Origin: a virus
DNA length: 61,189 nt
IMG/VR virus record: IMGVR_UViG_3300045454_000015
Span: 1-61,189 of that record
Reading direction: 5' to 3' (one strand)
In this document: piece after piece, positions 1-61,189 of the stretch
Position numbering within the stretch: position 1 is the stretch's first letter
How the letters are laid out: the number at the start of each line of letters is the position of its first letter
Translations under genes and position numbers: made by a program
The notes under the pieces: model-generated
Seen by the model: only the letters and a program-made list of their open reading frames with translations
Told to the model about the DNA's origin: nothing
Databases searched by the model: none

Positions 1-127
1 CTCGATCATGCTGCAAGCTCCAGCGCCATCTGGCGCGGATCGGTTTCGGGTTGCGCGCTGCGGATGCGCACGGCCTTGCGCCTGGGCTGGATCAGGCCGG
101 CCAGGCGGGCGCACTTCGGTCCCCAGT
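1..127. repeat. Terminal direct repeat, identical to 61063..61189 (circular closure overlap)
   Basis: The first 127 nt (ctcgatcatgctgcaagctcc...cggtccccagt) recur exactly as the last 127 nt. Minus-strand genes continue across the junction. Confidence 0.9.
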
Positions 128-200
128 GCTGGTAGCCCCGGCGCGTCAGGATCGACAGCGCGGAGCGGGAAAGGGGCTTTTTGCAGCGTGTGCAGCGCAT
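6..200 (-). CDS. Small Cys-containing (zinc-ribbon-like) protein, 64 aa
   Basis: Internal ATG of track ORF 6..650 (MRCTRCKKPL...GPKCARL). Its start overlaps the upstream stop by 1 nt (TGATG). Its stop overlaps the next gene's ATG (7..9 = 61069..61071). Confidence 0.5.
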   Translation of the reverse strand: MRCTRCKKPLSRSALSILTRRGYQHWGPKCARLAGLIQPRRKAVRIRSAQPETDPRQMALELAA

Positions 201-781
201 CAGGCGGCCTCCCGCATTACGCTGGACCGGCGGGCGACCTCGCACAGCCACTCCGCAAGCTCCGGAGGGGTCGCCTCGAACTCCCGCTTGCTGATGGATG
301 GCCGGCAGCGCGCCTTGTCCCTGCCGCTCCACAGGCCCACCGTGTGCGTCGCCTCGCCAAGGCGCATTGGAATGGGTGGAATGTCCGCCGGCTCGCATCC
401 GACGATGTACAGGCGGGTCCGCTTGCGTGCGCGATGGCCCCACCAGTGCTGGTCGATGATGAGCGTCCAACCCCCATGCTCGTCCCGCATCCCCGGTTCG
501 GGAAGGCCCGCGACCTTCCAGAGAGTAGAGAGCTGCGGGTGCTCGAGGACGCCACCCCACTGACGAACATGGCGGATGGCGAGGTGAGCCAGGTCCTTCT
601 CGCCATCCCTCGGCTTCGCGCAGTGTCGAAGACTTGCCCAGGCCCGGCACGGCGGATGCGCCACCACCGGCACGCCGCCAGGCCAGTTTCGGGCGTCCCT
701 CGCCTCGTCCCAGGCATCGACCCCGGGCATGGTCTTGTAGATCGAGTCCGCGCGCACGAACAGGGCGGCTACCTCACGCAT
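200..781 (-). CDS. Hypothetical protein, 193 aa
   Basis: Track ORF 200..802, with the start chosen at MREVAAL (8-nt overlap with the upstream stop). HPPCRAWS and VLEHP resemble C5-MTase motifs IV/VI only faintly, and no SAM motif I is seen. Confidence 0.55.
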   Translation of the reverse strand: MREVAALFVRADSIYKTMPGVDAWDEARDARNWPGGVPVVAHPPCRAWASLRHCAKPRDGEKDLAHLAIRHVRQWGGVLEHPQLSTLWKVAGLPEPGMRDEHGGWTLIIDQHWWGHRARKRTRLYIVGCEPADIPPIPMRLGEATHTVGLWSGRDKARCRPSISKREFEATPPELAEWLCEVARRSSVMREAA

Positions 782-968
782 GCTCGGCCTCCTCCGGCGC
801 AATCCTGAACTCGCACTCGAACGCGATCACCGCAGGAGGTGCCATGTGCGCCACTCGCGGGTGGTCGATCGGTGCGGCTGTGCGGCGCAGGCAGTCCTCG
901 CAGCCCTCGCGCCATTGGCCTTCGGCTTGCACTCCTGGGCAGCGGGCGACATCGGCGGGTAGGTTCAT
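774..968 (-). CDS. Small Cys-rich protein, 64 aa
   Basis: Internal ATG (MNLPADVARCPG...CEDCLRR) of track ORF 774..1232. ATGA overlap with the ninB stop. Confidence 0.5.
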   Translation of the reverse strand: MNLPADVARCPGVQAEGQWREGCEDCLRRTAAPIDHPRVAHMAPPAVIAFECEFRIAPEEAEHA

Positions 969-1426
969 GCCACCTCCTCCATCAGCCCGGCCCACTCTCG
1001 GCCCAGGCTCGCCGGGCGCCACTGCACGCCATGCTCGTCGCCCCAGGCCATGATGTAGTCGCTCAACTCCACGCACTCCGCCCGCGTCAGCTTCGAGGTG
1101 TGGCGAAACACCACGTCCACGCCGTGCCCGTCGATGGCCGGCAGGAACTCCACCGGGTCGCCCCGCGAGCGCAGCCACGCCGCCGTGAGAAGGCGCTTCC
1201 AGGTATCGGTGTCGCGCTTTCGGCCCATCCACTCCACCTGCCGGGCGATGTCGCCGATGCGGGAATGCAGGAGCCGGTTCTGGGCATCGCTGCGCGTCTC
1301 CAGGCGCACCTCGAGCACCAGCCTGTGGCCGGCGACCAGCATGGCCTTGATCCAGGCCCAGACCTGCGGCAACTGCTGCGCGGCCTGCTGCGCGGTGGCC
1401 AGCACCAGGGTTTGCTTGTCGCTCAC
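965..1426 (-). CDS. ninB: NinB/Orf-family recombination mediator, 153 aa
   Basis: The RSDAQNRLLHSRIGDIARQVEW...DTWKRLLTAAW pattern is typical of lambda NinB. GTG start in a GTGA overlap with the upstream stop. Confidence 0.7.
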   Translation of the reverse strand: MSDKQTLVLATAQQAAQQLPQVWAWIKAMLVAGHRLVLEVRLETRSDAQNRLLHSRIGDIARQVEWMGRKRDTDTWKRLLTAAWLRSRGDPVEFLPAIDGHGVDVVFRHTSKLTRAECVELSDYIMAWGDEHGVQWRPASLGREWAGLMEEVA

Positions 1427-1716
1427 TGCACCTCCTCCACCATCCGCACCACCTCGGGCCGGCGCCCGGTGCGGAAGTGCACAGCCTCCTTCACCACTTC
1501 GGCCCGACCCTCCACGAAAGCACGGCCCAGGGGCGTGATGCGGCACACCTGGTTGCGGCCGTGGCCCGTGGCGGGCTCGATGAGTCCCAGCTCGCGCAGC
1601 CGCTCAATAGGCCAGTAGACGTTCGCCTTACCCCTCACGTGCCCGGTGATCTGAGAGGACATGGCAAGGCCGTCCATCTCGTACAGGCGGCGGATGGCGA
1701 CCTTCCAGGCGCTCAT
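1423..1716 (-). CDS. Winged-helix-like DNA-binding protein, 97 aa
   Basis: Internal ATG (MSAWKVAIRRLYEMDG...) of track ORF 1423..1890. ATGA overlap with the upstream stop. ...WPIERLRELGLIE... resembles a wHTH. Confidence 0.5.
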   Translation of the reverse strand: MSAWKVAIRRLYEMDGLAMSSQITGHVRGKANVYWPIERLRELGLIEPATGHGRNQVCRITPLGRAFVEGRAEVVKEAVHFRTGRRPEVVRMVEEVQ

Positions 1717-2477
1717 GCACCAACCTCCTGGCGCATGGCCGGCGGCAAGGCGCCTGCCTCGACGCCAGCGAAACCCGTGCTCGCGGGCGGCGCTTCTTCG
1801 TGAGCCATCAGGGCACACCTGGCCATGTCCACATGCGCCACCGGCAGGCGCTCGCCAGCTTTCACGCGGTCCAGCAGGCGCTCGGCCCACTCGGTGCCGC
1901 GGCGGATCGTCGGGGCCTCGACCTTGAGCGCGGCTGCGCGCACCTTGGCCTCGTCCCTTGACAGCGGCTCGGGCGCCGGCAGCGCCTTCGGCGGCGGCGG
2001 GATCTCGGCAGGCAGCTCGCCGCGCTCGACCTTGGCCTTGGCCTTCTCGAGCTCACCCTTCCACCGCTCGCCGTGCTTGGCGAGCTCGCCTGTGCGCAGC
2101 TCGTGCGCCATCTCGCGGTAGGCGTGGAAGACCCACGGCGCCGACCAGGTGCCCACCTCGCCGGCCTCGCGCTCCTTGGCGGCCGCCTGGGCCTCGTACC
2201 ACAGCAGCGTGGGGTTCATCGGCGGGCGGCAGAGCTTCAGGAACTCGGGCAGGGTCGGGGGCCAGTCGCGCTGCTCGCACGCGGTCAACCCACGGCGCAG
2301 TTCGTCGCCAGACAGGCCGGCCAGCTTCTGCGCCCAGAAGGCCTTGAGCGTGGCCGGGTCTTGGCTCCCCCACTGGTCCACGAACTTCGAGCCGTACAGA
2401 GCGCCAAGCTCGGCAAAGATGCGCTCGATCCACTTCGTCGGCAAAGGCTCAGACGTCGATGTAGTCGCCAGTTGCAT
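1713..2477 (-). CDS. Replication protein P-like (helicase loader), 254 aa
   Basis: W..RIFAELGALYGSKF and DWPPTLPEFLKLCR resemble the lambda P family. It follows the O-like gene. Confidence 0.6.
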   Translation of the reverse strand: MQLATTSTSEPLPTKWIERIFAELGALYGSKFVDQWGSQDPATLKAFWAQKLAGLSGDELRRGLTACEQRDWPPTLPEFLKLCRPPMNPTLLWYEAQAAAKEREAGEVGTWSAPWVFHAYREMAHELRTGELAKHGERWKGELEKAKAKVERGELPAEIPPPPKALPAPEPLSRDEAKVRAAALKVEAPTIRRGTEWAERLLDRVKAGERLPVAHVDMARCALMAHEEAPPASTGFAGVEAGALPPAMRQEVGA

Positions 2478-3270
2478 GGCTTGCTCCCTTCACGAACTCG
2501 CCGCCCAGGGCGGCCATGGTTTCCTTGCGCTGGTCCATCCGCGTGCCGCCGCGCTCGCCGCTGGAGCGCTGGCACGCGGCCTTGAGGAACGATGGGGGGT
2601 CGGCGGGCCGCTCGAGCACCGCGACGCGCACTGCCTGGACGACGATCTCAGCGCCGTAGTCCTTGACCAGCTTTCCGACGAAGTAGCCGCACTGCTTGGC
2701 AGGCATGCCGCTCTGCTCCAGCAGCGACTTCCCAGCTGCCCAAAGCTCGTCCTTGGTCATCTGCTCAATGGTCTTGGCCGGCGGCGAGCCGCCCGCTCCG
2801 TCAGGAGCGGAAGAAGCGAACGTAGTGAGCGGTGTAGGTGATGGTGGAGGGCATTCCTCATGCATATGCTCTGGCAATGCTTGTGGCATGCTTGGAGCAT
2901 TGCTTGAGGAATGCTCTTGAGGCTTCTTCCATCGTGCTTGTGCTGCCCTGCCGGCTTTCTCCGCGGCCTTCTTGGAGCGTTCATCAGCCTCCGCAATCTC
3001 GGCTTCGACACGCTTGTGCCACCACACGCCGTCACCGACCCTGAAGAACTTGGCCAGCACCGGGCGAACCCTCTTCCATTCGGAGCGCTCCAGCTTCGTG
3101 ATCGCTCGCAGCTCCTCGTCATCGTCAGCCAACGCCTTGCGCTCGCGCCAGTAGGCAATGAGCAGCAGCAGGTAGGCCCCGTGCTGAAGCGTGGTGAGCT
3201 TCATGGTGTCGGCCAGGTAGGCGCCGATCCACAGCGGCATCCAGGTGTCGGCCTTCTTGTCACCGGCCAT
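2449..3270 (-). CDS. DUF1376/YdaU-family replication initiation (O-like) protein, 273 aa
   Basis: WMPLWIGAYLADTMKLTTLQHGAYLLLLIAYW is the DUF1376 signature. Start MAGDKK overlaps the upstream stop (TGATG). Confidence 0.7.
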   Translation of the reverse strand: MAGDKKADTWMPLWIGAYLADTMKLTTLQHGAYLLLLIAYWRERKALADDDEELRAITKLERSEWKRVRPVLAKFFRVGDGVWWHKRVEAEIAEADERSKKAAEKAGRAAQARWKKPQEHSSSNAPSMPQALPEHMHEECPPPSPTPLTTFASSAPDGAGGSPPAKTIEQMTKDELWAAGKSLLEQSGMPAKQCGYFVGKLVKDYGAEIVVQAVRVAVLERPADPPSFLKAACQRSSGERGGTRMDQRKETMAALGGEFVKGASHATGDYIDV

Positions 3271-3920
3271 CAGGCTGCCTCCCACGAGAAAAGGTCCATG
3301 GTTGCTGGCGGCTCTGGCTGGGCAAGAGTGCGCTCCACGTGTTCAATGCGTGCCCGAGCAATCGCCACATATTCCTCCTCACGCTCGATGCCGACGAACC
3401 TGAAGCCCTCCAGGACGGCGCCTCTTCCAGTGCTGCCGCTGCCCATGAACGGGTCCAGCACCACGCCGCCGGGAGGTGTCACCAGGCGGCAGAGGTAGCG
3501 CATCAGGTCGGTGGGCTTGACGGTGGGGTGGTTGTTCTTGCCCTGGGCGGGCGGCTTGCCGTCGATGCGCGTGTCGTTGCCGACCATGCGTCGGCCGCGA
3601 TGTTGGCCGTAGGGGTCGGCCGTCACGGTCGGCATGTGGCCCAAGCCTTCGTCCCGCTCCCGCTTGCTCGCCTTGGCGCAGTAGAAGAACCGGGCGGCGC
3701 TGCCGGTGTCGCCCCTTGGGGTGGTGGCCGGGCGCCCGTTGAACTGCCCGTAGACGGCGTTCGTCTTGCTGCTCGGCTCATTGCCAGTAACGGCGCCCTG
3801 CTGACCGTTGGCCTGCGGGAACGCCGCCAGCACCTCGTCGCGCGCCGGGTTCGGCTCCGCCCGAAACAGCGCCTGCAGGTGCGCCGGCATGGCCTTGTAT
3901 GTCTCCTCGTCAATCCGCAT
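3270..3920 (-). CDS. DNA methyltransferase, C-terminal half (SAM-binding part), 216 aa
   Basis: ARFFYCAKASKRER, NHPTVKPTDLMRYL and DPFMGSGSTG (motif I) are typical of N6_N4 beta-class MTases. The catalytic DPPY is absent here. Confidence 0.85.
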   Translation of the reverse strand: MRIDEETYKAMPAHLQALFRAEPNPARDEVLAAFPQANGQQGAVTGNEPSSKTNAVYGQFNGRPATTPRGDTGSAARFFYCAKASKRERDEGLGHMPTVTADPYGQHRGRRMVGNDTRIDGKPPAQGKNNHPTVKPTDLMRYLCRLVTPPGGVVLDPFMGSGSTGRGAVLEGFRFVGIEREEEYVAIARARIEHVERTLAQPEPPATMDLFSWEAA

Positions 3921-4515
3921 AGCGAGTCCTTCCGTGTTCTTCGTAATGGCATGCGCGGCAGAGCGTCACGCCGTTGTCGAGCGCCCAGAGTTCGGCGGCA
4001 TGAAGGCGGGCGTCGTCTCGCGACGAGATGCCAAGCGCCTCGATCAGATCCGCAAGCGGTGTGCGGTGGTGGGCCTCAAGGGTTTCCGTGGCGGCGCAGC
4101 GCGTGCATTTATGGCCGTCCCGCGCCTTCACCGCATCCATCCAGCGACGGTTCTCGGTCATGCGCCGGATCGACGCATTCAGCTTGGACGCCCCTCCCTT
4201 CCATCGGTAGTGCGCCTCGCCGCGCACCTTTTCGCCGCGAGCCGCCACGCGATCCGGGTTCGCTGCGCACCAGGCTTTGTGGGACGCGGAAGTCTTGGCC
4301 TTAGACTCGGCGCGGTGCCGATAGCCGGCGCGTCGGTTGTCTCCGGGGCGGCGCCCCAGCTTCAGCGCAGCGGCTTGCGCCTCGGTCACGCCGGATGCGG
4401 CCTGCGCCTGCCCCCGATGCTCAAGGCAGGCGACGTGACGAACCCGCGCGAGATCGGAGGGCCGCCGATACAGCGGCTTCTGGCAGATCACGCAGGCGCA
4501 GTTAGGCGTTCGCAT
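3910..4515 (-). CDS. HNH homing-type endonuclease, 201 aa
   Basis: CTRCAATETLEAHHRTPL...NGVTLCRACHYEEH is an HNH motif, with an N-terminal CxxC. It lies between the two MTase halves and overlaps both. Confidence 0.85.
   Translation of the reverse strand: MRTPNCACVICQKPLYRRPSDLARVRHVACLEHRGQAQAASGVTEAQAAALKLGRRPGDNRRAGYRHRAESKAKTSASHKAWCAANPDRVAARGEKVRGEAHYRWKGGASKLNASIRRMTENRRWMDAVKARDGHKCTRCAATETLEAHHRTPLADLIEALGISSRDDARLHAAELWALDNGVTLCRACHYEEHGRTRYAD
3910..4515 (-). mobile_element. Free-standing homing endonuclease gene inserted in the MTase gene
   Basis: The HNH ORF separates MTase motif IV and motif I, which are contiguous in this enzyme class. Confidence 0.6.
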
Positions 4516-5665
4516 CCATCCACTCCGAGAGTTGTCGAAGCTGGCCGGGCGTCACGTCGTCGCGCAGCGCGTACTGGTCTTCGGGAACCGACAGGATCAG
4601 GTTGGCGGGCCAGCGGCCAACATAGGTCTTCGGATCGCCCTGCGTGCCGCGCCGCGCCTCAGCGGTACCGGCTGCGCCCAGCGCGTTGCCGTGGCAGGGC
4701 GCTAGCGAAGTGAAAGCCGCGACGCGCACTTCATCGCCCACCCTGCATCCGTCGATGTTCAACGCCCCAGTGCCATGCGCCTGCACGTTCTCGGCCACGG
4801 TACCGGCCAGGGGCTTGCGGGCCACCACAATGCTTTCCCATGCGGGCTTGAGCGCTGTTCCCCAGCCCTCCCATTCGCCGCTCAGGTTGTGACTCTTGGG
4901 GAATCCCGAGCCAAAAATCCAGCCGATGCAATCCCGCACCTCGAAGCCTGCGTCCTCGATTCCGGCTGCCAGTCGGTGATACTGCCGCGGCGCGCCAAAG
5001 GCGAGCATGTGCCCGCCCGGCTTCAGGACGCGCAAGCACTCGGCTGCCCAAACCCGGCACCAGTCTTGGAATCGGTGCCCAGACCACGGAACGTCGGTGT
5101 AGCGCCGAACATCCTCCAGTCGCGCCTTCAAGAGCGCGGCGCGCGACTGGTCGGCTTGACCATGCCAGCGGTTTCCGCGCGGGCGCTCCAGCCACTCCCA
5201 CACAGCCTGAGCCCACACCTCGAAGTCGTTCGCCTTCTTGGCCGTCAAGGGGTAACGCCGAAACAGGCCGACCAAAGCCTCACACCCCTCTTTGTCCTGC
5301 ACGACGTAGACCGCTTGAGGGCTGCTACTGCCCTCGCCGTCCGCATCCCGAACGGTACCGTGGCCGACGAACCGCCGGATGCGCTCCAACACCGCCCGGT
5401 CGTCGCGGCGCAACTTGATCTGAAAGGCGCAGATATGCGTTCCTCTTTCGTGGCGCTGAACCCGGAAACACCCCTCGCCGTCCGTGAATCCGGCCAGCCA
5501 GTAGCCGAACCCGGCATCCTCACGCCCGTCGTGTTTATCCCATTGCTTGCCCATGAATCCGCCGGGCAGCGCATAGGGCGGATCGGTGACGATCGCGTCG
5601 ATGCTGTTCTCGGGCATGCCGCGCAGCACCTCCAGACAGTCGCCGTGGTGGATATCGAACGGCAT
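4502..5665 (-). CDS. DNA methyltransferase, N-terminal half, with an in-frame LAGLIDADG domain, 387 aa
   Basis: GDCLEVL...IVTDPPY (motif IV), RVLKPGG and GRWPANLIL are present. An inserted segment YWLAGFTDGEGCFRV...YPLTAKKANDFEVW lies at about nt 5081-5527. Confidence 0.85.
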   Translation of the reverse strand: MPFDIHHGDCLEVLRGMPENSIDAIVTDPPYALPGGFMGKQWDKHDGREDAGFGYWLAGFTDGEGCFRVQRHERGTHICAFQIKLRRDDRAVLERIRRFVGHGTVRDADGEGSSSPQAVYVVQDKEGCEALVGLFRRYPLTAKKANDFEVWAQAVWEWLERPRGNRWHGQADQSRAALLKARLEDVRRYTDVPWSGHRFQDWCRVWAAECLRVLKPGGHMLAFGAPRQYHRLAAGIEDAGFEVRDCIGWIFGSGFPKSHNLSGEWEGWGTALKPAWESIVVARKPLAGTVAENVQAHGTGALNIDGCRVGDEVRVAAFTSLAPCHGNALGAAGTAEARRGTQGDPKTYVGRWPANLILSVPEDQYALRDDVTPGQLRQLSEWMDANA

Positions 5666-6018
5666 CAGTGCACACATCGGATCAGGTACACGGCCACCGG
5701 GTGACTGCGGGTCTTGACGGCTGCGGCCTTCGCGTACACCTGCGATCCATCCGGGTGTGTCTTCGGCGCGATCAGCCCGGCGCGCATCAGTAGGCGCGGC
5801 GCGGAGCCCCAGGCCGCCGAGCTGGGCGGCTGCTGCTTGGCTGCTGCTCTGAACTCTTCAACTCTGAAATCGCGCAGGCCCATCGCCACGCGCCTGGCGG
5901 CCCAGGCCCGGAACTCGGCCAACATGCGGTCGGCCCAGCTCTCGTCGATGTCGAGCGCGAGCTGCTGGCCAAGAGCCTTGCGGCGCTGGCCTTCTTGGGG
6001 GTCGAGGAGCACTGTCAT
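5665..6018 (-). CDS. Hypothetical protein, 117 aa
   Basis: Internal ATG (MTVLLDPQEG) of track ORF 5665..6066. ATGA overlap with the upstream stop. Confidence 0.5.
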   Translation of the reverse strand: MTVLLDPQEGQRRKALGQQLALDIDESWADRMLAEFRAWAARRVAMGLRDFRVEEFRAAAKQQPPSSAAWGSAPRLLMRAGLIAPKTHPDGSQVYAKAAAVKTRSHPVAVYLIRCVH

Positions 6019-6218
6019 GCCAGCGCCTCCACCCAGGTCGCACGAGGGCGCGGCGCTACGTGCCACGCGCCCTGCGGCACCCAGACGACACCGGACGACT
6101 CGGCCTTCAAGGGCGGCAGGTCGCCCGTCACACGAAGGGCTGCGGTGATCGTCTTGCGTGAGACTTCGACGCCAGCACGCGCTGCGTCGAGAATCTCCTT
6201 GGCTTCAGCCTTGGTCAT
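6015..6218 (-). CDS. Hypothetical protein, 67 aa
   Basis: Track ORF on the operon strand, coupled to its neighbours. Confidence 0.5.
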   Translation of the reverse strand: MTKAEAKEILDAARAGVEVSRKTITAALRVTGDLPPLKAESSGVVWVPQGAWHVAPRPRATWVEALA

Positions 6219-6450
6219 TGCTCTTGCTCCTGAATCGCCACACCGTCTCGCTCTCGATCCACCCAGCAGTGCGCAAGAACGCCAGGGCGTTGCGGGCGTA
6301 GCGCACGGTCACACCGAACTTCGTGGCAACGTCGTGAGCGCTGAGGGTTTCGTTGGGCCCTGCCGCGCGGAACCACTCGGCGAGCTGCTCGCGCAGGGCT
6401 GGGCGAAGGAGCTTGCCGCGGCGACGGATCTGGAAGTCCATGGGCGTCAC
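6205..6450 (-). CDS. Hypothetical, possibly wHTH, protein, 81 aa
   Basis: GTG at 6450 (GTGA overlap) or ATG at 6441. HDVATKFGVTVRYARNALAFL is HTH-like. Confidence 0.5.
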   Translation of the reverse strand: MTPMDFQIRRRGKLLRPALREQLAEWFRAAGPNETLSAHDVATKFGVTVRYARNALAFLRTAGWIESETVWRFRSKSNDQG

Positions 6451-6635
6451 TCATGCTTGGCCACCTGGCGCATCACCAGCAGCAGCGGGTACTCGCCCTC
6501 GGCTCGGTCGTCGCATGTGGCGATGCGCTCGGCCTGTGGCTCGCTTTCGATGCGGGCGTAGCGCTCACAGTCCAGGTGGTGCGTGCAGCACACGCCGAAG
6601 CACGCCGGGTTCGTGGGGGTGATGGGGTGGATCAC
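6447..6635 (-). CDS. Small Cys-rich protein, 62 aa
   Basis: GTG start in a GTGA overlap. Sequence includes PACFGVCCTHHLDCERY. Confidence 0.45.
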   Translation of the reverse strand: MIHPITPTNPACFGVCCTHHLDCERYARIESEPQAERIATCDDRAEGEYPLLLVMRQVAKHE

Positions 6636-7108
6636 GATGCCTCCTTGATCAGGGTTTCCGTGCCATCCGGGTTGCGGCGCGTGACGCGGCCGTCGCGGTA
6701 GTGCAGCAAGTCGCCGTGGCGGCTCGGGCAGTTGAGGTAGTCCAGCCCGCCGCGGCGGATGGGGGCCGGCGGGAGTTCGCGGGCGGTGAACTGGGTGGTG
6801 TCGCGCGGGGTGGCGATGCTGGTGTCTGTGCACACACTCAGCACCGGCGGGTAGCCGGGATGCTCCTCGCCGTAGGGCAGCTTGCAGGAGGGGCCGAACC
6901 AGTAGCGCGCATCCTGGCCCACGCCGGGGCTGTCTGAGGCGAGGTAGCCTTGCTGCTTGAGATTGCCCACCACCCTGAAGAGCTTGTAGTGCCCGGCCCT
7001 GCAGGCCTTCACCACGTCGGGATGCTCGGCAATCTCAGACATGAGGACCTTGCGGCGGAACGACACCACCGCGCGCCACGTCATCAGGGTCACTTCCGCC
7101 AGCCTCAT
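6632..7108 (-). CDS. Hypothetical protein, 158 aa
   Basis: Track ORF with an ATGA overlap with the upstream stop. Confidence 0.55.
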   Translation of the reverse strand: MRLAEVTLMTWRAVVSFRRKVLMSEIAEHPDVVKACRAGHYKLFRVVGNLKQQGYLASDSPGVGQDARYWFGPSCKLPYGEEHPGYPPVLSVCTDTSIATPRDTTQFTARELPPAPIRRGGLDYLNCPSRHGDLLHYRDGRVTRRNPDGTETLIKEAS

Positions 7109-7389
7109 GCGCTGACCTCAGCAGGCTTGACGGCCTGGCGCTTGAGCCAGTCAGGGTCGCAGCGCCCCGCCTTGCTCATCGCGTAGGCGTGCTTCGATGC
7201 GCAATCAGCGCAGAAAGAAAATGAGGTGTTGAACACCCCTTTCCCCTTGACCACGATGACCACCTGGGGCTCGCCGGCCGAGTTCTGGGCAGCAGCAGCG
7301 GCCTTGAGGTATTCGACCCACTGGGTGCGCGAGTCAAAGCATGGCGGCGCCTTGGGGGCCGCGTGGTCGATGAAGTCGGCAAGGTTCAT
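7105..7389 (-). CDS. Hypothetical protein, 94 aa
   Basis: Track ORF. The first 16 nt (ATGAACCTTGCCGACT) are identical to the cro-like gene start. Confidence 0.55.
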   Translation of the reverse strand: MNLADFIDHAAPKAPPCFDSRTQWVEYLKAAAAAQNSAGEPQVVIVVKGKGVFNTSFSFCADCASKHAYAMSKAGRCDPDWLKRQAVKPAEVSA

Positions 7390-7757
7390 CAGGCGCTCCC
7401 TGTGCGTCGGTTGAAGGCTGCGAGTTGAGCCATCACGCCCTCAAGGGCAGCGGTCAAGCGCCGCCGCTCCTCGGACTCGTGCTCTTCCTTGGTGATGGGC
7501 TCGGGGTGCCGGTAGCCCAGGTCGGCACAGATGAACTCCAGGGCCGCGTGGCATCCGCGCTCGCGCGCCATGCGCATGAGCATCAGCACCTCTTCCGGGC
7601 CCAGCTTCTCGTTGCGCTCCGGGTTCAGGCAGGCCAGCAGCCGACGCTGCGCGGCCTCCACGCCCAGGGCGGGCCACAACGCCACACCCACCGACTTGGA
7701 GCCGCCGCAGACCTTCACGCAGTCGATCAGGGCATCGTTGAAGGACTCAGCGACCAT
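7389..7757 (-). CDS. Putative regulatory protein in the cII position, 122 aa
   Basis: Internal ATG (MVAESFNDALIDCVK...) of track ORF 7389..8054. It is the first gene after the cro-like gene. Confidence 0.5.
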   Translation of the reverse strand: MVAESFNDALIDCVKVCGGSKSVGVALWPALGVEAAQRRLLACLNPERNEKLGPEEVLMLMRMARERGCHAALEFICADLGYRHPEPITKEEHESEERRRLTAALEGVMAQLAAFNRRTGSA

Positions 7758-7841
7758 CGTGAGAGCCCTTTCCAAACGACCACAAATCGCGGCCAGACGT
7801 TTGGGATGCGTGTGGAAAGCCCGCCCGGCACAGTGAGTGCC

Positions 7842-8036
7842 ATGACGACGAACCGACCGAAGAAAAACCCGCCGCGGCCGAAGCCGCAGCGGAAGGCCGC
7901 GCCGCGAGGAGACAGTTGCGAGGAGTCGGCGCGGGATGCGATGTGGGCCAGCCTGCGCGTGAGCGAGATGCTGGCCCGCGTGCAGCGGTGGGCACAGCAC
8001 GAGCTGCGCTCGGGCTGGCGCGATGGGGATGCGTGA
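7842..8036 (+). CDS. Possible reverse-oriented small basic protein, 64 aa
   Basis: MTTNRPKKNPPRPKPQRK.... By hand count about 55 of 64 codons end in G/C. It lies in the otherwise empty 300-nt gap of the minus-strand operon. No clear SD or promoter. Confidence 0.35.
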   Translation: MTTNRPKKNPPRPKPQRKAAPRGDSCEESARDAMWASLRVSEMLARVQRWAQHELRSGWRDGDA

Positions 8037-8059
8037 CCATGTGGGGACTGGCACTCACG

Positions 8060-8320
8060 TCACACCCCCTCTTGCTCGGGGATCTTGGGGGCGCCCTTGG
8101 CCTTCCTCAATTCAGGCCACAGCAGCCACCAGTCGTTGGGGCGCAGGTCCCAGCGCTTCACCGCCCCACCAGTTGCGACCTCGATGGCGGTCGCCCTCAG
8201 AGCTGGGACGGGACGTGTGCCACGGCTCCACTGCCACACCAGCTGCGGGGGGCAGCGCAGCAACTTGGCCAGCTCGGTCTGGCGCCCGTGGGCCTGGTCA
8301 ACGTAGTCGGCAAGGTTCAT
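8060..8320 (-). CDS. Cro-like (YdaS-type HTH) regulator, 86 aa
   Basis: QTELAKLLRCPPQLVWQWSRGTRPVP is an HTH. It is divergent from the repressor gene. Alternative starts exist at 8329 and 8356. Confidence 0.7.
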   Translation of the reverse strand: MNLADYVDQAHGRQTELAKLLRCPPQLVWQWSRGTRPVPALRATAIEVATGGAVKRWDLRPNDWWLLWPELRKAKGAPKIPEQEGV

Positions 8321-8327
8321 GGCCGAC

Positions 8328-8356
8328 ATATTAAGCGCGTCGCTTGATGTTTGCAA
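8328..8356 (-). promoter_or_regulatory. PR-like promoter (TTGCAA-17-TAATAT)
   Basis: The -35 lies at 8356..8351 and the -10 at 8333..8328 on the minus strand, overlapped by operator copies 1 and 2. The ATG at 8320 lies about 7 nt after the -10. Confidence 0.5.
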
Positions 8357-8392
8357 GCGCGGCGCTTCTTGGTCTTTCTAAGCGGTTCGCTT
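8333..8392. promoter_or_regulatory. Tripartite operator (3 x AAGCG-N3-CGCTT)
   Basis: Copies at 8333..8345 (aagcgcgtcgctt), 8355..8367 (aagcgcggcgctt) and 8380..8392 (aagcggttcgctt), all between the divergent cro-like and cI-like genes. Confidence 0.75.
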
Positions 8393-8397
8393 GCAAT
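8369..8397 (+). promoter_or_regulatory. Candidate weak PRM-like promoter (TTGGTC-17-TGCAAT)
   Basis: The -10 ends 6 nt before the ATG at 8404. Operator 2 abuts the -35 and operator 3 covers the spacer and -10. Confidence 0.3.
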
Positions 8398-8403
8398 CCG
8401 CAG

Positions 8404-8856
8404 ATGAAGACCGTCAGCGATATTCGGAGAGCCAACCTGGAGGCCCTAATCCAGGAGCACGGGACACTTGAGGCCGTGGCCGCCAAGGGATCAACCTCAT
8501 CGGTCTACCTGAGCCAGATTCGCAACTCGGCCAAGGACGCAAAGACAGGCCGGCCCAGGCAGATGGGCGACAAGATGGCTCGAGCATTGGAGCGCGGCTG
8601 CGGCAAGCCGCCTGGCTGGATGGACGCTGACCACTCAGGTCAGTCACCCGTGATCTACGATCCCGAGGCTGGGTCAGGAATGACGCTGGCCACCGCGATT
8701 GCTTACCTTGGTAGGCGCCTGCAGGACGTGGACGCCATGGACCGCCGGGCGGTGCTGGAGATGCTGAGGGGGCTGGAGACGCGCCCGGCCGATGCGCCGA
8801 GGATTGGTCAGGTCATCGAGCGACTGATGGAGGCAGCCAAACAGTCCATCGCATGA
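8404..8856 (+). CDS. CI-type repressor (HTH only, no peptidase domain), 150 aa
   Basis: MKTVSDIRRANLEALIQEHG...YLSQIRN...MGDKMARALERGCGKPPGWMD matches the phage CI-repressor HTH pattern. No S24 (LexA-like) C-terminal motifs. Confidence 0.7.
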   Translation: MKTVSDIRRANLEALIQEHGTLEAVAAKGSTSSVYLSQIRNSAKDAKTGRPRQMGDKMARALERGCGKPPGWMDADHSGQSPVIYDPEAGSGMTLATAIAYLGRRLQDVDAMDRRAVLEMLRGLETRPADAPRIGQVIERLMEAAKQSIA

Positions 8857-8996
8857 GGCCCCCCGCGCGAATTTATCCCATTCGCCCCCACTTGTTACAA
8901 GATGCAAGTCAGGAAAAGCCCTCGCCTCCCCCTTCAGGGGGATGTAACAGCGGTTGACCGCTGGCAATCTATCAGCATCCCTTAAGGAGAGACAGC

Positions 8997-9215
8997 ATGA
9001 AGACGTTTGCAGCCGCCGCGCTTCTTGTGCTCAGCTCGGCCAGCCACGCTTGGGGCCTGGACGCCGCGTTGCGCAGCGCTGGCATCCCGATTTCCGGCCC
9101 TTCCTACAACCTCTCGTGCGGCATCGCCCCGATCCCGCCCATAGGGTGCCGAGTCGGCCAGTGCGTGTGTGATGGCATGGGGCAAAACTGCAGGTGGACG
9201 TTCGTATGCAGTTGA
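8997..9215 (+). CDS. Secreted 6-Cys mini-protein, 72 aa
   Basis: Strong SD (taaggagag), signal peptide MKTFAAAALLVLSSASHA, and a mature part with six Cys. The region has lower GC. Confidence 0.6.
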   Translation: MKTFAAAALLVLSSASHAWGLDAALRSAGIPISGPSYNLSCGIAPIPPIGCRVGQCVCDGMGQNCRWTFVCS

Positions 9216-9661
9216 GGGCATGCGCCGCGGCAATGCTTCTGTGGGTTGGCCTTGCCGGCGGTGCCAAGGCGTCACCACCGATGCCGATCTACATCGACTC
9301 GACGTCCAATGACTCTGTTGGGCAGACGCTTTCGTATGCCATACGAGAGCGGGTCAGGCGCAGCGCCAGCATGGCCCTGGCTGCACAAGATCGTGATGCC
9401 AAGATCGTTCTACGCATCGTGACGATCGACCCGGATCAAGGCGCAAACAGCGCTCAGAACATGACCGTGTACTCCGCCACGATCACAATGTGGTCCGCCC
9501 ACAACTTTCCCCTTGAGGTGTACCTGAACTCTCGGGTGGGGCTCTGCGGAGCACAGCGCATCGAGCAGTGCGCGCTGCGAATCACCGCTCAGCTCGATGA
9601 AGAGGTGACACAACTGCGCGCCGTCTGGCGGCAGTTCGGGGTCGAGCCACCAAAAAACTGA
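9206..9661 (+). CDS. Secreted/periplasmic protein, 151 aa
   Basis: MQLRACAAAMLLWVGLAGGAKA is a signal peptide. The start overlaps the previous ORF by 10 nt. SD-like aggtgga. Confidence 0.6.
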   Translation: MQLRACAAAMLLWVGLAGGAKASPPMPIYIDSTSNDSVGQTLSYAIRERVRRSASMALAAQDRDAKIVLRIVTIDPDQGANSAQNMTVYSATITMWSAHNFPLEVYLNSRVGLCGAQRIEQCALRITAQLDEEVTQLRAVWRQFGVEPPKN

Positions 9662-9677
9662 AGCGCCACCCCGGCCG

Positions 9678-9701
9678 ACCGCCTGCGGGCGGTTTTCTTT
9701 T
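9678..9701 (+). terminator. Rho-independent terminator
   Basis: The accgcc-tgcg-ggcggt stem-loop is followed by ttttctttt, right after the moron. Confidence 0.75.
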
Positions 9702-9753
9702 GCCTTCGCGCTGATACGTAGTTGCATAGGTAATCGCGTTGCGCCGCTTAATT

Positions 9754-9788
9754 AAGCGTGTCGCTTGACAGCAGGAAGCGCCCCGCTT
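9754..9788. promoter_or_regulatory. OL-like operators (2 x AAGCG-N3-CGCTT)
   Basis: Copies at 9754..9766 (aagcgtgtcgctt) and 9776..9788 (aagcgccccgctt), plus the cgctt-aatt-aagcg palindrome at 9745..9758. Confidence 0.7.
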
Positions 9789-9793
9789 AAATT
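9765..9793 (+). promoter_or_regulatory. PL-like early promoter (TTGACA-17-TAAATT)
   Basis: Consensus -35 with a 17-nt spacer. Both hexamers are overlapped by operator copies. It is followed by SD GGAGAGG and the ATG at 9826. Confidence 0.65.
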
Positions 9794-9825
9794 CCTCTCC
9801 ACACCAACCACACGGAGAGGACGCG

Positions 9826-10128
9826 ATGAAGATCACCGCCATCCATGCGCCCGAGCGCCAGGCTCACGAAACCCAAGTCGAATACCGCTCCCGTCAGCGC
9901 GCCAGCAAGCGCCACCACCAGAAGATCGCGCTGAGCGGCCCGTATCGCTCGCCCGGCCGCAACACCGGCGGCAGCCGCCAGAACCTGCGCGACCTGCAGC
10001 GCCGCAACGGTTCCCTGTTCGCCGGTCTGTTCGGCGCCGGTCTGCGCGAGGCGATCACGCGCAAGAACCTCGCGGACATTGCCGAGCGCAAAGCGAAGGC
10101 CCTTCGTCTGGCTTCACGCGAGGCCTGA
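9826..10128 (+). CDS. Basic Arg-rich protein, first gene of the PL operon, 100 aa
   Basis: Track ORF with a good SD. RSRQRASKRHHQK is Arg-rich. It occupies the position of lambda N, but no homology is claimed. Confidence 0.6.
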   Translation: MKITAIHAPERQAHETQVEYRSRQRASKRHHQKIALSGPYRSPGRNTGGSRQNLRDLQRRNGSLFAGLFGAGLREAITRKNLADIAERKAKALRLASREA

Positions 10129-10129
10129 C

Positions 10130-10507
10130 ATGGCCCTCACCCTCGCCTACGACGCCGCCCAGGAGCGGCAGCACCAAGCCCGGCTTGAGGCCGGCCAGCG
10201 GCTGGCCGAGCGCACCGAGCACTGGCACCACCGCCTCAAGGCCCTGGTCGCGCTCGGCATGACCGGCGTTGAGCGCGTCGAGTTGCCCTACCGCATCTGC
10301 GGGTCGACCAGCTCGCGCATCGCCTTCGACAAGCTTCCCGAGGCCATCTACGACGCCTTCGACAGCGCCGGGGTGATGGCTGGGCTGATGCACGTGCTGG
10401 CCGAGAGCACCGACCCGCTCGTCGCCGAACTGCGCATCGTCATCGCCGAGCAGATCGCCCGCAGCCGAGCCACCGGCATCGCGGAATGCGAAGCCGAGAA
10501 CGCCTGA
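10130..10507 (+). CDS. Hypothetical protein, 125 aa
   Basis: Internal ATG (MALTLAYD) directly after the upstream stop. Confidence 0.55.
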   Translation: MALTLAYDAAQERQHQARLEAGQRLAERTEHWHHRLKALVALGMTGVERVELPYRICGSTSSRIAFDKLPEAIYDAFDSAGVMAGLMHVLAESTDPLVAELRIVIAEQIARSRATGIAECEAENA

Positions 10508-10518
10508 AGGAGCCCGCC

Positions 10519-10821
10519 ATGCACACCCAAACGCACGAAGCCCGCCTTCACACCATCGTGCGCAGCGACGGCACGCAGCGCGACCGCATGACGCTGGTGG
10601 ACCCGAAGCTGGACAACCCGCCGGTCGATCTTCCGGCGCCCACTGGCGGCTTGTGGACAGAGCCGCCGCCTCATCGCGCCGCGGCCTGCTTCGAGGACGA
10701 CAGCGACAGCAGCATGCGTGGTGCCGGCGTTGCCTTCGCGGCGGCCGGAATCATCGGAGCGTGCCTCGTCATCTATCACGCCCACACGATCGCCACGTGG
10801 ATCTTGGAGGTGCTGAAGTGA
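10519..10821 (+). CDS. Hypothetical protein with C-terminal TM helix, 100 aa
   Basis: SD aaggag precedes the ATG (MHTQTHEAR). C-terminal GVAFAAAGIIGACLVIY. Confidence 0.55.
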   Translation: MHTQTHEARLHTIVRSDGTQRDRMTLVDPKLDNPPVDLPAPTGGLWTEPPPHRAAACFEDDSDSSMRGAGVAFAAAGIIGACLVIYHAHTIATWILEVLK

Positions 10822-10922
10822 AGAACCGCAACAACGACCGCAAGCTCACGCTGATGCGCGCCCTGGGGGTGGTCTTCGTGATCGGCATTGCTGTGGGCCT
10901 GAGCTTCTGGGGGCTGCTGTGA
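10818..10922 (+). CDS. Possible small membrane protein, 34 aa
   Basis: GTG in a GTGA overlap. ALGVVFVIGIAVGLSFWGLL is hydrophobic. Confidence 0.3.
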   Translation: MKNRNNDRKLTLMRALGVVFVIGIAVGLSFWGLL

Positions 10923-11107
10923 TCCAGCACGCCCACGAACGCCCCAACCTGCCGCAGGACCACCGCGGCTATGCCTGGCTGCCCAGTGGCCGGGTGGTCT
11001 TCTGGACCGGCCGCGTGGCCATCGGCCTGCGGTACTCCCCGAACAAGCCCGCGCCCGCACCCCACGGGATGGAAGCGGTGCAAGACGCCATGAAGGTGAA
11101 GCAATGA
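10919..11107 (+). CDS. Hypothetical protein, 62 aa
   Basis: Track ORF with a GTG start overlapping the upstream stop. Confidence 0.4.
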   Translation: MIQHAHERPNLPQDHRGYAWLPSGRVVFWTGRVAIGLRYSPNKPAPAPHGMEAVQDAMKVKQ

Positions 11108-11931
11108 ACGCAGCAGTGAAACAAGACGCGCTCGAACTGGTCGAGCAGGATCAGCCGAAGTCTGGCGCACTGCAGGCGCGCCCTGCGCAATCCGTGGCCA
11201 TGGTGTCGGATCACGAAGCCGCCAGCCTCATCCAGGTGATCGCCGCTGCAGCCCGCGACCCGAACGTCGACATCGAGAAGATGGAGCGACTGTGGGCCAT
11301 GCACGAGCGCATGAAGGACCGCGCCGCAGAAGAGGCGTTCAACGACGCCATGAACAAGGCCCAGTCGGAGATGGGACGGATCGCCGCTGACGCTGAGAAC
11401 AAGCAGACGCGCAGCAGGTATGCCACCTACGGCAAGCTCGATGCTGCCGTGCGGCCGATCTACACGCGCCACGGCTTCTCGATCAGCTTCAACGAAGGCG
11501 AAGGGGCGCCCGAAGGCTGCGCCCGCATCCTGGCCTACGTGTCCCACACCGCTGGGCACACCCGCACCTACAAGGCCGATGTCCCGAACGACGGCAAGGG
11601 AGCCAAGGGCGGCGACGTGATGACCAAGACCCACGCCACCGGATCGGCTCACAGCTATGGCCGCCGCTACCTGCTGAAGGACATCTTCAACATCGCCATC
11701 GGCGAGGAAGACGACGACGGCAACGGCGGCGATGGCGGCGGATACACCCCTGAGGACAAGCTCGTCGAAGCCATGCTGGACACGGCGCGCGCTGAAGCCT
11801 TGAAGGGAACCACCGCCCTCCGGACGTGGTGGGACAAGCAGCTCAGCGAATCGGACCGGGAGAAGCTCGTTCCGCACCTGCGCTCGCTCAAGCAAGCCGC
11901 CCTCAAGGCAGACAAGGAGAGCGCGCAATGA
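11104..11931 (+). CDS. erf: ERF-family single-strand annealing protein, 275 aa
   Basis: ...NKQTRSRYATYGKLDAAVRPIY...THATGSAHSYGRRYLLKDIF... is a typical ERF core. It is followed by an exonuclease gene. Confidence 0.8.
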   Translation: MNAAVKQDALELVEQDQPKSGALQARPAQSVAMVSDHEAASLIQVIAAAARDPNVDIEKMERLWAMHERMKDRAAEEAFNDAMNKAQSEMGRIAADAENKQTRSRYATYGKLDAAVRPIYTRHGFSISFNEGEGAPEGCARILAYVSHTAGHTRTYKADVPNDGKGAKGGDVMTKTHATGSAHSYGRRYLLKDIFNIAIGEEDDDGNGGDGGGYTPEDKLVEAMLDTARAEALKGTTALRTWWDKQLSESDREKLVPHLRSLKQAALKADKESAQ

Positions 11932-12701
11932 AGTGCTTCAACTATCCGCAGGGCTCCGAGGACTGGTTGCGTGCAAGGGCTGGCGTTATCACCGCCTCGC
12001 GCTTTTCTGACGCACGCAAGAAGCTGGCGCGCGCCAGCGGTGACCGCAAGGCAGGCGACCCACACGGGGACGCGCTCAGCTACGCATGGCTGGTCGCCCT
12101 CGAAACCATCGCCCGCGAGCCGCTGGACGACACCTATGTCACTCGGGCGATGCAGCGGGGCCGCGACCTGGAACCGATCGCGCGCTCAGTCTACGAGGCT
12201 CGCACCGGCGCCTGGGTTGATGAAGTCAGCCTGATCCTGACGGACGACGAGCGCTTCGGCTACAGCGCCGATGGCATGGTCGCAGAGGACGGTCTGGTCG
12301 AGATCAAGGTCCCCATGAACGCCCAGAAGATCGGCGAGGTCTGGGCGAGCCCCGAAACCGCTCACCTCGAGTACATCGACCAGATCAACGGCGGCCTGTG
12401 GATCACCGGACGCAAGTGGTGCGACCTGATCGTGTACTGCCCCTGGCTGGCCCCGGTCGGCAAGGACCTGTTCGTCAAGCGCATCCACCGCGACGAGGAG
12501 GCCATCCAGTCCCTGGAGGACGACCTCGTGCGCTTCATGCGCCTGGTGGACGCGAACCTCGAAGTGCTGCGCCGCCCGACCAAGATGACTGGGCGCCCCA
12601 AGGACGAGCCCACTGACGTGGACGCCAATGACTTGCCCCCCTGGGAACCCACCGAGCCCAAGCCCGCCGGCAAGCCGGTGGTCGCAAACCCCTTTGCCTG
12701 A
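11928..12701 (+). CDS. YqaJ-type (lambda Exo-like) exonuclease, 257 aa
   Basis: QGSEDWLRARAGVITASRFSD, GYSADGMV and LVEIKVP match the PD-(D/E)XK YqaJ pattern. ATGA overlap with erf. Confidence 0.8.
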   Translation: MKCFNYPQGSEDWLRARAGVITASRFSDARKKLARASGDRKAGDPHGDALSYAWLVALETIAREPLDDTYVTRAMQRGRDLEPIARSVYEARTGAWVDEVSLILTDDERFGYSADGMVAEDGLVEIKVPMNAQKIGEVWASPETAHLEYIDQINGGLWITGRKWCDLIVYCPWLAPVGKDLFVKRIHRDEEAIQSLEDDLVRFMRLVDANLEVLRRPTKMTGRPKDEPTDVDANDLPPWEPTEPKPAGKPVVANPFA

Positions 12702-12713
12702 CCAGGAGCCCCC

Positions 12714-13928
12714 ATGTCTGCACAACCCGACCTCGCTTTCCCGCCCATTGCGCAGCCTGAAGCCGGTGCGGTGGCCACTCGGCCCACCAGCATTGCCGAG
12801 GCTGCCCTTGCGCTGTTCTCGCCCCACGAAGCCACGATGAAGGCCCTGGCCGAGAAGTACCGCAACGTGGCCTACGACCTGAGCACCCCGAAGGGCCTGA
12901 AGGCCGCGAAGGATGCGCGCCTGGAACTGCGCGAGCAGGGGCGCTTTGCCATCCAGCGGCTGCGCGACAAGACCAAGGACCAGCTCAACGACTGCAAGAA
13001 GGTGGTCGAGTCCGAGGCCACGCGGCTGATCGCCCTGGTGGAGCCGGTCGAGAACGCCGTGCACCAGCAGATCACGGCCCACGAAGAGAAGCTGGCCGCC
13101 GAGAAAGCCGAGCGCGACCGCATCGAGGCCGAGCGCAAGCAGAAGCACCTGGACGCCATCGCCGTGATTGCCTCCTACGTGGACAAGGCCCAGGGCCTGC
13201 CGGTGGAGCGCGTCGAGGCGGGCATCGCCTACGTGCAGGCCATCGACGTGAGCGCCGAGGTGTTCGAGGAGTTCGCCGCACGCGCGGCCGAACAGAAGCA
13301 GGTGACGATTGAGCGGCTGCAGAAGATGGTGGCCGAACTGAAGGCGGCGGCCGAGGCCGAGCGTCTGCGCCTGGAGAACGAGCGCATTGCCGCCGAGCTG
13401 GCCGCCCAGAAGCGAGCCCTGGAGGAGCAGGCTGCCGAGCTGGCCCGCCAGCAGCGAGAGATTGAAGAGACGCGGCAACGCGCCGCCACGCCGGCCGCAC
13501 CCGTGGCCACTGAAGGGAAGGCGGACACCCCTGAGCATGGCACGCTCGAAGCCGCCCCGATTCAATGGAGCGAGATGGCCGTATCGACGAGCGCCGGCCA
13601 GCACAGCCAAGAAAGCGCCTGTTCGACTCAGGCGGGAGGACAGGATGACGCGCCCACGGCGGCCGAAGGGCGGGGCGATCATGCGGAGGACAGCGAGGAC
13701 CTACCCGGAGTCGCGCCCGGGCCGCTCCACCAAACCTGCGTTGCCGCCGTGTCTGGCGACAACGCCCTCCTGGCCCAGTGCCTGGAACTGACCGAGTACG
13801 CCGCTGCTGCCTTCGCCGGCCGCTTCCCCTCGCACCCCAAACCCGGCCCCGACTGGTGGGCTGGCTTGCGCGAGCGCATCGAGCGCCTGCAGCCGCTGCT
13901 GCAGCAGGCCACTGGGAGCGCGAGATGA
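12714..13928 (+). CDS. Coiled-coil protein of the recombination module, 404 aa
   Basis: Track ORF with a long Ala/Glu/Arg/Lys coiled-coil centre. Its position next to erf/exo recalls DUF1351-type proteins. Confidence 0.55.
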   Translation: MSAQPDLAFPPIAQPEAGAVATRPTSIAEAALALFSPHEATMKALAEKYRNVAYDLSTPKGLKAAKDARLELREQGRFAIQRLRDKTKDQLNDCKKVVESEATRLIALVEPVENAVHQQITAHEEKLAAEKAERDRIEAERKQKHLDAIAVIASYVDKAQGLPVERVEAGIAYVQAIDVSAEVFEEFAARAAEQKQVTIERLQKMVAELKAAAEAERLRLENERIAAELAAQKRALEEQAAELARQQREIEETRQRAATPAAPVATEGKADTPEHGTLEAAPIQWSEMAVSTSAGQHSQESACSTQAGGQDDAPTAAEGRGDHAEDSEDLPGVAPGPLHQTCVAAVSGDNALLAQCLELTEYAAAAFAGRFPSHPKPGPDWWAGLRERIERLQPLLQQATGSAR

Positions 13929-14437
13929 CCAAGCCGCTGACCATCGAGCTGATCCATTCCCGCTGCGAGGAAGTCGGGGACTGCTGGATTTGGACTGGTG
14001 CGCTCACGGGGCCCGGCTATCCGTCGATGACCTACGGCGGAAAGCGCGGCATGAACCTCAGGCGCGAAGTGCTGCGCATCGAGGGCCGCCCGTCGCCTGC
14101 CGGCCACCGCGTCATCAACACGTGCCTCAACCCGAAGTGCCTCAACCCGGCGCACCTGAAGTCGCTCACGCCTGCCCAGTTCAATGCGTGGCTTGGCCGA
14201 CGTGGGCGCCTGAGCACGCCGGCCGTGAGGGCCGCACGGACCCGCTCGGCTCGAGAGCTGCGCGCGAAGCTCACCATCGAAGCTGCTCGTGCGATCCGAG
14301 CCAGGCGCGCCGAGGGCGCAACGATTGAGCAGATCGGCGCCGAGTTCGGCGTGCACAAGTCGCTCGCGGCGCGCATCTGCCGCGGCGAGGCATGGCGCGA
14401 GGCGCCGGCTGGCGCCTCTGTGTTCACGATGCGCTGA
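13925..14437 (+). CDS. HNH_3-type endonuclease with C-terminal HTH, 170 aa
   Basis: CWIWTGALTGPGYPSM...VINTCLNPKCLNPAHL is present. The C-terminal GATIEQIGAEFGVHKSLAARICRGEAW is HTH-like. Confidence 0.7.
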   Translation: MTKPLTIELIHSRCEEVGDCWIWTGALTGPGYPSMTYGGKRGMNLRREVLRIEGRPSPAGHRVINTCLNPKCLNPAHLKSLTPAQFNAWLGRRGRLSTPAVRAARTRSARELRAKLTIEAARAIRARRAEGATIEQIGAEFGVHKSLAARICRGEAWREAPAGASVFTMR

Positions 14438-14479
14438 ACAAGTTTCCACTGCAACAACCCGCCACCACAGGAGAACCAC

Positions 14480-14845
14480 GTGCACGAAGTCACGAAGCCC
14501 GAAACCACCGCCGCCGTCACCGACGTGAGCGAGTTCATGTCCGACCTCGATGGCGGCCAACTGGAGCGCAAGCTCTCGGTCGCCCTCTCGCAAACCGCCG
14601 CCGCCGTGATCGACAACGGCCGCGCGGGCGAGGTGAAGCTCATCTTCTCGTTCAAGCGCATCGAGGGGACCCACCAGGTCGCGCTCGAGCACAAGCTCAT
14701 CTTCGCCAGGCCCACCCTCGACGGCAAGGCCACCGAGGAAGAGAAGCGCGTCACGGTCATGCACGTCGGCAAGTTCGGCCGCCTGACCCTCGTGCCGGAG
14801 TCGCAGATTCCGCTGCTGGACCGCCAGGGCCAACCCACCAACTGA
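14480..14845 (+). CDS. Hypothetical protein, 121 aa
   Basis: Track ORF with a GTG start and SD aggaga. Confidence 0.55.
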   Translation: MHEVTKPETTAAVTDVSEFMSDLDGGQLERKLSVALSQTAAAVIDNGRAGEVKLIFSFKRIEGTHQVALEHKLIFARPTLDGKATEEEKRVTVMHVGKFGRLTLVPESQIPLLDRQGQPTN

Positions 14846-14866
14846 TCCACCACCAGGAAGACCACC

Positions 14867-15697
14867 ATGTTCGACAAGGAAGCCATCCAGGAACTGCAGG
14901 CCAGTGCGGCCACTTACATGCTCGCCGAGGCCGCGAAGGAAGCGATCGAGCTGGGCCACGCCACGGTCTTTGCGCCCGAGGGCTACACCCGCCACGATCT
15001 CGAAAGCCTGCTGAATCATCGGCGTCACGCCCGCGGCACGATGTCCACCAACCAGATCGAGAGCTTCGCGGCCTTCGCGGGCGCTCACAAGGGAGAAGGG
15101 GCCCGCGTGTTCGTGGACCCCGACACGATGAAGGCCGTGGCCGTGCTGAACCTCGGGACCGACGAGAAGCCCGGCCATGCCGACAACCACGCCGTGTTCA
15201 GCGCAGAGAAGACCTCTGCCTACAAGGCCCTGCAGCAGATCTCCGGCGGCCACCCACGCAGCCAAGCAACGCTGGCCGAGTTCCTGGAAGACTGGTCCGA
15301 CAAGATCTTGTGCTTCCGTGAAGGTGCCCAGATTGCGGTCGGCCACGCCACCGCAGCAGTGCGCAAGGTGACGATCGAGGCGATGCGCAAGCTGGAGGCC
15401 ACGGAGCAGCAACTGAGCGCGAGCCGCTCCACGCTGGAGAGCATTTCTGCCGCCTCCACGGTCAACCTGCCCACGCACATCTACTTCACCACCGTGCCCT
15501 ATATGGGCCTGTCGGAGCGCTGCTTTGTGCTGCGCCTGGGGGTTCTCACCTCCGGCGACAAGCCTGCGCTCAACCTGCGCACGGTGAACCAGGAGAAGCA
15601 CGACGAGGAGATGGCTGTCGAGCTGGTGGAGTTGGTGCGCAAGGCGCTCGGCGACAGCATGCCCGCCCACGTCGGCAAGTACGAAGCCAAGCGCTGA
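14867..15697 (+). CDS. DUF2303 (YfdQ-like) protein, 276 aa
   Basis: ...ARVFVDPDTMKAVAVLNLGTDEKPGHADNHAVF...LAEFLEDWSD...AAVRKVTIEA... follows the YfdQ family pattern. Confidence 0.6.
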   Translation: MFDKEAIQELQASAATYMLAEAAKEAIELGHATVFAPEGYTRHDLESLLNHRRHARGTMSTNQIESFAAFAGAHKGEGARVFVDPDTMKAVAVLNLGTDEKPGHADNHAVFSAEKTSAYKALQQISGGHPRSQATLAEFLEDWSDKILCFREGAQIAVGHATAAVRKVTIEAMRKLEATEQQLSASRSTLESISAASTVNLPTHIYFTTVPYMGLSERCFVLRLGVLTSGDKPALNLRTVNQEKHDEEMAVELVELVRKALGDSMPAHVGKYEAKR

Positions 15698-15804
15698 CCC
15701 AGTTTCCGGGGCCATGGCCACCAGCCTCCTCCTCCCGACGTCCCTCCCTCCTTGCTGGTGACCGCCCCTTTTTCTTCTCAACCGCTCACGAAAGGAGCAC
15801 TGCT

Positions 15805-16224
15805 GTGAACGATGACCAGATCGAACAGGAAATCCAGGCCAAGGGCCTGACCGCGCCGCGGGTCACGCCGGCCGACATCGAGGCGAACATCGCCAGCGAG
15901 CACTACTTCACTGCTGCTGATGGCGATTTTGCGGTACGTGGTAAGAGGCCGTGCGCGTTGCCTGAAGACCCGCTCGCACTTCTCACCTTCTGCGTCCTGG
16001 TCCTGCGCAATGGCTTCACCGTCACCGGCGAGTCGGCCTGCGCGAGCCCCGAGAACTTCAATGCCGAGATCGGCCGCAAACTCGCCCGCGCGAAGGCATT
16101 CGAGAAGGTCTGGCCGCTGCTGGGCTTCCGGCTGCGCGACGAGCTGTCCCGGCCGCGCCTGACCGCCGCTGATGCCCAGGCCGACACCGCTGGCACGCCC
16201 CGCCCCGACAACCCCACTGTCTGA
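15805..16224 (+). CDS. Gp49-like (Phage_gp49_66) protein, 139 aa
   Basis: LTFCVLVLRNGFTVTGESACASPENFNAEIGRKLARAKAFEKVW is present. SD aaggag, GTG start. Confidence 0.6.
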   Translation: MNDDQIEQEIQAKGLTAPRVTPADIEANIASEHYFTAADGDFAVRGKRPCALPEDPLALLTFCVLVLRNGFTVTGESACASPENFNAEIGRKLARAKAFEKVWPLLGFRLRDELSRPRLTAADAQADTAGTPRPDNPTV

Positions 16225-16266
16225 CCACAAGGGCGGCAGTGCTGCCCTTCCCCACGGAGCCCCACC

Positions 16267-16548
16267 ATGCCCACCCCTGAAGACACCCAGGCCCGAGTCA
16301 TCCGCGTGATCGAGCAGCAGCTCGGCACGAAAGTCCAACTCAGCCACAAGATCGTGGAGGACCTCGGCGCTGACAGCCTGGACACCATCGAACTCGTGAT
16401 GGCCGTCGAAGACGAGTTCGGCATCGAGATCAGCGACGACGAGGCCGAGGCCTGCCGCACGGTGCAGGACTGCGTTGATCTCGTGGCCCGCAAGCTGGGC
16501 ATGGTGGCGGCTGGTGCCAGCGACAGCGAGGGCGGGGAGGCGACATGA
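16267..16548 (+). CDS. Acyl carrier protein, 93 aa
   Basis: [39 protein letters not shown] is near-canonical AcpP helix II, including the DSL phosphopantetheine serine. Confidence 0.9.
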
Positions 16549-16955
16549 TCGCACTCTCCATCCGCCAGCCCTGGGCCAGCCTGATCCTGAAGTGCGGCAA
16601 GGACATCGAGAACCGGAACTGGCGAACCAAGTTCCGTGGGCGCGTGCTGATACACGCAGCCAAGGGCATGACGCGCGGCGAACACATGGACGCGATCATG
16701 TTCGCGGTGGACGCCATCAAGCGGGACTCTGGCAAGGCGCGTTTCACGACCAGGGTGACGCTGCGCGAACTGGGCTTTGCCTACGAGGAACTTCCGCGCG
16801 GCGGGATCATCGGCAGCGTGGAGATCGTGGACTGCGTGGAGGCCAGCGAATCGCCCTGGTTCGTTGGCCCCTACGGGTTCGTGCTGCGCGACCCGCAGCC
16901 GCTTCCGTTCCGTGAGTTCAAGGGCCAGCTCGGCTTCTTCGAGGTGCCAGCATGA
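16545..16955 (+). CDS. ASCH-domain protein, 136 aa
   Basis: [22 protein letters not shown]...RVLIHA is present. ATGA overlap with the ACP stop. Confidence 0.75.
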
Positions 16956-17140
16956 CACCCCGCCGCAACGCCCGCCGCCTGGCGCGAGAGCTGAAGCACG
17001 CGCCCCCCGACTTCACCGCGCTGATGGACAGCACCAGCGCCTGGGACTTCACTGCTGACCGTTGCGAGCACGGCAAGCGGTGGAAAGACGATTGCTCGCA
17101 ATGTGAGGCTGAGGCCTCGGAAGAAGATCAGGAGGAATGA
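16952..17140 (+). CDS. Hypothetical protein, 62 aa
   Basis: Track ORF with an ATGA overlap. Confidence 0.45.
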   Translation: MTPRRNARRLARELKHAPPDFTALMDSTSAWDFTADRCEHGKRWKDDCSQCEAEASEEDQEE

Positions 17141-17310
17141 TGCAGCACTACGAAGTGACCTACCGCGCGACCGTTGACACGCCCATTGGCCACGTGAGCG
17201 AGGAGCGCATCAAGGCCGTGCTGGACAAGGCCATGAACGTCGAGATGTCCAAGCAGCGCGGCGCGGCCTGGCCGGGCAGCGTGGAAGTGCAGCCGATCAC
17301 GAAGGACTGA
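17137..17310 (+). CDS. Hypothetical protein, 57 aa (below the track size cutoff)
   Basis: Hand translation gives MMQHYEVTYRATVDTPIGHVSEERIKAVLDKAMNVEMSKQRGAAWPGSVEVQPITKD. SD aggagga, high GC3. Confidence 0.5.
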   Translation: MMQHYEVTYRATVDTPIGHVSEERIKAVLDKAMNVEMSKQRGAAWPGSVEVQPITKD

Positions 17311-17313
17311 GCG

Positions 17314-17622
17314 ATGAACCGAACCGACGACGAGTGCTACACGGGAACCGGGCCTGCGGCTGAGGTGGCGAACGGCTGGGGCAAGCCCTGCTATTCCGAC
17401 GTTGCCGCGCATGCAGGCCAAACCAACCAAGGACAGCCCACCTACGCCGAACTCCTCGCACAGAGGGATGAGCTTGCGGCAGCGCTGCGCGGGATGCTGA
17501 ACATCGTCAACGACAGCCGCGGGGTCGCTGGCTATCACCTGAACGGTGCTGTCGCCGATTGGAGTGAATTTGAAGAGGTTGACGCTGCCAGCGCCGCCAT
17601 CTCTCGCATCAAAGGAGCCTGA
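17314..17622 (+). CDS. Hypothetical protein, 102 aa
   Basis: Track ORF in the operon orientation. Confidence 0.5.
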   Translation: MNRTDDECYTGTGPAAEVANGWGKPCYSDVAAHAGQTNQGQPTYAELLAQRDELAAALRGMLNIVNDSRGVAGYHLNGAVADWSEFEEVDAASAAISRIKGA

Positions 17623-17623
17623 C

Positions 17624-17989
17624 ATGGACACCAAAGACAGCGACCGCGAGTTGCTGAGGTGGGCCGCGAAGGCGGCTGGGCACTCGCTTGTGTGGGGAGA
17701 GAAACACAAGCTAGGCGACGACACCATTGACTGCACAGACATAGCCTACATCCGAAGCGGTCAATCCGATGATGGGGACGTTTATTGGAACCCACTCGAA
17801 GACTACGGTGATGCGCTGGAGCTGGCGGTGAGGCTTGAGCTTTCAGTGTCCGTGAGTCGCCTTGCGTGTACTGCATCTCATCTGCACATCTGGCATGTTA
17901 TCAGCGAACCTGGTGGGCGTGATATTGGAGCGGCCACAAGGCTCGCCATCGTCCGCGCTGCCGCTGAACTTGGAAGGCTGAGATCGTGA
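17624..17989 (+). CDS. Hypothetical protein, 121 aa
   Basis: SD aaaggag precedes the ATG (MDTKDSDREL). Lower-GC segment. Confidence 0.5.
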   Translation: MDTKDSDRELLRWAAKAAGHSLVWGEKHKLGDDTIDCTDIAYIRSGQSDDGDVYWNPLEDYGDALELAVRLELSVSVSRLACTASHLHIWHVISEPGGRDIGAATRLAIVRAAAELGRLRS

Positions 17990-18064
17990 GCCCAACAACT
18001 GCCTACTGGATCGGCGCTGCGGTTGCGTCGGTCTTTTGGAATCTCTTTTACTTAGGGTGCTGAC

Positions 18065-18439
18065 ATGAGCAACATCGACAAGGCAGCGGAGGCGCTGCGG
18101 CTGGCTGACAAACTCGCCGCGCTGGTGGACACCTATCCGCAGGAGGATGAAGATACTCCGGGTGGTTACTGCTCAGTCTTTGATGAGCAGCTAGACACTG
18201 CCGCCTCATGGCTCCGCGAGTACGCCGCACTGCTTCAGGCCCAGCCCGTCGCTTGCCTGGTCGAGAACGAGGCGCTGAGGAAGGATGCGCAGCGGCTGGA
18301 CGCCATCGAGCGCAACGCCCGGTGCGATCCGAAGATGTGCGGGAATCACGTGTGGTGGCCGACGACCTGGAAGCATCAACTGACCGGCCCGACCCTGCGC
18401 GCCGCCATCGACGCAGCCATGACCAAGGGGGAAGCATGA
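18065..18439 (+). CDS. Hypothetical protein, 124 aa
   Basis: Track ORF. Confidence 0.5.
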   Translation: MSNIDKAAEALRLADKLAALVDTYPQEDEDTPGGYCSVFDEQLDTAASWLREYAALLQAQPVACLVENEALRKDAQRLDAIERNARCDPKMCGNHVWWPTTWKHQLTGPTLRAAIDAAMTKGEA

Positions 18440-18732
18440 GAGCCAGGCGCATCAGCATCAGCGCCTCAATCGAGCGTGAAACGCTGCCGCAGTTTTTTCA
18501 GAGGGTGCGCAATGGTGGCGCTAGGAAGCCGCTGCGCAGCCTTCGTGAACTAGCCGATGAATTCGGCGTGCCACATAAGACCTTGCAGGCCAAGCTAGGC
18601 CGATGCAAAAACGCGCCACAACCCATATACAGCACCGGCGACCAAAAGACGGCCTCGCAGCGCAACACATGGTATGACCCGCAAGAGGTACGCAGATGGT
18701 GGGCAGCCATGACCAAGGAGCAGAAGACATGA
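18436..18732 (+). CDS. Hypothetical protein, possibly HTH, 98 aa
   Basis: Internal ATG in an ATGA overlap. LRELADEFGVPHKTLQAKL is HTH-like. Confidence 0.5.
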   Translation: MRARRISISASIERETLPQFFQRVRNGGARKPLRSLRELADEFGVPHKTLQAKLGRCKNAPQPIYSTGDQKTASQRNTWYDPQEVRRWWAAMTKEQKT

Positions 18733-18932
18733 CCGTAATCCGCTGGGTGGGCTTCATAGGCGCCGGAGCGCTGCTGTGGATGTTTGGCCTGCTAGCGCTG
18801 GACGTTCCAGCCGATCTGCCTCACTGGCGCATCATCGCGGGCGCAGCATTGCTGACGTGTGCCGTGCATTTGTTCCAGTGGGCCGCCCTCACCACCACAG
18901 CCGACAACCAGGAACCACCGAAAGGACAGTGA
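18729..18932 (+). CDS. Small two-TM membrane protein, 67 aa
   Basis: MTVIRWVGFIGAGALLWMFGLLAL...IIAGAALLTCAVHLF. ATGA overlap. Confidence 0.45.
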   Translation: MTVIRWVGFIGAGALLWMFGLLALDVPADLPHWRIIAGAALLTCAVHLFQWAALTTTADNQEPPKGQ

Positions 18933-18933
18933 G

Positions 18934-19200
18934 ATGCGCATTGACAATGATGGCCGCGTGAGCCCGGAAGCATTCAAGGCGCAGATTCGCTCGATGCCTG
19001 ACTCGCAGCTCATCGCCCAGGATCTGGTGCAGCAGGGCGCGGTGCATGCGATCAGCTTCCTTCTCAACTACGGATGCACAGAAGAGAACGCCGCCGACAT
19101 GCTCGCGTCTCTGCGCGAAAACGCTCGGCTGATCCGAGAGGAGGCTGCACTGCGTGGGCGCCCTCAATTGTTCGAGCGCGATCAGACCGTGTTTTCGTGA
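18934..19200 (+). CDS. Hypothetical protein, 88 aa
   Basis: Internal ATG (MRIDNDGRV) 2 nt after the upstream stop. Confidence 0.5.
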   Translation: MRIDNDGRVSPEAFKAQIRSMPDSQLIAQDLVQQGAVHAISFLLNYGCTEENAADMLASLRENARLIREEAALRGRPQLFERDQTVFS

Positions 19201-19225
19201 GCCAGAGACAGGGAAGGAGTGAGAG

Positions 19226-19462
19226 ATGCTGATAAATGACGGCTACATCGTTCCGAGTCGGGAGCCTGCTGTCGCGCCGCGATGGGTCGATGGTGAGCCT
19301 GAAAACCTTCAAGCCGCAGCACTCGACGCACTAGAGTGGCTTGAACTCATCAAGCGCCTAAACGACGCAGGGCGATGGAAGTTCAGCGAGCGCGACAGTC
19401 GCAAAAAGCTGGACCGCTGCATCGCGCTGCTGCGCGAGCACATCAGGAGCGCCCAATGCTGA
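19226..19462 (+). CDS. Hypothetical protein, 78 aa
   Basis: Track ORF with SD ggaaggag. Confidence 0.5.
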   Translation: MLINDGYIVPSREPAVAPRWVDGEPENLQAAALDALEWLELIKRLNDAGRWKFSERDSRKKLDRCIALLREHIRSAQC

Positions 19463-19701
19463 CCGACGAGCAATGCAACGAGTTCCGAAGCCTGCCGGTG
19501 TCCTTCAACGACATGGTGCGCGCGATCCATGCGGACGGCTACGCCCAGGCCCTCAAGGATGCGGCAGCGGCGTGCGAGCGCGTGGGCGACGAATACACCG
19601 AGCGAGAGCGCTTCAAGTGCCTGGAAATGCGTTCGGACGCCGAGACGGGGGCAGCAAGCTGCGCCGCCGCCATCCTGGCGCTGGGGAAGGAGAAACCTTG
19701 A
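19456..19701 (+). CDS. Hypothetical protein, 81 aa
   Basis: Internal ATG (MLTDEQCNEF) overlapping the upstream stop. Confidence 0.5.
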   Translation: MLTDEQCNEFRSLPVSFNDMVRAIHADGYAQALKDAAAACERVGDEYTERERFKCLEMRSDAETGAASCAAAILALGKEKP

Positions 19702-19702
19702 A

Positions 19703-20038
19703 ATGCTCACAGCCGCTCAGCTTGCCTCAGCCCTCGGCATCAGCGAACGCCAGGTGTATCGTCTGGGCAGCGAGGGGATGCCGTCTGTCCCGATCGGAGC
19801 CCGTGGGAGGCGCTACGATCTGGATGAGTGTCGCACCTGGTTGCGGGAGTCGTACCCATGCCTGTCAAGAGAACGCCGGCCGGTGGCTGGGAGGTCAGCG
19901 TCTGCGTCAACTATCAGCGAGTTCACCGACGCCTGCCGGCGGGTACATCTGCGGGTGAAGCCAAGCGCGTCGAAGCCGAGCTGCGAAGCGCCCTCAGCCG
20001 AGGTCGAGCGCCGGTTGTCCCTGGTGACCCAGGACTGA
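19703..20038 (+). CDS. xis: Excisionase (MerR/HTH_17-like); the frame stays open 181 nt into int
   Basis: MLTAAQLASALGISERQVYRLGSEGMPSVPIGARGRRYDLDECRTWL is the classic Xis HTH. It lies immediately upstream of int. Confidence 0.6.
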   Translation: MLTAAQLASALGISERQVYRLGSEGMPSVPIGARGRRYDLDECRTWLRESYPCLSRERRPVAGRSASASTISEFTDACRRVHLRVKPSASKPSCEAPSAEVERRLSLVTQD

Positions 20039-20859
20039 CGGAGATGATGGCGCTCTACATGCAGCACCTGAAGACGCTGCGCAGCCCCGACACGGCGAGG
20101 TATCACGCCCTGCGCATCGGCCAGTGGGTCGAGCGATACCGCGCCTCCGAGGCCCGGCAGGCGGCCGCCCACATCGTGCGCGACATGACCGGCTCCTACG
20201 CCCCGGCCACGATCAACCGCAGCCTGGGCGCACTGAAGAAGGCCCTGAAACTGGCCTGGGAGTCGGGGCGGACCGCTCTAGACTACAGCCAGCACATCAA
20301 GCGCCTGGCCGAGCGCAACGAGCGCACGGTGTACCTGAGCATGGAGGAGGTCAAGAGGATCGCCGACTGCGCCAGCGATGCCGTGCGAGCGGCGATCTGG
20401 ATTTCGCTACTGACCGGATGCCGCAGGGGCGAGGTGTGCAAGATCCGGCGCGAGGACATCGGCGCCGACACCATCCGCATCCAGGCCGGCAACACCAAGA
20501 CGCTGCGCTACCGTGAGGTGCCCATCGTGCCAGCACTGCGACCGTGGCTGCAATGGCTGCCGTTGCCGATTGGCTTTGAGGGGGTCAAGACGGGTTTTCG
20601 GCGGGCGCGCGAGGCGGCCGGGATGCGCCATGTCCACTTCCACGACCTGCGCCACTCGTGCGCGACGATCATGCTGGACCTTGGGGTGCCGCTGGACGTG
20701 GTGCGAGACATCCTCGGCCACACCTCGGTGCGCACCACCGAGCGGTACGCGCACCGGCTGGTGCAACACAAGCGCGAAGCGATGGAGCGCCTGGGGGTTT
20801 TGCATCAGGTCTTGCACCAGGAAGAAGAACGGCCCCGTCGGGGGCCGCTAAGTGCTTGA
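19858..20859 (+). CDS. int: Tyrosine integrase, 333 aa
   Basis: TGCRRGE, HFHDLRHSCAT and GHTSVRTTERYAH supply the R...HxxR...Y catalytic motifs. Start chosen at MPVKRTPAGG. Confidence 0.9.
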   Translation: MPVKRTPAGGWEVSVCVNYQRVHRRLPAGTSAGEAKRVEAELRSALSRGRAPVVPGDPGLTEMMALYMQHLKTLRSPDTARYHALRIGQWVERYRASEARQAAAHIVRDMTGSYAPATINRSLGALKKALKLAWESGRTALDYSQHIKRLAERNERTVYLSMEEVKRIADCASDAVRAAIWISLLTGCRRGEVCKIRREDIGADTIRIQAGNTKTLRYREVPIVPALRPWLQWLPLPIGFEGVKTGFRRAREAAGMRHVHFHDLRHSCATIMLDLGVPLDVVRDILGHTSVRTTERYAHRLVQHKREAMERLGVLHQVLHQEEERPRRGPLSA

Positions 20860-20865
20860 TTTTAT

Positions 20866-20915
20866 TGGTGGGTGGTGCAGGGTTCGAACCTGCGACCCCT
20901 GCCGTGTGAAGGCAA
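20866..20915 (-). other. attP core: 3' part of a tRNA-Val(CAC) gene (anticodon arm to CCA)
   Basis: The minus strand reads ttgcc-TTCACAC-ggcag-gggtc-GCAGG-TTCGAAC-CCTGC-ACCACCC-A-CCA. No D-arm or 5' acceptor lies upstream. It starts 7 nt after the int stop. Confidence 0.75.
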
Positions 20916-20977
20916 GGCAGGCCCAGTCAGCATGCAGCTCTACGCCTTGCGTGGCGCGGCTCGGCAGACACTGGCGG

Positions 20978-20998
20978 CCCTGTTCGGACAGGGTTTTT
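20978..20998 (+). terminator. Rho-independent terminator downstream of int/attP
   Basis: The ccctgt-tcgg-acaggg hairpin is followed by ttttt. Confidence 0.6.
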
Positions 20999-21016
20999 CA
21001 CCAGATTTGCACCAGA

Positions 21017-21520
21017 TCACGGGACACACCTCAATCCCTGCCGCTCGGCCCACAGTGCTCGGGCATCGGCAGCGTGACGTTCAGCCGCTGCTGCGAGATC
21101 TCCAACCAGGCGCACACCTTCGCCCAGTACGTCCCCGAGGGCACCAGCTCGGGCCTCACCGCTGGGGGTGGGAGTTCTGCCGGCTTGACCACCACCGGCG
21201 GCGTAGGCGGCGAAGGCGTTGCGCACGCCGTCAAGATCACGGCGCAGGCTGTCAGCAGTGCGGCGCAGGGCCAGCGTCTCGGCTTCGTGTGCACGGCGGT
21301 TCTCCTCGGCCTTCTTGGCCTGGTCTTCCTGGTGGCGGCGCATGCCCTCAGAGGCGTCCAGCGCCGCCCGGGTGGCCGCGGCGTTGATGCGGTCGCGCTC
21401 GGCCCGGGTGTCGGCGTGGGCCTGGGCCTCTGCTGAAAGCCTCAGCGTCTGGATGCCCAGCAGCACCACAAGGCTGGCGATCAGGTACGGCGCCAGGGTG
21501 GCCAGAGGGTTGCGGATCAC
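21017..21520 (-). CDS. i-spanin (Rz-like, DUF2514-type), 167 aa
   Basis: N-terminal TM (LAPYLIASLVVLLGI) followed by a long charged coiled coil. GTG start in a GTGA overlap. Last gene of the lysis block. Confidence 0.65.
   Translation of the reverse strand: MIRNPLATLAPYLIASLVVLLGIQTLRLSAEAQAHADTRAERDRINAAATRAALDASEGMRRHQEDQAKKAEENRRAHEAETLALRRTADSLRRDLDGVRNAFAAYAAGGGQAGRTPTPSGEARAGALGDVLGEGVRLVGDLAAAAERHAADARALWAERQGLRCVP
21031..21294 (-). CDS. o-spanin (Rz1-like lipoprotein) embedded in the i-spanin gene, 87 aa
   Basis: Lies in the +1 frame inside the Rz-like gene. The KPRR n-region is followed by lipoboxes LLTAC / ILTAC and a Pro-rich mature part (ATPSPPTPP...). Confidence 0.65.
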   Translation of the reverse strand: MHTKPRRWPCAALLTACAVILTACATPSPPTPPVVVKPAELPPPAVRPELVPSGTYWAKVCAWLEISQQRLNVTLPMPEHCGPSGRD

Positions 21521-21858
21521 AGGCGCACCTCGAGCACTTTCATGGCCCTGGTCTGGGCGGCGTTGAGCATGGCCAGGATGTCGCGGTCGAAGCCCTGCCA
21601 CAGCACGATCAGGGCATCAGCGGCTTGGAGCATGGCTTCGAGCTGCTTGCGCCGGGCGGCGTGGCCGTGGCGGCTGATCTCGGCGGCGATGATGTGCGTG
21701 GCCCGATGGTTGGCCGCGGCCCATTTGCAGGCGGCCTCCTCCACGCCGGGGCGTGGGCCGGTCACCACCTCGGTGATGTCCCACCCGCAGGTCAGGCAGG
21801 CCCGGGCCACGTCGAGCGGCTCGGCCAGCGTCAGGCTGCCGGTGATGGCGGTTCTCAT
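21517..21858 (-). CDS. Possible SLOG/DUF2493-like protein, 113 aa
   Basis: GVEEAACKWAAANHRATHIIAAEISRHGHAARRKQLEAMLQAADALIVLWQG resembles the DUF2493 C-terminal pattern. ATGA overlaps on both sides. Confidence 0.4.
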   Translation of the reverse strand: MRTAITGSLTLAEPLDVARACLTCGWDITEVVTGPRPGVEEAACKWAAANHRATHIIAAEISRHGHAARRKQLEAMLQAADALIVLWQGFDRDILAMLNAAQTRAMKVLEVRL

Positions 21859-22037
21859 CGCCCGGCCCAGGTGTCGCCGATGTTGCCGGCCATGTAGAGC
21901 CCGACATCCCACTTGACGATTTCTACCCACTGCCCGGCGTCGATCTGGCCAGCGATCAGCAGCCCAGTGGCCGAGATGAGAACAGCGCACGCGATGCCGA
22001 ACTTGCGGCTCTTGAAGCGGCGGTCGGGGTCGGCCAT
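21855..22037 (-). CDS. Holin-like small membrane protein, 60 aa
   Basis: Charged N-terminus and one TM (FGIACAVLISATGLLIAG). Adjacent to the muralytic gene. Confidence 0.5.
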   Translation of the reverse strand: MADPDRRFKSRKFGIACAVLISATGLLIAGQIDAGQWVEIVKWDVGLYMAGNIGDTWAGR

Positions 22038-22038
22038 G

Positions 22039-22989
22039 TCACACCTCCAGGAGAGGGCGGTACTTCGGGAGCCGGGTGCGCACCACGTCTTGAACGTGGT
22101 GGCGGTTGATGTCGCAGGCGCTGCGGTTGCCGTACAGCGGGGCGCGGCTCTTCAGGCAGGTCGTCTCGACATGGCCCCACCATCGGCCCGGGTCGCAGCC
22201 CGCTTTGAGCCCGCAGGCGCGGCGCTCGCGCTGCAGCCCGCCGAGCCCGCCGTTGTAGGCGGCGTCGGCCATGGCCAGGCGCTCCATGGGGTCGCCCACC
22301 ATGCGCAGGGCCTGCCAGTTGTCGCGGCTCATCAGCACCATCGAGCGCAGCTGGAGGTCGGGCCGGAGGTAGATCGTCTCCCAGGCCAGCTCCGACAGCG
22401 CGGGGTGGCGGGCGCGGATCTCGGCCAGCGCGTCGAAGCGCAGCCGGCCGTCAGGGTGCCACGCCCGGGTGAGTTGCCCCAGGCCGGCGCCCTCCTCCCT
22501 CGCGCTCTTCAGGCGGCTGGATGGGTTCCAGCAGCGCGAGTGGCGAAGGCTGATGCAGCTTTCGTGTTCGACCAGGGCGCCGAAGTAGGCCGGCGTCGGG
22601 TGGTCAGGCCACGTTCGCTCGATCTCGGCGCGCAGGGTGGGCAGGTGCTGGTGGGCCGCGGGCGGGATGTAGCTGCGCACGTCCTGGGCGCGCACCGCAT
22701 TGCCGAACAGGCCCAGCAATCCGTAGGCGACGATGGCCAGCGCCACAAGGGCCAGCCCAGCGCCGATCGGGTGCTCGCCCGCCTTGGCAAACAGCCGCCG
22801 GGCATCGGCTTCGGGGTAGTCGTGCATGGCCTTGCGGGCGTAGTGCACGAAGCCCACGGCGATCACAGGCACCACCAGGCTCAACAGCAGCATGCCGGTG
22901 GAGATGCCGCCATCCGGGTCGGTCGCCAGCAGAGTGCCCAGCACCAGGGCCGAACCCAGGCCCATGAAGACGTAGCGGAAGCGAATCAT
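22039..22989 (-). CDS. Membrane-anchored lytic transglycosylase (endolysin), 316 aa
   Basis: Three N-terminal hydrophobic helices are followed by SLT motifs: ALVEHES (catalytic Glu), GLGQLT and AAYNGG. Confidence 0.75.
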   Translation of the reverse strand: MIRFRYVFMGLGSALVLGTLLATDPDGGISTGMLLLSLVVPVIAVGFVHYARKAMHDYPEADARRLFAKAGEHPIGAGLALVALAIVAYGLLGLFGNAVRAQDVRSYIPPAAHQHLPTLRAEIERTWPDHPTPAYFGALVEHESCISLRHSRCWNPSSRLKSAREEGAGLGQLTRAWHPDGRLRFDALAEIRARHPALSELAWETIYLRPDLQLRSMVLMSRDNWQALRMVGDPMERLAMADAAYNGGLGGLQRERRACGLKAGCDPGRWWGHVETTCLKSRAPLYGNRSACDINRHHVQDVVRTRLPKYRPLLEV

Positions 22990-23282
22990 TGCCCTACTCC
23001 TTTCCTGTCCAGCCGGTCACTGATGCGCTCGACGTTGCGCTTGATCTCGCTCAGGCTCTCCCGGATCTGCTGCATGTTCTGCTGCGAGGTCTGATCCTGG
23101 TGGCGGTCGATCTGATCCTGGGTCTTGCGCTGCTCTTCCAGCACCACCACGCGCTTGTCCAGGGTGGACCAGGCGCCGAAGCCAGCCACCAGCATCACCA
23201 CCGCGGTCAGCAGGTGCCCGGCGTTAATCGTCGGGTCGAACTGCAGGCGGCGCTGCTTTGAGGTGTCGGCTGGGTCTGGCAT
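22986..23282 (-). CDS. TM plus coiled-coil protein of the lysis cassette, 98 aa
   Basis: Start at the internal ATG (MPDPADTS). The track start at 23336 is the TTG of the promoter motif. TM LLTAVVMLVAGFGAW. Confidence 0.5.
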   Translation of the reverse strand: MPDPADTSKQRRLQFDPTINAGHLLTAVVMLVAGFGAWSTLDKRVVVLEEQRKTQDQIDRHQDQTSQQNMQQIRESLSEIKRNVERISDRLDRKGVGQ

Positions 23283-23308
23283 GGTCGGCCTCGTCGGATG
23301 CTCATTGA

Positions 23309-23338
23309 ATGGTCGGTGAGGTTTCGCCGGGGTCAACG
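23309..23338 (-). promoter_or_regulatory. Late-promoter-like motif, copy 1 (CGTTGACCCCGG-...-GACCAT)
   Basis: Variant of the 12-mer, located between the tailspike stop and the lysis cassette. Confidence 0.45.
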
Positions 23339-24886
23339 TCAGAACGGCGTGGGCACCGGGCGGGTGTTGGTGGATTCCACGATGTAGGGTCCATCCCAGC
23401 CGGAAGGAATCCTGTTTGCGTTCACGCCGGTCGAGGTGGTAACGTTCCCGCCGCTTGCGTAGCGAATGCCACGAGCAGAAAGGTTTCGACCGCCAAGCTG
23501 CGTCTGATCGTTGAAGTTGCTAACTGGGGCGTTGCTGAAATAAGCGATGTTCTCGAAAGCAACGAATTCGGCGCCCTCTCTCGGGGACCCAGAGTCGTTA
23601 TTCTGAGGCGCAGCCCCGATGGTTCCGTTCGGCAGAGTTTGCCCAGCCCCACCCAGCAAACTGTCAGCGAATACGACCTTTGAAATCGGGTAAGGATATC
23701 TCTGACCGTTGGAAGCGTCACCTACACGAAGGTTGTTTGCCCCCCAATCAGCCGGTGTGTTCGTGAATGTGGACTCCAAACCACCAAATTTGACCAAACT
23801 GGTAGTAGTCCCCGTGCAGAGCAGATTGTTGTGCCGCCACACACTCTTGAAGTGTGTACCTCGAACCACATGGGCTCCACCAGTCGCGTTGTTTTTATTC
23901 AGCCGCACTCCTTGAACAATGGCCTGAGCTATCGTCAAGAAGAACACATAACTGTCACCTGAATTCCCGCCAATCTCACCGCAGTTCCACAGGGTTGTCC
24001 CGCGGGAGTAGCGAATATTGTTCAGCTCGTTGACGGTTCTCCCGCTGGAGTAACCGTTGTCAAAGTAGTATTCTTGTGCGGCGCCTTGCACCTGCCCAAG
24101 TGACCCATTAATCACTCCACAGAAGTCATGCCCCACTTGCCCGTCGTAAAAAGCGCGGCAGTCAATATTAAGCAGGCGTACATTAGCTGCCCGCTTAAGG
24201 TTCGGAGTGTTCACCCACAGGCGGTTGTCAGGGCGAAACCCTGAAACGATCGGATCGGCCCCAGTCCCTGTCTTGGATATGAGGATGTTATCCAGGCCGG
24301 AAGTGATGATGTCGCCAAGCGATCTGTAATCCCCCCCAGCCTGGAGGGCGTAGTGGGTCCCGCTGGCCCACGCAGGCCATGCACCGGCTCCAGTGGGAAT
24401 CACCACAGGCGCGGCAGGGGCGGTAGTCGTGACGCTGAACGACACTGAGCCTTCGTCACCTACCGCATTCCGGCAACGCACACGCACTTGCCGAGTACCA
24501 ACCTGCGTGATGACGCGACCGAACAGAGGGGGGCCTACATCTTGGTCGCGGGACAAGCCTGAATATGGCCAGGTGCCGCCGAGCGCTTCTCCGTAGTCAG
24601 CACGGTAGCCAATGTTGTGCCATGCGCCCGCTTCCGTGTCGCTGGACGTGTGGTCGCTGCGAGTCCCAGAAGCATCAATGTGCAAAATCAGCGGAGCTAC
24701 ACCAGAGATCGAAGTCACGCCGTCTTGTACGACTACGCTCTGCACAACACCGGAAGCGTCCGCATATGTCACAACCACATGAGCGGCGATGCCAGGCGGC
24801 GGCGGTGGCGGCGGCGGCGGGGGGGGGTCTGCACTGAAACCCGTGAGCTTCTTCGTCGCCAACAGGGCGTGAATGATCTGCTGCAT
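23339..24886 (-). CDS. Tailspike / putative depolymerase with poly-Pro linker, 515 aa
   Basis: Start MQQIIHALL overlaps the upstream stop. An 11-Pro linker is followed by a C-terminal part rich in N/G/T beta-helix-like repeats, with clearly lower GC. Confidence 0.5.
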   Translation of the reverse strand: MQQIIHALLATKKLTGFSADPPPPPPPPPPPGIAAHVVVTYADASGVVQSVVVQDGVTSISGVAPLILHIDASGTRSDHTSSDTEAGAWHNIGYRADYGEALGGTWPYSGLSRDQDVGPPLFGRVITQVGTRQVRVRCRNAVGDEGSVSFSVTTTAPAAPVVIPTGAGAWPAWASGTHYALQAGGDYRSLGDIITSGLDNILISKTGTGADPIVSGFRPDNRLWVNTPNLKRAANVRLLNIDCRAFYDGQVGHDFCGVINGSLGQVQGAAQEYYFDNGYSSGRTVNELNNIRYSRGTTLWNCGEIGGNSGDSYVFFLTIAQAIVQGVRLNKNNATGGAHVVRGTHFKSVWRHNNLLCTGTTTSLVKFGGLESTFTNTPADWGANNLRVGDASNGQRYPYPISKVVFADSLLGGAGQTLPNGTIGAAPQNNDSGSPREGAEFVAFENIAYFSNAPVSNFNDQTQLGGRNLSARGIRYASGGNVTTSTGVNANRIPSGWDGPYIVESTNTRPVPTPF

Positions 24887-25506
24887 CAGTCGAACCTCAA
24901 CACCAGCTCGGGCCGGAAACCGTTGGTTCCTGCGTTGGTGTGGTAGCTCGAATACTGGCCGTCTCCGCGGAGTTGGATGCCATTGGCCGGGGCTGCGCCA
25001 GCCTGCCTCCAAGCCTCCACCACAGCAGGATCTAGCTCAATCTCGATCCACACGCCGTTCGATGCCGGCGTGCTCTGCGACCCAATGGTCGATGCGGAGC
25101 GGTCGCCGCTACCAGTACCGCCGGGCGTTGTCCAAGCCAGGGAGCCACCGATGTCGTAATGGGTCCACGAGATCGTTTGCCAGGCCCTCAGGTTCTCGTG
25201 CACGTTGACCACAGAAGCGCCGAACTGCTCGAACATATAGATGCGGAACGTCGCCCCAGTAATCGGGTTCGGGATGCTTGAGGTGTTGAAGTTAGCGGAG
25301 GGGCGCCACAGCATCGTGTCGCTGTTGACGCCAGGCTCCCAGGTACCTCCGGCAACATTGGACCCGCCGGAAGACCGCATGCCTTCGTTCTGGACGGTGT
25401 TGAAATCGGCGCCGGTGTTTGCGCTGAAAACGATCTGCGACCCACCGCCGCCGCCTGGCTGCCTGCGGCGCGTCACCGCGCCGGCCGTGATGAGGAAGGG
25501 CCTCAT
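24886..25506 (-). CDS. Tail-fibre-associated beta-sandwich-like protein, 206 aa
   Basis: Track ORF with ATGA overlap with the fibre gene. The ending ...GFRPELVLRFD recalls DNRLRE-type domains only weakly. Confidence 0.45.
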   Translation of the reverse strand: MRPFLITAGAVTRRRQPGGGGGSQIVFSANTGADFNTVQNEGMRSSGGSNVAGGTWEPGVNSDTMLWRPSANFNTSSIPNPITGATFRIYMFEQFGASVVNVHENLRAWQTISWTHYDIGGSLAWTTPGGTGSGDRSASTIGSQSTPASNGVWIEIELDPAVVEAWRQAGAAPANGIQLRGDGQYSSYHTNAGTNGFRPELVLRFD

Positions 25507-27842
25507 GCGTAGCTCCAGGTGTTGGCGATGCCGGTGTGGTTCAGCACGATGGTGTCGTTCTGGGCCAAGCCGGATCGAGGGCTGCCTAGGATGGTTGCGC
25601 CACTGCCCGTGAAGGTCGGCACGCCGGTGCCTTGAATGAAGACCGCAAGGGTGGCTTTGCCCGGAGTCACGCCCAGCGTGGAATCGCTGGGCACCGTCAG
25701 GGCGGCAGTGCTGCCGGAGTTGAAGCGCACCGTGACGTTCACGTCCGCAGTGCCCAGCGTGGCGGCTCCGGTGATTTCCCGAGTCGCACCCTGGGCGGGG
25801 AGGCTGTCCAGCTTGGTCTTATCAGCGGCGCTCAGGAAGCCGGCCACCGAGGTCGTCGCGTTGGCGTGGGCCGTCCCGCCTGACCCCACATGCGACTGGG
25901 CCGCCACGTCAGTACCAACCACCAGGCCGAGCAGGGTACGCATGGCTGCGTAGTCGGCCGCCGTCAGGATGGCGCGCCCGTTGGCTGTCGAGTCGCTGAT
26001 GTCGGCCGCCGTCAGTTCGCCGATGGAGCCCACACCAAGGAAGGCATTCGTGCCCACCGGGATCAGGTTCAGCGAGCCCAGTCCCTGGCTGAGCACCAGG
26101 GCGCTCGATCCGCCGTTGACCGTCACGCCGGTCAGGTTGACCGTGATCGTGCCGGCGGATGCGGCCCAGGCCAGCACCACCCCTCGGCCGTTGAAATCCG
26201 TATTGACGGTGACCGAGATTGCGCCGGTGTTGGTGAACACCAGGATCTTGCCGTTGTCGCCAGCAGTCAGTGTGCGGCTTGTGCCGCTCACCACTTCGAT
26301 GACCGGGATCAGGCCAGCTTTGGCATTCAGGGCGGCCTGCAGGTCGGTCTGGTCAGAAAGCGTGCCAGTGATGGAGCCCCAGGAACCACCACCCGCAGAT
26401 CCGCCCCACCACACCGCCGAGCCGGTGCTGGCGTTTGTGCAGAAATAGACGCGGTTGGCCACGGTGTCCACCCACATCGAGCCCACCGCATAGCCCTGAG
26501 TGTTGTCGTTGCCTGTCCCGGGCGCGGTGGCCGCAACGAGGTTGTTCCGCGCGCCCCCATCACCAGCCAGGATGTAGACCGATCCTGTGTAGTGGAACAT
26601 CAGCAGCAGCTGACCACCAGCGGGAACGGTAACTGTCGTGATGTTGGCCTGCCTGGCCAAAGAGAAGCTGCTCGGGATCGTCACCACGCGGTCTGCGCCG
26701 CTGGCGTTCGCTACCCTGAGCATGAACCAGGCATTCGTGCTCGGGACAGCGCTGAAGGTCAAGGTGGTATCTGCGCTGATCTCTTTGAAGTTCAGCCTGC
26801 GGGTAACGTCGATCGCCGTGCCGCCCCCCATGACAAACGGCGCCGTGACATCCACCCCCGACACCGTGACGGGTCCAGTGAAGACAGGAGAGGCAGAGTT
26901 CGCCTTGGCATCCAGCGCCGCCTGCAGGCCGGTCACGGTGCTGATGGCTTGGCTTCCCGTGTGGGTCGCCCGGTCCCTGAGCTGCGCATCTGTGGCATTC
27001 GCCGTCGCGCCGGTGGCGATGCCGTCCAGCTTGGTCTTGTCGCCGCTGGACATGAAACCCGCCACACTGGTGGTGGCGTTTGCGTGCAGCGAGCCGCCGG
27101 CCTGGTTGCCGTGGGCGTGCACGTGATCGGCGCGGGCAGCCGAGGCCGCCACCCCTACATCCGCCGCCCCCACCGCCGCCGGGGTGGTGCTGGCCAGCGG
27201 GGTCGCCGTGGCGCCGGTGGCCACGCCATCAAGCTTGGTCTTGTCGGCTGCCGACATGAAGCCAGCCGCCGAAGTGCTGGCGTTGCTGTGGCCGTGGCTG
27301 GTGTCGGACTTGCCGGCCAGGGCGGACGCCAAGTCGGCCTGGTTACCGATCAACCCTCCGATCTCGCCCCAGTTCGCCCCGCCACCGCCGCCGCCGCCAG
27401 TGGCTCCGAGCGTGATCTGCTCGGCCACGTCGTTGGGCGTCTTGGTGACGTTGGCGCCGGGCTGGATGATCTCGCGGACCTTGAGATAGATCGCGGTGTT
27501 CAGCCCCGTGATGTCGCCCGGCACGTGGGTGTGCACGACTGGCGCCTTGCCGTCCAGCGCGGCCTGCAGCCCGTCCACAGTCGAAATCGCTTGCGTGCCG
27601 GTGTGCGTGGCCCGGTCGCGTAGCTGCGCGTCAGAGGCGTTGGCGGTCGCCCCGGCCTGGATGCCGTCGAGCTTGGCCTTGTCTGCCGTGGACATGGCGC
27701 CTTGGGCGCTCGGCGTGGCCGGCGGCAGGGCGCGGGCCACGTCTACAGACGCCATCCGCTTGGTGATACCGCCCTGGACGACAGGCAGCTCCTCCGAGCC
27801 GCTCGGCGGGTCGGCAGGAGGCAGGTTGGAAATCTCCGGCAT
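25503..27842 (-). CDS. Tail fibre with repeated SxADKxKLDG modules, 779 aa
   Basis: Four copies of (G)F(M/L)SAADKTKLDG..., two of them extended to about 50 aa (..GATANA.DAQLRDRATHTG.QAISTV.GLQAALD.KA). Gly-rich spacers. Confidence 0.7.
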   Translation of the reverse strand: MPEISNLPPADPPSGSEELPVVQGGITKRMASVDVARALPPATPSAQGAMSTADKAKLDGIQAGATANASDAQLRDRATHTGTQAISTVDGLQAALDGKAPVVHTHVPGDITGLNTAIYLKVREIIQPGANVTKTPNDVAEQITLGATGGGGGGGANWGEIGGLIGNQADLASALAGKSDTSHGHSNASTSAAGFMSAADKTKLDGVATGATATPLASTTPAAVGAADVGVAASAARADHVHAHGNQAGGSLHANATTSVAGFMSSGDKTKLDGIATGATANATDAQLRDRATHTGSQAISTVTGLQAALDAKANSASPVFTGPVTVSGVDVTAPFVMGGGTAIDVTRRLNFKEISADTTLTFSAVPSTNAWFMLRVANASGADRVVTIPSSFSLARQANITTVTVPAGGQLLLMFHYTGSVYILAGDGGARNNLVAATAPGTGNDNTQGYAVGSMWVDTVANRVYFCTNASTGSAVWWGGSAGGGSWGSITGTLSDQTDLQAALNAKAGLIPVIEVVSGTSRTLTAGDNGKILVFTNTGAISVTVNTDFNGRGVVLAWAASAGTITVNLTGVTVNGGSSALVLSQGLGSLNLIPVGTNAFLGVGSIGELTAADISDSTANGRAILTAADYAAMRTLLGLVVGTDVAAQSHVGSGGTAHANATTSVAGFLSAADKTKLDSLPAQGATREITGAATLGTADVNVTVRFNSGSTAALTVPSDSTLGVTPGKATLAVFIQGTGVPTFTGSGATILGSPRSGLAQNDTIVLNHTGIANTWSYA

Positions 27843-27886
27843 ATCGGCCCTCGTTGATGCGTGGGCAGCCGGTGGGGACTGCCGAA

Positions 27887-27916
27887 AGCATCACACGGGG
27901 CGGGCCGGAGTCAACG
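27887..27916 (-). promoter_or_regulatory. Late-promoter-like motif, copy 2 (CGTTGACTCCGG-...-TGtGATGCT)
   Basis: Lies between the giant gene and the tail-fibre gene. An extended -10-like TG is present. Confidence 0.5.
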
Positions 27917-28030
27917 AGGCATAGCGGCCAGGAGAAGGGCGATGAGGATTGCCCCGACAACGGCCCCGGGGAGCCCGAACTCCCACACCAGGGCGGCGAA
28001 GCCGAAAACGATGGAGGCCACCGCGATCAC
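27911..28030 (-). CDS. Small hydrophobic protein, 39 aa (below the track cutoff)
   Basis: Hand translation gives (V)IAVASIVFGFAALVWEFGLPGAVVGAILIALLLAAMPR. GTG in a GTGA overlap with the giant gene stop. High GC3. Confidence 0.45.
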   Translation of the reverse strand: MIAVASIVFGFAALVWEFGLPGAVVGAILIALLLAAMPR

Positions 28031-31000
28031 TGCAAAGCCTCCCGGATGCCAGGGCGCAAGTGACGCGGCGCGCTTTCTTCCATGCGCTGGGCTCTCGGCT
28101 TGCGCATCTCCCGCACGCGCTTGAGGATGCCCGGCATGTTCACGCGGATGGGCATTTCGGGGTTCTTGGCGTTCCAGTCGGCCAAGCGGTCACGCGCATC
28201 CTGTACCCGCTGCGCATCCCCCTCGAACAGGCCTTTGGCCCAGTCCTCGCGGATGCGCTTGCTAACAGCGTCGTATTGGGCTTGCGCCTCGTACTGGGCT
28301 TGGGCTGCACGTGATTCACGGGCCACGCCAGCGGGTTGCAGTCCCAAGCCCTTGAGCACGGCATCCACCGCGTCAACGTCAGCCACCTTGTAGTCACGCG
28401 AGTTGCGGTACATGCCCGTCTGGTACATATCCAGGGCCTTGGCGGCATTGCGCAGTGCGATCGGCCTCACTTCGCCCTTGAGAGCATCCCGCACGAAGCT
28501 GCCGGCCACCCCGAAGGTTTCCAGCACCTCGTCTTCCTTGCGGCTTTCGCTGGCCTTGAGCACACCCGTGCCGGGCAGGAGGTTGCCGAGGCCGAGGCGG
28601 GCGGACACGTCGAGTGGCACACCCGGGAGTGTACTGAAACCGTGCTGCAAAAAGTCAGCCGCGCCCTGCCCCAGCGTGCGCGCCACCATCGCGTTCATGG
28701 CCTGCTTGGTGCTGAACTGGTAGCCCATGCCCTGGGCGATGCTGTCGAGCACGTCCTGCAGGTCTTCCGCGAACGGCAGGCCCTGGGAGCCGGCCGCGAC
28801 GACCAGGATGGCCAGGGCCAGGGCGCGCTCCTTGGGCGGCAGCCGCTTCAGGAACTCCACGTACTGGATGCTGAAGGTCTTGAAGGTGAACAGCGTCGCG
28901 CCCACCGCGCCGCGGCTCCAATCGGGTCGGTTTCCGCGGTTAAAGACAGACTGCGTCTCGTCGACCGCGTCCTCGGCGAACTTGAAGGGGTCGGCCATGC
29001 CCTGCTCGCGCGCCGTGTTGTAGGCGGCGATGAAGGCCACCCGGCGGTTGAACACCTCGGCCATCTGGAACATGGAGCCCCAGGCCGACAGCAGCGAGCG
29101 CACATACAGGTTCGAGCCCAGCGACCGGCTGGCCTCGGCCTGAAGCTGGAACACCTCCTGCGGCTTGATGACGCCGTCCTTCTCGGCGCGCGACAGGGCC
29201 GCGGCCAGTTCGGCGTCGTCCACCTTCTTGGCCAGCGCCATCTTCATGGCTGCCGTCACCCGGGAGCCGGCCTTGGCCGGGCCACCGAACTGGCTCAGAT
29301 AGGGGAAGGTCTGCGCGAAGGTCTGCGTCAGGTTGACCATCGCCGACGCGATGGAGCCACCGATGTACTGCACGAACAGCAGCGACCGGATGCCCTGCGC
29401 TTCCTCCTTCGGGTCGTTGACGTAGTCGGCCAGCGCGCGGGCCTCGTCCTGCACGTCGCCCTGGCGGATGTTCTCGACCGCGTCGCTGATCCGCTGCGAG
29501 TGCAGTGCGCGCGACGCGGCGCGGGCGTTGCTGGTGATGAAGGCGGCCAGCACGCGCGAGCCGTCGTCGTCGAAGCCCTCGATGCCCTTGCGGCGGATGT
29601 GACGCTTCAGGGCCGACTGCTCGGCCACGGCGTTCTGCAGCCACTTCTGCATCGCCTCGTTCTTCTCGACGCCGAGCATCTCGGCGAACAGCATGGCCGT
29701 CTCCGGCGACACGCCCTTCAGGGCCTCGAACTGCTTCTGAGGCATGACGCTCTGCGACACCTGCAGCCCGCTCTCGCGGAACTTGCGCGCCGCCTTGTTG
29801 GCCTCGGCCTGGCTCTCGTACAGGCCGAAGTAGACGCGCTGGCCTTCGCCGTCGATCACGTCCACGGCGTAGGGGCCGAAGCGCATCAGCGGGGCGTAGC
29901 CGGCCGCCTTGAGGTCGGCGATGCGGTTGACCTTCTCGGCGATGGTGGCCTGCAGCTTGCGCAGGTCTTGCCGGCGCTGCATCAGGTCCGGCGTGTGCTG
30001 GTTCGGCTGGCCGTCGAGGGCCTTCTGCACCGCCTCCAGCCGGCGCTCGACGGCCTCCTTGACGGCCCGCACCGCGTCGCCCGGGGTGTCCGACGAGGCG
30101 GCGCGGCGCAGCGCGTCCAGCATCGTCTCGTAGTCGGTCGGGTTGGCCGACACCATTTCCGGTGCCATGACGCTGACCTGCCGGTACAGGTCGGCCGCGA
30201 GCATGTTGTCCAGGCTCTGGTCGATGGCTGCCCGGCTCTGGCGGTACATCTTGATCGCGCGCTCGCTCATGCCGCGCTGACGGAGCTCGTCGTCTGTCCA
30301 GACGATCCCGCCAGGCTCGGCGCTGTCCGGGTCCACCGGCACGGCGCGGCCGTCCTCGTCGCGGGTGTAGCGCAGCGTGCCGTCGAACAGCGCATCGGAC
30401 GCGGCCTTGATGTCGGCCTTGCGCTGCTTGTAGGCCGCCGGGCTGGCCAGCGTCGGGGCGAGCTTGGCCAGGTCGGAAAGAGTTTCCACCTGGGGCAGCA
30501 TGTCCGGGGCCATCTCCGCGGCCACCGTCGCCATGCGGCTCACGTCCTTCATGAAGTCCTGCACCGCGTAGTAGGCGCGGCCGAACTCCTTGTTGATCTT
30601 GGCCTTGTGGAACTGCGTGCCGATGGTGCGGTGCCACACGCGGTTGAAGCCGCGCTGGGAGGTCGTGCGGTCGGTCAGCCAGTCCTGCACCCCCTGGGGG
30701 ATGGTGTCGCGCAGCACGGCGCGGCTGAAGCGCGTCGGGCCTACTCCTCCGCCTTCACCTTCTTGCGCGCGGCCTGCAGCCTGGCCTTGTGCGCGGGCGT
30801 CATATCCTTCACGCGCGCCTCGACTTCCTTGCGCACCTTGGCGCGGTGCTCGGCGGTCTGCCGCTGCGAAGGTTTGCCAGTTGAGGATGCCATCGTAGGC
30901 CCCTTCCACGTTCTGTTGCGGGATGCCCATGCGCTCCCAGAAGCCTCGGGCCTCGGGGACGATGTTGCTGATGTTGAGGTCGGCGGTCGGGTTGGCGGCC

Positions 31001-34000
31001 AGCAGGGTTTCGATCACGGCACGGCCGACGCCCTGGCCGCGGCCATTGTCGGCGTAGACCTCGATGTCCAGCAGCGACACCGGGCGGCCATTCTCCACCA
31101 GCAGTTCCACATGGCCCAGCACGTCGAAGCCTTCGGCGGGCATGATGGCGTAGCTGACGACCTCCTGGCCTGGCTCGGGGATGACCTCGAAGCGCTCGGT
31201 CGGCTGCGGGGCGGCCAGAACCACGGTGCTGCCGGTGTACTCGGGGAAGCCTTCGGGGGTGCGGGTGGTGGCCACCGTCGGGCGGTCTGGCGTGCGGCGG
31301 CTGAACAGCGGCAGGCCGTTCGCGGCGCGCTGGCGCATGGCGGGGGTGATGGTGAAGCCGGGTTGCTGCATCGGCTTGTAGTCGGGGTTCGCGCGATCCT
31401 GCACCCTGCCGCCGACGCTGGGGCCAACGTCCACCATCTCCACCGCCCCGCCGCCGGTCTTGCGCAGCACGTCCTTCAGCGCGGCCGGCACGATCTTGTC
31501 GTAGAAGGCGCGCATGCCTTCGCCGCCGACCTTGAGGCCGTTGCCACGCATGTCGCCGTAGGGCTGGCCCATGATCCGCTCGGCAACGTCTTTGCCGACG
31601 ATTTCGTCCAGGCGCTTGCCGTCGAACTCGTTGCCGATCGAGCCTCCACCCATTGAGCCGACTGCGCCGTCCGGCTGCAGCATGAACTCGATGTCGTTGC
31701 CATTGTTCGGCGTGATCGTGACGCGCTTCTCGGTGTCGTTGCCGCGGCCAGTCCACGCGATGCTGCGAACCTGCTTGCTCAGGTCATACCGCTCCGCGCT
31801 CTGCTCCCCGTTCACGAACGCCACCTTGTCGTAGCCCTCGTCCACGGCCATCTTGACGATGCGCTTCAGGGCCAGGGCCACCCACTTGTCGGTCTTGTCG
31901 ATGAAGGGGGCGGCAGGCACGCCGGCACGGTTCGGCGCCGTTTCCGTGGCGCTGCGGCTCTGCTCGATCACGCTCCACAGGGCGCCGTCGCGCTTGACCA
32001 CCAGCCGGTTTTCCATGCCGGGCTCGCGGTTGCGCTCCAAGAACGGCTGAAGCTCGCGCATCTTGGCCTGCGCCTGCGCCTCCGTCTCCAGCGTGTCCAG
32101 CGTGTCGGCGTCGAACCACTCGCGCGACTGGGGGATCATGTCAGTGCTCAGGCCCTTGCGGCGGGCGTCCTGGGCGTAGTCGCTCTGGATCTCCTCGACG
32201 AACAGCACGCGCTTGCCGTCCGCGTCGGTGCGGTCGTTGAGGCGGATGTGGGCCAGGACGTTCTTCTGGCTCCAGTGACTGGACGTGTAGTTTGTCTTGT
32301 CAGCACCAAGCGGCCCGCTGGTTCGCATGAAGTCGCGCGCCAAGTCCTGAGCGCGGTCTAGCGTGTAACCAGTCCTTAGCTCTCTGCCGTCAGGGAACAC
32401 GACATTGAAAAGACCGTCTCTCCTTTTAACGATTTTCGGCTGCGGCGCCTCCTTCTGTGGCAGCGTCAGCAGCACCTCCCGGTAGTTGGTGCCGCCGGGG
32501 AGGGTGTATTGGGCGTACTTGGTTGTGTCTGCCGGGACATCGGCGTTTTGCTGCCACTCGGCAATCGCGTCTTCTGGCGAATTGCCCGTGCCCTGAATCT
32601 CTCCGTTCTGGTCAAAGAGCGCGTACACATACTCAGTGTCTGCGCGCACTACCCATCCTCGGGGCAGGCTGGCTTTTGGGCTGCCGCCCAGCACCGTCTC
32701 TGTCACCCGCACGCCGTTGGCGCGCAGGTAGTCCGCCACGGCCTCACGCGACACCTTGCCGGCCTGCATGCCAAGCCAGTCCTCAACGCCGCTCCAAGTC
32801 ACCTCGTCCTGCTTGACGGCGCCCTTGGCCACCAAACCGCGCAGCAGCGTGCGCCAGCCGTCGGCGTTGGCCATCTTCTGGTTCGCGCCCACGATGGCGC
32901 GGTACAGCGGAGAGAAGAAGATCACAGGGTCGGAGTCTCGCCCGAAAACCGTCCCTGCCGTCCTGAACGTAGCCGCCCCGTTGACGCTGACGCTCTCGGC
33001 GGCCAGCACGAAGGCAGCGATGTCGTTGTCGGTCCAGCGGGCCGGGTCAATGGCCGCGGCCACCGTGGGCAGGTTCGCGCGGCGCAGGCTCACGGCAGTC
33101 TGGCGCAGCCACCGGCGGATCGCCGCGATCATGCGCTTGAAGCCGGTGAGCTTGGCCACCTGCTCCACCGGCATGTCGGCCAGTGCTTCCTCCACGGCCT
33201 CGACCCGCGACGAGGCCAGCCCGTCGTCGAGCTTGGCCTGGGCCGCCTGGCGCAGCGCCGGGTTGTCCTTCCACATGGCGTGCATGACCGCGCCCATCTC
33301 GTCCCCGGCACCGAGCATGGACCGGATGCCGTGGTGGCGGACCTCGTGGTAGCCCACCACGAAGCGCATGCGCTCGACGCTGGCGATGTTGCGCGGGAAG
33401 ACGTGGATCTCGCCCTCGTGGTAGGCCGCCTCGACATCGAACTCGGCGCCCTGGCTGCGGATGATGTCGCGCAGGGCCTTGGGCGCCTGCTGCAGCGTCT
33501 CGTGGATGTGGATCGGCGGGGCCTTGGGCAGCGCTTCGCGGATGGCTGCCGTGACGGCGCGGGCGTCGTCCATAGGCACACCGCCGCGGCGGGGGCCGGT
33601 GGAGCGGCTGAATGCTGCGTCGCCATCTCCAGCCGGGTAGTGCTTGTCCAGCACCGTCTTCGCGGCTCGGCGGGCGTTGTCGGTCAGTTGCCGCTGCCAT
33701 GCCTCGTTCTTCGGGCTCCACTTGAACCCGTTGGCCTTGAGGTCTTCGCGCACGGCGTCGCTCGGCTTGCCGTCGAAGATCAGGCGCAGCCTGTCGTCCT
33801 GCGCGTCCTCCACGATCCGCACGCCGTCACGCTCGGACTCCTGCGGGCCTGCCTGCGCCGCGGCCATGCGCGCCTCGGCGTCGGCCAGTCGCTCGCGCAG
33901 CCGGCGAATCTCGGCGTTGTTGTTGGTCAGGCGGTAGTCCGGGAACCCCTTGCGGCCGGCGAAGTCGCCCTTCTTCAGTTCGGCGATCTGCTCGGCCGTG

Positions 34001-37000
34001 AATCCCAACTCTTCCAGCGCCGCATCGTCACCCTTGCGGATGGCGACGTTCGCGGCCTTCATCGTCTCCTGCAGTTCCTCGCGCTCGGCAAGGCGCAGGC
34101 GCACGCTCTCCAGCTCGGACTCCGGGCTGTTGTCGATGGGGCCACGCGCGGCGCGGATCAGGCGCTTGATGCCGCGGGCAAGGTACTGCTGCGCCTCGTC
34201 GGCGCGCTTGCGCTCCGTTTCCATGCGCTTGCGGTTGCGCTCCACCGGGAAGCGGGCCGGGCCTGCAATCATGGATGACATGACGCGGCTGCGGGCCTCC
34301 AGCGTGCGCATGTAGCGTGCGCGGTAGCCCTGCGCCACGTCGGTGAACACCTCGCGGATGCGCTCTACGGCTTTCTCGTCTTGGCCGGCAATCCGTGCGG
34401 CACGGCTCCAGGCATCCTCCAGCGCAGCCATGAACGACTGCTGCTCCTGGCCAGCGCGGACTTCCGGCACATGCGACGTGCCCCGGTGCGCGTTCTGCGC
34501 CACCTCGCGCGGGATGCCAGCGACGGCGGGCATTGGCGCGGGTTCTGCCGGCGCCTCCCCCTCTGCTTCCGCCTCGGCTTGGGGCTGGGCGGCGGGGGCG
34601 GCCTTGCCCCACGCCATGAACGCATCTACTGCGGCCTGCGCATCCTTGGTTCGGTTGTAGACCGAGGTGGCGGCGTCCAGCGCCTCGTCCAGCGCATCCT
34701 CGCTCTTGAAGTCTCGGCGCAGAATCGGCAGGCGGTCGTACTTGACTTCAGCCGGCACGTTGCGGCCTTCATCCAGGGCCTTTCGCAGAGCCTTATCCCT
34801 CTCGATTGACCACAGAGCGAAGTTGCCACTGCCGAACTTCGCCGCGGCGATGGCATCTCGCAACTGGTCGTCCGTGGTGGCCCATGCCGGCTGCGTCAGC
34901 TTCAGGTCAAGCAGACTTCCGCCGTACTCGATCGTCAGCGTGGTGTCGTCTTCCTCCGGCTGCACAGCGGGCGCGGCATCCACCTCCGGTTGCGCGGCAG
35001 GGGCCTCGGCTTCGGGCTCGAACTCACCCACCGCTTCAGCGGTCGGCGTCAGGCCCGCGACCTTTCCAAGGCGCTCCTTGTCGCCCTTCAGCACCTCGGT
35101 GATGTCCAGGGCGCGCGCCGCGGCATAGTCCACTGCGGCTTGAGGGTCGCCTTCGTCAATCATGTTCTCGACTGCGGCCTTGGCCCCTCCGCTACCCCCC
35201 TCAACGCCGAACGTGCTGCCGGCCTCCTTGCGCATGCCGTAGCCGTTGACGCGAGGCGCCACGAACACGGGGAGCTTGTCGCTGAAGCCCGGGGACTTCT
35301 CCACCTTGCGGCGGAAGTCCGCCAGGGCCTCTCGGGTGTTGAGGATGGTGAAAGTCCCGTCGCCCGGCACCTTGATCTTCACGGTGTCTGGTGGTCTGAC
35401 CTTGCCCTCGACGTCCATGCGCCGCAGCAACGTGGCCAGTTGAGTGCGAGCCGCTTCCGGACCGCCGTTGAGCGTGCCGACCAGCTTGTTGCGCGTCTTT
35501 CCGGTGCCGCTGCCGTCGTAGGAGGTGTCGCGCACCTCCCAGTTCCCGTCGCTCGACTGCCGAGCATCGACAGAAAGCGTGCGGTCGCCGAACCTTCGGA
35601 ATCCGCTGATCTCCTTCTTGCCCCTGCGGGTGACGGCTTGACCGACGGCGATATCTGCGTTCAAGACTTCCTCGGTCGGAGCCTTCTCCATCGCTGCGTC
35701 GATCAACCGCAGCGCCTCGCGCTTCATCGTGGAGCGCGGCACGTCCTTGTTCTCGGCCGCCTTAGTGATGGCCTCGTTCACCACCGCCCGGTTCACGGGC
35801 TCGGCGGGCTCGCCAGGGTCTTTGTGGGTTGCCTGCGCCTCCAGCGTCACCGCGCCCGTCGGTCGTAGTGCTGGTTCCTGCTGCGCGCCGCGGCGAGCAA
35901 TGGCCACGATCTCTCGCGCAGTCGCTTCAATAAGCATCGAATCGGAAGGAGCCTTGAACTTTCCGTTGCGCTTGACGCTCTTGATCTTGGCGTTGGCGCG
36001 ACGCTCGAACTCCTTTTCTCCGACAGTAGCGATGGCCTCGCGCATGACTTCAACAGTCGGAACATCATTGATGGCGTTGATCTCCTCCATCGTCGGGCCG
36101 TCGTAAACCTCTGGCGCTGGCCCGTCCTGCTCAGCATCCGACCGCGCCCCCTCATCCCACCCGGCCAGCCATTCGGCCTTCTGGGCCTCGTTGAGTGTGT
36201 CCGGCGGCGTGGCCGGCTCGCCGCGGGCCTGCGCCTTCTTGCCGCGCAGGCGCGGGTCGCGCTGATCGCGCCCGCGCTCGATGGCCGGCGTGCCCACCCG
36301 GGACTCGACCAGGTTGCCCAGCGACATCTCGTCGTTGGCGTTGAGCCCATAGGACTCGGCCACCTTGGCACGCTCTTCGACGTAGGCGTCGTAGCCCTGC
36401 TCGCGCAGCACTTCGGCCAGGCGGTCGGCTTCCACGTCCGCCGGTGCCCGTCCTTGACCGGCTCCAACGGCACGGGTCTTCGCGCGCGCAATGAAGCCAC
36501 CCGTAACCGGCACCACCTCATGGCTGTCCGACAGGCCGCGCTTGTTCACCTCGCGCTGGGCGGCCATCTTCGTGGCGAAGGGCTCCCCGCCTTTGCGGGT
36601 GACCTCTACCCCATCGGCTTGTACGGCGGGGGCTCCGGCATCGGCAGGTCCTGGGGCTCGGGCTGCATCGCCCTCCACTGCCGCTCGCGCTTGACCTGCC
36701 GGGGCTTGGGTTTCGGGCTGGCGGGCTCGGGTCGGTGCGTCCTGGACATCACGGGTCTGGGGCTCCTGTGCTCGTCGGCGCAGGGCCGACAGTTCTCGGG
36801 CGGCGGCCATCATGCCCTGGCTGTCGCCGGCCTCCTTGGCGGCGTCGTAGCGGGCCGTGAGGGTCTCCTCGGTCAGTGCCGCGTCATCTCCTGCGGGTCC
36901 AGCTCCACCAGCCGCAGCCGGCGCAGCATCGGCCGGAACTCGTCCGGGTACGGCTCCTCGGGGTTCAGCAGCCGGTCGTCCATCAGCACCCACGCCTCGG

Positions 37001-38958
37001 CCTGCGTCAGCACCCCTAGCAGCACGGCCTCCTCCAGGTCCTCGTCCAGCTCCCATCGCCACGTCATTGGCCTGCTCCTTGCGCACGACAAAGCCGCCCT
37101 CCACGGGCACCACGGCGCCGCCATCCTTCTTGGCCGCGCGGTCGGCCGCCATGCGGGTCTTGAAAGGCTCGCCGCTGGGGTTCAGGGTGTCGCCCGGGCG
37201 CACCATGCGCGCCTGGGCGGCCTCCACGTCGGGCGTCAGGCCCAGCTCGTCGCGGCGCTGGCGCTCGGCGGCCGCCTCGTTCTGACCCTGGCGCGCGCTG
37301 ATCTCGTCCGCCCGGGTTTCCGGGGCCGCGCGGCCTGCACCGTCCACCCGGATCGTGCCGGTGGGGGCGGTGTCCAGCCCGATCTGGGGCACCCCGGGCG
37401 CGGCGCCGATCTGCTCGGGGCGCTGGTTGGCCCCGACGTTCGGGCGGCTCGGGATGGGCCGCAGCAAGGCTTCTCCGACCCCGCGCTCGGCCAGCTCCAG
37501 CAGGCGCGAGCGGGTGAGGTCTGGCAGGTCCACATCGGGGCGGTCGGCCAGCGAGGTGTAGTAGGTGATCTCGTTCAGCGCGTCATCGCCGAAGCGCTCA
37601 CGCACCTGCTCGCGCACGCGCTCGTCGGCCAGTTGCTCGCGCAGTGCGAGCACCCGGTCACTGAAAGCCGCGTCGGGCACGAACTGCGCCGTACCCTCCT
37701 TGCCCGGCTGGGGCGGGGTCTGACGGCCCGTCGGCACACCCCGGCGCACCACCTCGGGCGTGGAGCGGCCGGTGAAGTCGCGCAGGCCCTGCAGGTCGGA
37801 CTGGGCCTGCGCCTCCATGCGCGACAGTGCAGCGGCCTCCTGCTCTTCGGTGAGGCCAGCCGCCGAAAGGCCCGGCTCCTGGCCAGCAGGCGCGTCAACC
37901 ACGGGCGGCACCACCGGCGCCGCAGGGTCCTGTCCGCCGGCTTTGACGGCACGGGTCAGCGGCCCGTCGTTGGGCGCGGGCTCCACCGGCGCGCTGGAGA
38001 ACGCCGACACCCCTCCACCGAGAAGCCCGCCGGCCGCGCCCTCAAGCGCTGCCTGCCCGGCCACGCCCTGCCACGTCGGCACTTCGAACCCTTCGCGCTG
38101 CAGGGCCACGTTCGAGGCGTAGCGCTCCTGCCCACCCTGAACCGCCTCCGGGATGCCTTCGGCCACCGCACCGGCGGCCACGCGGCCCGCCAGCCCACCC
38201 GTGGCGCCCCCGCGCCCGATGATGCGCTCGATACCCGTCGAGCCGGCAGCCGCGCCTAGGCCGGCACCGGCGGCGATGTTGCCCTGGTTCGGGCCGTCAT
38301 AGGCCTGCGCTTCAGCGGCGCGGGCGGCGGCTTCCTCCGGCGGCACACCCGCCTCCAGCAGCCGGCGCTCCACCGCTTCGTAGATCTCGCCCTTGACCAC
38401 GCCAGCGCCCTGCACGGCACCCATGCCGGCGGTGGCCACGGTGCGCGCGAGATTGGCCTGCCCCAGGCCGGGGATGGCGGCCATGGCGACGGTCGGCGCC
38501 ATCGTGCCGGCGGCCTCCAGCAGCGTGTCCAGCGGGGCTTCGTAGAGCGCCCCGAGGTTGGCCTTGATGCTCTCCCAGGTGGAGCCCGATTCGTCGGCCT
38601 CCTTGATGCGCTGCGCGCGGCGCTGGCGCTCGGCCTTGCGGTAGTCGCTCTCCAGCGTGCTCAGGCTGTCCCGGGCGCCGCCCAGGGCTTCGGACACGGC
38701 GTTGTCGGCGCCGAAGGCATCGGACACCATCTTCACGCCCGACACCAGCCCGCGGCCCAGGGCCACGCCGGAGTCGCCCAGGCTGCGCAGCAGGCCGGGA
38801 TCTTCGGGCATCGGCGCCTCGAATTTCACCCCCAGACGCTCGGCCAGCACGGCCTTGTCCACCTTGGGGTAGTAGATGCGCTGAACGACGTCGATCAGGT
38901 GGGCGTCATCGAGCTGCGCCAGGTGGGGCAGCTTCTGCCGGAGTTGCTTGATGTCCAT
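28027..38958 (-). CDS. Giant polyvalent virion/ejection protein, 3,643 aa
   Basis: Single ORF. HEVRH zincin-like motif at 33334..33348, GNAT RGQGVGRAV at 31015..31041, PLMRFG (PLxRFG domain) at 29875..29892, and a hydrophobic C-terminal third. Confidence 0.8.
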   Translation of the reverse strand: MDIKQLRQKLPHLAQLDDAHLIDVVQRIYYPKVDKAVLAERLGVKFEAPMPEDPGLLRSLGDSGVALGRGLVSGVKMVSDAFGADNAVSEALGGARDSLSTLESDYRKAERQRRAQRIKEADESGSTWESIKANLGALYEAPLDTLLEAAGTMAPTVAMAAIPGLGQANLARTVATAGMGAVQGAGVVKGEIYEAVERRLLEAGVPPEEAAARAAEAQAYDGPNQGNIAAGAGLGAAAGSTGIERIIGRGGATGGLAGRVAAGAVAEGIPEAVQGGQERYASNVALQREGFEVPTWQGVAGQAALEGAAGGLLGGGVSAFSSAPVEPAPNDGPLTRAVKAGGQDPAAPVVPPVVDAPAGQEPGLSAAGLTEEQEAAALSRMEAQAQSDLQGLRDFTGRSTPEVVRRGVPTGRQTPPQPGKEGTAQFVPDAAFSDRVLALREQLADERVREQVRERFGDDALNEITYYTSLADRPDVDLPDLTRSRLLELAERGVGEALLRPIPSRPNVGANQRPEQIGAAPGVPQIGLDTAPTGTIRVDGAGRAAPETRADEISARQGQNEAAAERQRRDELGLTPDVEAAQARMVRPGDTLNPSGEPFKTRMAADRAAKKDGGAVVPVEGGFVVRKEQANDVAMGAGRGPGGGRAARGADAGRGVGADGRPAAEPRGAVPGRVPADAAPAAAGGAGPAGDDAALTEETLTARYDAAKEAGDSQGMMAAARELSALRRRAQEPQTRDVQDAPTRARQPETQAPAGQARAAVEGDAARAPGPADAGAPAVQADGVEVTRKGGEPFATKMAAQREVNKRGLSDSHEVVPVTGGFIARAKTRAVGAGQGRAPADVEADRLAEVLREQGYDAYVEERAKVAESYGLNANDEMSLGNLVESRVGTPAIERGRDQRDPRLRGKKAQARGEPATPPDTLNEAQKAEWLAGWDEGARSDAEQDGPAPEVYDGPTMEEINAINDVPTVEVMREAIATVGEKEFERRANAKIKSVKRNGKFKAPSDSMLIEATAREIVAIARRGAQQEPALRPTGAVTLEAQATHKDPGEPAEPVNRAVVNEAITKAAENKDVPRSTMKREALRLIDAAMEKAPTEEVLNADIAVGQAVTRRGKKEISGFRRFGDRTLSVDARQSSDGNWEVRDTSYDGSGTGKTRNKLVGTLNGGPEAARTQLATLLRRMDVEGKVRPPDTVKIKVPGDGTFTILNTREALADFRRKVEKSPGFSDKLPVFVAPRVNGYGMRKEAGSTFGVEGGSGGAKAAVENMIDEGDPQAAVDYAAARALDITEVLKGDKERLGKVAGLTPTAEAVGEFEPEAEAPAAQPEVDAAPAVQPEEDDTTLTIEYGGSLLDLKLTQPAWATTDDQLRDAIAAAKFGSGNFALWSIERDKALRKALDEGRNVPAEVKYDRLPILRRDFKSEDALDEALDAATSVYNRTKDAQAAVDAFMAWGKAAPAAQPQAEAEAEGEAPAEPAPMPAVAGIPREVAQNAHRGTSHVPEVRAGQEQQSFMAALEDAWSRAARIAGQDEKAVERIREVFTDVAQGYRARYMRTLEARSRVMSSMIAGPARFPVERNRKRMETERKRADEAQQYLARGIKRLIRAARGPIDNSPESELESVRLRLAEREELQETMKAANVAIRKGDDAALEELGFTAEQIAELKKGDFAGRKGFPDYRLTNNNAEIRRLRERLADAEARMAAAQAGPQESERDGVRIVEDAQDDRLRLIFDGKPSDAVREDLKANGFKWSPKNEAWQRQLTDNARRAAKTVLDKHYPAGDGDAAFSRSTGPRRGGVPMDDARAVTAAIREALPKAPPIHIHETLQQAPKALRDIIRSQGAEFDVEAAYHEGEIHVFPRNIASVERMRFVVGYHEVRHHGIRSMLGAGDEMGAVMHAMWKDNPALRQAAQAKLDDGLASSRVEAVEEALADMPVEQVAKLTGFKRMIAAIRRWLRQTAVSLRRANLPTVAAAIDPARWTDNDIAAFVLAAESVSVNGAATFRTAGTVFGRDSDPVIFFSPLYRAIVGANQKMANADGWRTLLRGLVAKGAVKQDEVTWSGVEDWLGMQAGKVSREAVADYLRANGVRVTETVLGGSPKASLPRGWVVRADTEYVYALFDQNGEIQGTGNSPEDAIAEWQQNADVPADTTKYAQYTLPGGTNYREVLLTLPQKEAPQPKIVKRRDGLFNVVFPDGRELRTGYTLDRAQDLARDFMRTSGPLGADKTNYTSSHWSQKNVLAHIRLNDRTDADGKRVLFVEEIQSDYAQDARRKGLSTDMIPQSREWFDADTLDTLETEAQAQAKMRELQPFLERNREPGMENRLVVKRDGALWSVIEQSRSATETAPNRAGVPAAPFIDKTDKWVALALKRIVKMAVDEGYDKVAFVNGEQSAERYDLSKQVRSIAWTGRGNDTEKRVTITPNNGNDIEFMLQPDGAVGSMGGGSIGNEFDGKRLDEIVGKDVAERIMGQPYGDMRGNGLKVGGEGMRAFYDKIVPAALKDVLRKTGGGAVEMVDVGPSVGGRVQDRANPDYKPMQQPGFTITPAMRQRAANGLPLFSRRTPDRPTVATTRTPEGFPEYTGSTVVLAAPQPTERFEVIPEPGQEVVSYAIMPAEGFDVLGHVELLVENGRPVSLLDIEVYADNGRGQGVGRAVIETLLAANPTADLNISNIVPEARGFWERMGIPQQNVEGAYDGILNWQTFAAADRRAPRQGAQGSRGAREGYDARAQGQAAGRAQEGEGGGVGPTRFSRAVLRDTIPQGVQDWLTDRTTSQRGFNRVWHRTIGTQFHKAKINKEFGRAYYAVQDFMKDVSRMATVAAEMAPDMLPQVETLSDLAKLAPTLASPAAYKQRKADIKAASDALFDGTLRYTRDEDGRAVPVDPDSAEPGGIVWTDDELRQRGMSERAIKMYRQSRAAIDQSLDNMLAADLYRQVSVMAPEMVSANPTDYETMLDALRRAASSDTPGDAVRAVKEAVERRLEAVQKALDGQPNQHTPDLMQRRQDLRKLQATIAEKVNRIADLKAAGYAPLMRFGPYAVDVIDGEGQRVYFGLYESQAEANKAARKFRESGLQVSQSVMPQKQFEALKGVSPETAMLFAEMLGVEKNEAMQKWLQNAVAEQSALKRHIRRKGIEGFDDDGSRVLAAFITSNARAASRALHSQRISDAVENIRQGDVQDEARALADYVNDPKEEAQGIRSLLFVQYIGGSIASAMVNLTQTFAQTFPYLSQFGGPAKAGSRVTAAMKMALAKKVDDAELAAALSRAEKDGVIKPQEVFQLQAEASRSLGSNLYVRSLLSAWGSMFQMAEVFNRRVAFIAAYNTAREQGMADPFKFAEDAVDETQSVFNRGNRPDWSRGAVGATLFTFKTFSIQYVEFLKRLPPKERALALAILVVAAGSQGLPFAEDLQDVLDSIAQGMGYQFSTKQAMNAMVARTLGQGAADFLQHGFSTLPGVPLDVSARLGLGNLLPGTGVLKASESRKEDEVLETFGVAGSFVRDALKGEVRPIALRNAAKALDMYQTGMYRNSRDYKVADVDAVDAVLKGLGLQPAGVARESRAAQAQYEAQAQYDAVSKRIREDWAKGLFEGDAQRVQDARDRLADWNAKNPEMPIRVNMPGILKRVREMRKPRAQRMEESAPRHLRPGIREALQ
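36873..37067 (-). CDS. Embedded +1-frame acidic protein, 64 aa
   Basis: AAGGAG lies 7 nt before the ATG. 62 of 64 codons end in G/C, versus about 23 of 65 in the overlapping giant-gene frame. MTWRWELDEDLEEAVLLGVLTQAEAWVLMDD... Confidence 0.6.
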   Translation of the reverse strand: MTWRWELDEDLEEAVLLGVLTQAEAWVLMDDRLLNPEEPYPDEFRPMLRRLRLVELDPQEMTRH

Positions 38959-38970
38959 GAGGGTCCGGGT

Positions 38971-40362
38971 TCAGGGGGCCATGCCGTAGCCGGCGCGCAC
39001 GGCGGCCTCGTCTTGAGCGCTCTGCTGGGCACGCTGCGCGGCCCGGGCGGCGAGGATCGCGGCGGCCCGCTGCTGGTTTGCGTGGCCCGGGATGTCGGCG
39101 ATGCGCTGAAGATCGCGGTCGCTGGCCATCTCCAGCGGATCGCGGGCGACCTCCTGCATGCGCGCGCGCGGCGCCGGCCGGGTGGGGGCTTGTGCCGGGG
39201 CTTGGCCCGCGGGCTTCTGCCCTTGCGCGCCCTGGTCCCCGCCCATGATCCCCAGCGGGTCGTCCCCGCCTGCGCCTCGAACCTCCGGCGGCAGGTAGGG
39301 CGTGAGCAGCCGGTCGGCACTGGCTTGCAGCACCGCCAAGTTCGCCAGGATGGCCTGGGCGCCGGGCCCCTCGGGGTTCCACGAGCCTTCGGCCTGCGCC
39401 TTGGTCATTGCGGCGTTGATGGCCTTGATCTGCTCGCGCACGCTGTCGTACTGCGCGCGCACGGCGGGCGGCAGCTTGCTCTCTGCTGCTTGCTTGGCAG
39501 CCTCGCGTGCAGCGGCTGCAGCGGCGCGTCGATCTGCGTTGACACGCAAGCCGTGCTCAGCCTCCCATCGCCGCTGGTTTTCCGCCGTCTCCTCGCGCCG
39601 ACCAGCAGCCTGCATCCACAGCTTCGGGTCGAAGCCGCCGGCCACCTGCTCGAAGAACTCCAGCAGGCTGCCGAACTTGTGCTCTCCGGTGGGCTTGCCG
39701 TCCGGGCCGATCACCGTCACCACCGCGCCGCCCTTGCCGTCGGGCTTCACGGTCGCCGTGTTGCCGTCCTGGTAGCGGTCGTACACCTGGGGCACCGAGG
39801 CCCAGCCGCCCTTGAGGATCAGGCCGCCCATCTCGCGCAACGCTTGGTCACGCTTGATGGCCTCCTGGGCCTGGGTGAGCTGCACCTCGGCGGCGTCCGT
39901 CTGCAGGCCCTGGGCGCGGAACTGTTCGGCCTTCATCGGGTCGCTGGCAGCCAGGACGTCCACCATGCGCGAGCGCCGGGCCTGGGGCGTGTTGGCCTCA
40001 CTTGCTGCCTTGGTGGCCTCGGCCATGCCGGTGAACACGCGCTTGCGCGCCCCGGTGGGCGTCGTCTCGCGGTCGATGATGAACGTGCCGGCCGTCGGGT
40101 TGGCCGGCATGGGGTTGCCGTCGTCGTCCACCGCGGGCTGGTAGAGCTCACCGGACTGGGCCTCGCGCGGCGCGGCCGCGGCCTGCAGGTCGTTGCGCAT
40201 CTGGTCTTCCTGCATCCAGGCCTTGCGCTGGCGCTCACGCACCTCACGCTGGTAGGCGCGGTCTTCCTCGCGGGCCTTGTTGTCGTCGTAGATGCGCTTG
40301 CCCTGGGCATAGCCGCCCATGCCAGCACCCAGCAGGGCAATCGCTTGTGCAATGCGGCTCAT
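38971..40362 (-). CDS. Internal virion protein, 463 aa
   Basis: Internal ATG (MSRIAQAIALLGAG) in an ATGA overlap. Coiled-coil and Gln/Ala-rich. Confidence 0.55.
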   Translation of the reverse strand: MSRIAQAIALLGAGMGGYAQGKRIYDDNKAREEDRAYQREVRERQRKAWMQEDQMRNDLQAAAAPREAQSGELYQPAVDDDGNPMPANPTAGTFIIDRETTPTGARKRVFTGMAEATKAASEANTPQARRSRMVDVLAASDPMKAEQFRAQGLQTDAAEVQLTQAQEAIKRDQALREMGGLILKGGWASVPQVYDRYQDGNTATVKPDGKGGAVVTVIGPDGKPTGEHKFGSLLEFFEQVAGGFDPKLWMQAAGRREETAENQRRWEAEHGLRVNADRRAAAAAAREAAKQAAESKLPPAVRAQYDSVREQIKAINAAMTKAQAEGSWNPEGPGAQAILANLAVLQASADRLLTPYLPPEVRGAGGDDPLGIMGGDQGAQGQKPAGQAPAQAPTRPAPRARMQEVARDPLEMASDRDLQRIADIPGHANQQRAAAILAARAAQRAQQSAQDEAAVRAGYGMAP

Positions 40363-41063
40363 CGCTGCGCTCCTTTGATCTTGGCGATGCGGGCCTCGAC
40401 GTCCGCGATTTCCTTGTTCAGCGCCTTGATGGCGCCGATCTGCACGCCAGCGGCGTCGATGGGGTGCCCGCCCTTGGCGCCACGCTCCAGCACGGCGGAC
40501 ATGCCAACGGCGGGGCGCTTGGCGGCCTTCGTGGACAGCGCGTAGAGATTGGCTTGCCCCTCTCCGACATCCACCCATTCCGGGTCCACCACATCGGGAG
40601 GAGGCTGCTGCTGGCCGAACATGCGCCCGCCCATTTGCATCATCCGACCCCACTTGCCGATAGAGCTGGCCGTGCTGCCAGAAGACGCACCACCGGCCGA
40701 CCCGCCCGATGAGCCCCCGGCAGACCCACCCGTGGCACCGCCAGAAGCTCCACCGGCACCGCTTCCACCCGCGGCCCCGCCAGCAGCCGCAGCCGCCCCG
40801 TACAGCAGCGCCGCCGTCGCAGCCCCACGCCCGATGCCACGCACGGGGTCGCGGACCACTTCGCTGGACTCGTCCTTGGCATCGCCCATCCACTGCTTGA
40901 GCTTGCCGCCGGTGTTCTTCTCGCCGAAACGAAAGCCCTCGCGGATGATCTTGGTGTCGCCGCGGATGATCTCTTCCAGGCCTTTGGCCCCGATGGGGTC
41001 GATGAACTTCTTGTGTCCGCCCCAGAACTTCTTGAACAGGCGATCGAAGCCGGTCTTGCTCAT
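40359..41063 (-). CDS. Internal virion protein with Gly/Ser/Ala tract, 234 aa
   Basis: Internal ATG (MSKTGFDRLF) in an ATGA overlap. Low-complexity AAGGAAGGSGAGGASGG... tract. Confidence 0.55.
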   Translation of the reverse strand: MSKTGFDRLFKKFWGGHKKFIDPIGAKGLEEIIRGDTKIIREGFRFGEKNTGGKLKQWMGDAKDESSEVVRDPVRGIGRGAATAALLYGAAAAAGGAAGGSGAGGASGGATGGSAGGSSGGSAGGASSGSTASSIGKWGRMMQMGGRMFGQQQPPPDVVDPEWVDVGEGQANLYALSTKAAKRPAVGMSAVLERGAKGGHPIDAAGVQIGAIKALNKEIADVEARIAKIKGAQR

Positions 41064-42151
41064 GCAGCCTCCAGCTCGGCCAGTTCGGCCTTCAGGCTGG
41101 TGAGCTTGGCCTCCAGCGCCCGGATGCCCTGGTGGTTCTTGCCCATCAGGGCCTGCATGTTCACCACCTTGCCGCGCGGCGCCACGCCATCGCCCATCCA
41201 GCGGCGCACGTCCTCGGCGTAGGGGCCAACGTGCTTGCCGCCATCGCCGGCCCCCGGCTTGTAGGTCCACACGTCGTTGTCGAGCTTGGTGACGGCCTTC
41301 AGCGCGGCCTCGTCGCTGGTGTCGGCGTCCTTGGTCTTGGTCTTCTTGCTGGACCCCCAGATGGCGCCGATGCCCTGCATGATCCCGCCGACACCCCCCA
41401 GCATTGAGCCGAAGTCGCTTCCGCCACTGGCTTGGATCTGCGCCTGCTGGCCGTACAGGTTCCCGGCCACCTGCTTGCCCTGCAGCGCCGTGTTGAAACC
41501 CGTCTGCATCAGACCGGCCCCGGACTGCTGGGCCTGCAGGCCGGCGTTGGCATTGGCCACCGACGAATTGCCGCCTTGCGTGGCAACCTGCTGCATGGTG
41601 GCCTGGCTTCCGAACACGCCCTGGCCCATGCCGGCAGCATCCATGCGGCGGGCATAGCCCTGCTGCTCGACGTTGCGCACGGCGCCGGTGGCGGCACCGG
41701 CTCGCGCCTTGGCCTGTGCGCCAGCCACGTCGGACATCATCGCCAGGGCCTTGGCCCCGCCTGGTGCCACCCCAGAGCGGGCCAGCGCACGCTGCGTGGC
41801 CTGCTGCGTGGCCGAGAAGCCCGCGTCCACATCGGCCCGCGCCGAAGCAGCGGCATCCGCCCGGCGCTCGGCCGTGTCGTAGCCCTCGGCGTCGGCGGCG
41901 ATGCGGTCCTGCAGCGGCTCGAAGATCGACTGCATGCGCTGGTCGGCACGCCGGGCCGACTCGTTGGAAAGCTCCATGCCCTGCAGCTGCGCGTCGGACA
42001 CCGCATTGGCGCGTTCCTGGGCCGCATCGCGGTCGCCCTGCGTGCGGTCGTACTCGCTCTTGAACCACTCGAAGGCATCGCGGCTGAGTTGTGCGCTCTC
42101 GACCGCAGCTTGGTTCATGCCCTTGGTGTTCGGGGCCTTGGACTTACACAT
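41060..42151 (-). CDS. Virion protein with S74-like (intramolecular chaperone) C-terminus, 363 aa
   Basis: The C-terminal ...LDNDVWTYKPGAGDGGKHVGPYAEDVRRWMGDGVAP...ALEAKLTSLKAEL resembles the fibre chaperone/autoprotease domain. Confidence 0.5.
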   Translation of the reverse strand: MCKSKAPNTKGMNQAAVESAQLSRDAFEWFKSEYDRTQGDRDAAQERANAVSDAQLQGMELSNESARRADQRMQSIFEPLQDRIAADAEGYDTAERRADAAASARADVDAGFSATQQATQRALARSGVAPGGAKALAMMSDVAGAQAKARAGAATGAVRNVEQQGYARRMDAAGMGQGVFGSQATMQQVATQGGNSSVANANAGLQAQQSGAGLMQTGFNTALQGKQVAGNLYGQQAQIQASGGSDFGSMLGGVGGIMQGIGAIWGSSKKTKTKDADTSDEAALKAVTKLDNDVWTYKPGAGDGGKHVGPYAEDVRRWMGDGVAPRGKVVNMQALMGKNHQGIRALEAKLTSLKAELAELEAA

Positions 42152-42752
42152 GGGGTTCTCCCAGGAACTTCACGAACTTCAGGGCGAACGGGGTGTAGCC
42201 CATGCGCTTCATCAGCACGTCCGCCTTGTTGATGAGCTTGCTGTCGGCCTGGATCTCGGTCACGCCCAGGGCGGCCAGGGCGCGCTCGGCGTAGCGCAGC
42301 AGGTGCATGGCCAGGAAGCCGCCGCGGTGGTCGGCCCGAAGAAAGAGGGTGTCCTCCTCGGCCAGCGGCACGCCGGTGTGCAGGCTGGTGCCGAGGAACA
42401 TGCGCAAGTGGCCCACGAGTTCGCCGCCGCAGCGCACCGTGAACTGCAGCATCTGGCCGGCCTTCTCGCTGGCCTCCAGCACGTCGTGTTGCACCGCCAG
42501 CGTCTGGCCGTGTCGGTAGCGTTCGGTTTCCAGCCAGTGGGCTTGGTGCAGAGGCTCGATCTCGCCCCTGGTGGCCCGGAAGCTTTCCACCTGGATGGTG
42601 TAGCCGCCATGCCGTGCGGGCTCGAAGCGGCCCGGCTCGATGGCCTGCTCGGGCTCCTCCAGCGCCGCCTGGAAGATGGCCGCAGCCGCCTCGGCGGTCA
42701 GTTCCTTTCCGAGGTGCTTGGCGAGGGCTTGGCGCAGAGCGAGGGCGTTCAC
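42144..42752 (-). CDS. GNAT-family acetyltransferase, 202 aa
   Basis: ...LQFTVRCGGELVGHLRMFL...ADHRGGFLAMHLLRYAERALAALGV... follows the GNAT core pattern. GTG start. Confidence 0.6.
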   Translation of the reverse strand: MNALALRQALAKHLGKELTAEAAAAIFQAALEEPEQAIEPGRFEPARHGGYTIQVESFRATRGEIEPLHQAHWLETERYRHGQTLAVQHDVLEASEKAGQMLQFTVRCGGELVGHLRMFLGTSLHTGVPLAEEDTLFLRADHRGGFLAMHLLRYAERALAALGVTEIQADSKLINKADVLMKRMGYTPFALKFVKFLGEPHV

Positions 42753-42776
42753 GGCGGGCTTCCAGGGGTTGGGGCT

Positions 42777-42806
42777 ACCGTACCCCCCGCCGCCCCGGAG
42801 TCAACG
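42777..42806 (-). promoter_or_regulatory. Late-promoter-like motif, copy 3 (CGTTGACTCCGG-...-TACGGT)
   Basis: Located in the intergenic gap upstream of the GNAT gene. Confidence 0.45.
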
Positions 42807-42820
42807 AAAGCCCGCTGGCG

Positions 42821-43078
42821 TCACCGCGAGCCCTCGACCCGATCCCTCGTCCACTGGGCGAACTCCAGGGCCCACTGCACGTCCTTGGCGTGGGCGCCTC
42901 GGCAATGGTTGGCCTGCCAGAAGAACAGGCCGTTGATGATCTTCATCAGCACGGTCCAGTTCTCGCGGTAGGCGCGGCCCGAGATCGACTCGTTGGAGTG
43001 GCCCGCCAGCAGCGCCACGTTGAGGAACTGGCTGACGATGTTGCCCAGGTGGGCGAAGTAGAACTTCACGGTGTCCAT
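42821..43078 (-). CDS. Hypothetical protein, 85 aa
   Basis: Internal ATG (MDTVKFYFAHLGN) of track ORF 42821..43462. Confidence 0.5.
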   Translation of the reverse strand: MDTVKFYFAHLGNIVSQFLNVALLAGHSNESISGRAYRENWTVLMKIINGLFFWQANHCRGAHAKDVQWALEFAQWTRDRVEGSR

Positions 43079-43653
43079 GTGATGCTCTCCAGGTCTTGAA
43101 GGGTGGTGGCGGCCTCGATCTGGGCGCGAAGCTGGCGCCCGCGCTGGTGGGCGGCGTCGATGTGGGCCGCCAGGGCCACGCCGACGGAGATCATCTGGTT
43201 CGCGTCCAGGGGCACGCTGGTGTTGTCCTGAAGCGTCCACTCGATGCCGAAGGGGGCGCCCTGGGCCAGCGCAATGCTGGCGAGCTGCGCGGCGCCGATC
43301 AGCTTGGTCTGGCTGGCGGGGTCGCTGTCGAAGCGCCCCCAGGCCGTGTCGAAGCCGCCGTTCTCGTCGGCGTCCCGGGCGGCCTTGATCTGGGACCACT
43401 TTGCGGCTCGCGCAGGCTCCATGTCGGCGGGTTCGTGCCACTGCTTGGTGGCCCAGTCCCACTCATGATGTGGGCTGGGCGGCGCCGGCATGGGCTGAAA
43501 GCCCCCCATGACGTAGTGCGTGGCATCGCTGATGTCCTGGCCGGCTGGCGTGGCCGCCTCGCCGACCCCGAGCTGGGCCTCGATCATCGTCTCGGGGCAG
43601 TCCACCATGCGCAGGATCTGGCCGGTGGCTGGGGTGAAGATGGCGTATTTCAT
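43066..43653 (-). CDS. Tail fibre assembly / chaperone-like protein, 195 aa
   Basis: Internal ATG (MKYAIFTPATGQI) in an ATGA overlap. The C-terminal ...VPLDANQMISVGVALAAHIDAAHQRGRQLRAQIEAA pattern is as in DUF4376-type chaperones. Confidence 0.5.
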   Translation of the reverse strand: MKYAIFTPATGQILRMVDCPETMIEAQLGVGEAATPAGQDISDATHYVMGGFQPMPAPPSPHHEWDWATKQWHEPADMEPARAAKWSQIKAARDADENGGFDTAWGRFDSDPASQTKLIGAAQLASIALAQGAPFGIEWTLQDNTSVPLDANQMISVGVALAAHIDAAHQRGRQLRAQIEAATTLQDLESITWTP

Positions 43654-46600
43654 CGCTTCATCTCGATGGCCACGATGGATCGCATGCGCACGTTGAGTCG
43701 CCCGTTGGTGCCAGCCGTGTTGGCGTCCGCGCGAACCTGAAGCTCGAAGGTGTCTGTCCCGCCGCCCGTGACGATCAACTGCGGTAGCGGCACTGGGGTT
43801 GGGAGCTGGTTCACGGGATAAAAACCAGAGAACTCGTACACCACGCTGCCATTGCGCAGCAGGCGAAAAGATGCGAACGGGCCGTTGTTCGTGGCGTCGT
43901 TGTCGAAGCTGGACACGACCAGTCCGGCCAACACCAGCTTGGGCGCCCCTGTGCCTGGAACTGTGAGCGAAACCGTGGTGTGCCAAGTTGTGGCGCCGCC
44001 GTAGTTGGCTGACCCGGCGGTATAGGCAGATAGCGGGATCGTTACCGCCTGCCCCGCCAGGTTGATGGTGTTGACCGCGTTCACGGCGGCGGCGGTGAGC
44101 GAGCCGCTGAAGGTGCCCGTGGCGGCGCTCAGGCTGCCCGCAAAGGTGCCCGTGGCCGCCTGCAGTGCGCCGCTGAAGGTGCCCCCTCCACGGAACGTTC
44201 CGTTGTTGGCCTCGAAGTTGCCGTTGCGGTCCAGGCGCCACCCCGCCGACCCGGCGCTGTAGTTGCTCGAGCGGATGTGGTCGGTGCCCACCACAAAGCC
44301 GCCGATCTGCCCGGTGCCGTTGCTGTTGAGCCGCCACCCTGCCACGTTGGCCGTGTAGGTGGACGACTGCATGCCGGTGGCGTCAATGGTGTTGCCGCCG
44401 ATCGAGCCGGCCGTGGCGATGATCGTGCCGCGCACGATGACACCCGAGAACTCGGCGCTGCCGTTGCCGTTGATGCGCCACCCCGAAGTGCCGGCCACGT
44501 AGCCGGTGCTCTGGATGAACTGGCCCACGGCGATGGATCCGGCCGTGAGCTTGGCCGCCGACACGCTGATGAGCTTGGCGTTGTCCACCGTCAGGTCGGC
44601 GATCTTCGCGCCGATGATGGTGCCGTTCTTGATGAAGGCGGCATCCATGTAGACGCCTGGCGGCACGCTCACGCCGTTGACGGTCTGCGTGGTGGTGTTC
44701 ACCACGAAGGGAACGATGGGCGGCAGCCCCGGCCCGCTGGGGCTGGCGATGTAGAAGCGGTCGGCCCGGATGGCGAACTCGCTGAAAGGCGTGGCGTTGT
44801 TGGCGGTGCTGGCCAGGCCGAAGCCCGACACGTAGCCGTTCACGTCTACCTTGACGGTGTACTGGGCCTGCAGCGCGCCGTCGGCGCTGGCGCGCACAGA
44901 GGCCTCCTGCTGCAGGCTGGCTTCGCTGCTGTACGGGGTGTAGGGCAGCCGGCCGCGCTCGACCTTGATCTGCCTGCAGCCCATCACGGTGGCGCCCGTC
45001 ACGCCTGACCACACGAACCGGGCCCTGGCATAGGTCGCGCCGCCCGGGGCCTGGGCTTCCACTGCGGTGGCGGCCCGGTTGGTGTCGTCTGCCGCGAAGT
45101 CGTGGGAGGCCGCCCTCGGGTTCTGCGGCCCATCCAGCACCACCTGGTCGCTGGCGTTGTAGAAGATCAGGTCGAAGTAGACCGACCCACCAGTGGCAAA
45201 CAACAGGGAGTCGCCACTGACCGTGTACCACTCGCCAGCGGCCACAGGAATCTGTGGCGAGTAGATTGCGTTGGTGCCGTTGGTGGCATTGCGCTTGGCG
45301 GTGCGCCCCCAGATGCTGTCCTCGATGTACCAGCCCGCAATGTCCCCGCTCCAGCCCTGGAGGCCCTGCTCGAAGCCGCCGTTGCTGAGCAAGTTCGGGC
45401 GGCTGGCCATCCTGGCCTGCAGTGTGGTGATGGCGCTGGCGTTGGCGCTGTCACCAGCCACGCGTGCTGCCGTCTCAGTGGCGACCATCGCCGTGCTCGC
45501 GCCAGGCGCAGGCCGGCCGATGGCCACCCAGTCGATCTCAAAGTAATTGCTGGCATCCGAGCTGGTGGACAGGTCCAACCGGATGCGGTTGATCGTGCCG
45601 TCCCACGCCGGGTTGAAGGTGAGCACCGCGATGCCGTTGCCGTCGTAGGTCGGCTCGGTCACGGTCACCGCCCTGGCTTCGTCGAAACCCGTGTCGGTCG
45701 TGCGCTCCCAATAGAGCTTGCCTTCCCATGCTGGCGTGCCGACCCTGCGGATGCGCGCTTTCACCTGGGGGTAATTGGTGGCCGCGACGGCGAGACTGGC
45801 GGGTGACGCCACGTTCGGGTCGGAACCGGCTCCAGGCCTCAGGAACCCGCCAACCGCTGATGGCCCGCCGTTCGATCCTGACCAACCATCCACGGTGGCA
45901 TCGAAGTACCAGATGCGCAGCGAGTCGAACTGCTCCGTGCCGCCGCCGGCCAACAGCACGATCTGCTGGGCGAGGTAGTCGTCACCCTGCTTGATGCGGT
46001 AGTTCACCGAGCCCGGCGTGAACTCGTCGGCGTCGATCAGGTCGATGCGCTCGCCCAGGCCGCTGAAGAGCTGGCTTTCCGTGATCTGCCCGGTCAGCAC
46101 CTCCAGCAGCTGTGTCACGTCCTGGCCGGTGGTGGCCTGCACGCCGTTGGTCCCGCCGGCTGGGCTGGTGGACTCCACCCCGTCGCGGCTCTTCCACTTC
46201 ATCCAGATGCACCAGCGGGTGTTCGGGTTGGTGGCGTAGGCGATCGGGGCCGCGCTGGCGCTGGTGATGCGCACCGCGTTGGCGAACGTCGGCGGGGTGG
46301 GCTCATTGAAAGGCCACTGGGCGCCGTAGACGATGGTTTCGGCGTGCCCGCGGCCTTGGGTGTAGATCTCGGGGTCGCACTCGATCAGCAAGAAGCTGAT
46401 GCCGGCCGTCACGGTCAGGCCCGTGGGCGTCGGCGGCGGCGTGAGGTCGGGCACGTAGGGCTCTTCGCCGCCCCCTCCCCCGCCCACGCCGGGGCCGGGC
46501 CGCACGCCGGGGCCGGTGTTGCTGCGCGCGATCGAGACAATGCCGGCGTCGATCAGTTCGCCCAGGCGCACCGCGCGGTCGCGGTCGTCGCCGCGCGTGC

Positions 46601-46694
46601 CCATGATGCGCTGCAGTTCCTCGCGGACACGCGCCAGCGGCTTGCGCAGCGCCACATGCAGGGCATCCTCGGGGATCTTCGGCAGGTCCTTCAT
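43650..46694 (-). CDS. Tail host-specificity (J-like) protein, 1,014 aa
   Basis: Start MKDLPKIPED is in an ATGA overlap. PPPTPTGLTVTAG... is FN3-like, and DVTQLLEVLTGQITESQL is as in gpJ-type proteins. C-terminal GTF.GSL.AA repeats. Confidence 0.6.
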   Translation of the reverse strand: MKDLPKIPEDALHVALRKPLARVREELQRIMGTRGDDRDRAVRLGELIDAGIVSIARSNTGPGVRPGPGVGGGGGGEEPYVPDLTPPPTPTGLTVTAGISFLLIECDPEIYTQGRGHAETIVYGAQWPFNEPTPPTFANAVRITSASAAPIAYATNPNTRWCIWMKWKSRDGVESTSPAGGTNGVQATTGQDVTQLLEVLTGQITESQLFSGLGERIDLIDADEFTPGSVNYRIKQGDDYLAQQIVLLAGGGTEQFDSLRIWYFDATVDGWSGSNGGPSAVGGFLRPGAGSDPNVASPASLAVAATNYPQVKARIRRVGTPAWEGKLYWERTTDTGFDEARAVTVTEPTYDGNGIAVLTFNPAWDGTINRIRLDLSTSSDASNYFEIDWVAIGRPAPGASTAMVATETAARVAGDSANASAITTLQARMASRPNLLSNGGFEQGLQGWSGDIAGWYIEDSIWGRTAKRNATNGTNAIYSPQIPVAAGEWYTVSGDSLLFATGGSVYFDLIFYNASDQVVLDGPQNPRAASHDFAADDTNRAATAVEAQAPGGATYARARFVWSGVTGATVMGCRQIKVERGRLPYTPYSSEASLQQEASVRASADGALQAQYTVKVDVNGYVSGFGLASTANNATPFSEFAIRADRFYIASPSGPGLPPIVPFVVNTTTQTVNGVSVPPGVYMDAAFIKNGTIIGAKIADLTVDNAKLISVSAAKLTAGSIAVGQFIQSTGYVAGTSGWRINGNGSAEFSGVIVRGTIIATAGSIGGNTIDATGMQSSTYTANVAGWRLNSNGTGQIGGFVVGTDHIRSSNYSAGSAGWRLDRNGNFEANNGTFRGGGTFSGALQAATGTFAGSLSAATGTFSGSLTAAAVNAVNTINLAGQAVTIPLSAYTAGSANYGGATTWHTTVSLTVPGTGAPKLVLAGLVVSSFDNDATNNGPFASFRLLRNGSVVYEFSGFYPVNQLPTPVPLPQLIVTGGGTDTFELQVRADANTAGTNGRLNVRMRSIVAIEMKR

Positions 46695-48364
46695 GGCTGG
46701 CGCAGGTCCTTGGCGGTGAGCGCCAGGCGCAGGGCCTGCACGGAGCCGGCCGATGTTTCCACTTCGGCCTGCCACTCGTCGGCCAGGTTGCCGTCGAGCA
46801 GACGCACCGGATCGCGGCTCCCGACCTCACGATTCAGGCGCTCCACACCATCAGCCCACACACTCACACGCACGGGGTATGACCGCGCCACCACCTGAAG
46901 CCACGAGTAGTTCACGGGCGCGGGGTGGCTGAAGACCTTGGACCGAAACCTCGCCGTCAGCAGCTCCTCTCCGGCATCGAAGCGGCGGATGTCGCCGCCC
47001 TCCAGCAGGTACAGCGCGTCCGAAATGGGGTCGCGGAAGACCGCATCGGCGCGTTGGGTCAGTTCGTAAACGCCGACCGGGTTGCGCGGATCGAGCGCGA
47101 AGCCGCGCCGCACGCCGCCGCCGGCGTCGTAGAAGACGAAGATCAGGCCCTGGTAGCGCCCGGCCACCATCGAAGCGGGGTTGACGTCGGACCATGCCGG
47201 GCCCGGGTTGTCGGCATCGGGCTGGCGGTCGAAGATGCCCCGGGTGAGCACCCGGAAGCCGTCATTGCCGATCCAGCACAGGCCGTCCGGGCCCGCCCAG
47301 GCCGCGCCGTCCTCGAAGGCCACCACCGAGCGCGCCGACAGGCACGGCTGGTTGATCTTGAGCGGGTCGGCCTCCAGGCTGGACGGGTCGGAGCCCGTCA
47401 CCATGTAGACGTCGCCTGTCGTGAAGATGACCATGCGCTGGCCCCACACGGCCTGGGCCACGGCGGTGTGGTTCAGCGCCAGCTCGTTGCGCAGCGGGTA
47501 GGCGTAGAGCTTGAACGGCTCGCAGATGCGCGCGCCCTTGCCGCTGAGGATGCTGGCCATGCCGTTCCACATCGCCACCATGCCGTGCCCGTCGGCCGGC
47601 GGCGGCAGCCACGAGGAGCCCGTGCCCTGAAACCCAGTCTCGAGCACGTCCGAGCCCAGCGCGCCTCCAGCGTCGAAGTAGGTGGTGTCGCCGATGGGGA
47701 TCTCGGCCAGGAAGAAGTATTCGGCGTTGCCGCTGGTGCCCACCTTGCTGCGGTAGATGCGGCGCAGCGTGATGACGTAGTTCCCGGCCGGTGGCGCCGG
47801 CAGGTTGCTCAGGTCCACCGTCGAGCCGGGCCGGGCGAAGATGGCGTTGCTCACGGGCGCCGGGGCGCTTTCCCAGCCGATGTCGTTGACGAAGGTGTGG
47901 GTGTAGGTCCACTCCTCTTGAGGCTCGGTGGTGCCGGCTTCGGTGTTGAGGGTTGCGGTCAGTGCCTGGGTAGGCTGCGGCACGGCCAGCTCACGAACTG
48001 CCACCGGATAGGGCGGCGTGGCCAGGGCGATGGTGTTGTCCGTCCACTTCGGCGTGCCCGAGCCGGTGAAGTAGGTGCGCTCGGTCGGGTCGTCCGTCTC
48101 GAAGCCGCGGATGGCGTGCACCACGGTCGTCCACGACAGCCAGTAGAGGGCCTCGTTGGCCACGTCCTGGCCCATGCGCCAGATGGTCAGGCGCTGCGGC
48201 GAGGTCGGCACGGTGGCCACGGTCTGGGGCGCGCGCCAGGGCCGGAAGTCGCCCTTGCCGGGGCGCTGGTTGACCGAAGCCACGCCCACGCCGTCGGGCA
48301 GTTGCTTGGCGTCCAGCGACTGGTTGGCGCCGATGAAACCGTTGATGGTGAGCGGTGCAGGCAT
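46691..48364 (-). CDS. Tail structural protein, 557 aa
   Basis: Track ORF in the tail block. No motif recognised. Confidence 0.5.
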   Translation of the reverse strand: MPAPLTINGFIGANQSLDAKQLPDGVGVASVNQRPGKGDFRPWRAPQTVATVPTSPQRLTIWRMGQDVANEALYWLSWTTVVHAIRGFETDDPTERTYFTGSGTPKWTDNTIALATPPYPVAVRELAVPQPTQALTATLNTEAGTTEPQEEWTYTHTFVNDIGWESAPAPVSNAIFARPGSTVDLSNLPAPPAGNYVITLRRIYRSKVGTSGNAEYFFLAEIPIGDTTYFDAGGALGSDVLETGFQGTGSSWLPPPADGHGMVAMWNGMASILSGKGARICEPFKLYAYPLRNELALNHTAVAQAVWGQRMVIFTTGDVYMVTGSDPSSLEADPLKINQPCLSARSVVAFEDGAAWAGPDGLCWIGNDGFRVLTRGIFDRQPDADNPGPAWSDVNPASMVAGRYQGLIFVFYDAGGGVRRGFALDPRNPVGVYELTQRADAVFRDPISDALYLLEGGDIRRFDAGEELLTARFRSKVFSHPAPVNYSWLQVVARSYPVRVSVWADGVERLNREVGSRDPVRLLDGNLADEWQAEVETSAGSVQALRLALTAKDLRQP

Positions 48365-48370
48365 GCGTTG

Positions 48371-48400
48371 AGCATCCGGCCAGACGGGCCGGAGTCAACG
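48371..48400 (-). promoter_or_regulatory. Late-promoter-like motif, copy 4 (CGTTGACTCCGG-...-GATGCT)
   Basis: Located in the 37-nt gap between the 237-aa and 557-aa genes. Confidence 0.5.
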
Positions 48401-48401
48401 A

Positions 48402-49115
48402 TCAGAACCAGTACGCCTTGGTGCGCAGCGGGCCGCGGCTGAAACCCCGCGCCACCTGCGCGCCCACGGTGCCGATGCGATCCGAGAACATGCGCATCAG
48501 GTCCGCGCCGGTGCCGGGGTCGCTCCAGTCCTGCTTGGGCATGAGCAGCAGCGAGGCCACGGCGCCCTTGGCGATGTCCTGGCGGTACAGGTCCGCGAAC
48601 TCGTCGGGCAGCCCGGTGGCATCATCCGATGGGCGCAGGGCCGCCTCCACGTGGATCACGGTGCCGGCCTCGGGCGCCGGGTAGACCGCCAGGGTCTTGC
48701 GGTCGCGCGTGAAAGCCAGGTCGGTGTGGGTGCCGCGGCGCCGGAAGGCCACCCCCTTGGAGGCTTCCACCACCTCGATGGGGTCATCGTCCACGGCCAC
48801 CGACAGCAGCTTGACGATCTCCGACTCGGCAGGCGGCGACATCGTGAACTCGGTGGCCACACCATCGGTGGCCGGCACCTCGAAGCCCTCGGTGAGCAAG
48901 GGCTCGCCGCTCTCGGTGAGCAGGGGCGAGCCGCCGGTCGTGAGGATGGGCTCCAGGCCGCCGCGCGTGCCCTCGATGGGGTCGATTTCCATCTGCCACG
49001 CCAGGGTGCGCCGGCAGAAGTCGATGGCCGCATTGCGGATGTGGTGCACGGCCGTCGCGTCGGGCACGCCGGGCACGTAGGGCAGCACGTAGGGGAAGAG
49101 GTCGCGCCAGATCAC
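48402..49115 (-). CDS. Virion structural protein, 237 aa
   Basis: Track ORF with an ATGA-type overlap upstream. Confidence 0.5.
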   Translation of the reverse strand: MIWRDLFPYVLPYVPGVPDATAVHHIRNAAIDFCRRTLAWQMEIDPIEGTRGGLEPILTTGGSPLLTESGEPLLTEGFEVPATDGVATEFTMSPPAESEIVKLLSVAVDDDPIEVVEASKGVAFRRRGTHTDLAFTRDRKTLAVYPAPEAGTVIHVEAALRPSDDATGLPDEFADLYRQDIAKGAVASLLLMPKQDWSDPGTGADLMRMFSDRIGTVGAQVARGFSRGPLRTKAYWF

Positions 49116-49903
49116 GATGCCGCACCCAGGGGCTCAACGGCCAGCGGCAGGCGCTGCAGGTTGGGGTTCACGCCCGTGATGGCGGTCACCTTGGCGTTCA
49201 GGCTGCCGGTGAACATCTGCGTGTAGGCCACGGCCTTGGCGGGGTCGCCGAACTCCGCTTCCTTCATGTGCGCCCGGGCCACCACGTAGTGCACCAGGTC
49301 GTCCAGGTACTCGTCGGAGATCGTGATGGTCTGCGTCGAGGCGCCGCCCACGTGGTAGATCGGCGAGCCCGGAGGGCCACCGGCCGGGATCTTCAACGGC
49401 TGGGCCGTGAGCACCATCTCCACCCACACCGCGGGGCTGGCCGGCACGGCGGGCGTGACGTAGAAGTCCTTGGGGGCACGAGGGTCGAAGGTGAAGTTCG
49501 TGACCTCGGTGCCGGTGATCGTGTGCCAGTTCTCGGTCTGGCTGTCCAGGGTCTTGCGGTCCACCAGGCGCACCACCCGGCCCGGCGTCTGGCCGTTGGC
49601 GCCCATGTTGCGGGGCACGTCGATCAGCAGCGTGCCGTACAGCGGCTGGCTGGGCGTGCCGCCGTTCTCGTCGCGGTAGTCGGCCGGGGCGATCGTGTCG
49701 ATGCTCTGCTTGGAGCCTGGGCGCAGGCGGCGCGAGATGTAGCGCGAGCACGCCGAGGGCAGGAACTTCGTGATCGCCACCTGGGCGTCGTTGAGCCAGT
49801 GCACCAGTTCGCGCTCGGACCACTTCTGGTACTGCGGGTTGTGGTCCTGCAGGATCAGGCTGACCCTCCAGAGCACGTCCTTGACCAGCTCGGTCGAAGC
49901 CAT
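49112..49903 (-). CDS. Virion structural protein (head-tail region), 263 aa
   Basis: Track ORF. Confidence 0.5.
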   Translation of the reverse strand: MASTELVKDVLWRVSLILQDHNPQYQKWSERELVHWLNDAQVAITKFLPSACSRYISRRLRPGSKQSIDTIAPADYRDENGGTPSQPLYGTLLIDVPRNMGANGQTPGRVVRLVDRKTLDSQTENWHTITGTEVTNFTFDPRAPKDFYVTPAVPASPAVWVEMVLTAQPLKIPAGGPPGSPIYHVGGASTQTITISDEYLDDLVHYVVARAHMKEAEFGDPAKAVAYTQMFTGSLNAKVTAITGVNPNLQRLPLAVEPLGAAS

Positions 49904-49906
49904 GGA

Positions 49907-50218
49907 TTACCCCTCGGTGATGAGGTCGAAGTGATGCTGCAGGTGGGCCTTGCAGTTCTGGCGCAGGCGGTCCACGGTCAGGCCCTCGACATCGCGCTTG
50001 GACACGCCGATGGCGGCCGCATAGTTGCGCAGCGAGGGCTCGTTGAGCGCGTCGATGTCCACGCTCTTGGGCGGGCGGCCGGGCTCGAAGGTCATGACCG
50101 GCGTGGCCTTGGGCTGCGCAGAGGTTTTGTGTGCATCTGGGGTGGCCGCCCGGGCGCACTTGAAACCCGGCTTCGGGCCGGGCTTCTTGTGCTGCTCGGG
50201 CGGCTTGCGCTTGGTCAT
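49907..50218 (-). CDS. Hypothetical basic protein, 103 aa
   Basis: Internal ATG (MTKRKPPEQHKK) overlapping the upstream stop. Confidence 0.45.
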   Translation of the reverse strand: MTKRKPPEQHKKPGPKPGFKCARAATPDAHKTSAQPKATPVMTFEPGRPPKSVDIDALNEPSLRNYAAAIGVSKRDVEGLTVDRLRQNCKAHLQHHFDLITEG

Positions 50219-50679
50219 CAGGCGCCCTCGACCGCCGGGCGGCACAGCACGGTGAGGCGCACGCGCGCCCCCGCCGTCGGCGTGGTGATGGTCGTGCAGG
50301 CCAGGCCGATGCCTCGGTCAGCCGTGGTCGGAGCGATGCGGCCACCGCCCGCGGCCGACATGCGCTTGATGCCGGCGGTCTGGAAGGCCTGGGCCGACAT
50401 GAACTCGGCGCCGCAGGTGCGAGCCTGATCGTTGCTGCCGTAGGCGCCCGAGAGGATGCCCACGTTGAACGTCATCGTCGCGCCCAGGGCCTCGTTGTCC
50501 GCGATCACGTCCACCGGCACGTAACCGGCGGGCAGCGGCGCCATCTCGACCACATCGCCGCTGGCAAAGCCAGCCGCGGGGACCGTGAAGTCGCCGAAGA
50601 TCGGGATGAGGTCCATCGCCGCATCGGCATTGGGCACCGGCAGGCCGGCCGCCACTTGGGTTGCTTTGTGAAGAGCCAT
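50218..50679 (-). CDS. Possible head decoration/cement protein, 153 aa
   Basis: Track ORF directly after the major capsid gene. SD aaggaga. Confidence 0.45.
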   Translation of the reverse strand: MALHKATQVAAGLPVPNADAAMDLIPIFGDFTVPAAGFASGDVVEMAPLPAGYVPVDVIADNEALGATMTFNVGILSGAYGSNDQARTCGAEFMSAQAFQTAGIKRMSAAGGGRIAPTTADRGIGLACTTITTPTAGARVRLTVLCRPAVEGA

Positions 50680-50706
50680 TTCAGTTCTCCTTGAGGGTCA
50701 GTGGCG

Positions 50707-51831
50707 TCACTGGGCCGCGGTGAAGGCGTGGTCGCACGCGATCACACCGAAGTCCATGCCGTTGAAGCGGCACTTCGAGAAGCCGGCGACCATGCGGACG
50801 ATGATGACGCCCTCCTCGCCGTAGTCCTCGTCGTCCTCGCGCAGCTCGTACTTCATGCCGCCCCGCTGGCCCTTGGTGCCGTGCGCCACAGCCACGGCGT
50901 TGGCGCCGAGGAACAGCGAGCGCGTGGCCGGGAAGGCGTAGGTGCTGCCGTTCATCGTGCTGGAGGTGCCGAACTTCACGACCGTCTGCGTCTCGTCCAG
51001 CAGCACGCCGTTGTAGTAGGCCTTGCCGCCGGTGAAGATCGGGTTCTTGCCGCCGTCGGCCGCCGCCTTGGCCTTCTCCAGGGTCAGCCAGCCGGCGTCA
51101 CCCACCTCGCGGCGGATGTCGTACATGCCTTCGGGCGCCGTGAGGAACACGAAGTGCTTGCCGCCTTCGACCTGGATCGGCTCCATGCGCACCGCCTTGT
51201 CGGGCTGGCCGCCGATCTGCTTCTTGGCCCGCAGCACCAGCTTGTCGATCACGTTGGTCGAGAGCTTGTCGCCGCTGGTCAGGGCTGCCACGTTCGCCCG
51301 GCTGCCGTCCCACACCATGTAGTGCTGGGCGTCGGGCTGGTCGAAGGTGTTGGGGAAGCCTGCGTAGCCCACCGGGTAGTGCTGGATCTCGTCGCCGACA
51401 CCGCGGTCACCCGAGGCGGTCATGGTGATCTGCTCGTCGTAGATCTCGGCCATGTAGTCGCTCAGGCGATCACGGGCCTGCTCTTCGATGTTCCAGTTCA
51501 CCCGCTTCTGGTCCATGATGTCGCCGACGTTGACCGCCTGGCGGTGCTTGTCGATGCGCATCTTGTGGGTGGCGTGCGAGAGCTTGTGCACGCGGCCGGC
51601 CAGCTTCTCGTTGCCCTCGACCGGCTTGCCCTTGATCTTGGCGATCAGGGTCGTGGTCACCTCGTCACCGGGCCCGGATTCCAGGTCGGTCTTGTTGACC
51701 ACCGGCATGTAGGAGCCTTCCTTGCCGGTCATCTTGTTGAAGTAGGTCTTCTTCTTCGAGTCCAGGGCGACTTTCGCCGCCCAAACTTTGACTGCCCCCG
51801 GATCGGTCGGCAGGATGCTGGTACGTGCCAT
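50707..51831 (-). CDS. Major capsid protein, 374 aa
   Basis: Assigned from size, its position after the scaffold gene, and strong SD ggagg. The N-terminal MARTSILPTDPGAVKVWAAKVA... is typical of podovirus HK97-fold capsid proteins. Confidence 0.7.
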   Translation of the reverse strand: MARTSILPTDPGAVKVWAAKVALDSKKKTYFNKMTGKEGSYMPVVNKTDLESGPGDEVTTTLIAKIKGKPVEGNEKLAGRVHKLSHATHKMRIDKHRQAVNVGDIMDQKRVNWNIEEQARDRLSDYMAEIYDEQITMTASGDRGVGDEIQHYPVGYAGFPNTFDQPDAQHYMVWDGSRANVAALTSGDKLSTNVIDKLVLRAKKQIGGQPDKAVRMEPIQVEGGKHFVFLTAPEGMYDIRREVGDAGWLTLEKAKAAADGGKNPIFTGGKAYYNGVLLDETQTVVKFGTSSTMNGSTYAFPATRSLFLGANAVAVAHGTKGQRGGMKYELREDDEDYGEEGVIIVRMVAGFSKCRFNGMDFGVIACDHAFTAAQ

Positions 51832-51895
51832 GAGTTACCTCCATTGAGGGCACACATGAGCACTCCTGCGCTCGAACTCCCCGGTTTCCCGGGAC

Positions 51896-52075
51896 CTATT
51901 GCGGGGTCAACTCCCGCAGTTTTTCGGGTCGGCCCACCGTGACGGCATCGCCGGCCTGAACTCTCATCCGAGCCACTCGCCCGGATTTCGATTCGAGTGT
52001 CACAAGGATTTCGCCGGAGTCAACGGCCCCGGGTTTCAGGGTGAAACGCACCGTCTCACCCTCCCTGACATCCAT
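51896..52075 (-). CDS. Doubtful small ORF, 59 aa (CsrA-like pattern?)
   Basis: MDVREGETVRFTL...GEILVTLESKSGRVARMRVQAGDAVTVGRPE. GC3 is only about 40 of 59 codons. Promoter-motif copy 5 lies inside it. Confidence 0.3.
   Translation of the reverse strand: MDVREGETVRFTLKPGAVDSGEILVTLESKSGRVARMRVQAGDAVTVGRPEKLRELTPQ
51996..52025 (-). promoter_or_regulatory. Late-promoter-like motif, copy 5 (CGTTGACTCCGG-...-TGtGACACT)
   Basis: Located in the 284-nt scaffold-capsid gap. An extended -10-like TG is present. Confidence 0.45.
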
Positions 52076-52115
52076 CAGCAATCCGCGGCCTTTGCTCACC
52101 GGCGCTCCTTGTGTC

Positions 52116-53075
52116 TCAGTGGGCCTGGCGCAGCAGGCGCTCCACCACAGCGGGCGGCTGCTTGGCCAGGAACAGCTCGGCTTCCTCGCCTTCCAGATTG
52201 GCGAACTGGTTGAAGAGGTCATCGCCCACCGGCGCTGCCGAGGCCGAGGGCAGACCGCCCAGCGTCTTCGGGCCCGGAGGCGGCGCGGTGCGCTGGGCAG
52301 CCGCGGGTGCCTGTGCCGGAGCCTGCGCAGGAGCCGCGGCCTGCTTGGGCTGCACGCCTCGCAGGGCCAGCAGCGCGCGGTGCGCTTGGGCGGCCACGTC
52401 TTCGAAGTCCGCTTGGGCGTTGTCCGGGTCCTCGAGCAGGCCGCTGAGCAGCGTGTCGTACTGGCGGCGTGCCTTCTCGTCGTTCGCGTAGTCGATCTCG
52501 CCGGCTTTCTTGGCCTGCTTGACAATGTTGGCGATGGCGCGCGCATGCAGCGAGGCCTGGGCCTGCTCGTTGGCCGCTTGCAGCGTCTCGGCGCGCACGC
52601 GGGCCGCGGTCAGGTTCTCCAGGGCCTCGGCCACCTCGGCATCGACGGCCGCGAACTCGTCGGCGTCGATCTCGCCGTCCATGAGCTGCTTCATGGCGCC
52701 AGCTTTCTTGGCCATGAGAGCCTTGCGCTGGTCGGCGTAGTCCTTGGGCACCTCGCCCTGGAACTTGGGCACGAACGGGGCTTCGCGCTGGTCGTCGTCC
52801 GCGATCTCGGCCAGGGCTTCGGCGCTGGATTGCTCGGCCGGGGTGCCTTCGCCGCCCGGCTTGCCGTCGCCCTCGGCTTGTCCATCGGTGCCGGCCTCGG
52901 AAGAGGCTTCGGCGACTGCGGCTTCTCCGGCCTCGCCGGTGTCATCGGCGCCCTGGGCTTCACTGGCAGGATTGCCAGCCAAGATGTCGGCAGCGTCCTC
53001 GCCTTGCAGCGCGGCCAGCTCTTCGGGGGTCAGGTCGGCCTTGTCGTCGGCCGAGAGTTCCAGTTGCTTTCCCAT
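52116..53075 (-). CDS. Scaffolding protein, 319 aa
   Basis: Acidic, Ala/Glu/Gln-rich and helical, lying between the portal and capsid genes. Confidence 0.6.
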   Translation of the reverse strand: MGKQLELSADDKADLTPEELAALQGEDAADILAGNPASEAQGADDTGEAGEAAVAEASSEAGTDGQAEGDGKPGGEGTPAEQSSAEALAEIADDDQREAPFVPKFQGEVPKDYADQRKALMAKKAGAMKQLMDGEIDADEFAAVDAEVAEALENLTAARVRAETLQAANEQAQASLHARAIANIVKQAKKAGEIDYANDEKARRQYDTLLSGLLEDPDNAQADFEDVAAQAHRALLALRGVQPKQAAAPAQAPAQAPAAAQRTAPPPGPKTLGGLPSASAAPVGDDLFNQFANLEGEEAELFLAKQPPAVVERLLRQAH

Positions 53076-53105
53076 GTCGTGCTCCTTGGGGTGGTGATGA
53101 AAGGC

Positions 53106-53291
53106 TTACTTCGTGGCCTGGGCGGCCTGCAGCGCCTGCATCTGCTCCTTGGCCTTGGCCTTCGCGGCGGCCAGGCGCTTGGGGTCCTTCTTGATCTCGG
53201 CGGCGCGCAGCAGGGTGCGCAGGTCATCCTCGGCGCGCCAGTCGGCTTCCTGTTTGGCGCTCACTTGCGCGGCGCTTAGGGTCTTGGCCAT
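53106..53291 (-). CDS. Small coiled-coil protein, 61 aa
   Basis: Track ORF lying between the portal and scaffold genes. Confidence 0.45.
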   Translation of the reverse strand: MAKTLSAAQVSAKQEADWRAEDDLRTLLRAAEIKKDPKRLAAAKAKAKEQMQALQAAQATK

Positions 53292-53292
53292 G

Positions 53293-55476
53293 TCACATCA
53301 CTCCTGGTTGCAGACCGTCAGCGGCCTGAGTTTCAATTCCAGCCATGGCCCCGTCGGCCTGCTGTGGTTCGGGGATCGCGGGCCCGGGCTGGGCCCCTTG
53401 CGCTGCGGCCGGGTCGATCACGCCGGCCCCGCCCTTGTCCTGGAAGCCCGCGGAGCGCAGCAGTTCATCGGCGATGGGGGTGATGCCCGGCGCCATGGCC
53501 AGCACCTGGGCACCCTGGGCGGCCATGTAGAGCGATTCCAGCCGCTTGGCCATCGCCTCGGCGTCCAGCTTCTCGCCCTTGGCCTGGGCCTCCTTGATCG
53601 CGGCCTGCATCTGGGCCATCTGGGCCTGGAACTGCGCCTGTGCAATCGCCTGCTGCTGCGCCTTGGCGGCCTGCTGCTCGGGCGTGTCTTCCTCGCCCGG
53701 GGCGTTCTGGCCGGTGACGCCGCGCACGCGCTGCAGGATCGTCTCGCGCTTGGGCAAGTTGGGGTGCATCTCGAAGACGAGATCGAGGATGGCCACCACC
53801 ACCTGCGGGGCGACCGGGGCAAGCTGGCCCAGCAGCTCCATCGTGCTGTCGAAAGCCCCCTCGGCCAGGCTCTGCTTCCACGGCTGCTCGCCGATCACGA
53901 AGTGGGCCTGCCGCGCGGTGATGTCGTTGAGCACCTCGCCGTTCGGCCCCGGCTGGTTGATCTTCACGTAGTCGAAGCGCGAGGACTCGCCCGGCACGCC
54001 GAAGGTCTTGGGCTGGTTCACGAACTGCTCGCACAGGCTCAGCGTGAGCTCGCCCTCCAGTTGCCGGGCCAGCAGCAGGTTGTCGAAGGGCTCGGTGGTG
54101 AGCATCGAGCCCTGTTCCTGCTTGGCGATGATGGCCTTGCCGGAGCGGGCGGTGGTGTCCAGGCCGCGGGCCTCGCCGTTGACACCCGAGCCCATGCGGA
54201 TGGCCTGGATGTTGTGCTCGGCCAGGCGCAGGTCGCCCTCCACGAAGGGTTGGCCCTCGCGGATCTGCACCTTGCTGCCCGAAAGCGCGCCGTCGGCGAA
54301 GGTGAGCACACCATCGGGGGCTGCTGCCTCGTCGCGCAGTTGCTCCTCGTCCATCACCTCACGGTCCAGGGCCGACTTTTCCAGGCGGATCTGGTTGGCC
54401 GACAGGCGCCACTGGGCCTTGGACATCTGCTTGTTCAGCACGTCCTGCGGCCCGCGCTGCTGGCGGATCATCCCGTAGGGCGCGCGGTCCTTCTTGCGCC
54501 GGTAGCACCACACCGGGACGAAGGGGAAGCGGTTGTGCTTGTACGGGCTCCAGGTTTCCAGCAGGGTGTCGTACTCGGTCATGATGGTCACGCGCTTGCG
54601 CATGCGAACCGGGTCGTTCAGGCTGGCGCCGCCGTCGCCCTCGCGGCTGGGCACATACACCTCGTTGGCCCAGCACTCGATCAGCAGCACCCGCTCGCGC
54701 GGGTTGGTGAGCCAGGCGTCGGCGTCGTAGGGCGCCCACTTCTGCGGCATCGCGCCCACCGGGCTGGTCATGCCGCTGATGGGCTCGCCGTTCCACCACT
54801 CCAGGTAGGTCGATCGCTGGTCGCCCTCGATCAGGGCCTTCCTGAGCAGGTCGCCGTGGCCGAGATAGGCCTCGGCAATGTCCAGGTCCACCTCCTTGAA
54901 GCGGAACTGGTAGCGCCAGTCATCGTCGGGGATCGGGCTCATGCCCAGGCTGTCGTACAGCATGTTGCGCCACGTCTCGGAGCGCACGTAGACCGGCTCG
55001 TCGCTCTCGTCATCGCGCACGCCCACCTCCAGCCACCCCAGGCCGGCCTTCACCGACTCCTCGAAGGCCCAGGAGCGTGCCCAGGGCGTGCGGTTGACGT
55101 CGGACAGGTACTTGAGCAGCTTGGTCTTGGCCTGGGCGTCCTCGTAGGCCTCCTTGCTGTCGTCGCTGCGGCTGGTCACCAGGTGATCGACGCGGGTGCG
55201 CCGCTCGGTGCCGATCATCCAGTCGATCGTGGGCTTGACCTCGTTGTAGACCACGGGGTTCTGGCCACGGGCCAGCAGGGCGGCCGCTTCGTCGGGCTGG
55301 TACTGCAGGCCGTCGTAGTAGTCCTCGTCCATCGCCATCTGGTAGCGGTTGGCCGCCTGGCGGGTGAGCTCCATCTGGAACCAAGCCTTGCGCGTGCGAA
55401 AGCGCTGGATCTTGGCTTCGTCGTGCTTGCGCTCTTCCGCGCGCTGGGAGCCCGTGCGGGCTTTGATGGTGGCCAT
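53293..55476 (-). CDS. Portal protein, 727 aa
   Basis: Assigned from size and position downstream of terL. The acidic, Gln-rich C-terminus is as in P22-type portals. Confidence 0.7.
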   Translation of the reverse strand: MATIKARTGSQRAEERKHDEAKIQRFRTRKAWFQMELTRQAANRYQMAMDEDYYDGLQYQPDEAAALLARGQNPVVYNEVKPTIDWMIGTERRTRVDHLVTSRSDDSKEAYEDAQAKTKLLKYLSDVNRTPWARSWAFEESVKAGLGWLEVGVRDDESDEPVYVRSETWRNMLYDSLGMSPIPDDDWRYQFRFKEVDLDIAEAYLGHGDLLRKALIEGDQRSTYLEWWNGEPISGMTSPVGAMPQKWAPYDADAWLTNPRERVLLIECWANEVYVPSREGDGGASLNDPVRMRKRVTIMTEYDTLLETWSPYKHNRFPFVPVWCYRRKKDRAPYGMIRQQRGPQDVLNKQMSKAQWRLSANQIRLEKSALDREVMDEEQLRDEAAAPDGVLTFADGALSGSKVQIREGQPFVEGDLRLAEHNIQAIRMGSGVNGEARGLDTTARSGKAIIAKQEQGSMLTTEPFDNLLLARQLEGELTLSLCEQFVNQPKTFGVPGESSRFDYVKINQPGPNGEVLNDITARQAHFVIGEQPWKQSLAEGAFDSTMELLGQLAPVAPQVVVAILDLVFEMHPNLPKRETILQRVRGVTGQNAPGEEDTPEQQAAKAQQQAIAQAQFQAQMAQMQAAIKEAQAKGEKLDAEAMAKRLESLYMAAQGAQVLAMAPGITPIADELLRSAGFQDKGGAGVIDPAAAQGAQPGPAIPEPQQADGAMAGIETQAADGLQPGVM

Positions 55477-55949
55477 CAGATGGTGTCCTCGCTGAGGGTC
55501 TTGCCGGTGGCCTCGTCGCTGAGCTCCACCTCGAGCAGGGCTTTGCCGGCCTCGGCCTGGCGCGCATCACGCGGCATGGGCGGCATGAGGATCAGCTCGG
55601 GGATGTAGTGCATCACCACGTCCACCAGGGTGCTGACCTCCACCTGCAGGGGCGCGCGGTCGAAGCACTCCACCAGCGCGGCGCGGGCCTCGGCGAAGGC
55701 CTCCGGCGTGGGCTTGCCGCTGGGGTCGGCGTACTTGCCCACCGAGCTCAGGCAAATGCCCCACACGCCGGCCTCGCGCCCACCGGCCACGGGCCAGATG
55801 GCCAGCATGGGCTCGGTGGTGCGGCGCCCAGAGAACCATTCCAGGCTCACGCAGTAGCCCTTGAAGGTGCCGGTCTTCCAGCTGGTCGGCCCGCCGAGCG
55901 AGTACAGGTCGCGCCCGAGGGTGTCCACGAGAGGGGTGTTGATGTTCAT
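55476..55949 (-). CDS. Hypothetical protein, 157 aa
   Basis: Track ORF with ATGA overlap with the terL stop. Confidence 0.5.
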   Translation of the reverse strand: MNINTPLVDTLGRDLYSLGGPTSWKTGTFKGYCVSLEWFSGRRTTEPMLAIWPVAGGREAGVWGICLSSVGKYADPSGKPTPEAFAEARAALVECFDRAPLQVEVSTLVDVVMHYIPELILMPPMPRDARQAEAGKALLEVELSDEATGKTLSEDTI

Positions 55950-57388
55950 AGGATCTTGGGGTTGCGCTCGCGCCGCTCACGGCGCGGCTGAGGTTCGGTG
56001 GTGGCCCTGGCCAGGCCTGAGACGATCAGGTAGCGCGTTGCGTCCATGAGGTGGTCGTTCTCCTTGACGATGGCGCCCTTCTCGTCGCGTCGGTACAGCC
56101 GGTACTCGCCGAGCCAGTTCTGCAGGCTGCGGAAGACCTTGAGGCGGCCGGTGGACAGGCGCTGCCACACGTCGTAGATGCCGGCCTCGCGTGCGTTGTT
56201 GGCCGGCTGTAGGTCCAGGCCGTGCTCCCGGTAGGTTTCGATGAGCTTCTCGCCGTCTTTCTGGCTTCGCCCCCGCGCGGCCGGGTCGATCACGCCGGGT
56301 ATCCACTTGCCCTTCGCCTTGATCGCGTCGGCGTGGATGCTTGGCTCTGCTTGACCGCGGTAGTGCTCGGCAGTCAGATACACCACGTCGTTCTCTCGGT
56401 CCCACGCTGCCCAGGCTGCGGCTGTGCGATTCCATCCCACGTCCATGCCATAGGATCGCGGCCAGTGCTCCGGGATGTCGAAGGGCGCCACCACGATGTC
56501 TTCCTCCGGCACCGGGTAGATCGCTCCCGCCCCCAGGCTGGGAATGCCCTTTGTTCGGGCGTCGCGCTGGTGGGGCATCAGCTTGGCCAGCATCTTGATC
56601 TTCACGTCCTCGTCCAGGTGAGGCACGTCGTCCCATCCGCACTGCACGATGGCCCGGCTGGCCGCGGCGTCTGTGCTGGTCTTCTGGAGGCTCACCACAA
56701 GCGGCGTCAAGCCGTTCAGGGGCGTGAAAGTGAGCATCGAGATGCCTCGGCGCGTCATCAAGCGCACCAGGCCCTCCTCGTACACGTCCTCGGGGCACTC
56801 TTCGTCGGCCCAGAACACGTCCAGCTCGAAGCCCTGGAAGATCTCGCGGCCCTGCTCGTAGCTGCGCAGCCACAGCTCCGACTCGCCGCCGGTCACGTGG
56901 CGCACGGTCACGCGCTCGATGGCGCCCTTGACGTGTGGCCGCGGGATGTAGCTGATGATGTCTTGACCAGGGATCAGCCCCGTGCCGATGTTCTCCGGGC
57001 GGTCGGTCGTCCCGCCCAGCAGCTTGAGCTGCAGGATGTCGCGCGTGGTTTCGTGGGTGTCGCCGGACGCTAGCGCCCGGATCGGCCGGTTGAACCTGCG
57101 CCCCTCCCACCACGCAGGGTACTTGCCCGTAAGGTGGTACGCGATCTCGCAGCCTGCGGCCACGGTCTTGCCGGTCCTGTTGCCCGCGATGAACGCCCGC
57201 TCGTCCTTCTCGGCGCCGAGCCGGAAGAACTCGACGTGCTTGGGGTACAGATCGCGTCGCAGCGGCCCATCGTCCGGGAACATGCCGTCGAGCAGGCGCA
57301 TGCGGCTACGCCGCTCGACCTCTCCCAGCAGCACCGCCAGTTCGGCCTTGTCCTCAGGGCTCAGAGTCGAAAGGTCAATCGCCCCCAT
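55946..57388 (-). CDS. terL: Terminase large subunit, 480 aa
   Basis: Walker A is IAGNRTGKT. The nuclease half contains ...DVGWNRTAAAWAAWD...HLMDATRY.... Start MGAIDLS overlaps the terS end. Confidence 0.85.
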   Translation of the reverse strand: MGAIDLSTLSPEDKAELAVLLGEVERRSRMRLLDGMFPDDGPLRRDLYPKHVEFFRLGAEKDERAFIAGNRTGKTVAAGCEIAYHLTGKYPAWWEGRRFNRPIRALASGDTHETTRDILQLKLLGGTTDRPENIGTGLIPGQDIISYIPRPHVKGAIERVTVRHVTGGESELWLRSYEQGREIFQGFELDVFWADEECPEDVYEEGLVRLMTRRGISMLTFTPLNGLTPLVVSLQKTSTDAAASRAIVQCGWDDVPHLDEDVKIKMLAKLMPHQRDARTKGIPSLGAGAIYPVPEEDIVVAPFDIPEHWPRSYGMDVGWNRTAAAWAAWDRENDVVYLTAEHYRGQAEPSIHADAIKAKGKWIPGVIDPAARGRSQKDGEKLIETYREHGLDLQPANNAREAGIYDVWQRLSTGRLKVFRSLQNWLGEYRLYRRDEKGAIVKENDHLMDATRYLIVSGLARATTEPQPRRERRERNPKIL

Positions 57389-58106
57389 CTGCGGCGCCCT
57401 CCGTCTTCGGCGGCGTGATGGCCGTGATCCCAAACCGTGCCAGCCGCTTGGCCAGCTCGTCGTCGCTCATGGACCGAGCATCGATGGTCGCGTCGACCTG
57501 CACCTTGTCGCCGTAGACCCGCGGCTTGAGCTTCGCCGCCACCCATTTGCGTGCATCAACGCGCAACTTCGCGCGCTGCACCGCTGCATGGTTCGTCACC
57601 GGCCGGCCGTCTTCGTCTTCTGCCAGGTCGCTGCCGTCGTCGTCGCTGATGGACACGATCTCGTCGGCCAGCTTGTCGGAGCGGTCCTCGCGCGCACGCG
57701 CGTATTTGGCGTCTCTCTCAGGGTCGGCGGCGATCCAATCGCGGATCGTGCTGTAGCTCAGGCCCTGCTCTTGTGAGTAGGCCCACAAGTTTCCGCCGGA
57801 CACGATGTAGTCGCACAGGGCCGTGATGGCACGAGCGGGGTCGGCGCTCCACTTCTGCCACGGGGTTTGCGGGGTCTCTGCGGCTGCTGCCGGTGCCGGC
57901 TTTGCCTTCTTGGAGCGGGCGCCCGGAGTTGAACCGGGCGACTCCGACGTAGAAGGACGGCGCCCTGCCAGTTGAGCTACGCCCCCCGCGGGTTGCTTGG
58001 GTTTGGCCGCGACCTTCTTGGCCGCCGGGCGCTTTGCCGGGGCCTTCTTCGGGTCAGGGGTGGTCGCCTTGGCCTTGGTGGGCTTCGGCGTACTCTTGCG
58101 CGCCAT
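57375..58106 (-). CDS. terS: Terminase small subunit, 243 aa
   Basis: Lys/Pro-rich N-terminus, LSYSTIRDWIA HTH-like segment, and KLRVDARKWVAAKLKPRVYGDK, a typical TerS C-terminal motif. Confidence 0.65.
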   Translation of the reverse strand: MARKSTPKPTKAKATTPDPKKAPAKRPAAKKVAAKPKQPAGGVAQLAGRRPSTSESPGSTPGARSKKAKPAPAAAAETPQTPWQKWSADPARAITALCDYIVSGGNLWAYSQEQGLSYSTIRDWIAADPERDAKYARAREDRSDKLADEIVSISDDDGSDLAEDEDGRPVTNHAAVQRAKLRVDARKWVAAKLKPRVYGDKVQVDATIDARSMSDDELAKRLARFGITAITPPKTEGAADGGD

Positions 58107-58223
58107 CCGTGTGTCCTCGTGGTGGTGGGCAGCCGCGAGGGAAAGAACGGCCCAGGGCACCAGGCCCCGGGCGTTCCACCAGTCCCCACTGGCTGCGATG
58201 GCAACTGCTTACCATCAAGGATG

Positions 58224-58253
58224 AGTAGAACCTGGGTTTTGCCGGAGTCAACG
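58224..58253 (-). promoter_or_regulatory. Late-promoter-like motif, copy 6 (CGTTGACTCCGG-...-TCTACT)
   Basis: Lies about 120-140 nt upstream of terS, back-to-back with the plus-strand cassette promoter. Confidence 0.5.
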
Positions 58254-58269
58254 AGGCCGCATTGCGGGC

Positions 58270-58297
58270 TTGACTTCACACCAATGTGGTGTATAGT
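58270..58297 (+). promoter_or_regulatory. Strong sigma70-type promoter with an operator palindrome
   Basis: TTGACT (58270..58275), a 16-nt spacer, then TATAGT (58292..58297). The palindrome CACCA-ATG-TGGTG (58279..58291) fills the spacer. Confidence 0.7.
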
Positions 58298-58364
58298 TCA
58301 GGCATGGTGATCGAGTTGATCGCCACCGACGCCAGGCGGGTCCTGGCTCTCTGAGGAGATCATC

Positions 58365-58637
58365 ATGAGCACCCGCACCACCTTTTTCACCCTCCGGGCA
58401 CCGGGCCCGGCAGTACTGGTCGCCGACGCCTGCGAGGCCCTGCCCGACACGGGCGAGCACGCGCGCCGGATGGCTCTGACCGAGCACTCGGTCATCAAGA
58501 CCGGCCACCGCGCCGGCCACTGGAGCCGCGAGGCGCTGGAGCGTCTGGCCACCCGTCACGGGATGGCGCTGGTATCCGCCTACTCGATCGCCCGCGACAG
58601 CAATGGATGGATCGAGGCGTCGCGCAGCAGTATCTAA
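58365..58637 (+). CDS. Cassette gene A, unknown, 90 aa
   Basis: Track ORF with SD gaggag. Oriented opposite to all flanking genes. Confidence 0.55.
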   Translation: MSTRTTFFTLRAPGPAVLVADACEALPDTGEHARRMALTEHSVIKTGHRAGHWSREALERLATRHGMALVSAYSIARDSNGWIEASRSSI

Positions 58638-58694
58638 CTCCCACCCCCGGCCCTGCACGCGGGGCCTGCGCACAGAACGCACGAAAGGACCATC

Positions 58695-59012
58695 ATGAGC
58701 ACCACCTACGTCATCCACTGCGAGCCCGGCTACTTCGAGGGCGACATCCACGGCCGTGACAAGCCCTACATCCTGCTCAGCGAGCGCGACGGGCGAGCCA
58801 TCGCCCTGGCCTCCAGCGACGAGGCCGAGCGCATCGCTGCGATGATGGAGCCCTCGGGCGGCGTGCAGCTCGACGACAACCAGCACTCCCTGCCGACCTA
58901 CAGCGTCCAGGCCGCCCCTGCCGGCACGGCGCCGATGACGATGCGCGAGGCCATGCGGGCGCTCGACCTGCACCACGACTACCGCGAAGACGGCTCCCGC
59001 ATCACGGCATGA
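58695..59012 (+). CDS. Cassette gene B, unknown, 105 aa
   Basis: Track ORF with SD aaaggac. Confidence 0.55.
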   Translation: MSTTYVIHCEPGYFEGDIHGRDKPYILLSERDGRAIALASSDEAERIAAMMEPSGGVQLDDNQHSLPTYSVQAAPAGTAPMTMREAMRALDLHHDYREDGSRITA

Positions 59013-59257
59013 CCAGCAAGCACTACAGGTGGCAGCAGCGCTGGCGGCGCGAGCCTTCGGGCCATCTGCTGCATGACAGCGGCCTGCGCGTGCTCGTGAC
59101 GCGAGGGCCGGACTACACCGACCTGCAGGCCTCGCCCGACACGCTGGAAGCCTGGCAGGCCTTCGAGGCTGCGCGCGGCGTGCCGATGCACGACATGCTG
59201 GCGAGGCTGCAGCGCCTGATCCGGGAGGCCGAGCAATGGCACAGACTGAATGCGTGA
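59009..59257 (+). CDS. Cassette gene C, unknown, 82 aa
   Basis: Track ORF with ATGA overlap with gene B. Confidence 0.55.
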   Translation: MTSKHYRWQQRWRREPSGHLLHDSGLRVLVTRGPDYTDLQASPDTLEAWQAFEAARGVPMHDMLARLQRLIREAEQWHRLNA

Positions 59258-59472
59258 TCTATTCCATCGCGCCACCGCTGCCCGAGGACATCGTGACTGC
59301 CCGGCTCATGGCTGGGCACACCCAGTCCCAGGCTGCTGCATGCGTCCACCGCCCAGGCTACCGCTCGTGGCAGAACTGGGAGCGCGGCACCGCCCAGATG
59401 CCCGCCGACACGTGGGAGCTGTACCTGCTCAAGACAGGGCAGCACCCCGTGCACACGCTCCGAAAACGATAG
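59236..59472 (+). CDS. Cassette gene D, XRE-type HTH regulator, 78 aa
   Basis: EDIVTARLMAGHTQSQAAACVHRPGYRSWQNWERGTAQMP is an XRE HTH pattern. Last gene of the cassette. Confidence 0.65.
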   Translation: MAQTECVIYSIAPPLPEDIVTARLMAGHTQSQAAACVHRPGYRSWQNWERGTAQMPADTWELYLLKTGQHPVHTLRKR

Positions 59473-59495
59473 CCGCCCGCGACCCGGAGTCAACG
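59466..59495 (-). promoter_or_regulatory. Late-promoter-like motif, copy 7 (CGTTGACTCCGG-...-TATCGT)
   Basis: The TGA inside TTGACT is the stop codon of the 75-aa gene. The -10 overlaps the stop of cassette gene D. It fires antisense into the cassette. Confidence 0.5.
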
Positions 59496-59717
59496 GGACG
59501 CCAGGATCTCCACGGCCCTTTGCCGGGCCTCGATGGTCTTGGTGTCGGCCTGCTGCCAGCGCTTGCAGGAGTGGCCGAAGGCGTGGAAGGTGGCCCGGTA
59601 GGCGCTGCCTGTGCAGTTGATGAGCCCGAGCCTGGCCATCTCGACCAGGATCTCGTTGCGCTTGGCGTCCCGGCGGTCACGCATGGCGGCGTGGGTGCAG
59701 GTCAGGCAGGTGGTCAT
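59490..59717 (-). CDS. Small Cys/His protein in the Q (late regulator) position, 75 aa
   Basis: MTTCLTCTHAAM...INCTG...HSCKRW. Last gene of the early-right operon, directly followed by a late-promoter motif. Confidence 0.5.
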   Translation of the reverse strand: MTTCLTCTHAAMRDRRDAKRNEILVEMARLGLINCTGSAYRATFHAFGHSCKRWQQADTKTIEARQRAVEILASR

Positions 59718-60124
59718 GTGTCCTTGCGATCCAGGAAACGCCGGATGCGCTCAACCAGTTCATCGCGGTTGTCTCCGGCGATGCCGAAGGCGCCCATGGA
59801 ACGCATGAAGCGCGCGGCCCATTCCAGCAGTTCTTTCGCTTCCTGCAGGTCCCTCCGAAGCAGCTTCTCTTCGGCGGTCACCACCCCCTGAGCCGGCTCG
59901 GCGTCCTGCGTTGGCTCCGAGGTGGCCTCCTTGATGGCCTGCTGGATCTGGAGGACGGCGCGGATTTCGTAGGCGGCAAACTCCCAGCGACAGCCTCTGA
60001 CCTGCAACCCTTCGACAAATCCGCGCAGGCCATTGAAGACCTCTTGGGTCACGCGCTCATCCGGGGCCTGCCCCCGCATCCTGCACAGCGCCCTGGCGGC
60101 GCGCTCGATCTGGTCTTCGGTCAT
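59714..60124 (-). CDS. Hypothetical protein, 136 aa
   Basis: Track ORF with an ATGA overlap downstream. Confidence 0.5.
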   Translation of the reverse strand: MTEDQIERAARALCRMRGQAPDERVTQEVFNGLRGFVEGLQVRGCRWEFAAYEIRAVLQIQQAIKEATSEPTQDAEPAQGVVTAEEKLLRRDLQEAKELLEWAARFMRSMGAFGIAGDNRDELVERIRRFLDRKDT

Positions 60125-60136
60125 CGTCGGGTCCTC

Positions 60137-60637
60137 TCAGAAGGGGTTGTTCACGTAGTCGGGCACCGGCACGCCCTTGGGCCACAGCCGGCGCTCCAGC
60201 AGTTCCTGCACGGTGTCCTGGTGGGCTTTCCACCACATCGCCTTGCGCTCGTGCTCGGTCAGCCGGGAGCCTTGGTCCAGGTCGCCGTGGCAGGTCGAGC
60301 ACAGGCTCGCGCAGCGGTTGTCGTCGGCCTTGATGCTCTTGCCTTTGCCGTGCACGGCCCAGTTGGAGTGCGCACCGCAGACCGTGCCGTCGTCCTTCCC
60401 GCAGTTCTGGCAGGGGATCAGGCGGTAGGCCTTCATGAGGTCTGCGCTGCGCACGTAGGCGCGCTTCTCGATCCTGGGTGACTGGCCCAGCCGGAACGGC
60501 GCGGCCTGGCGCTGCAGCTTCGGAGCCGGCCGGCGCTCGGACTTCAGCAGTTCGGCGGCCTCCAGGGCCTGCACCACTTCCCGGCGCTCGCAGCCGAGGG
60601 CGCGGGCCAGGGCGCGGATCTCGCGGTCGGGGGTCAT
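60137..60637 (-). CDS. YbcO/DUF1364-like putative nuclease, 166 aa
   Basis: IPCQNCGKDDGTVCGAHSNW...KADDNRCASLCSTCHGDLDQG follows the DUF1364 Cys/His pattern from the nin regions of lambdoid phages. Confidence 0.55.
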   Translation of the reverse strand: MTPDREIRALARALGCERREVVQALEAAELLKSERRPAPKLQRQAAPFRLGQSPRIEKRAYVRSADLMKAYRLIPCQNCGKDDGTVCGAHSNWAVHGKGKSIKADDNRCASLCSTCHGDLDQGSRLTEHERKAMWWKAHQDTVQELLERRLWPKGVPVPDYVNNPF

Positions 60638-61071
60638 GCTGCACCTACCGTTGATCGTTTCGCGGGCGACTTGGGGGGATGAGGCTTCTTGATCTTCCGT
60701 CGCTTGCTCAGACACACCCAGCACATGTCATCGTCGTCGGTGCCGAGCCACCTGAAAATGGACCGTCTGTGCTCGTAGTTGCCACAATCGCAGCGCACCA
60801 CCCACTTTGCACCCTGCTTGCCGCCCCCCTGGTTCGCTGCGTAGCCGATGATCGTCATTCGGCCTCGCCGACGCCCGGGAAGTTCGGCCAGCTCCGGCTT
60901 GTTCCTCAGCGCTTCCTGGGGAATCTTCCGTGTTGCCAGGGCCTCAGAGGAGAACACACGGTTGTCCTTGCGGATGTTTGGCGCCCACAAGTCCTCGGGC
61001 TTGGCCTTCTTGACCACCCTCATCGCCACCCGGTCGATGGGAATGTGGTTCACAAGCAACTTCTCGATCAT
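60634..61071 (-). CDS. Hypothetical Zn-ribbon-like protein, 145 aa
   Basis: Start MIEKLLVNH lies at the repeat boundary. WVVRCDCGNYEHRR...CWVC. Confidence 0.5.
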   Translation of the reverse strand: MIEKLLVNHIPIDRVAMRVVKKAKPEDLWAPNIRKDNRVFSSEALATRKIPQEALRNKPELAELPGRRRGRMTIIGYAANQGGGKQGAKWVVRCDCGNYEHRRSIFRWLGTDDDDMCWVCLSKRRKIKKPHPPKSPAKRSTVGAA

Positions 61072-61189
61072 GCTGCAAGCTCCAGCGCCATCTGGCGCGG
61101 ATCGGTTTCGGGTTGCGCGCTGCGGATGCGCACGGCCTTGCGCCTGGGCTGGATCAGGCCGGCCAGGCGGGCGCACTTCGGTCCCCAGT
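61063..61189. repeat. Terminal direct repeat, identical to 1..127
   Basis: See the first feature. Confidence 0.9.

Follow-up and report, generated by a model that had tools for sequence, protein, structure and literature searches.

The closest precedents for the locus described here are the ShiLan domain, the nrdA/mobE region of Aeromonas phage Aeh1, and the fractured genes. The ShiLan domain is an HNH insertion hidden out of frame within the DNA methylases of actinobacteriophages (Arsenault, Gosselin and Gogarten 2025, PMC11855218; Gosselin et al. 2023, PMC9957025). In Aeh1, the HNH gene mobE interrupts nrdA (Friedrich et al. 2007 PNAS; Gibb and Edgell 2007; as recounted in PMC2677866), while in fractured genes a free-standing endonuclease gene lies between the two halves of a split intein (Dassa et al. 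2009, PMC2677866). Two-piece DNA methyltransferases have precedents as well: in the available accounts, the monomeric enzymes M.SssI and M.HhaI, when artificially bisected within or close to the variable region, can re-form from their two polypeptides and still methylate DNA. M.AquI is naturally a two-subunit DNA methyltransferase and methylates DNA from two polypeptides. Unlike the locus considered here, these are C5-cytosine enzymes with no endonuclease gene between the pieces and no mobile cassette.

The window (the whole 61,189-nt stretch of viral DNA analysed, IMG/VR record IMGVR_UViG_3300045454_000015) carries a beta-class N6A/N4C DNA methyltransferase gene in two pieces, split by an HNH endonuclease gene. 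Its features are as follows:

4502 to 5665, minus strand: N-half of the methyltransferase, 387 aa from the ATG at 5665
4502 to 5677, minus strand: longer version of the N-half, 391 aa from an in-frame ATG at 5677
5573 to 5584, minus strand: DPPY (motif IV), N-half
5075 to 5530, minus strand: in-frame single-motif LAGLIDADG endonuclease domain (PF00961), between DPPY and RVLKPGG
5012 to 5032, minus strand: RVLKPGG, N-half
4811 to 4837, minus strand: ESIVVARKP (EPIVVARKP-type), N-half
4595 to 4618, minus strand: GRWPANLI, N-half, which also holds the variable region
3840 to 4594, minus strand: mobile cassette of about 750 bp (N-extension and stop, HNH gene, restart and C-extension), replacing the native H-D-G-S codons
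4505 to 4594, minus strand: N-extension, the C-terminal tail that the cassette gives to the N-half (LSVPEDQYALRDDVTPGQLRQLSEWMDANA), 30 aa, LSVPEDQY...DANA
3910 to 4515, minus strand: HNH endonuclease gene, 201 aa, in a third reading frame
4066 to 4107, minus strand: HNH motif CTRC..EAHH
3928 to 3975, minus strand: HNH motif NGVTLCRACH..HGR
3270 to 3920, minus strand: C-half of the methyltransferase, 216 aa
3840 to 3920, minus strand: C-extension, the N-terminal head that the cassette gives to the C-half (MRIDEETYKAMPAHLQALFRAEPNPAR), 27 aa, MRIDEE...NPAR
3270 to 3839, minus strand: native part of the C-half, with the DEVLAAFP helix, a variable loop, and the three motifs below
3654 to 3695, minus strand: ARFFYCAKASKRER, C-half
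3513 to 3533, minus strand: NHPTVKP, C-half
3429 to 3455, minus strand: DPFMGSGST (SAM-binding motif I), C-half

The N-half and HNH frames overlap by 14 nt (HNH ATG at 4515, N-half stop at 4502 to 4504) and the HNH and C-half frames by 11 nt (C-half ATG at 3920, HNH stop at 3910 to 3912). The 14-nt and 10-11-nt overlaps are conserved across cassette copies, as are the GGAG-type Shine-Dalgarno sequences and start codons of the HNH gene and C-half across loci; no promoter-like or minus-strand terminator-like site was found within the cassette. The N-half start at 5665 overlaps the stop of the upstream reading frame as TGATG and gives the same length as a 387-aa homologue (P0001), and for both reasons is likelier than that at 5677. 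The two halves match successive parts of the PF01555 (N6_N4_Mtase) Pfam profile, the N-half at positions 22-107 (E 1e-9) and the C-half at 155-219 (E 4e-19), and an AlphaFold model of the joined halves resembles CcrM and M.BceJIV across both of them in Foldseek. A sequence-only reading of this DNA had described one beta-class methyltransferase in two pieces around an HNH gene, with three overlapping same-strand frames laid out for coupled translation; that description is confirmed, including the starts, the 11-nt overlap, and the location of the motifs quoted for each frame, while its interpretation as a whole is partly supported.

The ShiLan domain occurs in the same methyltransferase family, with mycobacteriophages Taj, Wee, Kersh, and Mantra homologous to the window's N-half. 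In both elements the HNH reading frame is out of the host-gene frame, host residues adjoining the insertion site recur where the insert starts, no intron or intein signature is seen, and the disjunct distribution indicates homing. However, ShiLan lies at the EPIVVARKP site while the cassette lies between GRWPAN and DEV, and one gene (L062) contains both. The ShiLan HNH is of a different type, I-HmuI/HNH_3-like with zinc fingers on both sides, and a tblastn search with the window's HNH did not detect it in any mycobacteriophage. The methylase frame continues without a stop through ShiLan to give one polypeptide with a 202-aa loop, whereas the stop and restart of the cassette give two polypeptides; and no recognisable ribosome-binding site is reported for ShiLan (PMC11855218), while the cassette's Shine-Dalgarno sequences are conserved.

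As in nrdA/mobE, at least as summarized in PMC2677866, a free-standing HNH homing endonuclease gene within a conserved enzyme gene yields two genes, co-transcribed there and presumably here, the second of which overlaps the 3' end of the endonuclease gene. The same account has the nrdA pieces reassembling as an active enzyme, which for the methyltransferase would be the presumed outcome. The host gene, phage group, and HNH lineage all differ, and nrdA/mobE is a single known instance compared with about 70 distinct cassette copies. To our knowledge, no conserved cassette-encoded tail or head peptides have been described for nrdA/mobE. Fractured genes share with the locus the single-strand order of N-part with tail, endonuclease gene, and head with C-part, the overlap of the endonuclease gene with the downstream part, occurrence mostly in phage metagenomes, and the arrival of control elements with the endonuclease. 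Their tail and head, however, are split-intein halves that ligate the protein, while those of the cassette are 30 and 27 aa without intein motifs; their endonucleases are GIY-YIG or Vsr-like rather than HNH, and their hosts are replication and repair enzymes rather than a methyltransferase.

Three uninterrupted homologues (P0003, P0006, and P0007; 71-74% identity over the joined halves and 75-78% over the N-half) run unbroken through GRWPANxIHDGSDEV, and the native part of the C-half aligns with their C-terminal third. This alignment, proposed as a check in the sequence-only reading, places the break between GRWPANxIH and DGSDEV, at a site separating the catalytic and target-recognition part from the SAM-binding part. 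An empty site is present in L013 (GGCCGCTGGCCCGCCAACATCATCCACGACGGCAGCGACGAGGTT). N-half homologues at 71-93% identity agree with it in length and in C-terminal tail. Since uninterrupted homologues exist, the split is, on these alignments, the derived state and not the ancestral one; an ancestral arrangement of two genes, the counter-case considered earlier, is not what the homologues display.

The cassette stands in for the native codons H-D-G-S between GRWPANxI and DEV. Compared with L001, the window has 97-100% nucleotide identity from about 4612 to about 3830 (N-extension, HNH, and C-extension), while the flanks have 65-80% over the N-half and drop again after the cassette or are unalignable; the L001 methyltransferase allele is otherwise about 70% identical to the window's, and dS is 1.8 for the N-half versus 0.076 for the HNH gene. 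By these measures the HNH block is far younger than the host gene. A sister cassette is 100% identical over 600 nt in L047/L050, L048, and L049, three unrelated alleles with unrelated upstream sequence, and L049 has a hybrid junction, its left junction being unlike those of L047/L050 and L048. Such comparisons show a unit moving between diverged methyltransferase alleles. Copies were found at 95 loci, with 71 distinct HNH nucleotide sequences, a GC content of 29-69%, and only 46-99% identity to one another. Wherever the flanks of a full-length copy are readable, GR[WF]PAN and the N-extension stand on one side and the C-extension and C-half on the other, showing for this set of sequences the occupation of one site only. 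A search with the C-extension DNA pattern, independent of the HNH, found 12 viral contigs, and in 12 of 12 an HNH gene immediately precedes the extension (9 match the strict N-terminal HNH signature, and in the other 3 the HNH 3' end is visible in the adjacent frame). The C-extension motif opens about 70 of the 120 best-matching C-half homologues. No description of this cassette family was found in the searchable literature.

In the HNH protein, a zinc-ribbon-like CxxC..C..H element at the N-terminus is followed by a helical middle and, at the C-terminus, by the beta-beta-alpha-metal HNH core. The protein matches PF01844 below the gathering threshold (E 7e-4) and the PHROG HNH families at a best E of 1.9e-9, and its family comprises 481 protein clusters with homologues of about 200 aa. 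The AlphaFold model (pLDDT 85) weakly resembles the GVE2 HNH 5H0M over its C-terminal 86 aa (target TM 0.63, rmsd 2.8, E 0.037), and a PDB profile search returned the T5 nicking endonuclease (9QGV/9QGX, E 0.011-0.016). The LAGLIDADG domain of the N-half, which the sequence-only reading did not mention, is by its sequence a second endonuclease relic within the methyltransferase gene. It occupies residues 61-159 of the 391-aa frame, has the motif LAGFTDGEG (5471 to 5497, minus strand), and matches the full length of the profile (E 7e-16); its model (pLDDT about 90) matches LAGLIDADG meganucleases in Foldseek, and its omega is 0.15. The insert contains no Hint/intein domain and no stop codon, and a comparable 'lone LAGLIDADG' has been reported (PMC9957025).

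Extensions of roughly 28 aa at the break had been noted earlier, and alignment gives 30 and 27 aa. Both belong to the mobile cassette and travel with the HNH gene rather than being remnants of the halves. The first 7-8 codons of the N-extension are a diverged copy of native HDGSDEV, and its last codons hold a GGAG Shine-Dalgarno and overlap the HNH start; a GGAAGGA Shine-Dalgarno lies 7 nt upstream of the C-extension ATG. The N-extension pattern is kept in 33 distinct sequences. In the non-overlapped parts, pN/pS is 0.405 in frame versus 1.02 and 1.45 out of frame for the N-extension, and 0.401 versus 0.90 and 1.50 for the C-extension, with third-position variability predominating in both; the omega of the HNH gene is 0.06 against L001. 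These ratios show purifying selection on the HNH frame and on both peptides, each in its own frame. The final 8 codons of the N-extension have a pN/pS of 1.08 with low pS, and conservation at the ends of the extensions is partly explained by the Shine-Dalgarno sequences and by the HNH start and stop that are encoded in the same nucleotides. The suggested likeness between the two extensions is not significant: a profile-profile comparison of 31 N-extensions with C-extensions gave a probability of 0.75% over 9 columns. AlphaFold predicts an N-extension helix at 377-389 (pLDDT about 77), and in the joined model the extension segment has helices at pLDDT 65-82 while the neighbouring variable loops are below 50; the two chains were artificially joined, so the adjacency of the extensions is imposed and not predicted. 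Convincing co-variation between N- and C-extensions was not seen by eye in the sequence lists. Their conservation and this moderate-confidence model make a re-association interface plausible.

If the HNH element is simply selfish and re-invades intact alleles, the halves could be decaying pseudogene pieces without joint activity. With a cassette that is clearly mobile and far younger than the genes it occupies, halves that are still intact could be recent; related phages can do without their orphan methyltransferases (PMC11855218), and L101 and L102 show the family cut in another way, with one conserved segment apparently absent. Such inactivation is nevertheless improbable, as the cassette retains, for the C-half, a Shine-Dalgarno, an ATG, and about 25 codons in frame and, for the N-half, about 22 codons in frame and a stop. 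Purifying selection on these methyltransferase-frame codons, across copies of such varied identity and GC content, would be unexpected if the downstream half served no purpose. The catalytic and SAM-binding motifs are all intact in the 16 locus pairs with both halves complete, and omega is 0.23 for the N-half between the window and a close split relative (L088), and 0.26-0.30 for the native part of the C-half against L001 and L004. A role for the HNH protein as a working partner of the methyltransferase and not just as a homing enzyme, for example as a DNA-binding subunit or a module of nicking or restriction-like type, would fit the strict linkage, the apparent translational coupling, the strong selection on the HNH gene, and the weak structural likeness to the T5 nicking endonuclease SciA. 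It is very unlikely: a cassette that is present in some and absent from other close methyltransferase alleles, and identical in unrelated ones, bears the mark of a selfish mobile element, and most members of the methyltransferase family work without an HNH.

The halves might instead be joined after transcription or translation. Phage group I introns often carry HNH reading frames, the insert begins, at its 5' end, much like the sequence immediately past the insertion site, and the same feature of ShiLan was called intron-like by its authors (PMC11855218), but there is little chance that the cassette is a self-splicing intron, of group I or another kind, with its exons joined in RNA. Rfam gave zero matches over 2800 to 6200 at E up to 10, and the 5' segment lacks conserved secondary structure among 11 diverse copies (consensus energy -0.36 kcal/mol), so that the unrecognised self-splicing element of the sequence-only reading is not borne out. 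Outside the HNH frame there are only about 75 and 70 nt, and these segments are coding-constrained in the exon frames with an exactly conserved stop and restart and Shine-Dalgarno sequences, all needless in RNA that is spliced out. Ligation by protein trans-splicing, with the extensions as a tiny split intein, is harder still to credit, even though the gene order is that of the fractured genes (Dassa et al. 2009) and the N-extension mostly starts with Ser or Thr. No Pfam intein family was matched, the C-extension lacks a terminal His-Asn, and the would-be +1 residue in the window is Asp (NPAR/DEV) rather than Cys, Ser, or Thr. The extensions together have about 55 aa, while the smallest known inteins have about 130 aa.

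The likely explanation, in our judgement, is a site-specific HNH homing cassette that causes gene fission and brings its own adaptor peptides, leaving a two-piece methyltransferase; the intact homologues, the young HNH block, and the lack of an intron signal favour the earlier option of a two-piece enzyme created by a homing endonuclease. The cassette, built around the free-standing HNH gene, has inserted in a phage orphan methyltransferase gene at the GRWPANxI/HDGS/DEV codons; the HNH would cut cassette-free alleles near GRWPAN..DEV, and repair would copy the cassette in. It supplies about 22 codons that lengthen the upstream half before a stop, sets the HNH Shine-Dalgarno and ATG 14 nt before that stop, sets those of the downstream half 11 nt before the HNH stop, and adds about 25 codons that return to native sequence and repeat the GSDEV codons. 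The three frames would be translated by coupling from a single transcript, and the methyltransferase pieces may assemble non-covalently into an active enzyme, aided by two amphipathic extension peptides that exit and re-enter the fold at one point with short predicted helices. Because the cassette keeps invading intact genes, the intact halves and low omega could partly be inherited from before invasion. As judged from its copies, the cassette is common among environmental phages, a large family and not a one-off, and its two conserved short peptides probably let the pieces of the enzyme work together.

The methyltransferase locus consists of three overlapping ORFs on the minus strand (3270..5677), each in a different frame, and adjoins a lambda-like replication module; together with the portal and large terminase, this module marks the window, a complete 61,189-bp JGI contig, as phage DNA. 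The features concerned are:

4502..5665, minus strand: N-half of the methyltransferase, 387 aa (ORF list; 4502..5677 and 391 aa if read from an upstream ATG)
5075..5530, minus strand: single-motif LAGLIDADG domain in the N-half, between DPPY and RVLKPGG (PF00961, E 7e-16, full profile)
3910..4515, minus strand: HNH protein, 201 aa (ATG at 4515, TGA at 3910..3912)
3270..3920, minus strand: C-half of the methyltransferase, 216 aa (ORF list)
1713..3285, minus strand: P-like helicase loader and primosomal-protein homologue, directly downstream of the C-half
53293..57433, minus strand: portal and large terminase genes

The N-half frame ends at a stop at 4502..4504 and the C-half is read in another frame (4504 mod 3 = 1, 3920 mod 3 = 2); neighbouring ORFs overlap, by 14 nt where the HNH gene starts inside the N-half and by 11 nt where the C-half starts inside the HNH gene. 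Judging from the sequence, 5665 is a likelier N-half start than 5677, given its TGATG overlap with the stop of the upstream ORF and the agreement with homologue lengths. The sequence-only reading had proposed one methyltransferase in two pieces within three overlapping ORFs, and both the ORF list and Pfam coverage bear this out. All the motifs that it quoted were found in place, but its account of the N-half overlooked the in-frame LAGLIDADG domain.

Relatives of the N-half are of two kinds. The first are uninterrupted proteins of about 500-560 aa, among them P0003, P0006 (Delftia acidovorans) and P0007, which have 75-78% identity to the window over the N-half and read GRWPANxIH-DGS-DEVxxxFP without a break. 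The second kind has 378-416 aa; P0001, P0002 and P0004 share the tail of the window's N-half and P0005 has a diverged tail, and the contigs of P0004 and P0005 have the same three-gene arrangement with identical 14-nt and 11-nt overlaps. The empty site in locus L013 reads GGC CGC TGG CCC GCC AAC ATC ATC CAC GAC GGC AGC GAC GAG GTT (the empty-site sequence around GGCCGCTGGCCCGCCAACATCATCCACGACGGCAGCGACGAGGTT), and in the window about 750 bp (3840..4594) stand in place of the codons for H-D-G-S. This stretch, here called the cassette, encodes a 30-aa extension on the N-half, the HNH protein, and a 27-aa extension on the C-half. By these alignments, which the sequence-only reading had proposed as a check, the split is the derived state and the break is placed exactly, between GRWPANxI and DEV.

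The cassette differs in history from the gene that it interrupts. When nucleotide identity to L001 (a viral contig of 47.6 kb) is followed along the window in a sliding comparison, it is 65-80% over the N-half and about 40% in the variable region, climbs to 97-100% between about 4612 and about 3830, and then returns to 40-50%. The highly similar block spans the GRWPANLIL codons, the N-extension, the HNH gene, the C-extension and the DEVLA codons. Against L001, dS is 1.8 for the N-half and 0.076 for the HNH gene (omega 0.06); with L088, which is more closely related, dS is 0.19 and 0.037, respectively. A sister cassette, with 600 nt at 100% identity, is shared by L047/L050, L048 and L049, where it is preceded by three unrelated methyltransferase upstream/variable regions. 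Identical cassettes behind unrelated alleles, together with low cassette dS, are characteristic of recent horizontal spread through homing. On the same nucleotide comparisons, the extensions belong to the mobile cassette and not to the methyltransferase halves. The element is present or absent at one homologous site (empty in L013, P0003 and P0006), diverges far less than the flanking gene, and has invaded alleles that have the LAGLIDADG domain as well as alleles that lack it; its HNH gene has its own ORF, start and stop, without intein fusion or recognisable intron. A homing-type HNH cassette that is mobile and fissions a phage methyltransferase gene is thus the probable explanation of the locus.

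The junctions retain traces of insertion. The left junction of L049 is a hybrid, in which native ..ANVIHSGEDEV is followed directly by cassette YILKEN.., whereas sister loci, whose cassette is identical, have ..ANVILTYPEDEYILKEN.. at this position; from sequence, the hybrid is taken to mark the recombination point. The right end of the cassette reads ..LPNPGSDEV. A copy of about six host codons (D/S-G-S/E-D-E-V) thus stands at either side, and the left one has usually diverged to [ST]YPEDE. It is plausible that the endonuclease target spans the repeated codons and that both copies have changed enough to avoid cutting.

The family is large and confined to one site. Homologues of the HNH protein form 481 clusters, nearly all of about 200 aa, and scans yielded 6 loci in viral, 1 in genome and 73 in metagenome collections. 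An HMM census gave 95 loci with a family member, comprising 71 distinct nucleotide sequences (62 full length) with 29-69% GC. Wherever readable, the upstream flank is ...GR[WF]PANxI[LT][ST]YPEDEYxL....T..Q...L..W..EN and a stop, and the downstream flank is M[RKQ]I[DGS]E..[YF]..[ML]P..L..LF..LPNPGS[DE]EV..FP...; all full-length copies with readable flanks occupy the same methyltransferase site, the sole exception in the census being L086, a short distant HNH core in a different context. When viral contigs were scanned for the C-extension DNA pattern alone, independently of the HNH gene, 12 contigs were found; nine had the strict HNH signature directly upstream, and the remaining three showed the 3' end of an HNH gene in the adjacent frame. 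Of the 120 C-half homologues that rank highest, about 70 open with the C-extension. The species-representative genomes gave one match, a 1.1-kb Ferrovibrio MAG contig. By tblastn, this HNH is absent from all 50,697 GenBank phage records, where only distant HNH cores of Staphylococcus and Bacillus phages were matched; megablast against GenBank phages, run with the region and with 24 kb of the window, gave short methyltransferase matches or nothing, and the window has no close relative among these phages. The cassette family is large, old and still mobile, and its single target is a conserved motif of a widespread phage methyltransferase. Five loci (L022, L043, L055, L063 and L068) have HNH variants of 260-297 aa at the same site, with extra C-terminal CxxC..F.....CS..C zinc-ribbon repeats, and one C-half homologue, P0299 (267 aa, MAG Deltaproteobacteria), has a tandem duplicate of the C-extension (..GRAMRIDEKSWKSMPAHLRALFVKLPNLGTSTEGRAMRIDEKSWKSMPAHL..). 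Elsewhere in the window, a 3643-aa ORF (28027..38958, minus strand) is matched by large phage proteins in PHROG; one segment is DarB-like (antirestriction) and another primase-like.

An interrupted gene with an internal endonuclease could also be an intron or an intein. The self-splicing element raised in the sequence-only reading was sought as a group I intron: Rfam gave no match at E up to 10 other than chance miRNA/snoRNA-level matches, and RNAalifold on 11 diverse 5' cassette segments gave no shared structure. Folding covered the 5' segment and the 3' segment was judged by coding constraint; the HNH ORF leaves just about 75 and 70 nt uncovered, and these are constrained as protein. A split intein would fit the gene order, since the N-part, endonuclease gene and C-part lie in this order on one strand and the endonuclease gene overlaps the downstream part, as in fractured genes. 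Those genes, however, depend on split inteins, unlike this cassette: the extensions, of just 30 and 27 aa, lack intein motifs, Pfam gives no intein or Hint family match, and there is no His-Asn, the +1 residue after the C-extension in the window being Asp and not Cys, Ser or Thr.

What the extensions do have is the mark of translated peptides. In the parts free of overlap with any other ORF, pN/pS of the N-extension is 0.405 in the methyltransferase frame and 1.02 and 1.45 in the other two frames; the corresponding values for the C-extension are 0.401, and 0.90 and 1.50. Codon positions vary in the order third, first, second, and with the in-frame pN/pS this indicates that both extensions are translated and selected as peptides. 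The last eight codons of the N-extension (pN/pS 1.08, with low pS) are dual coding with the invariant HNH start, MRTPN. A GGAG-type Shine-Dalgarno sequence within the ..EW.. codons of the N-extension precedes the HNH start, a second (GGAGGA or GGAAGGA) within the ..HGR.. codons of the HNH gene precedes the C-half start, and the distances to both starts are conserved. The scan for promoters and terminators inside the region found no promoter-like site and no minus-strand terminator-like site, and no obvious slippery sequence for a +1 frameshift from the N-half into the HNH frame was noticed at 4515..4530.

Several observations bear on whether the two halves may work together. The N6_N4_Mtase profile (PF01555) is divided between them, with positions 22-107 on the N-half and 155-219 on the C-half (Pfam), and the order is that of the beta class, with DPPY (motif IV, N-half) N-terminal to DPFMGSGST (motif I, C-half) and a variable region between. 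The break falls between the catalytic/target-recognition part and the SAM-binding part, the catalytic and SAM-binding motifs are all intact in the 16 loci with both halves complete, and the N-half has omega 0.23 when two close split relatives are compared, the C-half 0.26-0.30. Modelled by AlphaFold as one artificially joined chain (pLDDT 72.7), both halves match CcrM (6PBD) and M.BceJIV, which are beta-class adenine methyltransferases, and the inserted domain matches LAGLIDADG meganucleases. The extension segment is modelled as short helices (377-389, 396-401 and 404-407) with pLDDT 65-82, although no aligned homologue covers it, and neighbouring variable loops are below 50. Each extension conserves six or seven hydrophobic positions with amphipathic-helix spacing, and pairing of the helices would be geometrically natural because one chain exits the fold where the other returns to it. 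Since joining the chains imposed the adjacency of the extensions, their role as adaptors is something we infer rather than read from the model; reassembly of the halves through them has somewhat less than an even chance of being correct. The resemblance between the two extensions suggested earlier did not hold up, as hhalign found it not significant. Viewed by eye in sequence lists, a comparison confounded by phylogeny, the extensions come in two flavours, with QL..LAEWM accompanying AMP and Q[RK].EL.RW accompanying RLP, but L037, L046, L047 and L054 are exceptions, and co-variation of N- and C-extension positions was not convincing.

The HNH protein has a beta-beta-alpha-metal nuclease core in which His/Asn/His and the zinc-binding Cys pairs are conserved; all 60 aligned members have CxxC...HH...N...CxxCH. 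PHROG HNH families match the ORF with a best E of 1.9e-9, and PF01844 matches at E 7e-4, under the gathering threshold. In the AlphaFold model (pLDDT 85), the C-terminal 86 residues resemble the HNH protein of phage GVE2 (5H0M; Foldseek target TM 0.63, rmsd 2.8, weak E 0.037) and, more weakly, the T5 nicking endonuclease. The N-terminal CxxC..C..H element and helical middle had no structural match and probably bind DNA. The LAGLIDADG domain of the N-half follows motif IV in frame and is accompanied by neither an intein nor an intron; its motif, LAGFTDGEG, keeps the acidic residue, and omega is 0.15 against L088. The PF00961+PF01555 architecture is common to the window and mycobacteriophages Taj, Wee and Kersh, and lone in-frame LAGLIDADG insertions of phage methylases have been described (PMC9957025). 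Many split relatives are missing this domain.

Gene fission by a homing endonuclease is already known, and this cassette is a new variant of it, for which no earlier report was found; a literature search for HNH splitting of this methyltransferase returned only the related ShiLan work. Aeh1 nrdA/mobE shares the outcome of gene fission, but is a single case as opposed to a family. T4-like gp43 is reportedly a further single case. The nearest published case is ShiLan, a hidden out-of-frame HNH insertion, without intron or intein, in actinobacteriophage methylases of the same family as the host of the cassette (PMC11855218, PMC9957025). The ShiLan insert is read through to give a single chain, whereas the cassette stops the N-half frame and gives two. 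The sites also differ, as ShiLan in Mantra gp64 lies at EPVVVARKP ... EPIVVARKP and the cassette at GRWPAN/DEV, and the Mantra gp64 HNH is of the EHRVVME..HHINHD type, unlike that of the window; tblastn with the window's HNH found no mycobacteriophage match. The EPVVVARKP ... EPIVVARKP repeat is analogous to the repeated codons of the cassette, and a host-sequence repeat at the ShiLan start has been reported (PMC11855218). One metagenomic methyltransferase gene, in L062 (469..2467), has two different endonuclease elements: a ShiLan-type read-through insert at the EPIVVARKP site with a hidden out-of-frame HNH (1056..1529), and a GRWPAN-site cassette (HNH 1877..2467, 62-nt overlap). In L101 (2399..3864) and L102 (570..1864), a ShiLan-like HNH_3 gene interrupts members of this methyltransferase family at the ..ARKP site; the C piece begins GTG-ARKPL, and the conserved GWGTALKPAxEPI segment is seemingly in neither piece, so this version may be inactive.

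Gene fission by homing endonucleases has so far been known from a few single cases, and here at least 71 distinct copies span 29-69% GC. The finding also matters for annotation, as the cassette-split halves are currently annotated as separate methyltransferases or hypothetical proteins. It may be suggested, tentatively, that the cassette represents a third way beside introns and inteins, in which the endonuclease breaks the gene and supplies a portable adaptor pair along with a stop, ribosome-binding sites and a restart; the peptides would fold together and hold the pieces non-covalently, as a non-splicing analogue of a split intein. If this and the ShiLan parallel are true, such elements would in general be designed with duplicated, diverged host codons at their two ends. 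If the adaptors do mediate reassembly, they would explain how an endonuclease colonises coding DNA without an intron or intein, would help to connect simple insertion with the read-through insert of the ShiLan type and with split inteins, and would provide small natural heterodimerising tags for splitting enzymes.

What the first reader, a model, noticed from the sequence alone, without database searches (positions are those of the whole stretch)
5081..5527. In-frame LAGLIDADG domain inside the methyltransferase N-half, without intein hallmarks
About 150 aa are inserted between motif IV (DPPY...GKQWDKHDG) and the conserved HRFQDWC..RVLKPGG segment. The insert reads like a single-motif LAGLIDADG homing endonuclease: YWLAGFTDGEGCFRV, ...DDRAVLERIRRFVG.G.V..., YPLTAKKANDFEVW.

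The reading frame is continuous on both sides. I see no Cys/Ser at a plausible N-terminal splice junction and no His-Asn followed by Cys/Ser/Thr at the C-terminal junction. It therefore does not look like an intein.

A LAGLIDADG fold fused inside an MTase could be a domesticated DNA-recognition module or a decaying mobile element. With the HNH gene next door, one gene hosts two different homing-endonuclease families.
Basis: partly seen in the sequence, partly recalled or inferred. Interest (0 to 1): 0.7.

Follow-up and report, generated by a model that had tools for sequence, protein, structure and literature searches.

The report
Splicing-free homing endonuclease inside phage methylase
A complete LAGLIDADG homing-endonuclease gene, without its own start or stop codon, sits in frame in a surface loop of a phage DNA adenine methyltransferase with no intein or intron to remove it; the arrangement is real and probably still mobile, but it was already described in 2023 for mycobacteriophage methylases.

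Summary
Window 5099-5524 (minus strand) encodes a full single-motif LAGLIDADG_1 domain (Pfam E=7e-16, whole model). It lies in frame between the invariant FMGKxWD motif and the RVLKPGG segment of a beta-class N6-adenine methyltransferase.

It is neither an intein nor an intron. No Hint or intein model matches in Pfam, NCBIfam or Foldseek, Rfam finds no intron, and the roughly 150-aa insert is entirely taken up by the endonuclease.

Free-standing 145-195-aa relatives align with the insert end to end, so it is a whole homing-endonuclease gene fused in frame. It is not decaying. The motif Glu is kept in 88 of 88 homologues, and pN/pS is about 0.19 with saturated synonymous sites.

Mobility signals:
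- Syntenic phages differ by presence or absence of the insert.
- A 677-bp block around the insert is 98% identical to a contig whose adjacent methylase sequence differs by 17-47%.

The same insertion, at the same site, was published for mycobacteriophage Taj gp79 and eight relatives (Gosselin et al. 2023, PMC9957025). This is therefore a new member of a known kind, in a high-GC temperate phage. A separate, recently transferred HNH cassette splits the same gene.

The parts
4502..5665 (-). Methyltransferase N-half ORF (387 aa; an alternative ATG at 5677 gives 391 aa). It carries motif IV, the in-frame LAGLIDADG insert, motifs V-VIII and a tail supplied by the HNH cassette.
   Evidence: ORF list. 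Pfam PF00961 + PF01555. The exact 387-aa sequence is on record on the 61189-bp JGI contig.
5573..5584 (-). Motif IV, DPPY (catalytic motif of N6-adenine/N4-cytosine methyltransferases).
   Evidence: Coordinates. D, P, P and Y are invariant in the 84- and 76-sequence alignments.
5537..5557 (-). FMGKQWD, the invariant motif immediately 5' of the insertion point and the conserved half of the presumed target site.
   Evidence: F, M, W and D are invariant across methylases with and without the insert. The DNA consensus TTCATGGGcAAgnnnTGGGAc holds in 72 insert-less phage methylases, with variable sequence downstream.
5099..5524 (-). In-frame LAGLIDADG homing endonuclease core (R52-Y193 in 391-aa numbering). 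It is one complete single-motif endonuclease without its own start or stop codon. Linkers extend it to about 5081-5536.
   Evidence: Pfam E=7e-16. PDB hits. Free-standing ORFs of 145-195 aa align from about 10 aa before FGYWLAG to just after VRRY. AlphaFold2 pLDDT 88-97. Foldseek hits to I-OnuI, I-CreI and I-TnaI.
5471..5497 (-). The LAGLIDADG motif itself, LAGFTDGEG. The catalytic-position Glu68 codon is at 5474-5476.
   Evidence: Aligned to WLAGFTSGEGCF of the I-OnuI C-terminal domain. The Glu is present in 88 of 88 insert-bearing homologues. G, D, G, E and G are invariant in alignment A2, which includes free-standing relatives.
5234..5251 (-). PLTAKK segment. Its second Lys (codon 5234-5236) is invariant and aligns with the conserved Lys of I-OnuI-family domains.
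   Evidence: Invariant L and K in A2. Alignment to ...YPLITQK... in the PDB hits.
4938..5614 (-). Block of near-identical DNA shared with unrelated contigs. It contains the insert plus about 90 bp of 5' flank and about 145 bp of 3' flank, and is read as a co-conversion or recombination tract.
   Evidence: Against L250: 14/677 mismatches inside the block, 24/51 (5615-5665) and 35/205 (4733-4937) outside it. Against L251: 29/650 inside, 25/78 and 43/205 outside. Upstream genes are unrelated. Fisher p=4e-23 and 1e-17. Insert pS is 0.08-0.15 against flank pS 0.26-0.36.
3834..4613 (-). Separate mobile HNH cassette that splits the methylase gene. It supplies the tail LSVPEDQYALRDDVTPGQLRQLSEWMDANA plus a stop codon to the N-half, the HNH ORF, and a new start plus the leader MRIDEETYKAMPAHLQALFRAEPNPAR to the C-half.
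   Evidence: About 98% nt identity to L008/L009/L091, whose methylase flanks are 65-80% identical. The same tail ends a LAGLIDADG-free methylase (P0114). The unsplit allele P0305 shows the junction RWPANLI|HDGSEEVLAAFPQ.
3910..4515 (-). HNH endonuclease ORF (201 aa).
   Evidence: Pfam HNH E=7e-4. PHROG HNH families E=2e-9. 99% aa identity to the ORF in L008. Its 90% cluster has 14 members.
3270..3920 (-). Methyltransferase C-half ORF (216 aa) with motif X and motif I (DPFMGSGST).
   Evidence: Pfam PF01555 model positions 155-219, E=4e-19. NCBIfam similarity to CcrM and other adenine methyltransferases. Homology to ordinary methylases begins at residue 28.

Best explanation
The insert is a complete single-motif LAGLIDADG homing endonuclease gene that lost its own start and stop codons. 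It now resides in frame in a permissive surface loop of a phage beta-class N6-adenine DNA methyltransferase, four residues after the invariant FMGKxWD motif that follows motif IV.

**Proposed mechanism.**
1. The insert is never removed. It is translated as an extra domain of the methylase, joined by flexible linkers. (Shown: domain identity, continuous frame, absence of any splicing machinery, independent fold.)
2. Two fusion proteins pair through their LAGLIDADG helices to form the two-fold symmetric nuclease, as in I-CreI. Solved beta-class methyltransferases have been reported as dimers, which would favour this. (Inferred.)
3. The dimer cuts methylase alleles that lack the insert, at or near the conserved TTCATGGG...TGGGA sequence. 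(Inferred.)
4. Recombinational repair during co-infection, or between a phage and a prophage, copies the endonuclease together with short flanking tracts into the cut allele. (Partly shown: presence/absence polymorphism and a 677-bp shared block.)

Because the methylase tolerates the extra domain, no intron or intein is needed. The element is kept intact by selection for nuclease function and for a foldable host protein.
For: **Domain and fold.** Pfam LAGLIDADG_1 E=7e-16 over the full model. PDB sequence hits at 2e-17. AlphaFold2 pLDDT 88-98 over the insert, with low-confidence linkers, in both the window protein and the 78%-identical full-length homologue P0006. Foldseek gives LAGLIDADG enzymes for the insert, and CcrM, M.BceJIV, M.RsrI and M.MboIIA for the remainder.

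**A whole endonuclease gene.** Free-standing proteins of 145-195 aa are 40-50% identical over 93-95% of the insert, including the C-terminal RGNRW...VRRY helices, and they start and stop exactly at the insert's edges. Some sit directly upstream of a methylase gene (L002). One (P0123, L001) is fused to the methylase N-terminus and then stops, with the remainder of the methylase downstream.

**Active-site retention.** The motif Glu is present in 88 of 88 homologues. The Glu and the PLxxKK Lys are invariant, including in free-standing relatives.

**Selection.** Mean insert pN is 0.148 and pS 0.80, against flank pN 0.174 and pS 0.74, over 66 pairs.

**Patchiness.**
- None of 78 phage methylases sampled through the C-half carry the insert.
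- The presence/absence state needs at least 5 changes on the flank tree (3-10 across 30 bootstrap replicates).
- L006 (insert) and L007 (empty) share a 99% identical upstream gene.

**Recent exchange.** The block 4938-5614 is 98% identical to L250 and 95.5% identical to L251, inside genes whose adjacent segments differ by 17-47% and whose upstream genes are unrelated.

**Conserved insertion site.** The insert lies next to the most conserved DNA of the region.

**No splicing element.**
Against: - No cleavage, dimerisation or homing was measured. The target site is inferred only.
- For most allele pairs the insert and its flanks have diverged in parallel, with saturated pS in both. Most inheritance therefore looks vertical.
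- One apparent 'young insert' pair (P0015/P0018) turned out to reflect strong amino-acid constraint, not transfer.
- Gosselin et al. found no strong evidence for transfer among nine actinophage copies.
- The shared 677-bp block could come from ordinary homologous recombination between mosaic phages, without any endonuclease involvement.
- Constraint as strong as on the host enzyme is also what a co-opted domain would show.
- The presumed target is not visibly palindromic, which a homodimeric enzyme would prefer (by eye only).
Confidence: 0.6

Rival explanations
1. Co-opted (domesticated) domain. The LAGLIDADG fold has been kept by the methylase for its own benefit, for example as a dimerisation or DNA-anchoring module, or as a weapon against competing phages. 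It is now inherited mostly vertically.
For: - The insert's amino-acid sequence is as constrained as the methylase flanks, or more so: pN 0.148 against 0.174, and L093-L252 has pN 0.038 at pS 0.89.
- Synonymous sites are saturated between most lineages, so retention is long-term.
- The architecture spans about 30 clusters at 50% identity in phages of Actinobacteria and Proteobacteria.
- GC content is indistinguishable from the flanks.
- Gosselin et al. saw endonuclease and methylase distances correlate (R2 0.69 without phage Kersh).
Against: - The catalytic Glu and Lys are invariant. A pure binding or dimerisation role would not require them.
- Most family members function without the insert (0 of 78).
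- There is presence/absence polymorphism between syntenic phages, and the flank tree is polyphyletic for the insert.
- The recombination block is centred on the insert.
- Free-standing and gene-splitting relatives occur next to methylase genes.
Confidence: 0.22
2. Restriction-modification-like single polypeptide. The nuclease domain and the methylase domain are functionally coupled, with the methylase protecting the carrier genome from its own LAGLIDADG nuclease.
For: Nuclease and methylase lie in one chain, both with intact catalytic motifs. Gosselin et al. raised this as an alternative.
Against: [quoted passage not shown] Insertion already destroys the presumed target in the carrier, so no protection is needed. 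Most relatives of the methylase are orphan enzymes without the domain.
Confidence: 0.05
3. Decaying remnant of a homing endonuclease that is merely tolerated.
For: It is in frame and cannot be excised, so it could linger as a passenger.
Against: pN/pS is about 0.19 with saturated pS. The motif Glu is retained in 88 of 88 homologues. The Pfam match covers the full model. The fold is predicted with high confidence.
Confidence: 0.03
4. An unusual intein, or an intron-encoded endonuclease read through in frame, so that the insert is removed after all.
For: Inteins with LAGLIDADG domains do occur at another site in this same methylase family.
Against: - No Hint or intein model matches at E<=1 in Pfam or NCBIfam.
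- No intein appears among the top 50 Foldseek hits.
- The 150-aa insert equals one endonuclease, leaving no room for a splicing domain of at least 130 aa.
- The junction residues are wrong.
- Rfam finds no intron at E<=1 over 3000-6200, only chance hits far below gathering scores.
- Substitutions fall mainly at third codon positions throughout the insert.
Confidence: 0.02

Closest known systems
'Second LAGLIDADG endonuclease' of actinophage N6/N4 methylases (mycobacteriophage Taj gp79, Kersh, Mova and others; Gosselin et al. 2023, Genes 14:288, PMC9957025)
   Same: - Same host protein family: the Taj methylase is P0053, 52% identical over 91% of the window ORF.
- Same insertion point after FMxxxWD.
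- Same single LAGLIDADG_1 domain, read in frame, with no splicing domain.
- Predicted there too as an independent domain.
   Different: - The published set was nine cluster-F actinophage sequences, with no clear evidence of transfer.
- This copy is in a 66% GC temperate-phage contig whose closest named relative is from Delftia.
- The gene is additionally split by an HNH cassette.
- The wider sample here adds free-standing relatives, presence/absence in syntenic phages, a co-conversion-like block and dN/dS.
Homodimeric single-motif LAGLIDADG homing endonucleases (I-CreI, I-MsoI, I-TnaI)
   Same: One LAGLIDADG motif per chain, about 150 aa, the same fold (Foldseek TM 0.68 to I-CreI 4aad and I-TnaI 5gkk), and an acidic residue at the motif's end.
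   Different: Those enzymes are free-standing or intron-encoded proteins. This one is an internal domain of another enzyme, tethered at both ends.
LAGLIDADG-containing inteins (e.g. PI-SceI, PI-PfuI, and the intein found elsewhere in this methylase family)
   Same: An in-frame endonuclease domain inside a conserved host protein, with a mobile lifestyle at the DNA level.
   Different: There is no Hint splicing domain and there are no splice-junction residues. The host protein must function with the domain in place.
In-frame rps3-endonuclease fusions in fungal mitochondria (I-OnuI, I-LtrI; PDB entries named 'Ribosomal protein 3/homing endonuclease-like protein fusion')
   Same: A LAGLIDADG gene inserted in frame into a protein-coding gene without an intron or intein of its own. 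These are also the closest solved sequence relatives of the insert.
   Different: Those are two-domain monomers joined at the C-terminal end of rps3, with the displaced host sequence duplicated (own knowledge). Here a single domain is inserted internally.
ShiLan domain and other 'hidden' HNH insertions in phage methylases (Arsenault et al. 2025, PMC11855218); Aeh1 nrdA split by mobE (PMC3045599)
   Same: This is the relevant comparison for the neighbouring HNH cassette. An HNH endonuclease gene has invaded the same methylase family and is far less diverged than its host gene.
   Different: In ShiLan the methylase frame stays open and the HNH is read out of frame. Here the cassette ends the upstream fragment with a stop codon and restarts the downstream fragment, as in the Aeh1 genes-in-pieces case.

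Membership tests
LAGLIDADG_1 homing endonuclease (PF00961) | Profile match above the curated threshold | tested here: met
   59.3 bits against a 23.1-bit cut-off, E=7.4e-16, model positions 1-102 of 102.
LAGLIDADG_1 homing endonuclease (PF00961) | Helix-strand-strand-helix-strand-strand-helix core fold | tested here: met
   DSSP of the AlphaFold2 models shows H51-64, E65-71, E77-86, H87-100, E104-108, E117-122, H125-137 at pLDDT 88-98. Foldseek hits include I-OnuI 3qqy (rmsd 3.7 over 142 columns) and I-CreI (TM 0.68).
LAGLIDADG_1 homing endonuclease (PF00961) | Acidic metal-binding residue at the end of the LAGLIDADG helix | tested here: met
   Glu68 in LAGFTDGEG is aligned to I-OnuI GEG and kept in 88 of 88 homologues.
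LAGLIDADG_1 homing endonuclease (PF00961) | Site-specific double-strand cleavage as a (homo)dimer | not testable with these tools
   Only single-chain prediction is available. No biochemistry.
Mobile homing endonuclease gene (functional definition) | Sporadic presence at one conserved site of a host gene | tested here: met
   The site is the same in 88 homologues. None of 78 other phage methylases carry it. At least 5 state changes are needed on the flank tree. L006 and L007 are an occupied/empty pair.
Mobile homing endonuclease gene (functional definition) | Element younger than its host gene, with co-converted flanks | tested here: inconclusive
   Clear for the trio window/L250/L251: a 2-4.5% divergent block inside 17-47% divergent sequence, with insert pS 0.08-0.15 against flank 0.26-0.36. 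Absent for most other pairs, which diverge in parallel.
Intein | Hint splicing domain (blocks A, B, F, G) | tested here: not met
   No Hint or intein model at E<=1 in Pfam or NCBIfam. No intein among the top Foldseek hits. The insert length equals the endonuclease alone.
Intein | Cys/Ser at the N-junction; His-Asn followed by Cys/Ser/Thr at the C-junction | tested here: not met
   The junction sequences are WDKHDG|REDAGF and RRYTDVPW|SGHRF.
Group I/II intron carrying an endonuclease ORF | Ribozyme core recognisable by a covariance model | tested here: not met
   An Rfam E-value scan of 3000-6200 gave only three chance hits far below their gathering scores.
Beta-class N6-adenine/N4-cytosine DNA methyltransferase (PF01555) | Motif IV (DPPY) N-terminal to motif I (FxGxG), plus a profile match | tested here: met
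   DPPY lies in the N-half and DPFMGSGST in the C-half. PF01555 matches both halves. The model of homologue P0006 matches CcrM, M.BceJIV, M.RsrI and M.MboIIA.
Beta-class N6-adenine/N4-cytosine DNA methyltransferase (PF01555) | Methyl transfer activity of the split, insert-bearing protein | not testable with these tools
   Needs methylome or enzymatic data.
Actinophage methylase 'second endonuclease' (Gosselin 2023) | Same methylase family, same insertion site, in frame, no splicing domain | tested here: met
   The Taj, Mova and Kersh methylases (P0053, P0049, P0056) align with the insert in the same columns.

The most novel reading that the evidence does not exclude
The endonuclease and the methylase are functionally coupled rather than merely co-resident. 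The methylase dimer would scaffold the homodimeric LAGLIDADG nuclease, or the nuclease domain would steer or anchor the methylase. That would make this a stable two-activity enzyme that phages keep as a weapon against insert-less competitors. It would explain why the insert is at least as constrained as the host enzyme across phages of two bacterial phyla.
Probability: 0.12. Interest if true: 0.75.

Novelty: new member of a known kind. Interest (0 to 1): 0.4.

Why it matters
Homing endonuclease genes are usually thought to need an intron, an intein or an intergenic position in order to avoid damaging their host gene. This family shows another solution: an in-frame insertion into a loop that the host protein tolerates.

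The case was already reported for nine mycobacteriophage methylases. The present copy and its relatives show three further things:
- **Breadth.** The arrangement is much broader than reported, with about 30 clusters at 50% identity in phages of Actinobacteria and Proteobacteria.
- **Maintenance.** It is kept under strong purifying selection.
- **Recent exchange.** It is at least sometimes exchanged as a short block centred on the insert.

It is a tractable system for asking how a selfish nuclease persists without splicing. It is also a potential source of compact single-motif LAGLIDADG scaffolds that tolerate tethering at both ends. The same gene carries an independently mobile HNH cassette, so alleles with neither, either or both elements exist for comparison.

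Tried and rejected
1. **Syntenic phages through the upstream neighbour.** A search of IMG/VR with the upstream neighbour protein found no relatives.
2. **Relatives through the methylase C-half.** This gave 80 loci at no more than 60% identity. None carried the insert or the HNH, so they were useful only as a frequency sample and for the empty-site consensus.
3. **Genome-collection scan.** Only one methylase-embedded locus came back (L010, a MAG labelled Planctomycetales), so no taxonomic distribution could be drawn.
4. **Protein-level 'young insert' pairs.** I first read pairs whose insert is more similar than the flanks as evidence of transfer. The DNA comparison of P0015 and P0018 showed that 95% amino-acid identity coexists with about 75% nucleotide identity. 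That signal is selection, not transfer. Only the window/L250/L251 trio survives at synonymous sites.
5. **Hidden genes in other frames.** As with the ShiLan HNH, I checked three overlapping ORFs in the insert region. None has a Pfam match.
6. **Intron.** No Rfam hit.
7. **Compositional anomaly.** Insert GC (0.65-0.66) equals that of the flanks.
8. **Palindromic target.** None was obvious by eye in the empty-site consensus, and I did not pursue this further.
9. **Similarity to deposited phages.** Megablast found only short methylase C-terminal matches at 78-87%.
Full report
**1. What is in the sequence**

On the minus strand, an ORF runs from 5665 (ATG; an alternative ATG lies at 5677) to 4502. 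It encodes the N-terminal two thirds of a DNA methyltransferase.

- Pfam places N6_N4_Mtase (PF01555) at residues 197-289. It places LAGLIDADG_1 (PF00961) at residues 61-159, with E=7.4e-16 and the whole 102-position model covered.
- The insert alone matches I-OnuI-family half-domains in the PDB at E=2e-17 to 1e-14. In those alignments WLAGFTDGEGCF lies on WLAGFTSGEGCF of the I-OnuI C-terminal domain, and YPLTAKK lies on YPLITQK.
- An AlphaFold2 model of the window's own ORF gives pLDDT 88-97 across the insert, with the canonical helix-strand-strand-helix-strand-strand-helix order plus two extra helices. The linker at residues 31-50 has low confidence.
- The top 50 Foldseek matches of that model are all LAGLIDADG enzymes, including homodimeric I-CreI and I-TnaI.

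**2. It is neither an intein nor an intron**

- No Hint or intein family matches at E<=1 in Pfam or NCBIfam.
- No intein appears among the Foldseek hits.
- The junctions (WDKHDG|REDAGF and RRYTDVPW|SGHRF) lack splice-junction residues.
- The insert is about 150 aa, and free-standing relatives of 145-195 aa align with it from end to end. There is no room for a splicing domain.
- A permissive Rfam scan of 3000-6200 found no intron.
- Alternative-frame ORFs over the insert have no Pfam match.
- Substitutions relative to the uniformly diverged allele L090 fall mainly at third codon positions all along the insert, so it is read as protein in this frame.

**3. The host protein**

A model of the 78%-identical, unsplit homologue P0006 (Delftia acidovorans) has mean pLDDT 81.5. 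Outside the insert it matches beta-class N6-adenine methyltransferases: CcrM, M.BceJIV, M.RsrI, M.MboIIA and M1.HpyAVI.

Aligning methylases with and without the insert shows that it sits between the invariant F-M-x-x-x-W-D motif and the helix preceding RVLKPGG. That stretch is 7-75 residues long in insert-less relatives. In 72 insert-less phage methylases the DNA just 5' of the site is the most conserved of the region (TTCATGGGcAAgnnnTGGGAc), while the 3' side is variable.

**4. The insert is a whole endonuclease gene, and its relatives accompany methylase genes**

A search with the insert alone returned single-domain proteins that are 40-50% identical over 93-95% of it. The matches include the C-terminal RGNRWHG...VRRY helices, so that tail belongs to the endonuclease and not to the methylase. 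Their genomic settings vary:

- P0133 lies directly upstream of, and overlaps, a methylase gene.
- P0134 lies upstream of an HNH gene and a methylase gene.
- P0123 consists of the methylase N-terminus up to DPP fused to the endonuclease. It then stops, and the remaining methylase is encoded downstream.
- P0140 is not near a methylase.

Free-standing, gene-splitting and fully in-frame versions of one endonuclease clade therefore all exist.

**5. Distribution**

- Of the 120 best homologues of the ORF, 87 (88 of 121 sequences counting the window ORF) carry the insert at the same columns. They include proteins from Delftia, Pseudomonas, Mycobacteroides and Pimelobacter, and from mycobacteriophages Taj, Mova and Kersh.
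- IMG/VR holds 15 viral contigs with close embedded copies, and about 10 more at 37-45% identity.
- In a library clustered at 50% identity, about 30 of the best 150 relatives are long proteins with the domain at residues about 45-200. All 10 that I sampled have PF00961 plus PF01555 and nothing else.
- By contrast, none of 78 phage methylases sampled through the C-half carry it.
- The window is an entire 61,189-bp JGI contig. The gene lies in a temperate-phage early region, between CI/Cro-like repressors and a primosomal protein.

**6. Not decaying**

- The motif Glu is present in 88 of 88 copies.
- The Glu and the Lys of PLxxKK are invariant, including in free-standing relatives.
- Over 66 pairs of 12 proteobacterial-type alleles, the insert has mean pN 0.148 at pS 0.80. 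The flanks have pN 0.174 at pS 0.74.
- GC content does not differ from the flanks.

**7. Evidence for mobility, and its limits**

(a) On a neighbour-joining tree of 167 flank columns, the insert state needs 5 changes (3-10 across 30 bootstrap replicates). P0071 (insert) is 10% from P0119 (no insert) but 31% from the nearest other insert-bearing flank.

(b) At the DNA level, L006 (P0071) and L007 (P0119) share a 99% identical upstream DUF559 gene. Their methylase genes are roughly 88% identical, and only L006 has the insert.

(c) Window 4938-5614, which is the insert plus about 90 bp of 5' flank and 145 bp of 3' flank, was compared with two contigs:

| Comparison | Inside the block | 5' of the block | 3' of the block (4733-4937) |
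|---|---|---|---|
| Window vs L250 | 14/677 mismatches | 24/51 (5615-5665) | 35/205 |
| Window vs L251 | 29/650 mismatches | 25/78 (5588-5665) | 43/205 |

Upstream genes are unrelated in both comparisons. Fisher p is 4e-23 and 1e-17. Synonymous divergence confirms the pattern: insert pS is 0.08-0.15 against flank pS 0.26-0.36.

Limits:
- Most other pairs diverge in parallel.
- One protein-level 'young insert' pair (P0015/P0018) is explained by constraint, not transfer.
- A recombination block does not by itself prove that the endonuclease made the break.

**8. Mechanism proposed**

The domain is translated as part of the methylase, and two chains pair through the LAGLIDADG helices. Solved beta-class methyltransferases have been reported as dimers (own knowledge). 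The resulting homodimeric nuclease cuts insert-less alleles near the conserved FMGKxWD coding sequence. Repair then copies the insert with short flanks.

- Shown: domain identity, frame, absence of splicing, retention of active-site residues, selection, patchy presence, and one clear exchange block.
- Inferred: dimerisation, cleavage, the target, and methylase activity of the split protein.

**9. Comparison with what is known**

Gosselin et al. 2023 (PMC9957025) described exactly this 'second LAGLIDADG endonuclease' in nine cluster-F actinophage methylases, including Taj gp79. They noted that it lies outside the intein, showed by AlphaFold that it forms its own domain, and found no strong evidence for transfer.

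The Taj methylase is P0053 in my searches. It is 52% identical over 91% of the window ORF, with the insert in the same columns. The window therefore holds a new member of a known kind.

- the cross-phylum breadth;
- the end-to-end match to free-standing genes;
- the selection analysis;
- one synonymous-site-supported exchange block.

**10. The neighbouring HNH**

Window 3834-4613 is about 98% identical to L008, L009 and L091, whose methylase flanks (LAGLIDADG insert included) are only 65-80% identical. The cassette supplies three things: a tail and stop codon to the N-half, the HNH ORF, and a new start and leader to the C-half.

The same tail ends a LAGLIDADG-free methylase (P0114). An unsplit, LAGLIDADG-bearing allele (P0305) shows the empty junction. 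The two endonuclease elements are therefore independent, and the HNH is the more recent arrival.

This parallels the ShiLan HNH (PMC11855218) and the Aeh1 nrdA/mobE genes-in-pieces case (PMC3045599).

**Verdict**

The feature is real and correctly described. It is not an intein and it is not decaying. It is most likely a still-functional, in-frame homing endonuclease gene. It has already been published for a sister group, so interest is moderate.

Noticed in passing
window 3834-4613 (minus strand): An HNH cassette splits the methylase. It is about 98% nt identical to contigs whose surrounding methylase sequence is only 65-80% identical, so it is a recently transferred mobile element independent of the LAGLIDADG insert. 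Alleles with neither, either or both elements exist (P0114, P0305).
   Followed up: yes
window 4505-4594 and 3840-3920 (minus strand): The cassette-derived tail of the N-half (LSVPEDQYALRDDVTPGQLRQLSEWMDANA; residues 373-386 are predicted helical) and the leader of the C-half (MRIDEETYKAMPAHLQALFRAEPNPAR) have no counterpart in unsplit methylases. They might act as reassembly domains, as in Aeh1 NrdA (PMC3045599).
   Followed up: no
L001 3245-4340: P0123 has the methylase N-terminus (up to DPP) fused in frame to a related LAGLIDADG domain. It then stops, and the rest of the methylase is encoded by downstream ORFs. This is an intermediate between the free-standing and fully in-frame arrangements.
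   Followed up: partly
L002 4001-4582; P0126: Free-standing relatives P0133 and P0126 carry an N-terminal Cys-rich extension of about 45 aa (C..C...C..C) ahead of the LAGLIDADG domain. P0133 overlaps the start of a methylase gene. The extension may be a zinc-binding DNA-recognition add-on.
   Followed up: no
L252 3001-4628: In the P0018 contig the LAGLIDADG-bearing methylase is called as two overlapping ORFs (352 aa and 204 aa) with no endonuclease gene between them. This could be a frameshift, a sequencing error or another kind of split.
   Followed up: no
L170-L249 and L007: The empty insertion site in 72 insert-less phage methylases has the consensus TTCATGGGcAAgnnnTGGGAc followed by variable sequence. 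The conserved half lies entirely 5' of the insertion point.
   Followed up: partly
L251 3693-4004; P0082: A DUF4406 gene sits directly upstream of the methylase in L251. In Salana multivorans (P0082), DUF4406 is fused to an insert-less methylase of the same family.
   Followed up: no
window 2449-3285 and 8060-8856: The neighbourhood looks like the early region of a temperate phage: divergent CI-like (8344-8856, +) and Cro-like (8060-8356, -) repressors, and a primosomal/replication protein (2449-3285, -).
   Followed up: partly

Follow-up and report, generated by a model that had tools for sequence, protein, structure and literature searches.

The late genes of this temperate phage are very probably headed by seven promoters of the sigma70 type, each built around a copy of the 12-mer CGTTGAC(T/C)CCGG. 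The window analysed here is the whole stretch of 61,189 nucleotides, a complete circular genome with a terminal overlap of 127 bp. Its gene layout is lambda-like, and it encodes an integrase, an immunity repressor (8404-8856) and a Cro-like gene. We consider it probable that the late promoters work on the host sigma70-type polymerase and that their invariant block is read by a DNA-binding protein which the phage makes early. The scenario would be the following. The host housekeeping RNA polymerase would read the seven promoters, in which a spacer of always 16 nt joins a consensus-like TTGACT to a weak -10 hexamer rich in G+C (G/T-A-Y-N-N-T), with a purine start predicted 7 nt beyond it. These promoters would head successive blocks for packaging, for the capsid, for virion and tail genes, for a GNAT-led group, for the tail fibre and for lysis. 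The block C-G-TTGACT-C-C-G-(G/A) around the -35 would be the recognition site of the phage protein, itself made from a CI-repressed early operon. Sitting at or beside the -35, this protein would cooperate with sigma region 4 and let the weak promoters fire. Late genes, including those for lysis, would then be off in the lysogen and come on together after induction. We infer promoter activity, factor dependence, factor identity and mode of action from the DNA sequence.

An exact search for CGTTGACYCCGG returned seven matches, all on the minus strand, at 23327, 27905, 42795, 48389, 52014, 58242 and 59484, the same seven copies on the late-gene strand that the initial annotation had listed. Only about 0.03 copies are expected by chance, and none of 100 shuffled sequences, a control proposed there, reached seven. 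A search of both strands with one or two mismatches, proposed there too, added 14 matches where about 17 are expected, that is, matches at chance level only. All copies lie on the late strand between 23.3 and 59.5 kb, and exact, mismatch and weight-matrix searches found none at the early promoters or in the early regions of the window, as had been claimed for the early regions and the other strand. The copies start at or just past stop codons and stand 0-160 nt before start codons with Shine-Dalgarno sequences. All are oriented toward late-strand genes (for copy 2 the tRNA comes first), with the exception of copy 1, which faces an antisense cassette. Do they mark every late-operon boundary, as was first thought? 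They do head blocks of late genes, but the gaps at 41060/40893, 22039/21990 and 21517/21294 have no motif, so the word "every" was too strong.

The per-position profile of the seven copies shows an invariant 12-bp block, nothing conserved upstream of it, and downstream of it an A at profile position +25 (6/7), a T at +29 (7/7) and an A at +36 (5/7). The -35-like element is TTGACT in six copies and TTGACC in one. The seven hexamers found 16 nt downstream had been listed correctly, spacing included; they are weak as -10 elements, six of the seven having A at position 2 and all seven T at position 6. The predicted +1 is an A in 5/7 copies. The two extended -10-like TG elements lie at -15/-14 in copies 3 and 6. 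Two shared flanks reported for sub-families were also recovered, CCGGCCCG...GATGCT (shared by copies 4 and 6) and CCGGCGAAAYC (shared by copies 3 and 7). Past the 12-mer and the -10, no element is conserved among the seven copies, and no stem-loop accompanies the promoter. A weight matrix was built from the diverged relatives alone (clade B, described below). With it, the seven window copies rank 1-6 and 8 in the window, and their -10 blocks fall at the 96.5-99.98 percentile of all window positions. When distinct instances were pooled (n = 48), the -10 had A at position 2 in 37 and T at position 6 in 47, and G was found at -5 in 36. The geometry of a sigma70-like late promoter family is thus upheld in the window and, independently, in relatives.

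Copy 1 (59459-59495, minus strand as are all the copies) has its 12-mer at 59484-59495, TTGACT at 59488-59493, the -10 TATCGT at 59466-59471 and the predicted +1 at 59459; it was also detected by a generic sigma70 scan. It overlaps the stop of a 75-aa gene (59490-59717) as described, the TGA inside the motif being that stop codon. It points into four plus-strand genes (58365-59472), and its predicted transcript is antisense to this cassette. In two relatives about 90% identical (L201 and L205) its 12-mer and -10 are unchanged and the spacer differs. Copy 2, the terS-proximal one (58217-58253; 12-mer 58242-58253, predicted +1 about 58217), has the -10 TCTACT at 58224-58229. Terminase-type copies have no A at position 2 of the -10, neither here nor in the clade-B orthologues of copy 2, which show TGCAAT and a similar spacer, AAAACCC..GT. 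Copy 3, the putative capsid promoter (51989-52025; 12-mer 52014-52025, -10 GACACT 51996-52001, predicted +1 about 51989), had been assigned to a gap between scaffold and capsid genes. It actually lies within a conserved 67-aa CsrA-like ORF (51896-52099), in which the codons of the 12-mer read A-V-D-S-G, and its leader to the capsid ATG at 51831 would be about 158 nt long.

The 12-mer of copy 4 (48364-48400; 12-mer 48389-48400, -10 GATGCT 48371-48376) starts 1 nt past the stop codon of the gene at 48402-49115, and its clade-B orthologues come directly after the stop of a 48402-like gene. As its predicted +1, 48364, is the A of an ATG, a leaderless mRNA is predicted. Copy 5 (42770-42806; 12-mer 42795-42806, -10 TACGGT 42777-42782, predicted +1 42770) stands upstream of the GNAT gene (42144-42752), as was reported, and the exact 12-mer also precedes a GNAT homologue in the relatives L023/L213. 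Copy 6 (27880-27916; 12-mer 27905-27916, -10 GATGCT 27887-27892, predicted +1 27880) is located between a giant 3643-aa gene and a 779-aa tail-fibre gene. No orthologue of it with the exact motif was found among the relatives, one of which (L242) has TTGACT-16-TTCAAT at the equivalent place. Copy 7, the TTGACC variant (23302-23338; -10 GACCAT 23309-23314, predicted +1 23302), directly follows the stop codon of the gene at 23339-25012. The lysis cassette with the endolysin (22039-22989, by PHROG match) is downstream, and the leader would be about 20 nt with GAGG ahead of the ATG at 23282. Copies 6 and 7 are without comparative support from relatives.

How old is the motif? Clade B consists of diverged relatives, with portal identity inside the clade down to 53%. 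In its 372 kb the late strand carries the 9-mer GTTGACTCC 56 times, the opposite strand not once. The clade-B form of the core, CGTTGACTCCG(A/G), recurs at the same three positions as window copies, namely upstream of terS, within the CsrA-like ORF and after the 48402-like gene. In the CsrA-like ORF, the codons GTT GAC TCC are invariant at their synonymous sites over more than 13 diverged homologues, which are only 45-50% identical in protein to that of the window. The flanks C-G and C-C-G-(G/A) never vary, either among the window copies or in clade B. Over 48 sites, from lineages at 45-75% protein identity, five extra positions do not vary at all, while spacer and -10 drift freely. By these comparisons the core of the 12-mer is far older than this genome. 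The initial annotation held that the CG and CCGG flanks go beyond what sigma70 needs, and purifying selection across diverged phages, synonymous sites included, points the same way. The retention of these extra bases in distant phages suggests that an uncharacterised phage protein switches the promoters on, and we lean slightly towards a dedicated phage factor that reads the flanks.

Gene order gives another argument. Copy 7 stands directly ahead of the lysis genes. A lysogen therefore has to keep the promoters silent, which argues for positive control by a phage factor. Could they instead be ordinary host sigma70 promoters that need no phage factor of their own, the flanks being kept by polymerase preference or by recombinational spread and homogenisation? 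Late timing would then have no source but read-through, copy number or further layers, for example the CsrA-like protein. We regard this as unlikely, though it is the alternative that fares best. The geometry is canonical; sigma70 region 1.2 has a preference for G at -5, and the -5 G observed here is compatible with such contacts. Related phages carry looser versions, GGTTGACA... or GGTTGACT..., in which GTTGAC(A/T) keeps the 16-nt spacing, so what the host polymerase itself prefers could account for part of the conservation. In one relative, L055, a motif copy is found on the other strand, beside the integrase and upstream of a toxin-like ORF; this copy might be active without late factors and may drive an accessory gene. 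What is more, the proteins scanned contained neither a sigma factor or RNA polymerase domain nor a member of a known activator family. On the other side, five extra positions and synonymous sites are frozen, yet spacer and -10 drift, and an unregulated promoter ahead of a lysis cassette is hard to square with lysogeny. The canonical promoters of the window, TTGACT-16-TATAGT (58270-58297) and TTGACA-17-TAAATT (9765-9793), have A+T-rich -10 hexamers and do without the flanks.

Activation of the late promoters by an early phage protein, the reading we prefer, has parallels in known systems. Temperate phages with activator-dependent sets of late promoters include P2, 186 and P4 (Ogr, B, Delta), Mu (C) and P1 (Lpa), and in these sets a small protein from a repressor-controlled earlier operon switches the late units on together. 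Several late promoters here likewise share a conserved element that is not part of sigma70 recognition. The late promoters of P2 and Mu have a poor -35, and the activator site lies upstream (in P2, a dyad at about -55) or over a non-consensus -35 (in Mu). The present promoters differ in having a consensus-like -35, a weak -10, an asymmetric site and nothing conserved upstream. Another parallel is offered by DNA-binding proteins, of phage or host, that recognise a conserved box around the -35 of a sigma70 promoter and act through sigma region 4, as is proposed for the binder here. In T4 middle promoters, the MotA box, used with AsiA in sigma appropriation, replaces the -35 hexamer, and PhoB is a winged-helix activator whose box likewise takes the place of the -35. 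Here, unlike in both, the hexamer is consensus-like and part of the conserved box. A consensus-like -35 with a weak -10 turns the P2 and Mu pattern around and speaks against the activation reading, and so does the overlap that a binder of the block would have with the site of sigma region 4.

Which protein might read the block? Two regulators suggested in the initial annotation fare poorly. The 75-aa gene overlapped by copy 1 has four close homologues only, two of them in motif-less loci (L203, L204), and the HTH gene of the cassette has no homologue in any motif-bearing relative. An alternative sigma specificity, also suggested there, disagrees with the -10 and -5 signature, which is that of the housekeeping sigma. 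The best candidate is a 158-aa winged-helix-like protein (6632-7108, minus strand); its first ~70 residues are homologous to a small clade-B protein. The profile of this ~70-aa protein matches the window (2e-27), L201 and 14 motif-bearing clade-B loci, with no match in the clade-A genome or in the motif-poor loci L232, L233 and L236. In clade B, the stop of the winged-helix-like gene abuts the first late promoter (from 6 nt inside to 9 nt before the motif in 8 of the 14 loci); in the window there is no such adjacency, the candidate genes being separated by about 13 kb from the first late promoter downstream of them. The co-occurrence of gene and motif is phylogenetically confounded, because the loci that lack the gene happen to be the most distant as well, and the winged-helix signals are weak (E about 0.9 against PDB; 0.004 and 0.011 against Pfam). 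Always immediately upstream of this gene is another (7105-7389, minus strand) for a 94-aa protein with four invariant Cys, possibly a partner of the winged-helix-like protein. Its predicted fold is confident and has no relative in PDB or BFVD, and it is also encoded in the clade-A genome, which lacks the motif. Ogr is a small zinc-binding protein, which the small Cys4 candidate recalls. The candidate proteins gave no Pfam, PHROG or NCBIfam match and belong to neither Ogr/Delta, Mor/C nor another known family, so that homology to the activators of P2, Mu and P1 is missing. That the winged-helix-like protein is the late-promoter factor is a tentative proposal, with somewhat less than an even chance of being right. 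More speculative still is a wider proposal, in which the ~70-aa winged-helix-like binder and the 94-aa Cys4 protein would form a two-gene module, the late switch of a large group of uncultured temperate podophages with lambda-like gene order. The module would stand in for Q and read an extended -35 that includes the sigma70 hexamer, and the repeated promoter would serve, as a by-product, as a joint for exchange of tail-fibre, accessory and defence modules. If this is true, the mechanism would be a cooperative or sigma region 4-remodelling one, which is not known for phage late activators.

Another explanation is that the sites load a processive antiterminator in the style of lambda Q. The promoters would fire constitutively, transcription would terminate nearby, and a phage protein bound to the conserved bases between -35 and -10 would modify the polymerase for read-through. 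In lambda, the Q-binding element sits in this spacer, and the conserved CCG(G/A) occupies the same place here. As with lambda pR', a TTGACT promoter stands at the end of the early-right operon: the layout is lambda-like, copy 1 is at the Q position, and in clade B the candidate genes are exactly at that position. In Stx phages, pR' is followed by a terminator and then a tRNA. Copy 2 shows a similar order, a hairpin and a tRNA-Arg call lying between it and the conserved terS domain. The strong terminator-like hairpin (58150-58172, minus strand), about 45 nt downstream of the copy, has 9 pairs, 8 of them G-C, followed by CGTTCTTTCC, and the 41-nt segment around it (58140-58180) folds at about -26 kcal/mol. 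The tRNA-Arg(TCT) call (57914-57986, minus strand; ARAGORN, Rfam 45 bits) lies in frame inside the low-complexity N-terminal part of a long terS ORF. We nevertheless find antitermination improbable, for there are seven or more sites where one suffices, and most of the seven promoters have no leader terminator. The leaders of copies 4, 5 and 7, at 0-20 nt, leave no room for one, and terminator-like sites occur in the late region at chance frequency, the only convincing hairpin being the one after copy 2. No Q-family domain (Pfam, PHROG) was found in the 75-aa, 136-aa (59714-60124), 94-aa or 158-aa proteins.

A recombinational role for the repeat is very improbable as the whole explanation, though compatible with late activation as a side effect. 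The repeated promoter would be a short homology for swap or deletion of modules, and this would explain its uniformity. In L213 the order is 48402-like gene, motif, GNAT; in the window 5.6 kb separate copies 4 and 5, with genes for an internal virion protein and a tail-tip fibre. The plus-strand cassette lies between copies 1 and 2, and fibre genes lie between copies 6 and 7. L203 and L204 part from the window about 15 nt upstream of copy 1 and differ from there on, a break near the motif but not at it. A RecT/exonuclease pair is putatively encoded at 11104-12701, assigned by eye. Such a role has been proposed for the PeSLs of T4-type lytic myoviruses, mobile cassettes in which an early promoter is joined to a stem-loop terminator (PMC2839356, PMC4122927). 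Here too, a promoter sequence is repeated at borders of variable modules. Copies may also bound indels between relatives, as three suggestive cases among few complete genomes hint (copies 4 and 5 against L213, copies 1 and 2 around the cassette, and the break near copy 1 in L203 and L204). Unlike PeSLs, the repeat measures no more than 12 bp, which is very little for homologous exchange, and comes with a loose -10 and no conserved stem-loop. Recombination alone also leaves the frozen synonymous sites and the conserved -10 spacing unexplained.

Might the 12-mer be a repressor site? Five palindromic operators AAGCG-N3-CGCTT flank the immunity repressor gene, at 8333-8392 and 9754-9788, and these regions hold no copy of the motif with up to two mismatches. 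Since the immunity operators are unrelated palindromes, the 12-mer is not the site of this repressor. The stoperators of cluster A mycobacteriophages such as L5 are also asymmetric 12-13-mers with a -35-like TTGAC, which recur many times in short intergenic spaces and are oriented with transcription (PMC9283540). A role of this kind, with repressor bound to the motif and blocking late initiation or elongation in the lysogen, is nevertheless the least probable of all. The operator at the early promoter of L5 has the stoperator sequence, and stoperators are found in both arms of the genome; here the repressor has its own operators and the motif is confined to late genes. A roadblock would not need the conserved fixed-spacing -10, -5 G and +1 purine, and the gene for the candidate binder belongs to the repressed early operon, outside the immunity region.

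One further site deserves mention. A possible decayed copy, AGTTGACCCCGC, with a low matrix score and no usable -10, lies at 51901-51912 (minus strand) at the end of the CsrA-like ORF, and this is the place where the clade-A relatives have their capsid promoter.

For most temperate phages with a lambda-like gene order, a single late promoter under Q antitermination is assumed. The late genes of the window occupy the minus strand from 60.7 to 21.0 kb, and an exact search of the window for the 12-mer CGTTGACYCCGG gave seven matches, all on this strand, against about 0.03 expected; no shuffled window approached this number. The matches, called copies 1 to 7, start at 59484, 58242, 52014, 48389, 42795, 27905 and 23327, as the initial annotation had reported, and both of the sub-family flanks it described beside the 12-mer are real. 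It had also proposed a mismatch-tolerant search of both strands. With one or two mismatches tolerated, the matches beyond the seven exact copies were at chance level only, on either strand, and exact, mismatch and weight-matrix scans found no copy in the immunity and early regions. The alignment of the seven copies on the late strand has an invariant 12-bp block with sharp edges and no conservation upstream, followed by A at +25 in six of seven, T at +29 in all seven and A at +36 in five. If TTGACT is taken as the -35 element, +25 and +29 become positions -11 and -7 of a -10 hexamer, with a spacer of 16 nt and a predicted start 7 nt beyond. The -10 hexamers of this late family are weak and G+C-rich; the other recognisable promoters of the genome have A+T-rich -10 hexamers and carry no motif flanks.

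Is this anatomy kept in relatives? Among metagenomic viral relatives, three (L201, L202 and L205, about 90% nucleotide identity) retain copies 1 to 3, and at copy 1 their spacer is altered while the 12-mer and the -10 element are unaltered. Two further groups of relatives were compared, clade A (L001-L005 and L121-L200) and clade B (L206-L237). The head genes of clade A are the closest to those of the window (capsid 71%). Its genomes lack the 12-mer and have a looser GGTTGAC(A/T)-16-GAYNNT before the terS and capsid genes. As a separate observation, clade-A late promoters (L002 at 2648, 9303 and 9896; L003 at 3273 and 9896) share GGTTGAC(A/T) followed by GCATGG and then GACNNT, with TG in the extended -10 position; they form a sister family with conserved traits of its own. 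In clade B, the capsid is only about 46% identical to that of the window, portals can share as little as 53% identity within the clade, and the genomes, with a G+C of 51-67%, carry CGTTGACTCCG(A/G). In 372 kb of clade B there are 56 late-strand occurrences of the 9-mer core and none on the opposite strand; the numbers for 854 kb of clade A are 7 and 3. Clade-B copies recur at three sites: before terS, within a CsrA-like ORF, and directly past the stop codon of the homologue of window gene 48402-49115 (minus strand). In the CsrA-like ORF of clade B the motif codons are always GTT GAC TCC, with no synonymous change among more than 13 distinct sequences, and the proteins are only 45-50% identical to that of the window. 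By our reckoning, GTT should be a disfavoured Val codon at this G+C content. The clade-A ORF has other residues at the motif position.

The pooled profile of 48 distinct instances is C-GTTGACTCCG-(A/G), a 16-nt spacer and a -10 element (G/T)ATACT, in which the second position is A in 37 and the sixth is T in 47; G is found at -5 in 36. When a weight matrix built from clade B only was run over both strands of the window, the seven copies took ranks 1-6 and 8. Their -10 blocks, which had played no role in finding them, scored at percentiles 96.5-99.98 under this matrix. These comparisons lend strong independent support to a sigma70-type geometry of the promoters and to the view that the bases on either side of the -35 hexamer are under purifying selection, and the reading of the copies as late promoters is well supported by computation. 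Across viral contigs, the 12-mer with its A/T signature gave mostly single chance matches, the exceptions being one 58-kb contig with two matches and L023. Protein searches with 46691-48364 against viral contigs and with the endolysin against metagenome contigs returned nothing usable, and copies 6 and 7 lie outside the comparison.

The window begins and ends with the same 127 bases (1-127 and 61063-61189), so it represents a complete circular genome of about 61.06 kb; its G+C is 67%. Genes were mapped by third-codon-position G+C and family scans. The immunity region has a repressor gene (8404-8856, plus strand; 150 aa, no Pfam match) and a Cro/YdaS-like gene (8060-8356, minus strand). In L201, positions 1-513 encode a Peptidase_S24 (LexA/CI-type) repressor in place of the 150-aa one, which points to an immunity swap among close relatives. 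A tyrosine integrase gene (19828-20859, plus strand) lies alongside recombination genes in the plus-strand early operon. The minus-strand early operon, with DUF1376 replication-type genes, methylases, NinB and HNH, continues past the window ends and leads into the late genes. For the structural genes, the relationship to Bcep22, PEp14 and GP4-type podophages is distant, with a capsid only about 35% identical; a DNA near-identity search of deposited phages gave no match, and among named relatives a Roseateles genome bin is the closest. In the literature, the motif was not found in any phage context, and no account was found of repeated late promoters in Bcep22-like phages.

What lies around each copy? 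Copy 1 shares bases with the stop codon of the Q-position gene (59490-59717; 75 aa) and faces four small plus-strand genes (58365-59472; 90, 105, 82 and 78 aa), a cassette that is antisense in the late region and has a canonical promoter TTGACT-16-TATAGT of its own at 58270-58297. Copies 1 and 2 bracket this cassette. It may be a toxin-antitoxin or defence module, in which case late transcription from copy 1 would oppose it. Copy 2 is followed downstream by a strong hairpin, then a tRNA-Arg(TCT) call and terS. This tRNA (57914-57986, minus strand) was called by both ARAGORN and Rfam (45 bits), the Rfam scan giving nothing else, and its region is conserved in L201. It lies in frame within the Lys/Pro/Ala-rich N-terminal part of a long terS ORF (ATG at about 58106), so either the tRNA is embedded in the terS coding sequence or the terS start is mis-assigned. 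Copy 3 had been placed in the scaffold-capsid gap and in fact falls within a conserved ORF of 67 aa that precedes the capsid gene. Copy 4 begins one base past the stop codon of 48402-49115. Its predicted +1 (promoter 48364-48400, minus strand) is the A of the ATG of a 557-aa internal-virion-protein gene without Shine-Dalgarno sequence, and a leaderless mRNA is predicted there. Copy 5 precedes a GNAT gene, and copy 6 separates the giant gene from a 779-aa tail-fibre gene. The giant ORF (28027-38958, minus strand; 3643 aa) has only a sub-threshold SPOR-domain match; four viral contigs match its C-terminal 600 aa at 44-66% identity and a fifth at 26%. Copy 7 starts directly past a stop codon, with the lysis (endolysin) cassette about 20 nt downstream. 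The view that the motif marks every late-operon boundary is too strong, because the motif is missing from three late-strand gaps of more than 30 nt.

These promoters must be silent in the lysogen, since the phage is temperate and copy 7 is directly before the endolysin cassette. This silence, the flanks and weak -10 hexamers that set the family apart from the other promoters, the separate operators described below and the lack of early or immunity copies favour positive control, by a product that the repressed early operon encodes; from these points we infer the need for a dedicated factor. Plain sigma70 promoters are one rival reading. A second rival takes the copies as recombination joints, as variable modules are bracketed by them: the antisense cassette is flanked by copies 1 and 2, and the clade-B genome L213 runs from the 48402-like gene through the motif to GNAT, whereas in the corresponding stretch of the window copies 4 and 5 are separated by 5.6 kb. 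The arrangement around variable modules resembles PeSL cassettes (PMC2839356, PMC4122927), with few cases here, and the copies around the fibre and accessory modules offer a concrete case of regulatory repeats shaping phage mosaicism. Q-like loading sites, the third rival, would fit the hairpin in the copy 2 leader, but the space at most copies is too short for a terminator. A repressor site of the stoperator kind (PMC9283540) is countered by the operators of the genome: there are five AAGCG-N3-CGCTT palindromes, against 0.07 expected, clustered at 8333-8392 and 9754-9788 around the repressor gene and unrelated in sequence to the late motif, and these separate operators, with no early or immunity copy of the motif, argue against such a site. 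The alternative sigma specificity suggested in the initial annotation, like a phage RNA polymerase, is unsupported, as no such domain was found among the 30 proteins scanned.

Then which protein could be the factor? The protein family scans yielded no member of the sigma factor, RNA polymerase, Q, Ogr or Mor/C families. Of the regulators proposed earlier, the 75-aa protein has only four close homologues, two of them on contigs without the motif, and it is rejected. The 78-aa cassette product (59236-59472) looks HTH-like by eye; neither it nor the other three cassette products have a family match or a homologue in motif-bearing relatives, and none is retained as a candidate. A screen of all window proteins against the two clades picked out a single non-structural protein shared widely with clade B, a 94-aa Cys4 protein (7105-7389, minus strand) with four invariant Cys and invariant W24, P15 and P79. 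Its family comprises about 277 clusters at 50% identity and its gene lies near Cro or just before terS in relatives. It has no Pfam, PHROG or NCBIfam match, and its predicted model is confident (pLDDT 88) with no structural neighbour in PDB or BFVD. A clade-A genome without the motif encodes a homologue (36% identical), so the Cys4 protein alone cannot explain the specificity, and its candidacy as sole specificity factor is weakened.

In clade B, the Cys4 gene is directly followed by a gene for a protein of about 70 aa, homologous to the N-terminal half of the protein that the next window gene, 6632-7108 (minus strand), encodes. With a profile of this protein, matches were found in the window (2e-27), in L201 and in 14 clade-B loci that bear the motif, and none in the clade-A genome or in the motif-poor clade-B loci L232, L233 and L236. 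The stop codon of its gene is close to the first late promoter at 8 of the 14 loci, at positions from 9 nt before the promoter to 6 nt inside it. The TGA of TTGACT is this stop codon in L215 and L223, as it is for the 75-aa gene at window copy 1, and in L220 a one-mismatch variant of the motif overlaps it. The sequence pattern and weak matches (a PDB IclR-type wHTH at E about 0.9; Pfam HTH_IclR 0.004 and HTH_24 0.011) suggest a winged helix. Neither this protein nor the Cys4 protein had a match in deposited phages by tblastn. Co-occurrence and adjacency, which are confounded by phylogeny, make the winged-helix-like protein a lead, and the identity of the factor is a testable hypothesis. The scenario would be that, once the repressor is lost, the minus-strand early operon makes this protein, perhaps with the Cys4 protein; it would recognise CGTTGACTCCG(G/A) at the seven promoters and, together with sigma70 region 4, would allow initiation despite -10 elements too weak alone.

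What is found is a multi-promoter late regulon of a temperate phage, with an unusual promoter anatomy and unrecognised candidate regulators. In the window and a broad range of metagenomic relatives, one highly conserved promoter is spread along the late region, with no recognisable Q, Ogr, C or sigma. If the proposed factor is real, it would establish a new late-regulator family whose target, at 12 bp, is compact and easily tested, late transcription units would be predictable from sequence in this uncultured lineage, and an orthogonal promoter-activator pair would be available for high-G+C hosts.

Some further features accompany the promoters. In a clade-B genome, L055 (7005-7034, plus strand; IMGVR_UViG_3300034073_002726, 57075-57104), an exact copy is on the strand opposite to the late genes. 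It has a 20-nt flank in common with window copy 3, adjoins the integrase and is upstream of an ORF assigned by eye as PemK/MazF-like; an accessory gene may also be under a promoter of this type. In clade B, the spacer AAAACCCCGT of the terS-proximal promoter (L206 6840-6885; also L207, L208, L209 and L228) pairs with ACGGGGTTT, which is about 25 nt downstream of the -10 element and is followed by a T-rich run, and the paired segments enclose a partial motif copy in inverted orientation, AGTCAATTCAACG. This could be a terminator for early-operon read-through, or a regulatory structure. The 67-aa ORF of the window that contains copy 3 (51896-52099, minus strand), between the scaffold and capsid genes, matches the PHROG 'CsrA-like regulator' at E 1e-7. 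Just downstream, a hairpin in the capsid leader (51840-51880, minus strand) has GGA in its loop (GAGCGCAGGAGTGCTC); it is kept in relatives, where the paired bases co-vary and pairing is preserved (L001-L005, L206-L231). A similar hairpin, CGCGCA(A/G)GAGTGCG, overlaps the terS start in the window (58090-58106, minus strand) and in clade B. The ORF and the hairpins resemble a phage CsrA-type protein and its putative binding sites on the capsid and terS mRNAs.
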